64,000 nucleotides of DNA from Amoebophrya sp. A120 (GCA_905178155.1 CAJINV010000004.1:4201082-4265081), one strand, 5' to 3'. Counted from the first letter of the stretch, positions 1 through 64,000 are shown. Translations and numbers: made by a program. Notes: generated by a model not told the origin, from the letters alone.

Positions 1-3000
1 CAACACACCCATAGCACGCCGGTCGCGGGTGGCAGTTCCTCGTCGAAGGGACTGGTGCTGCGCGTGGACAAAGTCGCGGAGATACCAACGGCGGCGTTGA
101 GCAAAAAGCAGGGCGCACTCAGCATATGGACGAGCTCTCAAATGTTACATTTCCAACTCTTACACGAATTTGTATTGCAAGAATCGCAAAAGTGAAAGTC
201 AAAGAACGGAGGTCGTTGCACCTGTAGCATTGCAAATTCCGCATGGATAATTTCGGTGCTGTTTAGCCTTTCCAAAATTTGTCATGCGAAGTAGCTTGAT
301 CGTGGCGAAGATGTTGATAGTGATTCTGCATGACAAGAAATCGCGTAGCATTTGAGAATGTAACGCTTGAGAACGCCATACAGCATCCGGGCGGGATACG
401 GGACCGATCCGCAGACCTTCAAGTTGAGGACGCAGGAACAGGTTTTTTTTTATACATATGACAAGTCTACTGCTTCTTTTATTTTAATTATGTATCGCTC
501 TCAGGATGTCTAGAAAAAAAAAATATTATAGAACTTCTAAAAACGCTATAGAGATTCTCACGCATAGACATTCTGACTCTCATAGATGTTCTCGCTGCTC
601 TTTGTTGAAAACAATAATTGGCACACGGTGCGCGCTTCGGATTTTTGTTTTGGAGGGGCGCGGGCGTCCTCTCGTATTCTGCCTGCGCTTGGCGCCGGGA
701 AAATGGCATTGCGCCTACCGCGCGCGCTTCCCTAGGCGCCGTCGCTGACAGTGGTGATGGTATGCGCGTGCCCATTCTGTATTGCTCTGTGGCCGGGAGA
801 AAAATTTGGAGCGCCGCGCGCACGCAGACACCCTGGCCCGAGCAGGGGGCGGATGCTTCCTTATTTCCTTTTGCTATCAGGGGCCGGCCGAAAAAAAATT
901 TTCGCGCGCGCCGCGCCCACTCAGGCGCGCGCCATGACCGGGCAGGCGTAGAGGCCCTTCCCTATGCGTGCCCGGTAGCCGCGCGCTTGCCGAGAATTTT
1001 TTTTCGTGCACAGCGCATGCGCAAGCGCTTTGGCCTGAGGGCGTGGAAGGTATTCTTTCGTGTCCGGAAACCCGGGGCGGGCCGGAAAAATATTCTGCGA
1101 GCGCGCGCTGCGTGTGCGCAGACGCCTTGGCGGGGGGGCGCGGAGCGAATGTTTTTTGCGCGTCCAGCAGCGAGGGCGGCGCGCCGGAAAAAAAAAAGTT
1201 GCGCGCGCGCGCATGCGCATGCGCCCCGACCTGAAGGCGCGGAAGCCTTTGGTCGTTCCCAGCTATCGAGGGCCGCCCGATCGAAAAAAGTCTTTCGCCC
1301 GTTGCGCGCCCGCAGACGCCTTTGCCTGTCTGAGGGCGGTTGCCCTCCAGGCGGGGCCTCGGCGGCAAATATTTGTCGTGCGCTCGCTGCGCGCGCGCAG
1401 GCGCCTCGGCCTCGGGGCGCGGAAGGTTTTCGGTGCGTTCGGCAGTCGGGGGCCGTCCGGGAAAAAGTTTGCGCGTGTTGCGCGCACGCAGACCGCCCTG
1501 GCCTTGGGTGAGCGTGGGAGGTGCCTCTCCATGGCCGGCTAAAAGGCGTTGACCGGAAAAAACCTCGCGTGGGTGCGCCGCGCGCATCCTCACCATGTAC
1601 GGCGTCAGGGTGTGGGCTGTTTTATTTTTTTCGCGCCCCGCGATCGGGGGCCGGCCGGTAAAAAATTTTCCGCGCGCACAGCGCGCGCACGCCTTGGCCC
1701 GAGGGTGTAGAAGATCTTTTGCTCGCCCGGTGGTCGGGGGCTTGTCGAGAAAAATTTTTCGCGAGCCGCGCGCGCACAGTAGTTTTCTTTTGGCCCACAG
1801 GCGAGGAAAGTCTTTTCCGCAACCGGGCGCCAGTTGAAAACAAATTTTCGCGCGCGCGCGCCTGCGCGCGCGTCTTCCTTGGCCTGAGGGCGTGCGTAGA
1901 CGCTCTTTTTCACGCCCGGCGGGGGTCGGGGGCCTGTCGAGAAAAAATTATCGCGCGTTGCGCGCGCGCGGGCACATTAGTTTTCTTTTGGCCCGTAGGC
2001 GATGAAATTTTTTCTCGCAACCGGGGGCCAGCTGAAAAAAAATTTTCGCGCGCGCGCGCGGAGCGCGCGCGTCTTCCTTGGCCTGAGGGCGTGCCTGGGC
2101 GCTCTTCTTCACGCCCGGCGGCCGGGGGCCTGTCGAGAAAATATTTTCGCGCGTTGCGCGCGCGCGGGCACATTAGTTTTCTTTTGGCCCGTAGACGAGG
2201 AATTTTTTTTCCGCAACCGGGGGCAAGCTGAAAAAAGACTTTAGCGCGCGCGCGCGCCTTCCTTGGCCCGCGGGCGTGCGTGGAAGGTTTTCTTCTCACC
2301 CGGAGGTCGGGGGCTTGTCGAGAAAAAATTTTCGCGCGCTGCGCGCGCGCGGACGCATTAGTTTTCTTTTGGCCCGTAGGCGAAGAAATTTTTTTCCGCA
2401 ACCGGGGGCCAGCTGAAAAAAAACTTTAGCGCGCGCGCGCTGCGCGCGCGCGCCTTCCTTGGCCCGAGGGCGTGCCTGCGTGGAAGGTTTTCTTCTCACC
2501 CGGAGGTCGGGGGCTTGTCGAGAAAAAATTCCCGCGCGCTGCGCGCGCGCGGACGCGTTAGTTTTCTTTTGGCCCGTAGGCGAGGAAATTTTTTTCCGCA
2601 AGAAATTTTGTTTCCGCAACCGGGGACCAGCTGAGAAAAAATTTTCGCGCGCGCGCACAGCGCTCGCGCGCCTTCCTTGGCCTGAGGGCGTGCTTGGAAG
2701 GTTTTCCTCTCACCCGGAGGTCGGGGGCTTGTCGAGAAAATATTTTCGCGCGCTGCGCGCGCGCGGGCGCATTAGTTTTCTTCCGGCCCGTAGGCGAGGA
2801 AATTTTTTTCCGTAAGAAATTTTTTTCCGCAACCGGGGGCCGGCTGAAAAAAAACTTTAGCGCGCTGCGTGCGCGCGCGCGCCTTTCTTTGCGTGGGTGA
2901 GTCAGTGGCTTGAGACTTTTTTTCACGCCCGGCGGCCGGGGGCTTGCTGGAAAAAAAATATCGCGCGCTGTGCGCGCACACATGTTGGCCAGGGGGCGCG

Positions 3001-6000
3001 GCGAGGTGTTGCTTGCACCCGGCAACCGGGGCTGCCGGAAGAAATAGAGCAAATTTTCGCCACCGCCCCCTGCCCGCCCGCAGGCGCCGGCCTTGGTCTG
3101 CGGGCGGGCGCGGAGGTTTTTTTCGCGCCGCCCCCTCGGGGTCTTGCCGGGAAAATATTCGCGGCGCGCAGGCGCCTTGTTCTGGCGCGCTTTTGCTTGC
3201 GTCCGGCGTCCGGGCAGTCCCGGAAACGACTTTCGCGCGCCGCGCGCGCGCAGCCGCCTTAGCTTGAGATGGGCGCAGAAAGTTTTTCTTCAATATGAGG
3301 AAAGCTGTTCGCCTGCTAGCAAGGTGATGACGATGGTGATGAATCGCGCGCGGCTACCGGGTGTTGGCCGGAAAAAAACTTACCGCGCGCTGCGTGCGCA
3401 TAGTGGCCGTGGCGTTAGAGGGTGGGCGGGGCCGCTTCTTTCGTGTCCACGATTGGGGGTTTGCCGGAAAAAAAATTCCGCGCGCTCCGCGCGCGCAAGC
3501 CTTTGTGTGGAGCCTTTCTCTCCGCCCGGCATTCGTTGAGCTCGGCGCGCTGGATGGAGGATTTCTTCCGGATTTCTATCGGATTTTTCTGTTTAAAAAA
3601 AATTTTTTTTTGTTTAGCTTTGTTGCCTTTGTCGATTTCGCTAGCGCTTTTGTCGCCGTCTCCGCTCGTCGTTAGGGCCATGCGCTTGCTTTTCGTCTTT
3701 GTTCGCTTGTGGGGCTCAGGCACCTCCGCCGGCGCGCATCTTCGCGAGGTTTGGGCGCCTTTCGGGCTCGCGGGTGGCGGCTGCGGGTGTGCTTTCGCCT
3801 CTGGCTTGGCGGCCTCGTCGCGTAGATTTCTACGTCTTGGACATGAAGATGTCTACGTCTTTGTCTTCTCCCGGATATGGTCCGGATTTCTCTGAATTTA
3901 ATAATTCGGCGCGATCCGGATTTCCTAAGCCAGTAAGTCTGGATTTCTATACGCCGCGTTGAAAATATATGAATTCGTGGTAGGTCTGGATTTCTAATAT
4001 CTGCACTTTCCCGCCCCGCCTCTTTTCCGCCGCCTCCGCGGATTCGCGAGAAATCCTGGCGGGCAAGGCGAGGCGTCGGGGGGGTCCGGCGAAGGAGGTC
4101 CGAGAGAAATCCGGGAGAAAATCTGCGGGCGTCCGGGCGACGGCGACCGAGGAGAACCACAAAGGGGGGAGGCCCATCACCCAGGCGGAGGCCACCGGCT
4201 GCCCGCGCCCGCATTCGGGCGGACCTTTGTGGTCGGTCTGGCCTTGCGTTTTTCTTCTTGTGCGTGATCGGCGGGCAAGGAGCCGGCCGGAAAGCGGAGC
4301 GCGCGCCCCCGCCTTCCGAGAGAAATCCTAAGAAATCCGGAAAGCGGCGCCCATCCAGGCGCGCCCAGCTCAACATTCGGGGGCGGGCTGGCGAAAATTT
4401 TTCGCGCGCGCGCGCGCACATGTTGGCCCGGGGGCGCGGTTGGGGACTTTTTGCGGACCCGCCCCCCTTCCGGGGCCGGCCCGGCTGAAAGAAAGAATAA
4501 AGTAAATTGTTCGCGCGCTGCGCGCACGCAACCTCCTTGGCCTCCGGGCCCGGGGCGTTTTTTTCGCGCCTAGCAGCCTGTGGCCGGCCTGGAAAAACTT
4601 TTTGCGCGTAACTTCCTTGGCCTGCGGGCCCGGCCGGAGTGTTTTTTCCGCGTCCAGCCTTTCCTTGGAGGCCCGCAGGGGAAAAAAAATTTTGCGCGCT
4701 GCGCGCACGCAGGCACATTGCCCCGGGGGCGCGGGGCGTTTTTTTCGCGTCCGGCCGTTGCTGGCTTGCCGGTCGGAAAAAAAGATCGCGCACTGCGCGC
4801 ACGCAGGCAGACTGGCCCGGGGGCGCGCACGCAGGCAGACTGACCCTTATGCCTTACCTGCAAAGAGCAAGGGCCTCGCCGTCCTTTTTTCGCATCTTTT
4901 CACTGTAGGTGAGCGCCCAGCTCCTCGGGGGGCCTAAGCGTCCGGCTTCTCGTAGCCGGAGAAGCTGGGCTTCCAGCTTCTCGTAGCCGGAGAAGCTGGC
5001 CTTCCAGCTTCTCGTAGAGCCGCCCGGGGAAGCTGGACTGTCAGCTTCTCGTAGAGCCGGGGAAGATGGACTTTCAGCTTCTCGTAGAGCCGGGGAAGCT
5101 GGACTTTCAGCTTCTCGTAGAGCCGGGGAAGCTGGACTTTCAGCTTGTCGTAGAGCCGGGGAAGCTGGGCTTTCAGCTTCTTGTAGAGCCGGGGAAGCTG
5201 GACTTCCAGCGTCTCGTAGAGCCGGGGAAGCTGGGCTTTCAGCTTCTTGTAGAGCCGGGGAAGCTGGACTTCCAGCGTCTCGTAGAGCCGGGGAAGCTGG
5301 ACGCCCAGCTTCTCGTAGAGCCGGGGCAGCTGGACTTCCAGCTTCTCGTAGAGCCGGGGAAGCTGGACTTCCAGCTTCTCGTAGAGCCGGGGAGGCTGAG
5401 CTGCCGGCTTCTCGCAACCAGGGAAGCTGGACTGTTAGCTGCTCGGAGCAGGAGTGCTGGCGTTCTGGCTGCCAGAATCTAGAAGCTAGATTTCTAGATT
5501 TCTAGAACCTAGAAATCTAGATTTCCAGACTTCTAGATTTCTAGATTTCTAGACATCTAGTTTCTAGATTCTTGGCCGCCAAAGTCTAGAAACAAATCTA
5601 GAGGCTACGGAACCCAGAACCGCTATCCCAATAGACGTTCTGGGGTCAGAAGCTCTATTGCAATAGACGTTCTGACTCCAGAACCTCTATTGTGATAGAG
5701 GTTCTGGGTCCAGAAGGTACGAGATAGAGCTTCCCAAGCTAGAAAATGTCAAGAAACAGTGAAAAGATTAGAAAAAAAACAAAAAAATCAAAGAGCAACG
5801 AAATCAGTAAGAAAAATAAAGAAAAGAAGAAAAAAGAAAGACTGTAGAAAATCTAGAAAAAGCTTAGAAATCTAGAAAACCTAGAACATCTATGGAGAAG
5901 TTAGAAAATGGTCGAGAACCTCTATCAATAGAGGTTCTTTTAGAAGTTCTTGAATATTTTAACTTAAGTGACCCCATATGTAGAAGATGTGTTGACTGTA

Positions 6001-7361
6001 AGTGTGTTGACTCGAGCTTTATGCACACAGCATGCTATGCGTGTTCAAGCTCCTCCGCGTTGTTCCATCGATCCAGATCTTCAGCACAGTAACGATCATA
6101 CGCTCCTGCTTAGCTTAGTCGTCTCGTCGTCCCATCCTGATTCAGGAACAGAGCGAGTCAATCCATCTTGAAACACGACCGGAGTACAGATGTGAATCAG
6201 TGCTCCGCTCTGAATCATTCACACCAAAAGATGCGAACTCGACCGCTTTCCGTATGCTGATGAATGTGTTCAGAATTCCTAACAAAGTGTAAACCCTTCA
6301 AACGCTGCAAGTAATAAATCACTTATTTTCACAGAAACCCAAAGTGCCGGACGGGCAGAAGACGGCGCGGGCGATTTTCCAGCAGAGTGTCCAGCTGGAA
6401 GAGGTGAGCGATGTTGACAACTCCCCGAAGAAGCTTCTAACCGTGGCGTTGTTTGAGAACGACAAACTGATCAGCAGCGCCCTTCTATCATTTGTAAAAA
6501 CGTCCCCACCCATAGTCAAGTTGGGAATCTAGCAACACAACTCTCCAAGCTTCGGGAGCTGTGCATGACAAGTTTCCCTCTGCAGTGTAGTGCTGATTGG
6601 CAAGAGGAGGCGCATGAGAAAGCCACTTTCGCATCCTGTTTACAGCATTACAGATTCCAAAACACGATTGGAAATTCCTCTCATGGAGCTGCGCATTACA
6701 AATGTCCCTGTCGTTGCGCATTTGCATGCCAACTCTGGTGTGGGGACGTTAGTTTTTACTCAGGATACCTTCTGGAGGACCTGCAGGCGTACAAGAAGGC
6801 GTTTGCCACGGTGCAGCTGAAGGACGCGAAGGGGAAGAAGTATCCTGTGCAAAAGTATCGTACTCGTAGTAAAAATGATCGCAGTCATGCATTACAAATC
6901 TGGTTCCATAGGCAAATCCGCATGACAAATTCCATTTGTCATGCTGAGCGAATTTGTATCGCAATCACTACTAGTACGATACTTTTGCACTGCATAAGAA
7001 GTGCGGCTACGCAAATGTTCGATTAGACGATCCGAAGACCGCTATGAAAGTGCACAACTTCTCCCCCTCCCTCGTTAGTATTGCATGAACAGCAATACAA
7101 ACACCAGCGCACAGGGAGCCTATGCATGACATCAAATCTATGTACCTAAATGTAGTACTACTGTTTGGGCTTCCTGAATTATATGATGTCATGCATAATA
7201 GTGACCGAACCCCAAGGGAGCAGCTGACATTGTGGATTTTGCATGAGAAATGAGAACGAGGGGGAGTTCCTTCGTTGTGCACTGTGATAACCGCCGCCAC
7301 ACCCAGTTCCACGGGGAAAACGGAGGAAGAAGAAGCCGAAGAGGAGGCGGAAGAGGAGTAG
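1..7361 (+). CDS. C2-like domain protein, 5' end outside window
   Basis: Removing introners 125-380, 6486-6767, 6841-6996, 7043-7289 (plus one TSD each) and GT-AG intron 442-6334 gives ...LVLRVDKVAEIP..LSIRAGYG..FKLRTQEQKPKV..AIFQQSVQL..LTVALFENDKLISSALL..VQLKDAKGKKCGYANVRL..EEEAEEE* (TAG 7359-7361). C2 call is from beta-strand pattern only. Confidence 0.65.
125..380. mobile_element. Introner family D
   Basis: TATGG..CTCAAATGTTACATT / AATGTAACGCTTGAGAACGCCATA; TSD CAGCA/CAGCA. Confidence 0.85.
780..3500. repeat. GC-rich satellite with ~95-bp subunits and ~190-210-bp higher-order unit, alternating A/T tracts and (CG)n runs
   Basis: TGTCGAGA anchor at ~1743, 1935, 2131, 2316, 2516, 2730; degenerate copies flank this core and recur at ~4390-4840. 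Confidence 0.8.
4944..5432. repeat. 33-bp tandem repeat (~13 copies), each a hairpin
   Basis: Unit GACTTCCAGCTTCTCGTAGAGCCGGGGAAGCTG with CAGCTTC/GAAGCTG inverted arms. Confidence 0.92.
5475..5740. repeat. TCTAGA(TT) micro-array followed by ~32-bp palindromic repeats
   Basis: Many TCTAGA at 5478-5602; CAATAGACGTTCTG-N4-CAGAA.CTCTATTG about 3 times at 5629-5715. Confidence 0.8.
6486..6767. mobile_element. Introner family B
   Basis: TATCATTTGTAAAAACGTCCCCAC / GTGGGGACGTTAGTTTTTACTCAGGATA; TSD CCTTC. Confidence 0.92.
6841..6996. mobile_element. Introner family A (TATCCTGT end first)
   Basis: TATCCTGTGCAAAAGTATCGTACT / AGTACGATACTTTTGCACTGCATA; TSD AGAAG. Confidence 0.93.
7043..7289. mobile_element. 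Introner family C
   Basis: TATGAAAGTGCACAAC / GTTGTGCACTGTGATA; TSD ACCGC. Confidence 0.9.
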
Positions 7362-8258
7362 AAGCTAGAGCTGGTGCCGTTGGGAGAAGTGAGTGCAAGT
7401 GGAACATCAACAGTCGACGGCTCCTCGTCTCCTAGTTGATTTCTTTGAACACCAACTCCAGCGCGCACGACAGCCTCGTCCTGCCGAGTTGTTGCCTGCT
7501 GGGTTGAGTTCGAAAGAAAACAATTACAATTTTCTGAGTCCTTGTTGTACGCAGTAGAGCTGAGAAAATCAAAAGGAACTTGATGATGGTGCAGAAGTGC
7601 AGCGTGTGTTGGTTCGTCGCACTGACAATGTCACCAGTGTCTTCTGGTACTACAACGAAAGTGCTGCAACTAGGGCTAGTGTATTAAATGTAGTCGTGTA
7701 GCGACGATGAAATTAATTTTACGGCATGGTGAAAATCAAAACTAATAACTGCTGATCCTGATGTTCACCATTACTCGGGACGAAGAGCCGTGTTCGTATT
7801 TGTCTACGAGGACCCTTGTTGTCCTCCATGACGATGGGGATGGCGAGTACGTTGTACTGCAGCCGTCCTGGTTGTAGTACAACTAGGTCTGGAGAGATGA
7901 AACACAGCAGGACCGACGCGTAGTCGTGCTCGTGTCAAAGAAAACAGGTGCTGCGGAGCGCTTGCACTTTATTTCTAGATAGAACTTCTAGGTGAAGAGT
8001 GCGAGGAGAGTTATTGTTCTCAATCATACGATCGCCCGATCATGATGCTCCTTCAAAGTGGTTCAATGAATTAAACCCAAACATGTCGTGGTCCGTGACT
8101 TTATACCAAAGAGTCGTCGTTGTCGTTCACCCCTCGCAAGAACTCTAATTCTTCTGCTTGCTTTCCGTCCCGTTGGTGTACTAGTCCGACGCTTCGTGGT
8201 TCGTGTTGCGTGCCTCTATTAGTGCAGCGGTCCAGCCCGTTGGTTTTCGGCGAAAGAG

Positions 8259-11200
8259 ATGGAGCTGCTTCACGTGGGTCACCACATGAGCCTGTTTGCA
8301 ACCAGTTTCTTCTACGGAGGGGGCGGTGGAGGTCAAGGAGGTATCAACAACAACTATGATTGGCAGCACGCTTATTTTTCCGGTCAAGAAGACCTCGCGG
8401 TCCACGATCTTCGCCATGATGCAAGTTCGACAACATCATCGCACAGTTCATCCTCATCATCCTCTACTTCGCGATACAACGCCAGACAACTCGCGAGCAC
8501 TACCGCGGGCACCGCTGCGCCACTGCTGACGGAGGCGGACGAAAGTCTGCGGTTGCGGGTGCAAATCCTCTTGTTCTTCACGTTTATCTATGCATTGCAA
8601 AACTATCGTACTAGTATTGCATTACAAATTTTAATTTTTTCTAGAACAAAATAAAATGCAGTTTGTCATGCTATACCAGGTAAAAAGTATAGATCTGTGA
8701 TACACGATTGCAATTAGTACGAGTGCGATGCTTTTGCATTAGATATTATCGCTGCGGGCGTGGGCGTGTACCGCACCAAATATGCGTCGCTCACCGAAGC
8801 AGCCCGGGTCACGTCGACTGCGGTTGAGAAGAATTTCAAATTCACCTACCTTGGTGCGTACCTCCTCGCAATGCTCGCGGACTGGCTGCAGGTACTAGTG
8901 CATCAAACTTTCGGTTTTCATTGTAGTTTGCGGATCATCTGTGAAGCTGAATCCAGATAAAAACAAAAAGTACTACACGCAGTTCTTGTCATCTTCTCAC
9001 ACCAGCTGGAGATGGAATAAAGTAGAATGCTGCACAACGAAGTTCAACTTGTTGTACAAGACAGCCACTATCTATTACTTTCATTTTTTTACATTCGTTC
9101 TTCCATTCGCTCATTACGGCATAATAATTACCACACGACGACCTCCTCCCACTTCTAGGGCCCCTACGTCTACGCCTTGTACGCAGCCTACGGATTTTCG
9201 CACGAGGACAACTCGCGTCTCTTCATTTTCGGGTTCGGCAGCAGCATGCTGTTCGGCACCTTCATTGGCGGCTACGCGGACAAGCACGGCCGGAAAAAGT
9301 TCGCGATCCTGTACTGCATCGTGTACGCTCTGTCCTGCTGTACGAAACATTTCAACTCCTTCTTCATGCTCTCTGTAGGACGCATATGCAATGTAAATTT
9401 CCTGTACATGTACAAAATGCATGACAAATTTCGCTACCTTGCAGAGCCCAGCTTGTCATGCTGCACTAGGATTGGAGGCAAGTTTTGTCATGCAGAAACC
9501 ACATTTGTACGTGTTACTGTGGATAACGCATCCTCGCGGGCGTGGCCACCAGTCTGCTGTATTCCGTGTTCGAGTCGTGGGTGGTTTGTGAACACGCGCA
9601 ACGGGCATTTTCAGATGACGTGCTTGGTATAATGTGTTTAAAAATGTTGAGGAAATCGAAGGCAGTCCACGACTTTATTATCCTTTCTGTAGTACCAGAA
9701 GTCCTCTTGGTGGTTTGTGAGGTGTGTCACGGATCACGAATACGAAAGTAGACACTACAGTACTTTGTGTGCCGTCTCGACGTTTTGGGCACGAGCTGAT
9801 GATTATTTTGGATTTTTCATAGGCGATTCCATCTTGTTCTCGCGTCCATCTGCCGGAGTCGGAGAACTTACATACTACAACCACACCTGCACAATAGTTC
9901 CTCGCATCGTCCCTTCAACTTTTGCTTTAATATCCATTCCACAGGTGACATTTTCTCATTGGCGATTTTCGGGAACAGTTGCGTGGCCATTTCCGTTATC
10001 AAGTGCAAAAATGTCTAGGTCTGATGAACGAGTGTAAACTTGTCATGCAGATTTTGCATGACCCATGAGGTCTGGAATGCGGGACTTAGCATGGCAGACG
10101 CTGCGAGGTCTCTGCCATCCCTGTCCTGCATGAGAAACTCCCTCCCAACTTGGTCGAAAGTGGACAGCTTTTGGCGCTCATGCAACACAGATTTTTGTAT
10201 GCTTCAGATTTACCATGACAAGGCACCACTTTCCAGACCCAGATATATTTGCAATTCATATCCGCGGGTTTTCTGGCGCAGTGGGTGTCCGACCTGATGC
10301 CGTTCACGAAGGTGACCGAGGTCTTTTACATTGGACAGTACACGAACCCGTTCGACTTTGCCATCGTCATTCTGCTTTTGTGCGCCGGCTGGGTGCACAC
10401 GCAATGGTGCGAGAACTACGGATCCTCGAGTCTGGCGGCTACAACTTCTAGCGAGAACAAGGACCTTATCCAAGAAAAAACTGTGTTAGTGTAGCTTTCT
10501 TTGGCTGACAGCATCACAGATTTGCTCTACATGACAGAGAAAACCTGTCATGCCTGGCTTCCAAGGAAAAACACACATGAAAAGAGGACTTCATGGCTGT
10601 CTGGCATGACAGGCGTAACTCTGTTGCATGTTCTGCATCTACAGAGTTACACGTTGCGCAGTTTTTTTCTTCCAAAGACCTCGAATCGGTCCCCCAGGAC
10701 GACAACGCACTGACCCTGGAGGTATGCAATGCAAAAGTATCGTACTCGTAGTATTGCATTACAAATTAGCTCAGCATGACAAATGATATTTCTGATGCTG
10801 ATTTAGCTTGAAGAAGAAATCTGTCTTGCATGACTGCGATTAGTACGAGTACGATACTTTTGCACAGGATAGGAGGAACAGGGCTTGGCCGCACCCGTAT
10901 CGAATGCAAATGTGTCATCTGGGTCTGGGAGAAAGCAGAGTTTGTCAACTTACTTGGCTTCTAGCATGACGACGACTCTCAGCTCATCTGTCCTGCATGA
11001 TACTTTTTACCAGCAATAAAGAGCCCCACTGTTCTTTCATGACCAAAATCGCACGAAGACGCGGTTTGTCATACCGAAGCTACTTGCGCCCGTCAATATA
11101 AGGTTTATTCCTTCGTCCTGATTCTCCATCGATTTCGATCTCCAGCCCCCCCGCCGGCATCACAAGTAAGTTTCCAGACCCAAACAGCGTCATATTTGCT

Positions 11201-13687
11201 ATGCATAACCGGGCAGCGAGAGCAACGGTGACAAGTCGGACTTCGAGAAAGCGTGGCAACTTTTGAAGGAGGATATTCACTGAAAATGAACCCGCCTCCT
11301 CCAATTTGTCATGCAGAGCATGCAGTAAAGTAAAGTAGACGCTTGCTATCTATGCAAAAAGTGGATCGTGGGGATGGTTAGTTTTCCGGGAATACAGGAC
11401 CGAAAAATCCAGTCTGTTGCCCTGATGAGCGGGTTTTTTGAGTCCAGTATGTTCATTTTCGTGTTCCTCTGGACGCCGGCTATTTTGAAGGCGGACAACG
11501 GTGACATACAAACCCCGCCGTTTGGCCTGATGTATCAAACAAAAAAGTGTTAACGTTAACGGTTTTGCTGGATTGCAAGTATGCATGACAAATTTTGCCT
11601 AGCGCTAGCATGCATGCTACGCATGACAAATTCGGTTACTTAACGTAGTTAACACTTTTTCCTGTGATATGACCTTCGCGGTGTTCATGCTGGGATGCAT
11701 GACGGGCTATCAAAGTGAAAAAAGCCCCCACCCCATAGCAAAATGGAAATTTGTGCCGGTGATTTGTAGACACAAATCACGTTGTAATGCTAGAAGGGAA
11801 GAGATGCGGACTGTAGTGCTGGCTGGCGCAGGAACGCCTTGCGTCTTCAGCATGACAGAAAGGAACTGGAAACGGGAAACAGCATAAGAAACTGCCTCCA
11901 AGCGAAGGAACAACTGCGTCTCTTGGTCTTCTAGCAATACAAGTCGATTTTTGTACTCAAATACAGCAACACAAATTCCGTTTTCGATATGGGGAGGGGG
12001 GATTTTTCCTCACAATACGGGCAGCTGCTTCTTCTCGCACGTCACCACACCAACCGAAGCGGGCGGCTGGGGGTGGGACATCCACCGGTGCGCTTTCTTT
12101 CTCTTCGCCGGGTCCGCCGCAAGCCACGCGATCGTGGTGTTTTCGCAGAGCTCCTTCGCCATTCTGTCCGCGTTTGTCCTGTTTGAGGTGTGCGTCGGGA
12201 TGTACTTTCCCAGCATGGGCCTGCTCAAGTCCAAGGTCGTGCCGGAATCGTGCCGGTCAACGGTATAATTTCAGTGTCAGTTGTTTCTGTATAAGCTTAG
12301 TCAAGTAGCAATTGAAATTGCACATGCATGTACAGAGGTGACCACGAATTTTTGATAGTTGAAGAAGTTGTGAGAAGTGCCGTTTAGGTACTGATAACCT
12401 GTTCTCGGGCGCAGCTGCAGCTGCAGCGACAGGTGGATCCGTCGGTGGTAGGAGCTGGAACTCCGTGGCGAGAAGTGTGTCTCGTCCTCGAGCCAGCTGA
12501 TCTCAAAGCGACACTAGTCAATACAGGTTGATTGTGCTAGAATGAAATTAAAATTTTGAAATTTCGTCGATTTCGCTGATCGTTAAAAATAAAATTTTGA
12601 AAATTCGCGGATTTCACTGATCGTTAAAAATAAAATTTTGAAAATTCGCGGATTTCACTGATCGTTAAAAATAAAATTTTGAAAATTCGCGGATTTGTCG
12701 TCTCCGACGCCGATGCTTTTTACCTTCAAGATTTGAATTTCTTTTGATCGCCATACAATTTCCACCCTCAATGAAAATAAAATTTTAAAATTTCGCGGAT
12801 TTGCTCTCTCTTTTATGTTCCGTGTGTGTTGGTCATTGCCTTACGTGCCATGAGTGAGCACACATATGGGTCCTCTAGGCGCTCATGTAGACATTTGGTT
12901 GTGCTATAGTTTTTCTACGTCAATAAAAATAAAATTTTAAAATTTCGCGGATTTGTCCTTCTCCGAGAGCTCTATTCATTCCGTCCTCATGGTAAGGAGA
13001 AGTGGTTTTTTAGGCTTCTCCGTTGCGCCGGCCGGCCCCCTCGTCGTCGGCGCCGGGTCGACCCAATTGGGTGGTGGAAACGCATGTTGTTGTTAGAGCG
13101 TCGCGTCGTGTGCTGCAGTACGTAGGTCAATGCAAAAGGCCGGCGCCAACGAAAATAGAACACGTCGTGTAACCGGACTATTTAAGTACATCTAAATTGG
13201 TGCTACAATAGAACTGCGTTTTAGTGTATTAGCAGGTGTACTACAGCATGCTATTATAACCCATGATTCGAACAACAGTTGTACAACTTTTTCCGCGTGC
13301 CGCTGAACTTCATCGTTTGTTGCGTGTTGTTGTCGAACGTGCCGGTCAAATTGGGCTTCATTTTCACGACCGCATTGTTGTTCTGCTGCATCTACCTCCT
13401 CTACCGCATGGGTGATGTGGAAGGAATTACCAGCGCGGGCTCGCCTCTGGAAGCGGGGGAAGCGACGCAAAAGGAGCAGATTATCGGGAATGCCGACCTG
13501 GAAGAGGGAAATCCGATTGCGGGAGGGTATATGCACTGCAAAAGTATCGTACTCGTAGTATTGCATTACAAATTAGCTCAGCATGACAAATGGAATTTCT
13601 CATGCTGATTTAGCTTGAAGAAGAAATCTGTCTTGCATGACTGCGATTAGTACGAGGAGTGCGATACTTTTGCACAGGATAGGGTAG
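8259..13687 (+). CDS. MFSD5: MFS transporter, MFSD5/molybdate-anion transporter (DUF791) type; 10 introners and 3 GT-AG introns (8892-9158, 9627-9944, 12263-13278)
   Basis: Spliced motifs ADWLQGPYVYALY, GRILAGVATSLLYSVFESW, FESSMFIFVFLWTP, FEVCVGMYFPSMG, YNFFRVPLN. Stop TAG is formed only after removing the last introner. Confidence 0.88.
8589..8745. mobile_element. Introner family A
   Basis: TATGCATTGCAAAAC..CTTTTGCATTAGATA; TSD TTATC. Confidence 0.9.
9385..9525. mobile_element. Introner family E
   Basis: TATGCAATGTAA..TTACTGTGGATA; TSD ACGCA; restores GRILAG. Confidence 0.88.
9997..10260. mobile_element. Introner family F
   Basis: TATCAAGTGCAAAAATGTCTAGGTCTG / CAGACCCAGATATATTTGCAATTCATA; TSD TCCGT/TCCGC. 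Confidence 0.9.
10467..10676. mobile_element. Introner family G (3' end AAA instead of ATA)
   Basis: TATCCAAGAAAAAACTG / CAGTTTTTTTCTTCCAAA; TSD GACCT. Confidence 0.8.
10723..10871. mobile_element. Introner family A
   Basis: TATGCAATGCAAAAGTATCG..TTTTGCACAGGATA; TSD GGAGG. Confidence 0.93.
10898..11207. mobile_element. Introner family F
   Basis: TATCGAATGCAAATG..GGGTCTGG / CCAGACCC..ATTTGCTATGCATA; TSD ACCCG/ACCGG. Confidence 0.85.
11274..11394. mobile_element. Introner family H
   Basis: TATTCACTGAAAATGAACC / GGTTAGTTTTCCGGGAATA; TSD GAGGA/CAGGA. Confidence 0.8.
11533..11669. mobile_element. Introner family I
   Basis: TATCAAACAAAAAAGTGTTAAC / GTTAACACTTTTTCCTGTGATA; TSD TGATG/TGACC. Confidence 0.85.
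11708..12017. mobile_element. Introner, family B-like
   Basis: TATCAAAGTGAAAAAAGCCCCCACCCCATA / TATGGGGAGGGGGATTTTTCCTCACAATA; TSD CGGGC. Confidence 0.87.
12545..12696. repeat. 41-bp intronic tandem repeat (~3.7 copies) with dispersed partial copies at ~12775 and ~12925
   Basis: CGTTAAAAATAAAATTTTGAAAATTCGCGGATTTCACTGAT at 12581, 12622, 12663. Confidence 0.85.
13530..13681. mobile_element. Introner family A inserted in the stop codon
   Basis: TSD GGGTA; nearly identical to 10723-10871. Confidence 0.92.
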
Positions 13688-14706
13688 GCGAAAAAATGGT
13701 CGTGCGCGGTCAGTAGTAGTACACTTCTCATTTTGCGCAGAGTCTGTCTTCAGCTTCACCGGCAGATGTAGTAGAGTATTGTTGGCGGGCGGGTACAATA
13801 AGTAAAAACGGAAACTGTATATGCAAATAATAGCAAACGCTAACAACGCTAACGAAGGAAGGTAAAAAAGCGAAGCACTTTTTTCTTTTCCCGCACGAGA
13901 ATGCCAATTTCCCAATGTTGAAAGAATCGACGCAGTGGTTACAACACTGACTGTGCTGCCGAAAAAGCTCCGATCGATTGATACTTCTGCTAGCCTCGAC
14001 AAACAACAAGCACTTTTTCTATGTACACGTTGAACACATAATAATATTAGCTTCGGCATCGGCTCCACTGCCACTACCACTGAAAACTCTTTCTTGAGGA
14101 GCATGATGCTGGGTATCGTATTGACTCAATTGGAATTACTCATTTTGTTGAGCCGCGCCTTGAACTGACCGGCGAGAACCGGAACGCTGCGCGGCAGCTG
14201 CGCTCCATCTCACGTTGACGACTACGCAGAATAAAATCCATCAGCATCAGGCGTGCTGGTCAACCAAAAAGCTCTACTAACTTACGAACGCGAGCTGACA
14301 TGTACGTTTTTCATTGACTAGTGGCATGGTCTTTGTTCTAGAACGACTTGGTGTTCATCAGCACGTATTTTGCTCATGCAGCCGTGTAACTGTAGTACAC
14401 AGTGAACGAATAAAAAACGACCACGACGATGAAGTCCACGACCGTAACAAGGCTACTTTCCCCGTTAGCAAATTGAGACGAGCAGCGGGTAGTGATACGG
14501 ATGTCTCAAACTAAGGTGGACGAGAGCATCTTCACTGAGCAGGGCCTCCAGGAGAGGAGTTAGTACAGTGACTGTTCCTCGACCGTGGGAGGAGTGACAA
14601 CATGATGATCTGTGGGAATAGAAGTAGTTTTGGAAACAGTGGCACTCAGAACAGGTGGAAACGAGTGCTTCGAGAAGTAGAAACCACAACTTTCTACATC
14701 TTCACT

Positions 14707-14850
14707 ATGTCCTGCTTTATCGGGCTCTTCGACACTTTTCGGGAGTGCTTCAATCCGAAAAGCATAACGGGCGGCCGCGACGTGCACGCGGCGTACTACG
14801 AGCGCGTACTGATGGCACCACCAAAGGGCACCCCAACGACGGCCACAAAG
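14707..14850 (+). CDS. 48-codon exon paralogous to the MDH N-terminus; probable alternative first exon or micro-gene
   Basis: MSCFIGLFDTFRECFNPKSITGGRDVHAAYY vs [33 protein letters not shown]; ends AAG|GTAC. Confidence 0.6.
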
Positions 14851-15974
14851 GTACATAACAAGATACAATGTCTTTCTAGAATATGAATTCCTCTGGTGCC
14901 CGCATATATATTGAACTTTTTTTTCATTTGCAATATTGCAACTGCTGTGGTTGATCCGTAGAAAGATTTAGGGAGTGTACTATGTGAATGTGCGCGCCAA
15001 GATGCTGCCATCATGCAACGCAGCTGCAAGTTTTTTTGTTTTGTTCAAACTTCGCCTTAGAAGTTGTACCTACTTTTACTTATCCCACGACAGGCCTACT
15101 CTTCGGGGGGTGCTCCAGAGAAGAAGTGAATTGACGCTGATGTTGAAGATGATGTTGCTACATTATTATTACACGCGGACGGGTGATGGAAAATCCTCTC
15201 AAAAATCTTCCTATTTCCTTACCAGCAGTCCCAGTTTTTTGATCGGCTGAAAGAAGAAAAACGGAGACGAGTCTTTCTCTTTGACGTTAATATGAATATG
15301 TGACTTTTTGTTTCCGCTCCACTTGAAAGACGCACATTTAGTGCGTGTGAAGAGAGAAATAACTACGTGCATCTCTTCTACGAGTTCCCGCCGTGTTCAA
15401 CATTCCGCGAATCTTCGTGTGATTCTGGGCTGGAGGTGTGGTTTGTTTCATGTTCTTTTGAGCGATTCTTTGGTCTAGTAATAAATCCCTGTAGCATCTC
15501 GTATGGAAGAGCTTTCTGTGTTTTTTCATTGATGCTGTGTTTCTTGTTTTTTGTGGCTTTGTTTCTTCGAAAGACGAAAGTGGTATCTTCCAGACGGATG
15601 TCCTCATAGGCACGGTTTACAAACCATGGTTCGCTAGAAGTAGAATTTGGAAGTGAACAAGTATCTCGAGTATTTGCTTAGAACGTCCACCTGCTTCCAC
15701 ACCACCGGGTTAGATTTACCGTAGAAAGATGATGACTTAGATCTGGCCCACCTACATTTGCCAACGCAAACTTCTGTCCGTATCAGCGACATACTCAATG
15801 TAAACAAAAGAACTGTACGTCCTCATTTCTACCCCGACAAAGAAGGAAAAGCAGTCCTATCTTGTTCTTCACATATCACGGCATTAGAAGCAGAAACAAG
15901 AAACCAGTCGCGTGCAACAAGGCCCCGCGTTTTTCTTCGTCCCCCGACGTTCAAAGTAGATAAAGTTATCGAAA

Positions 15975-18515
<2,541 letters not shown>

Positions 18516-20030
18516 AGGAGTTTTTACAACCCGTGGGGAGTAAGTCCGGGAGAATGAATATGAATGTCTGAAAATGTGATGAATGACGACACTGTCTGTG
18601 TCTAAATCAGATTCTTCGACTGACTCCTTGTACAGTCACGTTCGTAAGTGACTTTTTTACGACTTGCGGCACCAGGTCAACATTACTTTGGAACACTTCG
18701 CAAGGATACCGCTAAGAGAACAATCTAAACACTTCTATCATCATGAAAGGGATATTTATCAGGATAAACAAGGCATCTAAGCTCTCCGCATCAAATAGCG
18801 TTCTAAGGATGACGCTGCAACGCTTAAGGAATTCAAGGGAAAAACATACGTATCGATTTTTCATCGAAGGTCATTACAAGGAAAAATGGCGCCATAATTG
18901 TGTTGATTTTACAGCATAGTTTCACCGAAATAAGCGAGTATACTTTTTGAACGGGTATGCGACCATCTTTTGCAAGATGGAAGATCTCCTTTGTTGCCAT
19001 CTTTCTGTCCTCGTCCTTGAATATTTTCCGTGGTTTATTTTCAGCGCGGTGTGTCTGTCAGGCACAGGCTCAGGAGGTATTTGCAGATTCATGCGCAACT
19101 GGATTACCGTGTGTAAACATGAAGGAGGACGGGGATAGACATGGGCAGAGCAAAGAAAGAGCAACCGGAACGGCATCGTAAAAAGCCTCTGAATATGAAG
19201 GCTGACATACTCCAAAGAACAACTTACAGGAAAACCGCACAGAGTGAACGAAAAAGCTCGACAAGCACATATACCGACCATTAACACCGGTATTGGAATT
19301 GAATAAAGCAGGGAGTTCTTCAGCGTTATGTAGTGTCCTGCAGCTGTTAATGATATGAGTTGAACCGTTTCTCCTGGCGCAGTCGATGATGTCCCTCCAG
19401 TTGGTGATCATGGTTAAGATCAAGAACTACTCTTTTGTGAAGGTTCCAGCGCCACCAGCAGCTAGATCCATCATCGCAAGCTGTACAACTCCCCGACAGC
19501 CAAGAGTAGGGTGTCGTCTTCAGATCCTCCTCAAAGTAGATTATGCCAGTCTAGTACTAGGAGTTCTCCTTCTCGTTTTTCGCACTACATTTGGCGTCGT
19601 CATGGGTGATCATTCGTACAACTCACGAACAAGCAGAGGTGATGAAGAGAGAGCTTGTTGTACTAGTAGGGCTTCTTCATGTACAATAGACCATCCCCAG
19701 CTCGGCTAGTCGTCTCCAGAACTATGTCCTATAGTTAAGCTTAAGACAGAAGTAGCTTAGTAGTTAGAAGCTGACTATAGAGGTTTCCTCCTCCTCCTCA
19801 TGTACAATAGACCATAACGGACAGCGACAGCAAGGGCGTATGAGCGTTTTCTGTGCGAATATTTCTTGAGCCAGCAACTCTTACAAGTCCAACGCGAACC
19901 CAACTGGCTGTGGCAGATTTACGAAAATTTACCCGTGATATGCGAAGCGTTGGATTGATCACTAGCACCAAGTAGTCAGCATCTGTAGCAGCAGCAGAAC
20001 CACGATCTTAATTTCACGACCCGGCAACTC

Positions 20031-22592
20031 ATGTCAGAAATTGACCTAAGTGAGTACTACAGGGTCTGCGAAGCGGACCCGACACAGATGACGCCTGCAT
20101 GGCTCTTCAGCGTTCTGGAGAAGGTGCATTTTCCACCTGAGAAGGACTGCAACACCCGGAAAGCCACGCCGGCCGGACAGTACTTCACACTGGGGTGCGT
20201 GCCGGTCTACAATAACGGCGCCGCAGCCGTGTCGAAGGAGACGCGCAGCCGCACGATGTTGACGTGCATTCTGACGGCGTACGGGCGACGTATGTTGGGC
20301 GAAGCGGTCGATTTCAGCTCCGTCCAGGTCAACAAGGACGCGCCGGCGGCCCTGCACGTTGACGGGCGTAACGAATCTCCTGTGCGCGCCGTCGCCCTGG
20401 TCGACGAATCGCAATGGGGCACCAACGAGGAGTCTCCGGAAGGGAACACTTGGGTTGCGGATGACCAACACGGGGCGGACTTGTATTGTGGTCCGCTTCA
20501 AACCGGAGGTGAACGTGAACAACTACCCGCGCGGCCGCAGAATATTAAAGCGGGCATGATGGCGGCATTTCCCGGACGCGTCATTGATTTGAAGAACAAA
20601 CTTGGCGTTTTTGATGGCTCCAAGATGCACACGACGATTCCGTACGGTTGTAGCCACTACATTCGGCGGCTCGGGGGCCCGAACGGATTCACAAAGCCGT
20701 CGTTGGCAGATCGTGGTGTGAAAATCGTTGATGAAGTGAAAAATATTTCCGATAAGCCGGACACTGTTAGTCCTAGTACAAACAGCAGTGCGAAAAAGAA
20801 ATCGAAAAGAGAAGCATCTCGTCCTCACGCGCCTCGACGGTATTTTCTGTCGTTTTACACCCACACGAGCGTGCGGAAACTTAGCGAGGCGGACCGGGAC
20901 GAGCTCGCGAAACTGGGATTCCGACTGCCGAGTAGGCAAGAGGCAGGGACGATGAAAATAAATCAAGAGGGTAGAAGTGATACAGGAACATTATCGATCG
21001 ATGGTGATCGTGGAACAAAGGACCACCGTTCGGCCCGCGACGATCATGATGCCCTCGCGACTGGAGACGAAACTTCCAGCCAGACAGGCTCCACCGCGGG
21101 TGAGGCTGCGGCACAGGAGGAGGAAGAAGACTATTCCGGCGAAATTTTGATTGCCCAAATTCGGCAGCGTATCGCAACAGATCTAGAGATGGCAGAAGTC
21201 GAAGTGGTATCGTCCCCTCCTGCTAGTTATTCCCAATCCTCATCTTCTAGTAGTGGCGCGGCGAAAAGGCGTCGGAAAGCTGACGGTGCAGCTTTTTCTG
21301 ACACTGAAGCTGTTGGTGAAGATGAGCTAATATCAGAAGCTTCCGTAGCGGTGCCAGGCCGGTTCGAGTTTGTCGACGAGGAAGGTGTGTCCGAGGAAGG
21401 CACCAGAACGAGTCAAAGTGTCCTTGATGAAGTAACGATGCCGGCGATCTCATCTTCGCGGAAGCGCAAGAATGAAAAAGAGCACGTTGATATTTTGCCG
21501 CCCTCGCTTCGCTGCCCGAGGCCGACAAAGCACTGTATCTGCGGCGTGGCCATTTCCGGAAAGGGGTCCATTGCTGGTTCCTTGGTTGCAGCTTGTTTTG
21601 TGATACCTCCAGGTCGTGCAGAAAAAGACGACACTTGGGGCACGGGCGTGGTCAACCCTCTCAGCCTTCCGAAGAAAAAACGGGAAGCGGTATTCAAGAA
21701 GCTAACAGGCCCTGGAAGCAGCACCGGCATCGGTAGGATCCGCGTTGCGGAGCTGGATACGAAGTTTGGTGGAGCGAACGATCAGGCTGTGCAGGCGGCC
21801 GTAAAGAAATGCGTCGAGGACGTGGAGCGCACACGTGGGCTTCGGATCACCAAGGTACTTACTTACACAACTACATGACGAGCACTTCGATTAATATGGT
21901 GGCCTTTTCATCATGTCCAGTTGCCAGCAGGACGCCGTCGTCCGGAGGTCGGGTTATTGATATGTCTAAACAAAAGCAATCGGTTCGCCTCCGGGCTAAT
22001 TGAAGGAACAAGATGAATAAAAATAGCGCTGCATGATCATGCAAAAAACTCTGCTGACTTACAGGTACTAATAGCCAATCCGGACCACTATGTTCCTGAC
22101 TCGCTCCGGACCCGCAAAGACTTACGGGTCGAAAGGGGATGTCACAATGAGGACTTCGTAGTGGCTGCCGCGAAGTTTTTGTCAAAGGTGACTCATGACG
22201 AGGAGTTCAAGAAAATGGCAACGGACTTTCCCGCGTATCAGTTTGCTAAAAACAATGGCTATGTTTCATCGAAGGCGCATCAAGACGCCCTCTCAGAGCT
22301 CGGGCCGTGCTTGTATCATCGCAAATGCACCAGACCTGTGCAAAACGCCATGATCGCGAGGGATGCTGGACGAAAAGAAAAAACATCCGAAAAAGATACT
22401 GGGACTAAGCAGGCAGCGAAGCCGCCGCCTGGCGGAAAGGAGAAAAAAAATCACGTCCTTGTTGCTAAAAAAGCGAAGCTGGTTACTTCGGCCAGCAAAG
22501 GATTCAGCGCTGCGATAGGTGCTGCGAAGATGTTGAAGTCCACCGCGCATAAAAATGTGCCAGTGGCGAATGCTTATGGGGGGACAAACTAG
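20031..22592 (+). CDS. Fusion of a putative 2OG-Fe(II) dioxygenase-like domain and a catalytically degenerate RNase HII-like domain; GT-AG intron 21855-22064
   Basis: N-terminus: SVQVNK..LHVD..FDGSKMHTT..RYFLSFY. C-terminus: CGVAISGKGSIAGSLVAAC, KKKRE, VLIAN, VAAAKFLSKVTHD, FAKNNGY..HQDALSELGPCLYHRK. Confidence 0.7.
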
Positions 22593-25075
22593 GGGCGACG
22601 AACTGAGAACGGCCTTTTTTCGAGGCTTAGATATAGCGGGTTTTTGGCGAATTGCCCACTTTCGGGGAAGCTCAGGCGAGGCCCCCAGCGTCTAGTTTTT
22701 GCGCAATAGCAGCGGCCTAATGCGCCGAATTCTCTACCTGAAGTTCGCGCCTGCACCACTTGCATTGTTTCGAAAACGGCGCGGCGCTCGCGCTAGAAAT
22801 ACCTTCTATAGAATATCCGCGCCCATTCCGCCCTAAATATTGAATATCCAGCGCGGTATCCTATATCCACGCCGTCCCGTCGTGGATATACACCGGGGGG
22901 GCGTAATATTTTATAAAATGACTTCCGCCGATTTGGCTCCGGAAATGGTTGCCATGGACACAGAAAGTAAATCCGTGCGCGTGCATTTGGGCGCGCTGGC
23001 GAACCAAAAAAATCAAGCAACCCAAGAAATCGAGCCTATATCTAGACGCAAAAAAAAGGCCATTCTCAGTTCGTTTCCGAATTTTGTCCCCCCATACGAA
23101 TGCTATCGCGATGAAGAAGAGCACCATCAAGGTGGTGAAGAAGTAGTGTACTCTCGTCTGCAAACTCCACGCACCAGCGCGAGGCATTGTAAACACCAAG
23201 AATCGTGACAACTACATAGGTCCTTACATATTCCACACTAATTATTTTTCGACAGTTTTCCTTGGCCTGAAGCTGATTCATTGACGCATGCGACATCCAC
23301 GTAAAACGAGCTCTGAAGACAACGCACGACTTCTCAGTGTTTGATGGGCGGTTCAAGTACTTAAGTAGGTTCCGAGAAGGATTTAATAGAACTCGTCTGT
23401 GTTCCATCGTTGAAAGGAGATACAATACTTAGTTTCTGCACTGGTCGTTCTTGTTGACCGAGTTCCTGAGCCTACTAGCTGCGTTTTTTTCACTACTCCG
23501 AGCGCGAGCACGGCCGGGCCCGAGCGAGAATATTCCAAAGGATGCCTGTCTCCGATGTTAAGGGGTGTACGACCTGTTCGAGGGATAAAGATATGAGGTG
23601 GCAGATTTTTGAGAGGACTGCGGTTGCAGTCGTATGTTCTGGTAAGAGGTGAAGATACGACAGGAGAGAAGAAAATAATAAGGAGCAACAAGAATTACTG
23701 GTGCTCGCGTAGAAGGTCCAATCCAAATCAAAGCGCACTCAATATGGCAAACAACTTCGACTCTGCAACCACTTTTCGCTCCCGTACCTACTGGGTTGTA
23801 GCTTCACGGTAGAGCCGCGAGATAGAGGCCCACTGAGATTTACGAACAAGATGGCGTGGCGCTGATGTTGCGCAGCAGCCCTTCGACGAAATATTTGGAG
23901 TGTGTCGCAGTTGGGTTTTGCGAGGCCGAGGAGATTCAAGGTGGCGGGGTTCCGTGTGTGTTTTGCTTGGCCAAGGGGCTGCGCGCGCGTTGATGAAAAG
24001 GGGCGCGCGCACCAGGACACGAGTCAGCGGGCCGGCCTGTGGCGCCGAATGCAGTCAGGCTGCCCTGCTAGTTCAGCAGACCTTCACCGCGCAGCATTCA
24101 ATCGCCAAACAAGGAAGTGCAGGACCGGCCGCCTGCGCTCCAAAAACACGCAACCCGTTGCCCGCGCCAAATCGCTACCGCTAGCGCCCCGCGGCAGTCG
24201 CCTGGCCGTAATCTGCCCCCTTTAACCGGGCGGACCGCCCGAATTTCTCCGCCCCTGTGCGCAGCAGTATGCCGCCGGGCCGCGCCTACCCTTCGTTCTG
24301 GGGGGGAAAACAGGCGGGCGGTGGGCACAAAGCCGCCGCCGCCCGGCCCAGCCAACCTCGCACCTTCGCGCCGCCCTTGCTGAGCAAGGCGGCAACGGAG
24401 GAAAGCGCTGGGCGTGTTGTTGTGGCCGCGCGCCATGCGGTCACCCACCCAGCCAAGCGCGTGGGGCCTTTCTTTCGTTGGCCGCCTGCTCAGTTGGTTC
24501 GCTCGCTTTTTGCTGTTGCCCAGGGCGGACAAAGCCGCCCGCCCGGGTTTGGCGCCCGCCGGCCCCCTTTCCTGACGAGACGGGTGTTTTACCCGCCGAA
24601 AATGCGAAGGGGCTGGCCGCTGGCAGCGTGGGGGTGGGACGGGAGCTGTTTTCCCGAACCGGCTCTGTGTCGCAGGGGCGGAGCTGTCTCTGCCTGCTTT
24701 GCATTTGCAAACTGTTGTGGTGCGTGCCGCACTTTGTTCAAATGGATGCCGGCTGAGGAGTGTCTGGGCCACCAGAGTGTTTAGCCTAGAGAGGGCGCGC
24801 CGCGTACGTAAGCATGGTTTCGGATGAGTTGCAGTTCCTAGCATCAAATCTAGAAACAAAAGATAGCGCCGGTGACCGTGGTTCCGGTTCGCGATCGATG
24901 AGAGGCGAAGTTGAATGTTGAGGATGAGCTGTTCTGCGTAGTTCGCGCCGGATCATATCCCTCTCCAACCAGCGATCATGAAGTTAAAGACCGAGGAGTC
25001 TACTTCTAGACAAAAAGTAGGGGATCTCACGTTCATCATCCGACTGCAATAACGAAGATATCAGAATCGACGAAG

Positions 25076-27586
25076 ATGCCCAATAAGACCCTTCACTCCG
25101 CGACTTCCCTGTTGCGGCGGCAGGAAAAGCTCTCCAAGCTCGACGTGGACGAAGACGCCGCGGCGCAGGAGCTTGCCAGGGAACTCAATCGCTTGCTGGA
25201 CCAACGCCGCGAACGGGAGGAGACAACAACCCTTCGAAACAGTGACGAAACCGATAATGCAGCAAGACGAGGAACTACCGATGGTAGCACTAGCAGTAGC
25301 ACCTCCGGCGCAAAGCTGGATTATGGCGATGGAACCGAAAAAACGGCCAGTGGTGCTGCAGTTTCATCGTCAAATAGACACGTCGACACACGCACAAGCG
25401 AGGTGGACGACGACACGCGACAAAACGAGGCAAAGGATTATGGGGGCGGACGAGGTCTAGGCGGTCCTCGGGGGGTTCTTGCGAGCTCCACCGTTGATGA
25501 TCCAAGTCTTCTAGCGTCTGGCGACCCGGAATTGATTGCGCTCGAGCGAGTATGGAAATGATGCATTGTAGCATTTCGAATCACTTTATTTTGCAGCAAC
25601 TCAATGTGCAACTTCTTAGCAGATCATCGTATAGCAGCGAACAAGAGTACACTTGTGTATGTTGGGCTTCATGTTGTTGTTGCGCGATCTGCGCCATTAC
25701 GTGTGTATGTAGTGGGAATCTGGGTTATAAAATAGAGTGTGCGTGACGCACCACCGATGCTAGAACATAAGCTTTCTGTGACAGAAAAAGTGACGGGATA
25801 TTTTCGCTCCACGAACCGAATTGCAGTCCCAGATGCAGAAGTTCTGCCCAGCACTTGTCGGTACTAACCTGGACGTTTTTATTTTGGTTTTGTTTTCGGG
25901 CTCCTGCGTCTGTTCTTTACGACCGAAACCGATAATCAAACTGCACAAAGCTTACACTGAAAAAAAAAGAAAAAAACATCTGAATGCACAACCATATTTA
26001 TCAGGCCGCGCCGGTCCAGCTCCAGCAGCCAGTGACACCGAGTTAGACGGAGACAAATCTGGGTCCCAACAAGGCGCAGCATTGTCCTCTGCTTCTCTGT
26101 CAAATTCCGCACAGAAAGACAAGAATCTGCATGGTGTGGACTTCGAGCACGATGAAACCGAGCAGAGTCTGCAGATAAACGTCAACGCTCCGTCAAACAG
26201 TTGGCGCACAACATCGTCTTCACAGGACAAGACCCCTAGTAAGACTCTGCGTGCATCGTTATCGAATACGGCGACCTCCCTCCGGGACAGTACCACCTCG
26301 ATCGGCGGGCTAACAGGCCGAACTCATCAAGACCACCACACTTCCACCGGTGGAATAAAGACCCCCTCCAGTCGAAGCAACAGCCGAGAGCCTGGGTCTG
26401 CGAGAGGGAATATTAAACACCCGCAGCTTTCAGCTCGCGGTGGAAGGGAAGGAGGTGGCGCTGCAATTCCCCAACATTACGGAACGCCCACTTCCAGCAG
26501 CCGGTCTGCAACATCTTCCCGTCGCAAATCTGACCAAGAACTACATCAAGACGCGACCATTGCTGCGTTGTACCGAAACACGCGCAACGTGGAAGACTTG
26601 CTCCGGCAGACCGACACGGCCTTCCAGCAGCTCCCGAAAATCGAAGCGGACGCTGTCGCGCTGGAGGTGGATGAGTTGGCGGGTTTGAATATGCATTGCA
26701 AAAGTATCGTACTCGTACTGATCGCATTCATGCATTACAAATTTCTTTCTTAAGTTAAATCCGCATTACAAATTTCATTTCTCATGCTGTCTGAGGATAT
26801 TAATTTGTCATGCGATTTGGATTTTATACTAGTACGATGCTTTCGCATTTCATATTGAAGTTGGAGATGCAGTTTCTCGAGTCCGCGTTGAACGAAAGGG
26901 ACGGCGGGGGGACAACCACAGCCGAAGAAGAGGAGGAGAAGGCGAATAAAAGGGACGAAGATCATCGTGGTCTAGACAAGCGAGGGGATTCGTCCACCTC
27001 CCAGGGACAGGGTGCAGCAGTACTGGGCGGAGGAGCTTCTACATCAACCACTATAGGAGCTGCCCATAGTTACAACTACGTGGAGGATGCGGCGACGCAG
27101 CTTCTGCAGGACGAACTGGCGTTGCTGGAAAAGGAATGGGCGGTGCTGAAAAAACGCGAGCACGCACTCTGCGCTGTTGCGGAACTCGAACTCCCGTCGA
27201 GTGAATCTCCTGCAGCTGTGAGTGGAGACGTTGATCATGTGAAAAAAGCTGCAAGTAGTGTTGGCGGACGAGATTTTCTGTCGCGGACCTCGAAGGACGA
27301 GGAAGTAGAGTCGACTCATCAACAACAAACTGCCAGCGCGGCACGGGCCACGACACTGCGACGGCAGAATGAAATGCTTAAGGCAAAGTTCGGCATCACC
27401 GGTCTGGTATCAAAGCAGCCGGGAAATTATAGCAGCTCGTCAACATCTACTGATCCTTCCAAGGACGGAGCTGCAGGCGAAGTAGATTTTGCGTCGTCGA
27501 GTGACCACGGGCACCGTATCAGTAGAACTGGTCCCTTACGTCGATTAGACGAGGATTTGGCGCGCTTGGATCGGGTTCTTGAATGA
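25076..27586 (+). CDS. Hypothetical coiled-coil/low-complexity protein; GT-AG introns 25550-25826 and 25861-26004, one introner
   Basis: ORFs 25076, 25821 and 26810 join in frame via a 34-nt exon at 25827-25860 and introner removal. Confidence 0.65.
26690..26854. mobile_element. Introner family A
   Basis: TATGCATTGCAAAAG..CTTTCGCATTTCATA; TSD TTGAA. Confidence 0.9.
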
Positions 27587-28134
27587 GATCAGTGTTGAGC
27601 AATTTCCTGAGACTCCCCTTGTTGTGCGGAAGTACTTCATTCTCGTCTGCACGCAACTTGTATACCATCTGACGTCTTCGTTCCTCTTTGGGGGTTTGGG
27701 GGTGAGAGTGTCAGTCAATGACTAGGAGGCCATGAATGGTGCGCGTGTTCTGGAGCGCTAAAAATGAGAGACGAATTGAGCTGCATGTTGAGCACGCAGT
27801 TAAACCCATACCGAGAATGAGGACAGAGCCAGCAACTTTTAATCAAATGCAGCTCCCGCAAATCGACGAGAATTTGGACTAGCAGAAGCTGAAAAAGCAA
27901 ATTAAGGGCTGTGAGTGTCGAGCGCAGCTCGCAGCAGCTGGTCCGCCGCAAGACTTGAAACGATTATCAGAAATGAAAGTTCGAGAGCCCCATGTCACAC
28001 TACAAAAAATATTCGCATCTGTAGCAAGCATTGCATCGGCCAAACATGAGCTACGGGGGCAGGGACGCGTTTGAAAATACTAAACGCCCTCCACGACACG
28101 CACATGAATTCTGTGCTGTTATGAAAAACAAACT

Positions 28135-30697
28135 ATGACCGAAACGACCGGCAGTGTGACGGAGCTACGGCGAAGCCAGCACTTCCGCTACACGGACCGC
28201 AGTCGCGTGTTGTCCAGCCGAAATCAATCTCCGGAACAAGAGGGTCGTGCAGTGCGAGTTTCACAACGAAAGTCTCGCTTTACGACAAGAATAAGAATAG
28301 CAGCGATGGCGAGTGAGACTGTGGAGATGATGGCGTCGATCCTGCGAGGTGGAACTGAAGATGACGAGCCGATGAAAACGAGGCGGATGAAGAATGACAA
28401 CTTCTCTCATCTCTTTCCAGAGCAGCTGAGGGCGCTTTTCCAAAAACCAGGACAGCTCAGCACTCACTGCAGCGCCCTGACTCCTGGAGATGAGAGTTTT
28501 TGGAAAATTCTAGACCGAAGCTGTAGTTTTAAGACGACGCAAAAGACCTCGCGCGCCAGCAGCACGACCAGCACACCCGGTAAAGCGGCGTCCTTTTTCC
28601 TCGCCATCCTGCTTTTTGTCGAGCTCCTCACGACCCTGCTTCACCAGGCCGCCGCACTGAAAGTAACCGCGAAGGTCGGTCGGAAGGTGTACGACGAGGC
28701 AGCGATGGCGCGGCGGATGCTGGAGGAGCGAGTTCAATTAGTCTACGGCTCCCTGTCCGTGGGCGATCCGCCCCAGAAGTTCACCGTCGCCTTTGACACG
28801 GGGTCGTCGGAGCTGGTGTTACCCTGCTCATCCTGTACAACCGGCAGCTGCATTTCGCACACGCGGTATGATTTACTGCAATCCGCGACCGGCAGCCAGA
28901 TTTTCACCACCAACGTCGCCGGGAAACAGGTAGCAGAAACGGAAACGCGGATTTTCGGCATGCAGGGTGTGGCCAAAGCCAACCCGATGCGGGACAAGAT
29001 CTGTATTGGCAACCCCCCACCGGCAGACGAAACCACCGCCTCCAGCGCCGACGCCGCTGCCCCGTCTTCGCTCTGTCTGCCGGAAGCCGCGCCGTTTCTG
29101 TGCGCCAACTCCTTGTCGGAAAACTTGTTCGGCCAGCTGCCGTACGACGGGGTCCTCGGGCTGGGACTGTCGGGGGCGAAAAAATCCAAGTACGACCTGT
29201 TCCAAGGGTTGATAGACGCCGGCATGCTAAAAACGGACCGGTTTGCGCTGTGGTACAGCGATTTGACGGACGAAGGGGCGGCGAACACGATCACCTTCGG
29301 AGAGCACGACAGAACCAAAATGGCCAGCAAGATGTACTGGGTAAGACAAGTGATTATATTCAGAAAGCTCTTCAACAACTGAGTTTATGATCTTGATGAT
29401 AGCACTTCTTGTTCAACATCACCCACGATCAGAACTCAACTAGGGCACAACTTTCATTCCTTGACATTCCTACGGCTACATCATTTCAAGTATTAAACGC
29501 AGCTTCCCGTTCCCTACCCCGCGACCTCCTGGGCTATGCCGATGACGGATGTGGTGGTGGGCCGCTTCATCACGGCCGTTCCGGCTGCGTCCGCAGACGA
29601 CGGTTCCGCCGATAGTGCCGCCAGCACCGGCGCGCCGGGAGGTGCGGAAGCGGCAGCAGGAGGTACAAGTGCGACCGCGGATGGCGCGAACGCCGACGCC
29701 GAGGACAATTCCGGCAAAAGTTTCATGTCGGAACCGCTGCGGCTGTGCGAAGCGCCGCAGACCTGCAAGGTGGCGTTTGATAGCGCGAGCCCGCTGATCG
29801 TGCTCTCGCAGCTATGCATTGCAAAAGTATCGTACTAGTAGGAATTGCATTACAAATTTCCTCAGCATGAGAAATAAAATTTGTGATGCGGATTTAGCGT
29901 GAAAAAGAAATTTGTAATGCATGAGTGGGATTAATACTACGAGTGCGATACTTTTGCAATGCATAGCAGCCGATCTACGACAAGGTGAAGGAGTCCATCG
30001 CCGTGGGGTTTCCACAACAACCCTATCCTGTGCAAAAGTATCGTACTCGTATTGCAATCATGCATTACAAATCATTCGGTTTTAGGTAAATCCGCATTAC
30101 AAATTTTATCCCTCATGCTGAGGAAATTTTTCGTAAATGCATTTACACGAGTGCGATACTTTTGCAATGCATAAACCCGTGACCGACACGAAACTGGCGG
30201 ACTGCCAGCCGCTGCTGATGAAGATGCCGAAGATCGGGATTCAGCTACGAGGGATAACATTCTTCCTCGATGCCGAGGACTACGTGGACCGCAGCAACGG
30301 GATGTGTGTGTACCGCTTCCAGCCCATGGAGAGCGACGAAAACCTGATTTACCTCGGCGCGCCCTGGTTCGAGAAGTTTTACACGGTGTTCGACCGAAGC
30401 TCCCTAAAAATCGGCCTGGCGCTGAGCAAGCACGTAGGTGTTCGGGGGGCGGAGTACAGTGGAAGCACCGGGGTGCCGGAGGACGCCATTGAGGATTTGG
30501 AGAAAGTTACGACGACAACGAGTACGACGACGGATAGTGGTGGCAGTGTTTCATCAGATGTTGGAGCAAATGCCGCCGCTGACACTACAACCAGTGTGGA
30601 CAGTGCGTCAAGTGGTACTTCTGCTGATGTTGGAACAACAGCAGCTGCTGCGCCAGCAACCTCCGCACAGGCAACCGCCGCGTCGGTGACAAGGTGA
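28135..30697 (+). CDS. Pepsin-like (A1) aspartic protease; GT-AG intron 29341-29502 and 2 introners; start uncertain
   Basis: VAFDTGSSELVLP, YDGVLGLG, VAFDSAS, YLGAPWFEKFYTVFD, hydrophobic signal/anchor segment. Confidence 0.88.
29813..29965. mobile_element. Introner family A
   Basis: TATGCATTGCAAAAG..CTTTTGCAATGCATA; TSD GCAGC. Confidence 0.93.
30024..30173. mobile_element. Introner family A (TATCCTGT end first)
   Basis: TSD AACCC. Confidence 0.92.
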
Positions 30698-31645
30698 GGG
30701 AAATCAGGAAAGGGCTTGCAGCTCCGCAGAAGTAGGGAAGATAGATGCGTTATGTGCATCATGATTTCGTTTCATCTGAACAATGTCCATATCGTGTGAA
30801 AGATGTAGGTCGATGAGTGTTTCGACAGATAGACAGTTTGGGTTTACTTTTTTTCTACAGGAGAATGGCTCTGATTCGTCGAATGATACCTGCTGAGACG
30901 AAATAAACCTGCAACGGTCATATTTACGTCCGTCCAGGACGAGGACGTCGACCAGCTGCACAAAATAACGGAGCGGGTGCGGGTAGTTGTTCTTTATGGA
31001 TGCACAAGCAAAAAGGAATTGCTCATGGATGTAGTTTGCCTTGTCATGATAAGCAGTTGGCTCGGGATGTTGGATAAATCGGTTCTTCTTGTGCCACAAG
31101 TATGAAAAAGGAAAACGGATGAGAGCTGCATAGCTTTTTACACCCAAAATTTCACATGCTGTCGGGTCGTCTTCACCACAAAAAAGCGAAAGTCCAATGC
31201 AATGTTATAAAAGGTTAGTCTGTCGTATGGACCAGTATCTCTTCAATCGTCGGTTTAATCGATCGGTGGGTTTCTAATTCGGTGTTGTCATAATTCAACT
31301 GATGAGGAGGTCGTAGTTTTGTTTCGGGGTGAATGGTGCGCTGGGGTTCATCGTCAAAAGCAAAATGCGCCTACGTCACGTGTTAGAAATGTTGGTGAAG
31401 GGGTAGAACGCGCTTTTATCATACTTATTTGTAACTACTAAACTCAACAGCTGTGTTTTTCTGTTTGCTCTTTAAGCGAGATACAGTGGGAATACTAAAA
31501 GTTGCTACGATAAATTCACTTTTTCATTTCTAATCGGAAATTTGAATTTAGTTGTTGCGGCCCCGTCGCGAGCCGTAGGAGAACGTTTATTTCACGTTGA
31601 AAGTAGTACAGAGGAAGATTCGCAAGGAAAGACATCAGTAGCAAA

Positions 31646-34600
31646 ATGATGTCTGGCGAAATTGCAGCCAGCGTAGCTGCCGGAGCTGCGTTTTTATCGA
31701 AGGAGCAGGAGAATAAAGCCACCGGTGTGATGACCGGCGAAGATCAGGGGACGAGTGCAGCTAACACATCGAGTTTGGCCGCCGAGAACCTGCTGTTCCC
31801 AGTAGAAAATGAAAATGATACTACAGCCACAGCTGGTACCAGCACCACAGCAAAGAAGACGTACGAGTTTTTCGAGCCAACGACCCACGAGCACCAAGAA
31901 AAAGCCACGACCCATGCGTTTTTCTTGTCCAAAAAATCTCCCTCTTCTTCCCCGAACGCAGGCAGCCGCGGCACAAGCAGCTTTGCGCTGCAACCACAGC
32001 CAAGGGCAACAGGAGGAGGGCCTCCTCCAGGGGCGAACAATGCTGCTGTGGGGAACAAGAACATAGCAGGAGCAGCTGGTGTTGAGGGTAGTACGAATCA
32101 ACAGCACACCGCTAATTATACCCAAGAACTACATCAGCAACACTTCCTGAAGAAGCCGCTCCCACCGCTGATCGCCCAGGGCAGTGTGTTGGGCGCCCGT
32201 AGTTCGCGGTACTCCACGCGCGCGGGAGCTGCCTCGTCAAGCGTCGCCGGTGGACAACTTTCAGCGGGAGCAGGTGCAGCAGCTGCCAGTACTATCCCTT
32301 TGGGAGCACCAGCCATTTCAAGCGCTGCGTCTAGCACAGCAGCATCTGCAACATCAAGTAGTGGCTCTGTAGTTGTACTACCAGCGGCTTCCAACAACCT
32401 ACAACCTTCGAACTTTTTCAACAATGCAGCCAAGAGCGCGGGGGCACCATTTCAAAATGCGCCCCAGAACAGTCCTCCATTGCCGCCGTTTGTGATGCCT
32501 GCTTCAGGTGTTGACCAGCTGACGGTCAAAAAAAAGGTCAGTCCGACGACAGCGACCGCTGGTGGTTCCTCCTCTTCAACTTCATCTTTACTCGCCGCGG
32601 GCAATAACACTGTGTTAAACAATAAGCCGATAATTGGAGCAGGTACAACGATGCTGACGTCCTCTGGTGTGCCGCTGCTCTCGATGAGCACTTCTAGAGC
32701 GAAGTCCTCCTCGCCACCAGGTTCAACAACTATTGAAAATCAACATGTACCGGAGCTACTCCCAGGTAACGCACTGCCGAACAATAGTACAAATACAAAC
32801 AAAACCTTCTGCAATTTCGACCCGCTGCACAACGCCGGAACCACCATTGGACAGCACCTGCTGGCCGCACCAGTTGTGGATGAGCTCGAGAACCAGGCGC
32901 TCGAATCGTCTACGCGCGCGGCGGTGCTGCGACAGGCCCAATTGCGGCATTTGCGCGGAACAGCGGAGGTTGGTAGTTCATCATCTTCATCACCCGGAGC
33001 CGCGGGTTCCCCAGGAACTGCAGTGATTATCCCAGGAGGCGGTGGCCTCATCGGAACTGGCGCTCCTACCTCCCTGAACTCCCCCGGGGGAGGACCAGGA
33101 ACGGGCAACTCCACGCCACCGCGACAACTGTCCCCGAAGATTCAGCTGCAATTGCCCGAAATTTACGACGCGGACACCGATCCATTGGCGCAGCAACTGG
33201 ACATGGAGGAGCACATGCGGGAGCTTGCGCAGCAGTTCGGAGGTGGACCGCAGCATTTGGATGTGGTGAATCAATTGCGGAATCTGGACGAAGACAAGGG
33301 GTGGTGGGGCGGAGGTAATGGCGGTTCATCTGGGTTCGACTCCTCGGACAGCGATGACGATCGGTGGGATGAAGAAAAGTGGAACGATATCCTAAGAAAA
33401 AATGTCCCCACCCCAGAGTTGTCATGCAAATGCGCAATGAGAGCAACATTTGTAATGCGGATCTGCATGAGAGGCATTTGCATTTCGAATCGTGTTTCGG
33501 ACTTTGTAATGCTGTAAAACGAGATGAGAAGCTGGCTTTCTCATGCGGCTGCCCTTGCTAATAAACAGCACGACAATACAGATGGGAACTTGTCATGCAA
33601 AACTCCCATAAGGTGGAGATTTGTGTTGCAGATTGATCAACTTGACTACGGGGTGGGGACGTTTTTCCTCAGGATAAACGACCAGGCAGCGTTGATGATG
33701 GCCGCCGCAGGTGCGCAGAACAATAACAAACCAGCAAACGCCGTTGAGTTCAACGCAGCGCAACACTTATTTACCGAGGAGCCGAATGAGGAAGAAATTG
33801 GCGAATCCTCCAGTTCCTCCTATAGCTCCCCGACTGGCGATACATTAGCAGCCGAAAAACCGATTTTTGCCGCGAATGACATGGACGAGCAGGATGTTGA
33901 TGTTGAAGTAGTCGCCGGCCAAGAAGGGCAGAATTCGATAAACGCGGAGCTGGAGCATTTTCTGGCCAGTACGACGCAACAAGACTTCAGCATGTTGTAC
34001 CACCAGCAACAAGGGAACAACATGAAGCGAACAAATACGGACTTTGATGATCATCTTCATATCGGAAACAAAAATAACAAGCCGCCCCCGGGACTGGGAA
34101 ATAGTGATGATGATAGCGAAGACAGTGATGACAGCAACGGCAGCAACGAGGAGATACTAAACCAAGAAGGGCAACAAAATTACAGTCCACCGGGGCTTGG
34201 ATCTACTTCGGGAGCAGCATCTTCATCCTTAATAGTGGAACAGGGAGAGCAGGGACACGAACAGACCTCCACCGCGTCGACACATCAACGGTCCCGACTT
34301 TTGAACAACAGTCGCAATTTGATCAAAATTCGAGGTACATCTTCCCCGTCGTCGTTAGAGCAGAGCAGCAGTGGCAAAATTACCAGCGAACAAAGCCATG
34401 GCGAGGCTGACGAAAAGCTCCAGTTTACCTTCACTGCCGCGATGGGGGCCAGCAATAGCGACTTGAGGGCAGTACCTGGTAATGCAGAGGAACTTCTGCC
34501 ACAGCGGCTCCGTCTGTTTGCCGCTGGTGCGCCTAGTACCTCTTCTAGTTCATCATCTACAGCGAGAAAAAAATCCTCGTCCCCGACGGGGCAAATAGAA

Positions 34601-37126
34601 GATGCCGAAAACAACAACAACAGCGACGAGGAAGATTTTGATGCGGATGGTTCGCTCAGCCTGAAGCACAGTCAGAAAGTGGTGCATATGGCGTTCTCAA
34701 ATGTTACATTTTCAACTGTTGCATGAATTTCTAATGCAAAGACGGCAAATCTGAAAGGGGGAAGATTGCGCCTTTTGCATTACAGATTTGGCACGCCGTT
34801 AGATGCTGCTTAGCCCTTCGGAGATTTGCCATGCGAAGCACCTTAATCGCGGCGATCTTCGTGGTAAATTTTCATGACAAATCGTGTAACGGTTGAGAGT
34901 GTAACGTTGGAGAGTCCCATAGGGCAAACTCTGAAGCGGCGCCGCATTCCAGACCACATCGACACCGATGACGCCGGGGCAGGAGCGGTAGAAGATGCTC
35001 CTGCGGGAAATAACCATCGAAGCGTGTTTCATTTTCGGGACCGGGGTATCCGAGGGAAGTGTTATGGTTTCTTCTTCACGATCACGATTCAACATCTTCG
35101 TTTTTATTGAAACAACAACATCGTGAATTTTGCATCGATTCTGGCACTGGTTATAGTCCACATGCCCGCATGCGCATGGAGAAAGGCAAAGCAACAAGGT
35201 ACGTTGCGCTTTCTAGAGTTGTAGCAAAAGGTAGGAACAACTCTATGGTGTTATTCGTGATCGTCGTGGCGAAGATTTTTCCGCACGATACAAAAGAGTA
35301 GTGAAAAGCAGGCGGCTTTACTCGCTGGCAGTATCACGTCCTCCCCAAGTGGCGCAGGAGGAGCAGGCGCTTTTGGCAGCCGCTTAAAGCTGGTATTGAA
35401 CACAAAAACTACGAGTAGAATAGACACACACTGAAGAGAAATGTAGTAAAAGCTCGTTCCATGTCAAAGTGGGGGACAAAAATTTGTCATGCGTTTTGAC
35501 TACGCCAAACCCAAACCTAAACGAAATCCACAGGGCCACCACGTCCGCAACCCGATCTCTGGAGGGATGATGGACGGGAATACGCTATCTTTTTGGCGAA
35601 ACCCGGAGAACGCGTTCCGGGGGCCCATGCTCGCCTCGTCCTCTCCTACGGGCGCCGCACAGAATGGAGGCGGCGGCGGAAGTCCGACCTCCTTTTACGA
35701 TCATCCCGCTGCGTTTGACTCACCGATGTCTTGCAGAACAACCTGTATCAAAGAAACTTTTGCTACTTCAATAGGAATTCGGGCTCTTTGTCTCTCTTCT
35801 TCAGCCTACATTTTTAAGTTTTGGCTTTTTGGTGACACTTTTGTTGTATCCTGAAATATCCAACAACTTCTAACAGCGGAACAGGAAGTTTCCGTCCGGG
35901 AGGCTACGTCGGCGGGCAAACCTGGGAGCAGGGACCTTATGATCTAGAACTAGTGTTTAACGCAGCTTAGCAGATCGATGTGGCCGCGACAAGAGACTTA
36001 AGCTTAATAGTACCTTTGGACGCAGCATGCGACAAGAGGACTACTTTCCTACTGGAACTGGTTGAGTTCTTGTTGACTAGCCAGGATCACCACGAGCATA
36101 TGCAAATGCATATGCATTTTTCATTCTTTTGTCGCGGTAACTACACCAGAAGAAGGAATCTGTCGTGCACACGACCTAACCCTAAGCTGCCTCTTCTTCC
36201 CTGCCATACTTCCTCTGCGCCGAATCCGGAATAACGATGTGCTGGACTACATATCAAATGCAAATATGTCTGGGTCTGAAAAGGTTCGAATTTGTGATGC
36301 TACCTCCTTCCTTCGGATGCTAACAAAATCTGTATTGGATGAATAGCAAAACCAGTCCACTTTTGGCTGCACGGCGAGGGCATTTCTCATGCAGGACAGG
36401 CATGAAGAAGGCCACGCAAGTCCTGTGAAGATGCTAGGGCATACATCACAAGCGTCGCGGGCTATTCAGAATGTGCATGACAAACCTTGCATGTTTCCAG
36501 ACCCAGACACTTTTGCAATCCATACAACATGAGCGGTGTCAAGTTTGACGAGCTACCGGACATCCACTCCTACCGGGCATGGGCGCGCATGCAAGAAGAA
36601 AAAGGAAAGAGGTACAACTAGTAGAACTGTGGATCTTCATGAGTGACAGATGAATAGCGCAAGTGGATGAGCTACTAGTTGTGCCTAGAAGTAGCATAAC
36701 CATTAGCTGTGGATTCTACGAAAGAAAGTAGAAGTCCATGAGATGAATATCATGGGAAATTATAAACAAGTAAAGCATGACCATGTGTTGGTATAACATG
36801 ATCAAAACCTCCAGGGGCGCGAGCAACTACGCTGACGGAAGCTTTTCGCGAGGCCTGGAGGATTTTTTTGCGAATGGTCCGGGAAAGGAGCTTATGAATT
36901 GCAAAAGTATCGTACTCGTATGAATGCATTACAGTTCCCTCAGCATGAAAAATGAAATTTGTACTGCGGGTTTACCTGAAGAAAAAAATTTGTAATGCAT
37001 GACTGCAATTAGTACGAGGCGAGCGCGATACTTTTGCACAGAATAGAGCTGCTGGCACGAGATCTCGTGGAGACCGGACTGTCCCCAGACATCACAAACG
37101 AGCTGCTGCGCCTCCTGCCAAACTAA
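31646..37126 (+). CDS. Large low-complexity hypothetical protein; at least 5 introners plus GT-AG introns; structure at 35745-36210 uncertain
   Basis: ORFs 31646, 33524 and 34874 join in frame after introner removal; last exon ends ..ELLRLLPN TAA 37124-37126. Confidence 0.55.
33388..33676. mobile_element. Introner family B, opposite orientation to 6486-6767
   Basis: TATCCTAAGAAAAAATGTCCCCACCCC / GGGGTGGGGACGTTTTTCCTCAGGATA; TSD AACGA. Confidence 0.93.
34687..34921. mobile_element. Introner family D, opposite orientation to 125-380
   Basis: TATGGCGTTCTCAAATGTTACA / TGTAACGTTGGAGAGTCCCATA; TSD GTGCA/GGGCA. Confidence 0.85.
35047..35290. mobile_element. Old introner (family J) with decayed TSD
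   Basis: TATC..ACGATCACGA / TCGTGATCGT..GATA; flanks CGGGG/CAAAA; removing element plus 5 nt restores the open frame SSEKQAALLAG.. Confidence 0.6.
36252..36524. mobile_element. Introner family F
   Basis: TATCAAATGCAAATATGTCTGGGTCTG / CAGACCCAGACACTTTTGCAATCCATA; TSD CTACA/CAACA. Confidence 0.88.
36893..37045. mobile_element. Introner family A
   Basis: TATGAATTGCAAAAG..TTTTGCACAGAATA; TSD GAGCT. Confidence 0.92.
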
Positions 37127-39012
37127 TTCGTGGTGTTGGAAAAGGTTTAAATATAAATCAAATAATGAATACTCAAAAATATTAGCGAACGGAGCTCTAT
37201 ATTTAACTAAGGCGTCGTCTCCACGGCTTCGTTCGGTGCGTCATCGCGGTTCCGTACGTTCTCCTACTTCTTCGTGGGGAAAAAAAGGTGCGGTTGACGC
37301 TGCATAAATCGCTGTTGTAAGACCACCTACCTGCTTCCCTTTGATGTACTTTGACTTTTTTGTAGATTTTTATGCAGCTCCATCTACGTCAGCGATGAAA
37401 TAGCGAAACTTTCATCGATCAATGACAATGTGCATTCCTCGTGGTGCATATCAATCAACTGGTGCGGTGTAAGTTGATTTTCCCACGGAAAAAAGTATCT
37501 AAATCCACCGATTGTTGATAAACGAAATTTATAGAAATTGATGGCACAACCGCGAAACACGAACGGCTTGACGACGTTCAAGTAGTCTTCTTTTGAAAAT
37601 CCTCAACAAATGAGCCACCTTTTTTCTCTTTCATTGTGACAGACGACATTGCCGTTTTTGACTTTTTCTCCATTTTACTTTTTTCGTTTTTCAACACTTT
37701 TCAACAGAAGTCTATCTAGAAGAAGTCGAGACAATGTTTAATTCATTTTTTCTCTTTCTGCTTCTGCACCTGCAGGAGCTGGCAACGTGCATATAGACGT
37801 CAAAAGGCATGAGAGGACGCGGCGGTTGTATAATAGCCGCCGCGTTCTTTCAGGAGTGATGTCACACACGTTGTCGTGTGTGTGGCTCGCCACTATTTAT
37901 TATGCGATGTTGGGACGAAACATCAAGTTCAAGATCAACTGCAGGTCGCTTTTTGCATAGCAATCGGGAATCAAAAATGCGGCATTCCGTACGCACCATG
38001 TATCAACAGCATGATTTTTGTATAGTTTTCTTTGATACGCCAATGTTTCGGAATGCGGCGTAGCTGTGCATAGCTGCGATTAGCTGGTAAGGTCGTGTAT
38101 AATTTTAGAAATAAGAACAATGGTTGCGCTTTGTTGGCTCGATGGAATCATCATGCGTGATGCATCTAGTTGTTTCCTTTTCTCACGAGGTGTACGATTT
38201 TTTACGGACCAAACAAATGTACCTATTTTGTGATTTTTTCGGAAAATGATCTGTCTTGTCTATCGACCACTCGGACTATTTGGTGGTCTTTTTAGTAGTA
38301 TTCTTTGTCTATTTCCACACGTTAGTTCATTTCAGTTCTAAACAACTAACTCTTGTTTCGCCACTCGCTTGTACTCAAAATTTGTTGAAGAGGCACTTCT
38401 TCTTGAAAATGAAAAAAAAAATTCACATCACGGCGGGCCGTGCCCCACTTCTTTGGAGGGACTATCGCTTCGTTCTTGTGTTCTTCGCCATTGTACTTAA
38501 TTCCGCCATTGTTGCAAAGCAGGTCTTTCTCTTTACGACGTTTACTCCTATTGCTATTTATTAAACGCGTTGGCCTCGTCGTGTTTCTGTTTTTGTCTTT
38601 GTGGTACCCAGCGCGGTGTCCCTGGTGCTCTGTGGATGTCGTTGAAGTTCCTCGGCTGGACACACAGTCCAGTTCGTCTGTGTAGCAGGATTAAATCGGA
38701 AGATGGACATACACATAATTACTACATACTCTTTGTCGACGGCAACGTCATCAAGAAGGGCCAGAAACGAGGGTAGTGGTACTAGTTTTGTCACATCTTC
38801 AGGATCCAAAAGTACAGAAGACGAAGACCCGTCATTCAGCCAAAAAAAGATGAAGATCTTTGTGCTGTCAAATTTCGAGTTCGACTACAGGGATCATCAG
38901 GCAAAGCTTACATCCTGTTCTTCGTACTTACAGTGCTGTAATTACACAACGGTCAACGTCTGTTCCAGGAATGTCTGCATCGCGGCCTTTTGCACGGCCG
39001 ACCACAAGGACT

Positions 39013-39669
39013 ATGCTTGGACTTGTCAAAGTTCTCCTTCCATATTTTCATCTTCTATGCGCCCCGTCATTTTTTGTTTTTGCGATATTGGCTCCGCTAC
39101 CACTAGCCGCAGAAAAAGAGAAGAAGGCTGATGTTCATCTTTCCTCACCCAGCAGCACCGGCGCCCCGCAATCGACATCTTCTACCTCCTCCTCATGTCC
39201 CGGCTTTCCATGTGTGGTTTTCAGAGAGAGACGCAAGCCGCCGCACAACGATAGTTACGAAGTCGATTTTTTCGATGAGGAGAAAGTACCACGCACGTGG
39301 AAAAATGACCACGGCGGCCCGCACGTCCGCACGCCGATGAAAATTCAAACCGGAACGGCAATGAAATGTGAAGCGGTTCCCGATGGTTTCACAGACGTAC
39401 AGAGCATGCAGTTCGCGAGCAAAAACCGGAAACTCGCGACATCGGAGAAAAAATTGTTCATGTGGGGCGTCCATGGCTGCAAAAGTCCCAAAGACACAAA
39501 GAGAACAACCGGGTGTCACATTACGATACCACTCGGGTACGCACCGCAGGAGTTTCAAGAATTGATTGTTATGCTGACCTCGGATGGTGATGATAATGAT
39601 GATGAAAAAACGAATGCACGACAAGACAAGGATGATGATACTGATGATGATTTGGACGATCATCTGTAA
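39013..39669 (+). CDS. Hypothetical secreted protein, single exon
   Basis: MLGLVKVLL..FFVFAILAPLPLAA signal-like N-terminus, Cys-containing body, acidic tail. Confidence 0.55.
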   Translation: MLGLVKVLLPYFHLLCAPSFFVFAILAPLPLAAEKEKKADVHLSSPSSTGAPQSTSSTSSSCPGFPCVVFRERRKPPHNDSYEVDFFDEEKVPRTWKNDHGGPHVRTPMKIQTGTAMKCEAVPDGFTDVQSMQFASKNRKLATSEKKLFMWGVHGCKSPKDTKRTTGCHITIPLGYAPQEFQELIVMLTSDGDDNDDEKTNARQDKDDDTDDDLDDHL

Positions 39670-40134
39670 CGACGCATGTTGAAATAAACTGAGATTGTGC
39701 GGGAGACCGACCACTCGCAGCTTCCACTTCCAAGATAATTCTCATTCTATTTGCTGCCAGTCTCAAGGCTGCTGTGCTGCCAATCGTGAACTCACGTTGA
39801 ATCAGAATGATCTTGATCGACTGGTTCTGGAGATTGCATCTTCTAGGTCCACTGGGTGGTTAGTAAACCTACAAGTTCGTCCTCGTCGCTAGTGGTAGTG
39901 ACGCCCGTTACAATTCTACTTTGTCTTCTCTATGATCTCTATCCAGACAGTTCTTTCTTTTACTTGAAATGATTGAACACCATTGATGCGTTTTACAGTC
40001 AATACAAACATAAAATTATTCTTCTGTGGTGGTGTATTATTTGCGTATGGATGAAATTGTTATAGTTCGAAGATGTTGTGTCGTCCAACAGCACAGCACC
40101 TGACGTTATACCATTTTTTGCATTGCGGACCAGT

Positions 40135-43100
40135 ATGAAAAGGATGTGCTTCCTCCAGTACGCCTTTTTTGCGGGAGCAGCTCGGAGGCATTTCATGATG
40201 ATGAAAATGTTTCTGTCTCTGAGCCTTCTTTTTCTCCTCGAAAGCAGAAGTGGCTGCAAAAATGCAAGCTTTAGCCTGCTTCAGACCGTGAGTGCAGCAG
40301 GAGCCCGTCCACGTAAGCAGTCTCGAACAGCAAGGCAACCCCCGCAGAGTTCTACTTCCCACCTTGCTTCCTCCCTGCGAACCTTCGCCGCGGGGCCGAA
40401 GTTTTCCGAGTTGTGGGAGCGCGCCGCATGGGTTGACAAGGCGCTCGAGGAGCAGGAGGAACAGGACGCGGAAACAACGCGCGACATCGTCCGGGGCTTT
40501 TTATGCAATGCAAAAACATCGTACTCGTATAAATGCAAGTCTTGCGTTACAGATCTGTTTCTTAAGGTAAATCCGCATGACAAATTCCATTTCTCATGCT
40601 GAGGAAATTTGTAATGCAATTATACGAGTGCGATACTTTTGCAATGCATACTTTTTTCACGTGAGCAACTTCGCGTGCGAAGATGATGCGGAGACCACGG
40701 CGTTGCAAGATAGTAGAGAGGATGGCCGTGGTGACCACGAACAGGATCCAGATGCGCAGGTCCTTTGTTCCGAACAGCAAGGAGGTCTACAACTTCTTCC
40801 GAGCGCTGGACCTGGGTCATTTCCTTCTTCGCGAACAAGGCCACCTCTCCAAGACACGCCCCCACAGCTGCTCCTTTCGTCCATTCAGCGTTACTCCGCC
40901 GGAGCGGCACAACCCCAAGAACCTCCGCGAGCCGGCGCGGGGCGCGCTCCTCCTAGCGGGGCGGGCGCAGCACCTTCTAGTGCAGCTGCTGCTGCTGCAG
41001 CACGAGGATCGTCTCATTTCTCAGGTGGAGCCTCCGCTTCGTCTTCAAGCGGTACAACAACCGGGGCAGGCCCGTTGCCCCCCTCGTTTCCTCCACCGAG
41101 CTCTACAAGAACTCGTGGGCCGGGTAGAGCAGTCGTCAGGGGACCAAGAAGTGGAGATGCAGGTGAAGCAGAATCCCGGCGGCAGCAGGTTCTCCTTGAC
41201 GAGGCCACTGCGGATGTATTTGACGAATTACGGGCTGCACCCGCGCGTGCTGGAACAACCACGACGAGTGGAGGCGCAACTACTAGGGGAGCAGGCCGCT
41301 CTACTGCCTCTCAAGCAGATACACCCCCGGTGGTCATCGGGGTCAACAGCAGCACGACCATAGACATCGACCGGCTCCCGGCCGACATGCAGCTGGAAGC
41401 GCTGACGGCGCAAGATCTCCTCGACGGCGAACGAGACTCCGGAGACGAAGACGCGAGCCGCTTATTACACATTCAGTACGGACGGCAGACGAGCGGAAGC
41501 GAGCTGGGGGTTGAACTCCAACAGTTGAAGGACACAATTGATCCGCTCGATTTGCTGGAGCAAATCGCATATGCATTGCAAGTATATTTGGGTCTGGAAA
41601 CTTGTGATGCTAATTTGCGAATGGTGGGCGCACTGCAATATGCAGCCCAGCATGACAAGTTTTTTGTGCTGTTGTGTGTTTCGTTTTTCGCATGACAAGC
41701 TGCGTTTTTGCATGACAGGCAAAAGGCGCTTTTCCTGCTCATGCATCACAGATTTGAGAGTCATGCCAGACAAGCATGACAAACCTCCAGTTTCTTCCAG
41801 ACCCAGACATATTTGCATTTCATATCGCAAACACCGGCTACGCGATATACCCCCATTATTCGTCACCCGAGGATAATGTGCTTTTGGATTCGGACGAATT
41901 AGAACGGTTACTAGATCAGTTCCTCCGCATCCAGCTGCGGCAGTGCAAGAGCGCTTTGTGCAAAATCACGGTGCCGACCGAGGAGGAGGTCCGCGGGAGG
42001 GAGGCGACCGGGAACCATAATCCTTCCTTGCAGGTCGTAAAGCACGACGACCAGGTCCAGGGCCGCGGATATTTAGAGGCACAACGACCATATCAGAACG
42101 AGATTGAGGACTCCTCCCCTCGGGTCGTCGTCATCGGCGACACACACGGGCAGCTGCGGGACGTGCTGTGGATGTTTGTGAAGTACGGCCTGCCCTCCGA
42201 CCGCATATGACAGTGCACAGGAACTCCCCCTCCCCCTCATTTGTCATGCAAAATACAACCCTATCCACCTTTTGCCTCTTGGCACTGTTTGCGTGACAAG
42301 TTCTGGTAGCCTAAATAGCACTACAATCCAGTTCAAATCTGTCATGTAAAATAACCGGCATTCTTGCTGATGCTTGTATTGCTTTGATGAGGTCGCCGAA
42401 AGTGCTTCCTCGCCCACCCCCGGGGAGGGGATCCGTGACCTGTGGATGATGATTGCTGTTCATGCCATAGTTATAGTACAAATGAGGGAGAGGGGGAGTT
42501 GTGCACTGTCATATCGCAATGTGTACCTCGTCAACGGCGACATTGCGGACCGGGGGTTAAACGCCGTCATCATTTTCGCGCTGTTTTTTGCCTTCAAGGT
42601 GAAAAATCCGAAAAGCGTCTACATCAACCGCGGAAATCACGAGGACGAACAGATGAACGCACTGCATGGGTTCGACCACGAGCTGGCCGAGCGATACGGG
42701 TATGAAGACGACGTTTTGGACACGATGCGGCGGAAATTCCTGCAGGCCTACCGTGCGTTGCCGCTGGCGACCGTGGTGGAAAACGCAGTTTTCGTGGTGC
42801 ACGGCGGCTTGCCGAGGTGCGCCGAAACCGTGCGGATGCGGCATCTGGAATGCGTACTTTTTTTCGCTGAAGATGTTTATTTGAAGTTGTATTCGGTGAG
42901 TTGTATAGATAGTGCAACAGGAACAGTACTAGGCGGATCATTTCTCTTTACAGCATCACTTAGATGAAGAAGTAGATTGTGAGCAGCTCCACCTCCCATT
43001 CCATGGTCTTGATGTCTCACCTCTACGCATACTCTCATCTTCAGATCGACTACCGCAAGGCCGTCCCTGCGTACCCGGAGGAGACGCCGGTATGCACTGC

Positions 43101-46100
43101 AAAAGCATCGTACTAGTAGAAATCGCAATACAAATTTCCACAGCATGAGAAATGAAATTTGTAATGCTGATTGACCTTAGGAAAAAGATTTGTAATGCAT
43201 AAGTGCAATTACTACGAGTGCGATACTTTTGCACAGGATAGCCGGGCGACACGCACAAGTCTTTGTGGGACGAATACGTTTCCTATGACAGTGCACAACT
43301 CCCCCTCCGCCTCCCCCTCATTTGTATTGCATGAACAGCAATGGAAGGGCCTGCAAGAGTGCAGCTCTCGCATGACAAATTTTCACTGGATTGCAGTGGT
43401 GTTTGGGCTGTCAGAATCTGTGATGCTAACTTTCCCAGGGGACAAAGAGTGGACTTGGTATTTTGCATGACAAACGAGGGGGAGGGGGAGTTGTGCGCTG
43501 TCATATCTCCAAACGAATGCGGGAGGTGGAACCGACACAGGAATGCTACGACGGGATTTTTTCCGATCTTCTCTGGTCGGACCCGCACAACGGCCTCGGT
43601 CCGCAGCGTTCGGAGCGGGGAAAAAAGTTGCTGAAGTTCGGCCGCTATTCATCGCAAAAGTATCGTACTAGTACAACTCGCATGGCAAATTTGATCAAGA
43701 AGAAAACTGAAATTTGTAATGCGAATTTAGGTAGGAAACCAGATTTGTCATGCATAACTGCGATTACTACGAGTACGATACTTTTGCACAGGATAGCCGC
43801 GACCAGACCACCAAGTTCCTGAAAAACAACAATCTCCGCCTGCTCCTCCGGTCGCACGAGTGTCCGGACCGCAAGGACGGCCGCAGCACGGGCCCCGGCC
43901 CCGGGTTTGAGCGTTTGCAGCAGGGTCTGTGCTACACCATCTTTTCCGCATCCAATTACCGCGGGTCCGTGGGGAATCGTGGATCCGTCGCCTTTTTGCG
44001 GAAAATCGTCGAAGAGCCCAGCCCGAGCCGCGGGGATCGTCCGGACGCATCGATAGACGCGGACCTGGCAGGAGCTGCGCGGGCCAGCTTGTTGCACGGA
44101 ACCGGTCACGGAGGAACTACTGGTGGACAACATCTTCAACCCTCTTCGCCTCGAACAGCTGTAACACAAATAGCGGGACTGCGCCAGGGCGGTGGTCAAC
44201 AATCCTCTCGCCGTGGTTCTACTTCCGAGCCGCCCTTCGTGGATTCGGCGACGGGTCTGATCAACTTGTTCGGGCTGCAGTACCCTCTATGCGGAAGCAT
44301 GTCCGTGGCTAACTCAGAGAACATATGAACTGCAAAAGTATCTTACTGGTAGTAATTGCAACCGTGCATCACAAATTTATTTCTTGAGGTAAATACATGC
44401 TGACCAAATTTGTGATGCAATACATACTAACTAGTACGATACTTTTGCTTTTGCAATGCATAGAACAGCTCGTCCGCCAACGGCGAAATATCCGACGACG
44501 ACAGCACCTGCGATCGCGCGGGCGAGGTCATGGGCATCGATATCATTTGTAAAAACGTTCCCACACCACCACCAGAGTCAAGATGGGAAATCTGCTAGAC
44601 AAATCAGCCAGCTTTGGTCGTTTGGCACGACAAATTTTTCCTAGTAGTGTAATCCTGTGTAGGTAGTTCAGCAGCATCACAGACACAGATCTCGTGCGTC
44701 ATGCTGGTTATAGCATCACAAATTACAAGCACGGCTAGAAAATGCCTCCTATGGCGTTCAGCATGACACACTTTTTTCGCATGCAGATTTGCATGACAAC
44801 TCTGGGTGGGGGACGTTTTTACTCAGGATAATCGAGGGCACGGATTTGTCCTTCCAAGTCGCGGAGCACTACGCGCCGGATTGGCCCACCTGCGTACAAA
44901 ATCTCCGAGAGCTGCTGTGCTTAGAAAAAGCGGCAAGAGGTGGAGGGGGCGGTTCTGGCGGGGGAGCGGCTGGCGCGGTTGCGAGAAATTATACGGGTGC
45001 TTGCTCCTCTGCTGGAGGCCGGGCGAATCTGTACCCGGGTCGTCCTGCTGGAACAATGCCCCCGGACTACCCGCCGCCTCCGCCGCCGAGTGGGGGAAAT
45101 GCAAATGGTACGGCACCACCAGCACTATCCGCACCATTGCACGCGGCGATACAGAAGATGACCCCTATGGGAGCTGCCGCTGCCTCTCGAGGAGGTCAAC
45201 ATCCTGTGCCCCCGGCGTCGCCACCCCCGGGCGTAAGGAGATCGACGCATGATCAAACTGCACCCAGCAACGGAGTTCCAGGACAGTACCAGGTGTATCA
45301 CCTTGCGCGGAACACGCATCCCATGTTCACCCCGGAGTGGTTTCTAAAGCAGCATCTGGAGAGCCACAATGTCAATGCAGATGATGCTAATCCTGCACTG
45401 ACGGCCGGAGCTCCTGCTGTCGCCAACGGGGCGGGTGCGCTTCCGAGACCACCGACTGCCAACGGAGTTCCGGCTTTTGCCGGGAGCTTGCCAGCGGGAA
45501 TCAATGACGACGATCACGTCGTGCAAGACGTGGCCGAAGATCAATCCTCCGCTGCTTCCCCGAGCAGAAGCCGTCCCCGAAGACCAACGCTGCAGTTCTG
45601 GCCGGGGTCAAAGGGAAAAACGGTTTACGCGGCGGCAAAGTACCCGAGCATGAGCAATATGATGCGATACGGTGGGGGAACCACTGGTACTTCGATGGGG
45701 TTGGTCGTGCAGCCCGGATCATCTACTGTTGTTCCGGGTGGTCACCCTGCGGGTAACATGTACTATGTCTCGCCAGCCGCGCTAGCGCAGCACGCAACGC
45801 AGGCAGCGATGATCCACCTCCCGGTCCAAAATCTTCCTACGGTACAAGAAATCGCGGGTGCAGGTGTTGGTCCCTACAACACTACAACTCCGCCGCAAAT
45901 CCCGCTCATTCCGATCACCGCTCATTCCGCTCCACCCCTCATTCTTACGAGAGATATCGTAGATTCAAAAATGATGTCCCGCGCAGAACACCTGCAACTG
46001 CTTGAAAAGAATGCGGAGAACAGCTGCGACAAGGGAAAACAGCTGGAGTCGTTGCGAAGAGAAACGCTCAGCCAGCTGGTCAAGCTGTTGATCGTCTGTA

Positions 46101-49100
46101 AACAAGACTTGGCCGAGGGGTTTGACGAGATTCTGCAGCTCGATAAGTCGACTTCTACAAGTTGTACCACTCAGTGCGACGGCGAGCAGGTAGCTGAGGA
46201 TGAAAAAGACGAACGCGGCGCCACAGTAGAGTCGGATGATGTAGTTGAACAACAATCACAAAATCTTTCCCGCCTCTCTCTCGACGGGGTAGCCGGATCG
46301 GCGCCAGGAGCGTCTTCTTCTTTTCTGTCGAGTGCAGCTGGGCCTAGTTCTGAGGTCGGAGGATCTTCAACAATTTCCAAGGAAACACCATCGAGAAGAC
46401 CGTGCGTCGAGGTCGTGAAAAAGATCAAGAAGAGTGAGAATCCGAATTTAATATCAGCAGCGGATTTCGACCGGGTTTTGGCGACTCGGTGCAAGTCGAA
46501 GATGGATTGGGCCTATGCGAGAACGTACGTCTTGCAGGTGCCGACCGTTGCGGTGGGGGAAATTGTGGAGAAGCCGACGAGTTATGATAGCAGGATGGCC
46601 GTGGGCGGAGGTACGAGCGTGAAAATAGCTCATGTAGTTGGCCAGCAGAACGAGACCAGTGCCGCAGAAGGCGGAACTGTAAGAACTGTTTTATCTTCAT
46701 CGATAGATCTAGATAAAAACGCCGACCAGTTGACTGCAAGTGCTGCAAGCGCCGCCGCCGGTAGCAGCATGATTAGCAACTCTAATTCGGCGCACGAAAC
46801 GATGCTCGGCTTGGGTACTAGTAGCTCTTTGGCCCGACCTCCGGCGTTACAGGTTGGTGCTGCAGTGGATAACGCTACTACGACCATCATGACCAATGCC
46901 CCGGCCTTCACTCGGGGCCCCGCGGTTGTACCAAGCAGTATCAGTAAACAAAAACAGGAGAAAGCAAGCATGACAGGACATCAGCCTCCTAGTACCGCTG
47001 CTTCATCCTTCCAATGCTCTTCCTCCCTTGCCTCCACGTCGGCCACGGCCAGCCGCAGTCTGTCTGCGCTGGTACCACCACTCGCAATCTCCATGTCCTC
47101 ATCTAGTCCTCTACATCCGGCACTTGGCGCAGCAGCTGCACCCGTAGATGAAGTTGCAACCTCTATTGCCTCAAGCCGGAGTACTTCCACCGTGATTCCT
47201 TCAGCCCGGTCGGCTCGAGAGGCGGTGGCGGGCGGGATGAATAAAGGGGGAGGTGGCTTAAGTAGCTTGTCGCCGCGACAAGTATCCGACGAGATCGGCG
47301 GTGGAACTGCAACCGGGACAACGACAGCGGCCGCCGGAAGCAGTAGAGTCACAACTTCAAATTCCCTCGGCCCACTTGAGACGAGCACAAGTTCTCACGC
47401 TAAAAATCCTACTTCGCCCCGGGGTGGATCCAGTGGGGGCGCAGCAGTCTCAACAAACGCTGCGAAACCAGCAGCTTCTCGTCACCTCCTCTTGCACTCG
47501 TCTCCGCAAGTCAGCCCGGCGGTCAGCTTCCGAGACTCGAGGACGGGTGCTCCGAGAAGTCCGAGCCCCGGAATTACGACGAATTCGGGCAGAAATGATC
47601 TGGGACGCGGGGGAAGTTCCCCCTCTGCTCCAGAGCCAGAGGAAGTACTACCCTCTTCTGTTCCTGCTGCCCCTCGCTCGCAAGACTCTCCTGCTGCTCA
47701 GCGACAAAATGAAGAGGTGCAGCACGAAGTGGCAGGACGAGAACACAACTCGAGCAATTTTGATGCAGTACAAGAAGCTGAGGTTTCAGAGCTCGAAAAA
47801 GACCACGACGCAGGTAGTAAAATCGACGCTGCCAAGTTCCTGCAACGCTTGAAGATCGATCTGGTTTCGAGCAAAATGAAGCAACGTTTGGCGGCTTCTG
47901 TGGCGAGGAATTTGTTTGGCGTACTGCAGACTGTTTTTTTGAAAATAACGGTAACGGAAGCGCAAACGGATGCAGTTGTAAATTCCACATCTTCAACAAC
48001 ATCCGCGTGTGGAGATTATATCTCCGGTGAAAAAATGAGGATGAACCATCTATGGAAGGCGTTTTTGCAAAATGAGGCGAAGTTTCTACAGGGTATGGAG
48101 CAGGTGCTGTTGTGTGAAAGAGTAGATTCAGCTTCTTGTGAGATCACCGACCTCCTTACCGACCGGCAGCGGCAGGCAATGGCTCGAGAGTTGCGGCGGC
48201 ACAGACGAGTCTGGGCGAGATGTAGTGGGAAAGGAAAACGCTGCGCCACCAGAATCGTTGTTGAGAAACAGGCGGGGGGGAAAAGCGGCTACAATCTTCT
48301 GACGGATGCTGGCGTCGTGTGGTGGAAGAAGGACACAGATACTCAACAAACTCCTATCAGCCTGTCAACCGACAGCACCAGCCGCATGGCGGAGCCCTTA
48401 AACAGCGCCCTCTTCCGCGAAGTTGTAGTTCCCTATAATACGTCTAGCACGTCTTTGTCTGCGGGAGTAGTCGTGGTTGTTCCATCCGAAGTAGACGCCG
48501 CGCCAGGCCCTCCTCTCGTCTTTGCAGCAAATAAAAGTGCTGGGGCAAGAACAGCTTCCTCCACGAGCGCGAGCACCGGAGCAAAAGGCTCGAATTATGT
48601 TGCCGAACATTTGCACCTGATGCCTCCGCAGCCGAAAGAACAACAGGGAAATGAACTAGATAACACCATAGGCGGCTCAACTACCCCCGATGAGCAAGAA
48701 TTATATGACGAGGACATGGACGAGGGCCGGATTACCTTACCCCCACCCTCGAGCCTTCTGAAACCATCTCCGAGCTTTTTGTCCTCCTTGGACTTCGCCA
48801 CTTCGGGCACGACGAAAACAGATGTGTTGCGAGGTGGACCTGGGAGCGGCAGCACATCACCAGGTCGTCCGCAAGGAGGGGCAGCAAAGACGGCAAGTCC
48901 TCCCTCTTCTCCTTCGTCGTCCACCGGAAGTCGCAGTAGTAGGAGCTCGTCCAGTTCTGATCATGCACCATATACACAACTGGCGGGACCGGGAGCTGCA
49001 CCAGCCCCCGCGTCTTCCTATTTGGACGCTTTTAGTTTTCTGCTCAATAGGGCGGGACGCAGTACTAGCACATCAAAAGTGACCACGGCACCGCCTTTTA

Positions 49101-51502
49101 TCTTCACACGAGAAAAAACAACGTCCGACAGGGGCACATACAACACGACCACTGCGGGCGCCGGTACAAGTTGGCCGCATCAATCTACTTCGGAGGACGA
49201 GTTCTTGGTCGCTGATAGAGCAGCCGTGAGAAGCAGCAGCACCACTCAGACACGAGCCACCACGTCCGCACCCAGGATCTATCCACTGCAAAACCAAAAG
49301 TATCGTATCGTACTCGTACTACGTGACAAGTCCACCGCTCTACCTGATATAGCATGACAAACTCCATTTTTGTTCTTGAAAAAATATGTGATGCAAATCA
49401 TGATACTCCTAGTGCGATACAATACTTTTTCAATGCATAGGCTTCTGGTGCCGACGAGGACAACGACTCCAGCGCCAACATCTACTTCCCAGCATGCTGC
49501 TGGCGCAGCGGGGACTGCTGCTGCATCTACGCGTTTGCTCCACACCCTCCCAGTCCCGGTGCAAAACGCGTGGCCACATCACCCCCAACTTCCCGCCATC
49601 CGCTCCGCACGACAAGAAGCTGGCTCATCTGGCACGAAGATGACGTCGTACACAAATACCGCTGACGCCAAGTACATGTCCCCAACCCAACAGCTTCACG
49701 AAGCCGAGAAAAGCGGGTTGCTGGAACGCAGCAAATCGCCTGTGAAAGGAGTGAATCTGGAGCGAATGAGTAGGGGAGGTTGTACTAGGGATCATGATGG
49801 AAGTGGTCAACTACGACATGATGATCCTAGTGGTTGTTGTACTGCCGGAACTACAGGAGCGCCGCCAGGTGGAAGAGTTTCTCCTTCTTCTCTCGGTAGT
49901 AGACCGCGAACAGGCGGAGCAGGCGGGGAAGGAGGTGGTACTTCTCCCACTTCAGCCGCCGGACGTAGTTTGGTGCAGCAGCAGCTGCCAAAGGTTGTAC
50001 CTTCGCCTGCTCCTGGCATGACATCAACCTCTACTAGTTGTACCCCGGCGCGCGGTGCTCTTGCTGGACCACGAGCAGGGACGCCCATTACGACGAGACA
50101 AAATCCAGTCAGGAGTGCAGGAGCACCAGGAGGGTTTATTTCCCATGCCCCTGCAATGGTTCCAGTCCTTCCCGGTGGGGGCTGCACATCAAATAGCTAC
50201 AGAGCAGGAGAATCAACAGCGGCAGCTGCACCAGCGCCGGTGGACCACCATGCTCGTTCTTCCCAGTCGTCTTTTCGAGAATCCACCTTCGCCCCGCCCT
50301 TCAACTTTCTCGCTGCGCGCAGCAGAGAAAACGATGAAAAAACCGACCGCCTTTTCCAGCAGTTGCCACACCCGACGGAGATCCAGGCCGCTGACGGATC
50401 CTGGACTCTTGACACGGCGCCTTTCGACGCCATTTTGGAGGATCTCGCGGCCGTGGTGTGGGAGGACACTCTCATTTTCCTCTTACGGTATCGCATCCCG
50501 CTGCTCCATGCCCTGCTGGCGCATGAAGATCGGTATGATAGTATTAACAACGCTGGTCGTCGTGGGGGCAGAAGTTCTTCTTCGTCAGCGTCAGGTGTCG
50601 GGGGTACTAGTACAAGCAGAGGAGTAAGGAACGCGCTCGCGGCTTCATCTTCTTCGTCTACAACTTCTCCTTCTCAGACCTGTAGCCGAGGTGGACCTCC
50701 TCCTCCGCAACTACAGCAGTCTTCTTCACCACGACCAGGACGTCCAGGAGCTGCTCCCGAGATGGTCAACAACATCTCGCTCAGAGACGAACTGATCGAC
50801 GCGCTTTCCAAAATCCAGCAAGTCGCGGTTACCCTCCGGGAAAGTGAGGAACGGATGATATTAGCTGCCGGTCGTGCTCGTGCTCGTGCATCTTCAACAA
50901 GCGAGAGGGCAGTGCGGGCAGGTGAAGTACAGGAAAGTACTATACCGCACGACGAGGACCTCCACGCAGCGCCGAGTGGTGGAACAGACGCTGGGTGGGA
51001 TCGCGACAAGGAAGCGACGCCCCGCCAAGAGAAGATCTTCACAGGTGATGTTGACGGAGACACGGGAAATGCGAAATCTCCCAAGAAGAGTAGTACTCGA
51101 AATTTGCAAGAAATTCTCACGTTGGAGCTAGAAGCAACACGACAAGTGTATCAGGAGCTGCCCCCGCAGTTGCCTTTGCTAACTCAAACCCAGATTGAGT
51201 ACTTGGTAGATGCGCTGCTGGCTAGTGTCGACGGAGAAAATGACGCGGCGCGGAGGAAATCCCTCATGGCAACGTTGGGAGACTATCACACAGATGAAAA
51301 AACCAGGCAGGTCATTTGTAATGCAAAAATGCATAAACAAAAAACTCTGTATTGCGTGTCCTCAGCAGCTTGCTGTGGGGCCGCCCAAGACAGATTTTTC
51401 TGTGTATTTATGTTTGCATTACAAATATGAACTGCCTGCTTCTTTCTGTGTGATAGAGATCCGAATCAGGAGTTTGTGAAAATCTTCTTGGGGTCGTCGT
51501 GA
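40135..51502 (+). CDS. PPP-family Ser/Thr protein phosphatase (PPEF/PP7-like) with very long low-complexity C-terminus; 10 introners and GT-AG intron 42854-43044; start uncertain
   Basis: GDTHGQ, NGDIADRG, NRGNHE, VHGG, DLLWSDP, RSHE, TIFSASNY after splicing. Confidence 0.85.
40502..40650. mobile_element. Introner family A
   Basis: TSD CTTTT. Confidence 0.9.
41570..41824. mobile_element. Introner family F
   Basis: TSD TCGCA. Confidence 0.92.
42206..42513. mobile_element. Introner family C
   Basis: TSD CCGCA/TCGCA; restores GLPSDRNVYLVNGD. Confidence 0.92.
43091..43240. mobile_element. Introner family A
   Basis: TSD GCCGG. Confidence 0.92.
43284..43505. mobile_element. Introner family C
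   Basis: TSD TTTCC/TCTCC. Confidence 0.92.
43646..43795. mobile_element. Introner family A
   Basis: TATTCATCGCAAAAG..TTTTGCACAGGATA; TSD GCCGC. Confidence 0.92.
44324..44462. mobile_element. Introner family A
   Basis: TSD GAACA. Confidence 0.9.
44541..44830. mobile_element. Introner family B
   Basis: TATCATTTGTAAAAACGT / ACGTTTTTACTCAGGATA; TSD ATCGA. Confidence 0.92.
49280..49439. mobile_element. Introner family A (degenerate)
   Basis: TATCCACTGCAAAA..TTTTTCAATGCATA; TSD GGATC/GGCTT; joins ORFs 44789 and 49370 in frame. Confidence 0.85.
51284..51455. mobile_element. Introner family K
   Basis: TATCACACAGA..CAGGCAG..TTTGTAATGC / GCATTACAAA..CTGCCTG..TCTGTGTGATA; TSD GAGAC/GAGAT. Confidence 0.87.
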
Positions 51503-53250
51503 TGAATCCCTTTATTTCTAGAGTGTACGCATGCACCAACCTGAACCTTCATCAGCGATATTCTGAGAATAAAGTACTAGATTAATTTTGATTATGCAAG
51601 TTGTCCACGGTGCTTCTAAGGCAGTAAGCGATCCTAAACCGTAATGAGCCTTGTTCCACATCGGTAATCCAGGAGACCGCGGAGGCCTCGGTTAGATGAT
51701 TTTCCAAGTAGCCTTTCTCGCATCTAGTAATTTTGGATAAAATCGATCACGTGAGGTATGTTTTTCTCTGGTCTTCGGCATCGATTTTGCATTTCACGGT
51801 TAACATCTAAGGTAGTGTGCAAATCATTGTCATTGAAAATTTGATATAGAAATGCCTTCTTTGACGTTTTGCTATGTGGGGGTTCCATTGCTAGCAAAGT
51901 CCCGGACTGACAAATGAAACACAAAATGCACAAAAAAAAAAACTACAACTGCTGCAGCAGCTCCTTCTGTATTGGAATACGAATAGAGCACGATGAGAAG
52001 TTTGGTCGCATGGCAGAGCTTGTTGGGCGATTCCGTGTGCGCCGCTGTAGCAGCATTCTGCAGAAATAAAACAACCATTGTGTTCGTAGTTGTGCCTTGT
52101 AGGTTGAAACAAAAGTTGTAAGAGAAGGCAGAGCAACATTTTTTTGCCAATCACGGCCAGAAGAGTGCCATTGTCGGTTTTTGTTTTTTCCAACAAAACC
52201 AAAATGCGTTGAGAGAGCAAAGAGTCAGAGAAAAGCAACCAGCTGACGAGCTACTGGAGAGATGATGATGTATGAAGTTCAACTGCTTCGTGCGCCTGCC
52301 TATGAGAGCCAAACTTTGTGCAAGACACGAGATTGAAGAGAGCTGGCAGAAGATGAATAGTACCTTCATTAATCACAAACAGGAGGAGTTGTTTGTTCGG
52401 CTTTTACCCCATTCTTATCTCTACCCTTCTCCAATATCTTGTTTTACCGCTCTAATTTGATAAAAATAACTACTCGTTTTGTTTCTTTTCTTGCACTTCT
52501 ACGACGACCTACCAAAATAGCACTATTGTTTCTATTCTCCCCCACAGCTAGCTCACACAACTACATCTCTGTAAGTATCAACAACTCTTTTACTAGTTTT
52601 TTAATAAACAGCTCTGCAAGCAGTATCTATAACAACCGAACACATCAACGAATCACATTTTGAAAACTACAAGTTTTTCAACTACTGGAGAAATAATAGG
52701 CAACTACGAGTCAGAGCAAAAGAAACGAAAACACGACTAGTACTCAAAAAAAGTATCAGCACCAGTATTATTCGTCGAAAAGGAGCCTGAACCACGATAT
52801 TTGCTATCGTGAAGGTGAAGGTTTATTCGGACATCACATTTGTTGAAAGATTCTAAAACTAAGACAATAAGTACGTTATTGTTTGAAAATATCGAGGACG
52901 TTCGACCTCTAGGGTCGTCCAGGACGAGCTGTACACTCGTCGAAAAAAATAAAACACAAACACAAACAGCACATGAAAAGCAGCACTTGTTGTCTCAACG
53001 TGTAGCCTAAAAGGACAAATTGTAAGATAGTAGAGGAAGGGAACAATATTAAAACACGATCCTGTCAAAAAAATCGCGTTTACTTGTCATCCGCTTGTGT
53101 GCTGCTGAAAAAAACGTTCGTCGTTTGACGTTTGATTTCACTCAGCACCGGAGCAGGAGGTGAACAAGATCTGGAAGAAGACAGAACTACTTACACTGCA
53201 GGAAAGGAAAACCAACAGCACCGAGCGGCACCGCAACCCCTATCGTCAAA

Positions 53251-55820
53251 ATGGTGACGCTGTTGGAGGACAACACGATCGGCGCGGGAGCAGGAGGCGC
53301 CGATCTGGTGAATAAGAACGAAGACCGCAATGACAAGTTGCAGAACAAACTCTTCTACAGTCCGCCCGGGCGGCTGATCCCCACCAAGGAGCTGACGATT
53401 GGCACGCCCTCACACTTCGCGTCGAACAAGGCGACTTTGGCAAGTTCCGGGAGTACGGCGACCACGGCTGCGTCAACGGTCGCGAATGGAGGCCGTTCTG
53501 GGAACAACTATTCCGGCACTGTGGATGCTGCCGCGGGGAGTGGCGGCGGCTACAGTCCGGGCACGGCTTCCAACTTCGACGTGCTGTCGCCGTTGAGCTC
53601 TGCAGGAGCTTCGGGGAAGATGAACATGAACAGTACAGGCATGCGCAGTCCGAAGAGCGACAACTTCGCGGTGCCCTACAACAACAATCTGAAGATGCCG
53701 GCGCTGAAGCGCGAGTCCTCTTCCCCGAAACACACCCGGTCGATCTCTCGCCAGTACTCGAAGGAATCGTCGGAGAACTTCTTGTATCAAATGCAAAAGT
53801 ATCGTACTCATATGAATGCAAGTCTTGCATTACAAATCTTTTTGTTTTTATTAAGGCAAATCCGCATGACAAAGACAAATTCCATTTCTCGCTAAGGAAA
53901 TTTGTATTGCAATTTATACTGATACAACGATATTTTTGCAATGCATATCTTGCTTTCCGAGTTCGATGCGCCCTGGCCCGCGACGGCGGCGGAGAGCGAG
54001 TACGGACAGAATTCTGGCCTGCGCTCTCCCAAGTATTTGTTGTCCGACTACCGGCAGAAGCTGGAGAGCTACCTGCGCGAATACTTCCTCGGCGGAGATT
54101 TTCAGGTATAAGTACACATTTCTTGTAGTTATATGCAAAACATGCATCAAGGCCCGTGTTTGTCTTTGTCATGCAAAAACTGGATGGGTGGTCGCGGTAT
54201 GATTCACCTTTTTGCTGGATATTGGTATGAAAATCAATCTCTAGTAATAGTCCACCCCCTCCTAGTGCAAAAGCTGAAATGAATTTTGGTGATCTTACAA
54301 ATCTTACGTACATGTTGATTCAAACCTCCTAAAATAAAAATTTCATCAGGCTTTTGTCGAACTGGTGTTCGCTTTGCGTTGTGACGGCTTCAACGACATT
54401 CTGGTCGCGAAAATCTTCCGCACCGGCGTGGACATCACCCCGACGCGATCCGCGGACCACCCCCTCTCCTGGGAGAACCTGTTAAAGGGGCTGTTGCAGG
54501 AGCAGGTGATTTCGCAGACGGAGCTCCTCCGGGGGCTGTACGGCTTTTGCTGTTCGGTATCCGACTTGGAAAAGGATGTCCCGAATGCCAGTATTTTGCT
54601 GCTGAACTTTTTCGCGAACGTGTTCACGGAAGAGGCTCCGATGTACAGCGGCACGGGTTCGGGGGATCAGTCGTCCGGGCAAACCACCGCGTCTGGGAAC
54701 GAGGACGAGTACGACTACGATCTGAATGACAGCCAGGCTGGACAGTCTACGGCCGTCCCTAGTCTGATCACGCCCACGAACAACCAACGCATGCTGGTGG
54801 TCACCACGCGGTCTGGCACGAAGACGCGCGGTCGCGTGCCCGCGGAGATTTTCTATCGCTTTCCCGAGGACGTGCTGCGCAAGCACGGGTCGCCGACGTA
54901 CGTGGCCATTGCGGACGAGCTGCGCGACCACAAGAAGGTCCTGCAGAAGGTGTTGCGGGATTTCATCCGGACGAAGGACTACGAGCGGGTGAAGATGAAT
55001 TTGATGGACTTGGAGTCGCAAAGCCTCTTCTGCTATGCAGTGCAAATATGTCTGGATCTGCAAGGTTGCAACTTGTGATGCGCATCTTAGATCACTGCAA
55101 AATTTGTATTGCAAAACTAGCAGAAGTTGTCTATTTTTGGTCATGATGAGACCGGATTTCTCATGCAGAGTAGGCATCATGAAGCTGCTTTCGAAGAACC
55201 TGTGGTACTGGTCGCTGCATGCCAGACTCTACTCTGGGTCATGCGCAACCTGCATTACAAACATGTGCATTCATCCAGACTCAGACATATTTGCAATTCA
55301 TATCTGCCACGAGTTCGTGAAGCGCGCGATCTTGATGTCGTTGGATTTCACGCTCGTCGATCAGAAAGCGGTGTGCGGCTTGCTGCAGAGACTGCGGAAT
55401 GACGGTATAAGTTTTTTGTACGATGAAATTGAAATTGCAACTACGAAAACTACGAATACATTTACATACCAAAACTTTTGCTTCTTCTGATGCACGCATA
55501 GTATCACGACGTCAACACACTAGTAGCTTTTGCATGGTGATGCACTAGACGATCTTGTTCTATGCCATGTAGAATCAAACAGCAAGTAAACAAAAACATT
55601 CCCATCTTCTAATATGACATAAAACTTTATCAGGTCTCGTCCGCAGTGAGGACTTGCAGCACGGGATTGCGCTGGTTCTGGGGCGGTTGGACGACGTTTT
55701 GATTGATGTCCCCAATGCCAAGCGGATGGTAGCGGACATTTTCGTGCAATTTGTCAAGATGGAGATTATCCCGGCAACGTTGCTGAAGAAGGAGCAGTAT
55801 GAATTGCAAAAGCACCGTAC

Positions 55821-55851
<31 letters not shown>

Positions 55852-56862
55852 CGCATTACAAATCAGCTCAGCAGGAATTTGTGATGGTGTTTTACCTCGG
55901 GATGAAGATTTGTAATGCATGACTGCGATTACTACGAGCGCGATGCTTTTGCACAGGATAAGCAGCAGCTGCAGTACGGCATGCTTGCGGGCGTGGAGGT
56001 GTTGACGGAAGTGCTGCACAAGACACCGGAGTACTCCCGCCAAATCTGGAACGGGATCGACGAGCGGTCGCTGTTTCAGGAGATGGAGTTGGCGATTGAA
56101 GAGCACTTCGATTCCTACGATTGCGAGGAAGTGGCGCGGATCTTGACGGAACTGCACCTGACCCGGGAACTGAAAATCAAGTTCCTGCGCCGGTTACTGC
56201 TGTACTCCATCGAAAAACGGGACGTGCACACTGGTATAGAAAAAGATGCATGAGAAGTTTTTCAACGTTGATCATACTGTCCTCGTCTTGGAAGTGATTG
56301 ACTTCATTTGCAATCGGTCATGCAAAAAGTGATACAGTTACAGTGTGTGTAATGCAGACTACCGATTTTTCACCATGAATGACATGACTGATTTATGCGA
56401 ATCTGTCCAAAAAAGGTTTGAACCTGATTTCCTACCTGCACGGCAACGGTTCTTTTCTCGCCGCGGACGCGAAGGCCAAGATGCAGCTGGTGGAGGACTC
56501 GCTGGAGTCTATCCGGTGCGATATCGCACGAAAAAGGTGTTTCACTGTAAGGGTTTTGCAAGTTTCGCATCAGAAGTTCCTGACACATGACTAAGAAAAC
56601 TTCGCATGCGCACTTCCTAACGGAAAGCACACCTAGAAATTCAATGTCCTGCATGTGCAGCACGACAAACACTTCTGTGTTCCATTCTATGCATCACAAG
56701 TTTACAGTGAAGCAGTTTTGTCTTTCGATATGCGACAGCGATGAATTAATCGTCGACCAACCGGACATCGAGGAGGCGACCAGCTACGTCGTGGACCAGA
56801 TGTTCCGCTACGGACTGATTTCCGGGGAATACTACCGCTTGGACCAGCAGTACATGGTGTAG
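53251..56862 (+). CDS. MA3-domain protein (PDCD4-like); 4 introners and GT-AG introns 54106-54349, 55405-55633, 56234-56415
   Basis: YLREYFLGGD, SDLEKDVPNA, HEFVKRAILMSLD, DDVLIDVPNA, IEEHFDSYD MA3-type repeats. Confidence 0.82.
53785..53947. mobile_element. Introner family A
   Basis: TSD TCTTG. Confidence 0.9.
55034..55302. mobile_element. Introner family F
   Basis: TSD TCTGC. Confidence 0.92.
55798..55960. mobile_element. Introner family A with (AGT)n expansion
   Basis: TSD AGCAG; about 10 AGT units at 55822-55851. Confidence 0.9.
56522..56730. mobile_element. Introner family L
   Basis: TATCG..TTCACTGTAA / TTACAGTGAA..CGATA; TSD TGCGA. Confidence 0.87.
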
Positions 56863-59800
56863 AGATTCTTCTTCGTGGTCTACTACATCTAGAAGTACAC
56901 TCCGATATCATGACGACAGCAGCATCACAAAAAAACGTCGACACTCAATGAACAGCAAGTGAAGTATCACTGTATTGAGAAAATATGAGTAAGAGTATGA
57001 ACAAGAACAGGAGCGGAAAATCAATACTCTGTGCATTTAGTTGTATGATCTCTATCTACAAACGAACTACAATGAAACTTAAGGAGTACTACGAATGAAC
57101 TGATATTATGCCAATTTACCAATTTACAATTAACATTCAACCTTATTCAACCAAAATCTGGATACAACTTCCTGGGGAGAACTACGGCATTCGGTTTATC
57201 AGGAGCGGAAACAATCGATGCCTTCGAAGATGAAAGGCGGTATCCAAGATACACAACTCAATTATTAACTATGTCATTGCAACAGATTCTAGTACGACCA
57301 GTACAAATTCAGTAAATGTAAAATCGAGATAGCATTGCCGATGGATTATTACGGTGACATTCAACATCTGAGTAAAAAGAAAAAGATACAACAACATCAG
57401 GAGAAAAGTTGTAGGTAAGTAACCGTTTTTATGACACATCATCACGACAAGTACAACGACATCTTCTAGTAGCACGACTTCATGACAAAGATTATGGCGA
57501 GAGTAGAGAACAGAAAAGATTCAAAAATACGCAATCAATTTCAAAAGTAGCGGCGGATCACTGTCGACGACAGACGAGGCGATAAGTTTTTTTTAGGTTA
57601 CTTGCGCTGCATACCAGTTGCAGCTGGTAAATTGAAGGTAAAATAACAAACTTAACACTGGTCCCCGCTACAGTATAACATACTTTTCTGATTATGGACT
57701 CGTAAAACACATTTTCCGATCCGACGCTGTCGTTGGCGCTTTTTTTCGTCAATAGCAGTCGAGGACCTAGAGCATCAAGAAAGCCAGTGAGATTGATTGT
57801 GAGGACACAGGAGTATGTAAACATAGCTTACTATACAACCGAAAAAACTAAAACAACAAAAAAAAACATCGTGCATGACCTATTCTTTCGAATTATTCAG
57901 TCCAGAAATTACCGAAAGACCTTGTGACAGGTATTTCTTCAACATCTAGACAAATACCAAGCCAAACCTAATCTAGCAAGGTCATTTTTTCACGACGTAT
58001 TTTGATCTTCTTGCACCTCGATTCTACTGTGCAAGAACTTCTTTTTGACATATTTTCTTTCAGTCCTTTCCAGTAACACCGTCCCTTGCTCCTCTTTGAG
58101 AGGAATTTTGCTCCTGTTTTTTTGAATGTATCAAACAGCGCGTCCTCGACTTTTCGTCGACGAGCTTAGCGTATAATTATCATCCCTGTATTTGTACAAG
58201 CGTTTTTGATACAACTAGTACTCAAAGTTTTGGACAGAAATTCTAATTTCAGAGTCCTATCGCACAACAAGGAGCACTTCGATTGACCTTCGCTTGCAGC
58301 CGCTCGACGGAACGCTAAACTGACTGTCGGTGGTTCTCCGGTCGAGAGGCTGTAAGTGGATGCAACGTTGATTTCGCGATTCGACTCGGCAATTTTGGCA
58401 AATTTACCTTTCCCACCTCGACAGTGACAGTCGATCGAGACAATTTGTTAAACTGCATATAGAACAATTCCTAGAATTTTCAGCATAAAGGACGAAAAGC
58501 ATAAAAAGGTTTTCGACAAACGACCCAACAAGACCACCGGGCTGAGCAAATTCTTCTGCAAAATGACACGACTTCTTGTCTCGAATTACAACACGACCTT
58601 TTGACTATTGTTTCTTGACTATCATCTTGTCCCCTTCTTGATGCATTTTTTGACAACTATTTTTTTTGAAAACGACGAACATGCTGCCCTACCTGCAAGT
58701 GATCCATTCTGCTTCGAACGGTCTGTGTAAGTATATTTCTGACGAAGCGAATGGTCCTCGTGTGGGTGTAGGTAGCTAAATTTCTGCAAATTTTGGCGAC
58801 CTTCTTTTTGACGGCTATACCTACCAAACAACATACTCATAAGTCTACCCACTACATTGGTCTAAGCGGCTTCTACAGCTTATGCTTAAGTGAATAGAGT
58901 CACGCCGCGGCGACGATCACGCATTCAACCCGTCGAGCGTACATCCGCTGGAATAAACTGAAGAGCAAGCACGGACTACTTTTTTGTGTCGATTACGATT
59001 TCTGACACGACAACATATATCGAGAACAAGGAAGAGATGCGGCACTTAAAGTTGCGCATCTTGACCTCCTCGAGCAGCGCTCTCGCCACGGCACAAGAAG
59101 ACGAGAGAATTTATTCGATTTACTTTTGCCCCAACATGTAGTTTTGACAACTTTCTTGAATGAACTTCTTTCTCAATGCTTGTACAAATGCCATCACCAG
59201 CACACATTGTTTATTCCGTGTCAAACTTTTTGGTACAACTTTTACCGGACAGATCTATACAGAGAACAGGAGTACGGACATAAACTAGACAAAAAAAAAA
59301 ACAAAGCAGCACAAGGAACGGTCAATTTACTATACAGCGTTTTTGTGTAGAATTAGATAACCTACCTTTTAGAAGTTTCACGAAAACAACACAAAACGGC
59401 GGACAGTGCTAGCAGCCGGATCAGTAGTTGCATCGCACCTTTCTCCTAGACCGATGAGAAACATGCATAGTGTGCCGCGCTGCGACCCCTTCCACCAGGA
59501 CATTCTAATCACCACTATGCAGCCGCAACAAAAATCTGTCGCTCTACTGAAGAAGGTGCTGAAAAGCAAAAAGGCAGCCGATCAACTTCCAGTTCCATTT
59601 ACTTCCATGGTGCCGCCACAGCTGCTATTAATTTCTGCTTTTGCTCTTTGCAATTATTGCATCTGTCTTCGGCCGTCGTGCATGTACAATTCATTTTTGA
59701 ACCAATTTGTGCAAGAATGCAGCGAAAAGCAAGGCGAACTTCACTGAAACAATAAGCCTTGAAAAACACTCTTTAGCAAAAACCGAATGCTTTCAATTCG

Positions 59801-60309
59801 AATGTACAATGCAAAGAAAAACGAAAATGAAAAACAGCTGGACCACGTCCTAAAGCGGGGAGTAGAAGATAATTGAATCGTCTTGAAGTGTTTTCGTTTG
59901 AGTCGTCAATATTGGACCTCTTCTTGTTAATACCGCGCAACACAATTCATCGTTCATCTGTGAACATCTTCGTGCTGCGATTCGTTCCGTTCTTCTTGAA
60001 CCCTGTCGTCCATATCAATCGTAAGTACGACCAGCGGACCGCCTTCGTCTCTAGATGCAATTCGTCTTCGTCGTTATCTTCGTCATCAGGAAAAAATTGT
60101 TGTCCTTCATCGTGTTCACATTTTTATGAGTCGTCTCCAACACCTTTTCCCCATGCGCTCAGGAGGTCGCTCCTTACTCGCAGGTGGTACTTATTCACCC
60201 CAGAAATCCAAATCCCTCTCCAATTTTCACCGGTTTTATTCGAGTTAAATTTGCCCTCGCGTAGTTGACGTGGTGCTCTTCTTCTACACAAACGAGTAGA
60301 ACGACGATC

Positions 60310-62320
60310 ATGATGAAGCCATCTGCAGGAAAATTCTTTTCCTTTTGCGGGCCTTGCTGCAATCTGGTGGCCCTCTTCGGAGCGTTGCTAGTCCTGGTTG
60401 CACCATTGTGCCTCAAGTTTCACCTCGTGGCGGACGAGGGAAGTTATTTCCCCTCAGCATCCTGGTCGTGGTCTACTTTTTCGTCCCCGCCAGACAAGGA
60501 CCACTACATTTGGGCAGGTGGTCCTGACGATCAAGACGGCGAGAGCGAGAAGAATCTTCAAAACCTGAACCTCCTCTGGCTGGGAAAAGAAGAACAGGAC
60601 CACGACAGCGACGACGCCCTCTACTTCTACGATGACGACGATGAAAACGACATCGAGCTCGAGCTCCACGACGACCACGTTGCCAACCAGTTTTCCTTTT
60701 CGTGGAAAAAAGCGGCAAAAGCCTGGGTGGAGGAAATTATCTCCAAGCTGTTTTTGTTTCGGTCCGCCTCCGCGGCAAGCCATGCAGTCTTTACCATGCT
60801 TGTTGGCGAGCAGGAGAGCGAAGATTTGTTGTTCGCAAAAAATAAACGTCATTTAACCAGCTCCTCGTCATCAAGCAGTACATCAACTCGTCGCCGCCCG
60901 ACCACAACCACCTCTCGCCGCCGCCGGTCTACTTCCTCGAACAATGGCAGCGGATCAGGCGGAGGGGGAGGCACCACTGCTCTCTTGATTATTCTGATCG
61001 TCGTCGGCTGCATTATCCTTCTCTGTACCTATTCTTGGCTCATGGATTATTTGAACAGGAGAACTATCCAGGCAAACCTGACAAAGGCGTATGAGGTCAT
61101 GAAAAAGGTGCGGGAAGCGGAGATCAGTAACGCGAGAAATGCGCTCGAAGACGAGGGGAAGTACGTCCAGGCGGAGGAATTTGTTCAAAGTGAACTCAGT
61201 GGAAAGAAATGGACCACCATGCCGGATGTTACCAGGCCAGGTGAGTACTAAGTATTACTTATGTGTATGGCCTCGTCAAAGAATCAACGTTCTGAATTTG
61301 AGGCTAGAAAAAATAAACTCTATCCTCCATCGGTTCTCTTACACGTGAACTTTCTGACTAAGCTGGTCGTGCTTGTTCAGCTCTACTTTTGTTACTCTCT
61401 ATGTCATAAATGATCACTGCCAAAAATCATTCAACAGGCTGCGGCGAGGAATTGGAGATCCTGAGAGCGACGAAAGCCGCCGTCTCTTCCGCGGCCAGGT
61501 GCATATCAAAGAAGGCCGGGCACCGGGCAAGCCTCTGGGCACCGATGTTCAATCCCAGGTCGAGGGTGTCGTGCTCAGTGGAAAAAAACCGAGCGAAATT
61601 GTGCTTCTGTGGTCGGAGTCCTGGAATAGCCATCTGGGCACGCCGCATTTCACGACCGAGTGCCGAGCGAAGGTGCAAGTGAGGGGCGGAACTTTGAGCG
61701 GAAACAAGCCAAGTGAAGACGAAAATGCGAAGATCACGTTTGAGTTGATGCGTCTCCAGTGGCTGCCGAACGTGATTCTGGCGGACAAATGGCAGGAAGT
61801 TGCGAAACAATCGGACCAAATGGAAGCGTTGAAATCTGAGGAAACATTTAAAAACTCTTCGTCGGGCGACGATGCTTTGGTGCAAGAGGTGTTTGATACC
61901 GCGAACACCAAGCAGGTGGCGATCCAATCGCCGCTGATGGACTTTCTGGGCGGAAGGTTGACACTGTACCCTTCTGTTGCAGTGCCGCCACAATTGTCGG
62001 CTGGTGGGAATAGTGATGTCACTCCCGCCGCTGGCACGAAGCCCACGAAGCCCTTCTCGCGCGCCAGCATGCGAAAGGTCGGAGTTTTTGACTCGGTCAG
62101 AGCTGGAAACCCCTTCTTTCGACGCAGTGGAGGCGGTGGTCCTGCTTTGGGTGGAGATCCTGAGCAGGCTGGTGGCGAAAACAATGCTGAGGAGCCAATT
62201 GATGCGGAGGAAGAGCCGGTCGTTGAACTAGCGGAGCAAATTGGAGGGGAAGCCGCGGAAGAAACCACGGCTGCGAACGAAGTTGGGCAAGAGGATGCCG
62301 GTGGGGACAAAACAGCATGA
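60310..62320 (+). CDS. Hypothetical membrane protein; intron ~61245-61437; true 3' end uncertain (may lie at 63800-63848)
   Basis: Signal-like N-terminus and TM segment ALLIILIVVGCIILLC; ORFs 60265 and 61373 join via GA|GTAC..CAG|G. Confidence 0.6.
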
Positions 62321-62380
62321 CAAATTCTATTTGTCATGCATGGCGACGCCGGCGGGGACGACGGTGGTGGCGAGTGAAGT

Positions 62381-62539
62381 GGCCCAAGGTCAAAGAATAG
62401 ATCTGTGATGCTGCTGAACTATCTCAACCAGAACTACACTGCGATTCCAAATTTGTCATGCAAAACAGCCAAAACTCGTGGACTTGTCTAGCCTATTCCG
62501 CATCTTGACTCTGGTATGGGGACGTTTTTACTCAGGATA
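62381..62539. mobile_element. Truncated family B introner (right end only)
   Basis: TGGGGACGTTTTTACTCAGGATA present; no left TIR or matching GACCA upstream. Confidence 0.7.
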
Positions 62540-63802
62540 GACCAGATGGAGGGGTTTTTATCCTCCGAACAGGAGGAAAACCGGACCAGCAGCCGAATTG
62601 AGGTTAGCCAAGGGACCTCCGCCCCACAAGAACTCGAGCCGCAGTCGCAGGGTACTACCGCGAGCTCCGTGGTCGACCCAAACACGCCGGTGGTGTCGTT
62701 TCTGGGGGAGCAGCAGCAGTATCTGATGTCTTCGCGACAGAATTCCCCGCGAAACAGCGCGGCGACCGCCGTGGCTGGAGAAGGAGATGCTGGAAGTGAA
62801 TCCGTTAGGGGACTACAGAAGAGCGGTGCGACTGAAATAAAATCCTCCGTCGCCACTGTTTTACCGGCAGGAAGAACGAACACGACTATTGCAAGAACCA
62901 AGGTGATTCCTAATACTGTCATCCTCCAAGAAGATGACTACACTAACGGTCGCGTTTCAGCAGCAGCAGCAGGAACCTCAAATGACCTCCGTCGTTTGAC
63001 GCTGATGAGCACGGAGACGCCTTTCCAAAGCAAGGCGGACGAGACCGCGGCAGCACAGGCGTCGGCCAACACTGTCGCGTTGGTGCAGGACATCTGGACG
63101 CCGGCTGACGCAGTCATCAACGGAGAACTAGAGGAGAAGAAGCTGGAACTGACGAGAAGCGCTGTTTTGCAGCAGTTGCGGGATCTGCAACAGAAAAAGA
63201 TCGTAAACGACGAAAAAGTGATTTCCGACGTGAAAGCGCGCATCGCGATCCCATCTGAAGCTGTCGAGCCGCACATGATTTTTCAGGACGGGATGCGGTT
63301 GACCTACATTCACCCAGAAACGGGGGAGAAATTGAGAAGGCCGGCGAGTCCCGAGCGGAAAATCCGAGATAGGGATGGAGACAGGAAATGGATCAAATTC
63401 GAAGAAGATTACAGCATCCAAATCACCGCGAACTACAACAATTGCAATGAGGAGTTGTTTGTTGACGGGAAAAAACGGACGGTTTCCATCCCGGGCGCCT
63501 GCTTCTTGCCGAAAAAGGCGCCGAGGATCAATTCCCGGCTGTTCACGTTCCGAAGGGATATGCTTTTGCCAACCTGGGTGAACCAATTCTCGGTTTTGTG
63601 GGAAAAGCGGAGAAAATCTTTGGCACACTTGGAGGAGATGTTGGACGCGTTGGAACTGGCCCCGGAGGTGTTGCAGCGGGCGTCGAACTTCCACGCGAAC
63701 ACCAGCAAAGTGAATTACACGGACCTAGATTTCGCCAAATTACCGCTGCAACACAGCAACCACAGAGATGAAAAGGAGGGACGGTTGTTGGATAGGAGAT
63801 GA
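62540..63802 (+). CDS. Exon-like ORF of an unknown protein lacking its 5' exons
   Basis: About 420 open codons with coding-like composition, starting directly after an orphan introner end. Confidence 0.5.
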   Translation, partial: DQMEGFLSSEQEENRTSSRIEVSQGTSAPQELEPQSQGTTASSVVDPNTPVVSFLGEQQQYLMSSRQNSPRNSAATAVAGEGDAGSESVRGLQKSGATEIKSSVATVLPAGRTNTTIARTKVIPNTVILQEDDYTNGRVSAAAAGTSNDLRRLTLMSTETPFQSKADETAAAQASANTVALVQDIWTPADAVINGELEEKKLELTRSAVLQQLRDLQQKKIVNDEKVISDVKARIAIPSEAVEPHMIFQDGMRLTYIHPETGEKLRRPASPERKIRDRDGDRKWIKFEEDYSIQITANYNNCNEELFVDGKKRTVSIPGACFLPKKAPRINSRLFTFRRDMLLPTWVNQFSVLWEKRRKSLAHLEEMLDALELAPEVLQRASNFHANTSKVNYTDLDFAKLPLQHSNHRDEKEGRLLDRR

Positions 63803-64000
63803 AAAAAAGGATGGCGACGCCGGCGGGGACGACGGTGGTGGCGAGTGAAGTCAATGCGCCAAAGGACGATATTGGAAGAATTTCGTCTTACATTTGCCCG
63901 GGTTCCAGAGCTTGTGCCAGGGAGACATAGTGGCGCATGCAGGTACTATCAGTTTTGGTATGATTGAGATTGAGTTCGTGTTTTGCATCATTTTTTTTTA

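What the first reader, a model, noticed from the sequence alone, without database searches (positions are those of the whole stretch)
6486..34921. The same introner families occur in both orientations within + strand genes
Seen: family B 6486-6767 is roughly the reverse complement of 33388-33676. Family D 125-380 is opposite to 34687-34921. Family A starts TATCCTGT at 6841 and 30024 but ends ACAGGATA at 10723, 13530, 16768, 43091, 43646 and 55798. Known: spliceosomal signals (donor, branch point, acceptor) are directional. Inference: removal relies on symmetric features (TIR stem, TAT/ATA, bidirectional motifs), so any insertion is immediately spliceable.
Basis: partly seen in the sequence, partly recalled or inferred. 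Interest (0 to 1): 0.8.

Follow-up and report, generated by a model that had tools for sequence, protein, structure and literature searches.

The report
Transposon introns that splice either way
These are the already published transposon-derived introns of the marine parasite Amoebophrya A120; copies of one family sit in genes in both directions and are missing to the base from likely messenger-RNA contigs either way, likely because both ends carry the same short signal, cut one base before and four bases after.

Summary
The core observation holds. 42 elements with TAT...ATA ends interrupt + strand genes whose exons match Amoebrophrya-type (Amoebophrya sp. A120) proteins at 100%. Families A, B, C and E occur in both orientations (A: 8 and 8). 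Family D does not in this window, and one A copy (16768) was misassigned. In RNA-like contigs, 15 of 15 shown element joints skip the element plus 5 nt, including both orientations of families A and E. In a second assembly family A is 55:55 relative to the inferred gene strand, and target sites look like ordinary coding sequence. All informative junctions fit one cut, 1 nt before TAT and 4 nt after ATA, even where an 8-nt duplication leaves an extra codon. The internal 'bidirectional' motif is not needed for removal, and a need for the RNA stem is not shown. The elements are published (Farhat 2021); two-orientation introners are known in Polarella. I found neither the unbiased orientation nor the register in print for Amoebophrya; this scan noted the register before on other pieces of the genome. 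Likely mechanism: a relaxed spliceosome reading symmetric ends.

The parts
125..380 (+). Family D element, orientation 1. For all elements: coordinates run TAT to ATA, the removed intron is start-1 to end+4; strand + = orientation 1, - = orientation 2 of the family; all host genes are on +
   Evidence: frame
6486..6767 (+). Family B element, orientation 1
   Evidence: removal indirect (693-nt contig fits within 4 nt)
6841..6996 (+). Family A element, orientation 1
   Evidence: removal indirect
7043..7289 (+). Family E element, orientation 1
   Evidence: contig piece begins at 7290
8259..13686 (+). Host gene, MFS_5 transporter, 608 aa, 10 elements and 3 GT-AG introns
   Evidence: model equals P0001 only in the 1/4 register; 2717-nt contig equals model length; Pfam
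8589..8745 (-). Family A element, orientation 2 (weak call)
9385..9525 (.). Element, single copy in window
9997..10260 (+). Family C element, orientation 1; duplication mismatch at position 5
10467..10676 (+). Family F element; ends AAA, not ATA
10723..10871 (-). Family A element, orientation 2; by chance GT..AG in the 1/4 register
10898..11207 (+). Family C element, orientation 1 (weak call)
11274..11394 (.). Element, single copy in window
11533..11669 (.). Element with 3/5 duplication; fixes the register (residue 434)
11708..12017 (.). Element, single copy in window
13530..13681 (-). Family A element, orientation 2; 95% identical to 10723
   Evidence: contig piece begins at 13681
15975..18515 (+). 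Host gene, malate dehydrogenase family, 370 aa, 3 elements and 5 GT-AG introns
   Evidence: all 8 joints in run X3; Pfam
16768..16923 (+). Family A element, orientation 1 by interior, end variant on the other side
   Evidence: joint 16761>16923 skips 161 = 156+5
17314..17574 (-). Family C element, orientation 2
   Evidence: joint skips 266 = 261+5
18163..18378 (+). Family E element, orientation 1
   Evidence: joint skips 221 = 216+5
22575..23096 (.). 522-nt element with 8-nt duplication in an RNase HII gene; removed with 5 nt, leaving one extra codon
   Evidence: contig piece ends at 22573 as predicted for +5, not +8 (22566); extra Ala in P0121
25551..25813 (.). Old element: TAT start, 3' end decayed to A-C-G, no duplication left
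   Evidence: needed to reproduce P0122; no RNA laid here
26690..26854 (+). Family A element, orientation 1
29813..29965 (-). Family A element, orientation 2, aspartyl protease gene
30024..30173 (+). Family A element, orientation 1, same gene, 58 nt from the former
33388..33676 (-). Family B element, orientation 2
   Evidence: joint skips 294 = 289+5 in X3 and X6
34687..34921 (+). Family D element, orientation 1
   Evidence: joint skips 240 = 235+5
35047..35290 (.). Old element without duplication; unambiguous cut 1 before TAT, 4 after ATA
   Evidence: joint 35045>35295, no ambiguity
35938..36208 (.). Old element without duplication; cut 1/4 or 2/3
   Evidence: joint 35935>36212
36252..36524 (-). 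Family C element, orientation 2
   Evidence: joint skips 278
36893..37045 (-). Family A element, orientation 2
   Evidence: joint skips 158 = 153+5
40502..40650 (+). Family A element, orientation 1, phosphatase gene (40135-51502)
   Evidence: no joint among those shown
41570..41824 (.). Family C element, orientation unresolved
   Evidence: joint skips 260
42206..42513 (-). Family E element, orientation 2
   Evidence: joint skips 313 = 308+5
43091..43240 (-). Family A element, orientation 2
   Evidence: joint skips 155
43284..43505 (+). Family E element, orientation 1, same gene as 42206
   Evidence: joint skips 227
43646..43795 (-). Family A element, orientation 2
   Evidence: no joint among those shown
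44324..44462 (+). Family A element, orientation 1 (weak call)
   Evidence: no joint among those shown
44541..44830 (+). Family B element, orientation 1
   Evidence: no joint among those shown
49280..49439 (+). Family A element (weak orientation call), 3/5 duplication; cut 1/4 or 2/3
   Evidence: joint 49277>49443
51284..51455 (.). Nearly palindromic element
   Evidence: joint skips 177
53785..53947 (+). Family A element, orientation 1, MA3-domain gene (53251-56862)
55034..55302 (-). Family C element, orientation 2
55798..55960 (-). Family A element, orientation 2, same gene as 53785
56522..56730 (+). Family F element

Best explanation
These are the Amoebophrya A120 introner elements: short transposon-like inserts that sit in exons in either orientation and are missing, with exactly 5 flanking bases, from likely mRNA contigs in both orientations, likely because a relaxed spliceosome reads the identical end signals that the inverted repeat presents either way. 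Shown: both orientations occur and are skipped; all informative junctions fit a cut 1 nt before TAT and 4 nt after ATA; the cut ignores the target duplication. Inferred: the elements spread as non-autonomous DNA transposons with a 5-nt duplication, and 1+4 = 5 makes removal seamless for any target, phase or direction. Inferred mechanism: N-U-A-U at the 5' end mimics the G-U-A-Y donor of this genome's ordinary introns with position +1 free; at the 3' end a U run at -17 to -15 and the first A of ATA at -7 (candidate branch adenosine) set the acceptor by distance instead of AG; end-to-end pairing may help but is not shown to be needed.
For: Direct joints: 15 of 15 element joints shown skip element+5 (3, 12), on contigs that also skip GT-AG introns; both orientations for A (16768 against 36893, 43091) and E (18163, 43284 against 42206). 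The DNA-like run X1 has contigs that keep the GT-AG introns and run into the elements (e.g. 13653-16806). Register: 35045>35295 unambiguous; 35935 and 49277 allow 1/4 or 2/3; five more give one-sided limits; only register 1 of 6 reproduces P0001, and residue 434 is I or V in 94 of 100 relatives; the 8-nt duplication leaves 3 nt. No orientation bias: A 55:55, seven families both ways (strand caller right in 39 of 40 held-out tests; 9 loci hold both orientations whatever the strand call). Spliceosome-like hints: 17 of 19 ordinary donors here are GTAY; terminal changes fall at U+2, A+3, A-7 three times and at their mirror positions 11 times (p 0.057), and the one U+2 change makes a GC donor; old elements keep the pyrimidine run and A-7 (25551, 35047, 35938); last/first base pairs GG, CA, AA are 50 of 174 against 21% (p 0.02, post hoc). 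Most spliceosome proteins and U2, U4, U5, U6 are reported in A120, U1 is not (PMC7789003 section 10). Fixed short branch-to-acceptor distances exist in other lineages (PMC2483917, passages).
Against: No direct evidence of a lariat or of snRNP involvement. The strand asymmetry is not significant and has three exceptions. Ordinary introns here have A at -7 in only 6 of 19 (one search list), so they do not share the 3' code. No AG and no G+1 preference at all, which no spliceosome known to me tolerates (recalled). The geometry resembles the Euglena code, for which non-spliceosomal factors are proposed (PMC12501133, passages). RNA evidence is contigs of one sample whose RNA status is a guess by the tool; 4 of 16 elements in the second laid stretch had no joint among the 15 of 17 rows shown; family B orientation 1 has only indirect support. 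The three deposited proteins probably derive from the same genome project and are not independent.
Confidence: 0.6

Rival explanations
1. A separate, non-spliceosomal machinery (endonuclease and ligase, or a domesticated transposase partner) recognises the paired ends and cuts at fixed offsets, as proposed for Euglena nonconventional introns.
For: End-to-end helix predicted in 40 of 41 elements on the sense strand and 39 of 41 on the antisense strand; free junction bases; motif-plus-spacer geometry like Euglena N3-CDG...CHG-N5-6 (PMC12501133, passages); U1 not found in A120.
Against: No excess of G-U over A-C in the stem (23:25; 76:56, p 0.10); repeat positions 4-7 next to the cuts pair in only 13-25 of 41; 35938 is skipped with no predicted end-to-end pair, and old elements with decayed repeats are still removed; the 5' end matches the local GTAY donor at +2 to +4.
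Confidence: 0.3
2. Opposite orientations arise mainly after insertion, by inversion of the interior between the two repeats, not by insertion in both directions.
For: 16768 has an orientation-1 interior with the end variant at the 3' side; 2 of 46 and 4 of 60 copies in the second assembly carry the variant at the unexpected end.
Against: The end variant follows the interior in most copies (31 of 46 at the 5' end in orientation 1, 30 of 60 at the 3' end in orientation 2). It would not change the conclusion that both orientations are removed.
Confidence: 0.07
3. The elements are excised from DNA (somatic elimination or absent alleles), so the joined contigs are not splicing products.
For: The tool only guesses that X3 and X6 are RNA; most X1 joints were not displayed (764 rows hidden).
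Against: The same contigs skip GT-AG introns; depth falls to 0.18 over a long intron; the 8-nt duplication case and mismatched duplications give a 1/4 chimera, not a restored or footprinted site.
Confidence: 0.03

Closest known systems
Introner elements / non-canonical introns of Amoebophrya sp. A120 (Farhat et al. 2021, PMC7789003; read: abstract, passages, sections 10, 11, 16, passages of the supplement text; figures not visible)
   Same: Same organism by 100% protein matches (P0001, P0121, P0122); ends TAT + 7 variable nt + AAA; 5-bp direct repeats; many families; hairpin proposed.
   Different: [quoted passage not shown] Added here: no orientation bias, removal in both orientations, one 1/4 register independent of the duplication.
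Introner-like elements of Polarella glacialis and Aureococcus anophagefferens (Roy et al., bioRxiv 10.1101/2020.10.14.339549; read parts 1-2 of 4; Huff et al. 2016 not held, known here only through that text)
   Same: DNA-transposon-like introners with inverted repeats and target duplications; several classes make introns in either orientation.
   Different: There, near-canonical splice sites (GT/GC/GA, AG) come from the element or the target, which limits targets, biases phase, and for classes 6, 8, 10 biases orientation. Here no junction dinucleotide, target, phase or orientation bias was found.
Nonconventional introns of Euglena (PMC12501133; passages)
   Same: No GT-AG; short complementary motifs at fixed spacers from the cuts; MITE origin proposed.
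   Different: Euglena code is N3-CDG...CHG-N5-6 with a purine starting the next exon; here N1-TAT...ATA-N4; unrelated lineage; no reporter tests exist here.
Branch-anchored 3' ends of Yarrowia, Trichomonas, Giardia introns (PMC2483917; passages)
   Same: Acceptor at a fixed short distance from a branch motif.
   Different: Those keep AG and a full branch motif; here there is no AG and the branch role of A-7 is untested.

Membership tests
Amoebophrya A120 introner elements | Inverted repeat starting TAT, 7 variable nt, then at least AAA | tested here: met
   A at repeat positions 11-13 in 32-39 of 41 at both ends; TAT/ATA was part of my selection for most window copies, but 140 and 139 of 146 had it when one change was allowed
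Amoebophrya A120 introner elements | 3-5 nt direct repeat at the borders | tested here: met
   Perfect 5-nt repeat in 28 of 41 window elements, most others 3-4 of 5; one 8-nt case; none left in old copies
Amoebophrya A120 introner elements | Repeated families, non-GT-AG, removed from transcripts | tested here: met
   Families; GT..AG possible in 1 of 41; 15 joints
Amoebophrya A120 introner elements | Host is Amoebophrya A120 | tested here: met
   Three exon queries hit proteins named Amoebophrya sp. A120 at 100%
MITE (non-autonomous TIR DNA transposon) | Short, terminal inverted repeats, target duplication, many copies | tested here: met
   121-522 nt, repeats and duplications; 144 loci in a second assembly
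MITE (non-autonomous TIR DNA transposon) | Cognate transposase; presence/absence polymorphism at orthologous sites | not testable with these tools
   No whole genome held; no second-assembly locus overlapped window genes
U2-type spliceosomal intron | GT/GC donor and AG acceptor | tested here: not met
   GT..AG in 1 of 41 and 3 of 146; AG not enriched
U2-type spliceosomal intron | Branch adenosine, lariat, snRNP dependence | not testable with these tools
   Only indirect: A-7 conservation, p 0.057
Polarella/Aureococcus-type introner | Splice dinucleotides carried by the element or recruited from the duplication | tested here: not met
   Duplication composition equals coding background; phases flat
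Euglena nonconventional intron | N3-CDG...CHG-N5-6 code | tested here: not met
   Ends are N1-TAT...ATA-N4
Euglena nonconventional intron | End pairing required for removal | tested here: inconclusive
   Helix predicted in 40 of 41, but no G-U excess and one skipped element without it

The most novel reading that the evidence does not exclude
Amoebophrya A120 has a second, non-spliceosomal splicing system that finds a symmetric TAT...ATA tag, cuts 1 nt before and 4 nt after it whatever the junction bases, direction or phase, and so makes every 5-bp-duplicating transposon insertion silent at once; it arose independently of the Euglena system.
Probability: 0.25. Interest if true: 0.85.

Novelty: already known. 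Interest (0 to 1): 0.45.

Why it matters
The removal of over 60% of the introns of this organism is an open question in the paper that described them. Indifference to direction, target and phase explains how so many insertions were tolerated in exons. The code N-TAT...TTT-N7-ATA-N4 gives exact positions to mutate and a predicted branch site, so spliceosomal and non-spliceosomal models can be told apart with one lariat or reporter experiment. It also fixes intron borders that annotation left ambiguous, and shows how an insertion with a longer duplication adds a codon.

Tried and rejected
Family D as an inverted pair in the window: rejected. Terminal variant as an orientation marker: unreliable (16768). 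Internal GCAT-N-AC motif as a two-way branch point: rejected; 56 sense and 42 antisense copies in 8984 nt of elements against 6 in 27551 nt of exon, but at no fixed distance and absent from the sense strand of 10 of 41. A 3' excess of the acceptor-like end CAGGATA (9 against 2 in the window) vanished in the second assembly (32 against 35). G-U excess as a sign of RNA pairing: not found. My guess that 25550-26000 was one element ending at an ATA near 26000 gave an open frame but was wrong: P0122 needs an old element, a short exon and a GT-AG intron; counts for ordinary introns still include that stretch. No RNA holder was on record; X3 and X6 are guessed to be RNA. No match of the family A pattern in viral contigs. 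Literature: searches and finds showed no statement on orientation or register for Amoebophrya; subscription papers are missing from the library, Huff et al. 2016 was not held, and figures 3, S19-S25 of Farhat et al. and the datasets of Gozashti et al. could not be seen and may show either.


Full report
What the window is. The window holds about ten genes, all on the + strand, broken by ordinary GT-AG introns and by 121-522-nt inserts that begin TAT and end ATA. Three single-exon queries hit proteins named Amoebophrya sp. A120 at 100% identity. The inserts match the published A120 introner signature, TAT plus seven variable bases plus at least three A (PMC7789003 section 11). A scan found 34 start-end pairs with a 5-nt duplication (at least 4 of 5) and an inverted repeat, against 0-4 in 10 shuffles. 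The working set was 41 elements: 36 from that scan, 3 added by eye, 2 revealed by RNA joints. A 42nd, old one came from protein P0122.

Orientation. Because the repeats make each element partly its own reverse complement (56-79% self-identity), I called orientation on whole copies and on interiors with 30 nt trimmed from each end. Family A has 8 and 8 copies (6 and 7 firm). Families C and E are also mixed. Opposite copies share genes: 29813 and 30024 lie 58 nt apart in an aspartyl protease gene, and the phosphatase gene holds both orientations of A and of E. Two details fail: the family D pair has the same orientation, and 16768 has the interior orientation of 6841.

Removal. Taking out each element plus 5 nt restores long frames. 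Contigs of run X3 join all eight introns of the malate dehydrogenase gene, five GT-AG and three elements (15 of 779 joint rows shown). In 32900-51700, 15 of 17 joints were shown: 3 GT-AG and 12 elements, of the 16 elements there. All 15 element joints skip element plus 5 nt. They cover both orientations of family A (16768; 36893, 43091) and E (18163, 43284; 42206) and orientation 2 of B (33388). A 2717-nt contig equals the spliced transporter model, ten elements included, for the one acceptor that came within 12 nt of that length. A 693-nt contig fits removal of 6486, 6841 and 7043 within 4 nt, but its start is free, so this is indirect. Limits: contigs, one sample, RNA status guessed; no efficiency.

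Larger sample. A family A pattern returned 144 loci (255 kb) from contigs with the accession prefix JACKZZ01; their elements are up to 91% identical to window copies and none overlapped window genes. A coding-strand model was right in 39 of 40 held-out window tests. Of 249 element calls (0 in a shuffle), 191 had a strand margin above 5: family A 55:55 (3 ambiguous), B 2:5, C 10:13, D 4:2, E 2:2, F 3:5, H 2:2, G 1:0, I 0:3, 18 unassigned. Nine loci hold both A orientations. Element-plus-5 gave the best coding frame in 38 of 51 and 47 of 58 copies of the two orientations (chance one third). Random strand calls would also give 50:50; the held-out test, the nine loci and the window's own 8:8 argue against that.

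The cut is fixed and directional. Perfect duplications hide the cut; damaged ones show it. One joint is unambiguous: 1 nt before TAT, 4 nt after ATA; two allow 1/4 or 2/3; five give one-sided limits that include it. Of six registers only this one reproduces P0001; the residue that decides it is I or V in 94 of 100 relatives and never the T that registers 2-5 give. The element at 22575 has an 8-nt duplication: a contig piece ends at 22573, as predicted for removal of 5 nt and not of 8, and P0121 carries the extra alanine. So the machinery measures from the element ends and does not look for the duplication. I reached this before reading the scan's earlier notes, which report the same register on other pieces of the genome.

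What is read. The junction bases are free: duplication dinucleotides match coding background, AG is not enriched, phases are 11, 13, 15. The internal two-strand motif is dispensable and is more likely a transposon feature (inference). An end-to-end helix is predicted on either strand, but repeat positions 4-7 pair poorly, there is no G-U excess and one skipped element has no predicted end pairs. In the 1/4 register the intron starts N-T-A-T, and 17 of 19 ordinary donors here are G-T-A-Y. Following a lead from earlier notes, I counted terminal changes by sense position: 3 at U+2, A+3 and A-7, 11 at their mirror positions, among 170 elements (p 0.057); suggestive only. This favours, modestly, a spliceosome that has dropped G+1 and AG and sets the acceptor from A-7; A120 reportedly keeps most spliceosomal parts but lacks U1, and fixed branch-acceptor distances are known elsewhere. 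The Euglena-like alternative remains open.

Verdict. The system is published, and introners that work in both orientations are known in Polarella and, by that paper's account, Aureococcus. Those recruit near-canonical sites and show biases. An orientation-, target- and phase-blind introner with one non-canonical register was not in the texts I could search. Already known system, useful new handle; interest 0.45.

Noticed in passing
window 22575-23096: 522-nt element with an 8-nt duplication and no internal motif, still removed in the 1/4 register; adds one codon to an RNase HII protein.
   Followed up: yes
window 11528-11674: A conserved isoleucine codon is built from four letters of the upstream duplication copy and one of the downstream copy; neither copy alone gives it.
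   Followed up: yes
window 16768-16923: End variant and interior disagree in orientation, as in a few second-assembly copies; suggests exchange or inversion between the repeats.
   Followed up: partly
window 62300-62539: Family-B-like 3' half, inverted relative to 44541, without a TAT start; 41 nt inside it recur at 63811-63851; I could not restore the frame of this last gene. Rearrangement or assembly fault.
   Followed up: partly
window 700-5480: GC-rich array of about 100- and 200-nt units with CG runs and A/T runs, then a 33-nt tandem repeat; a similar GC-rich patch near 23990-24700.
   Followed up: no
window 12263-13278: 1016-nt GT-AG intron with 41-nt tandem repeats at 12545-12707.
   Followed up: partly
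window 38747-39763: A 1-kb contig without joints in both RNA-like runs between two genes; not examined for coding.
   Followed up: no
window 40135-51502: Predicted 3043-aa protein with one calcineurin-like phosphoesterase domain and long low-complexity tails.
   Followed up: partly
L001:1492-1641 (in the orientation of the called gene strand): Family A copy starting CAT behind a G, giving a GC donor, inserted just before an ordinary GT donor.
   Followed up: partly
window 10177-10222 and 17313-17574, run X9: Raw RNA reads that do not match the genes carry one end of a family-C-like element with a single flank: a related element in another strain or species.
   Followed up: no
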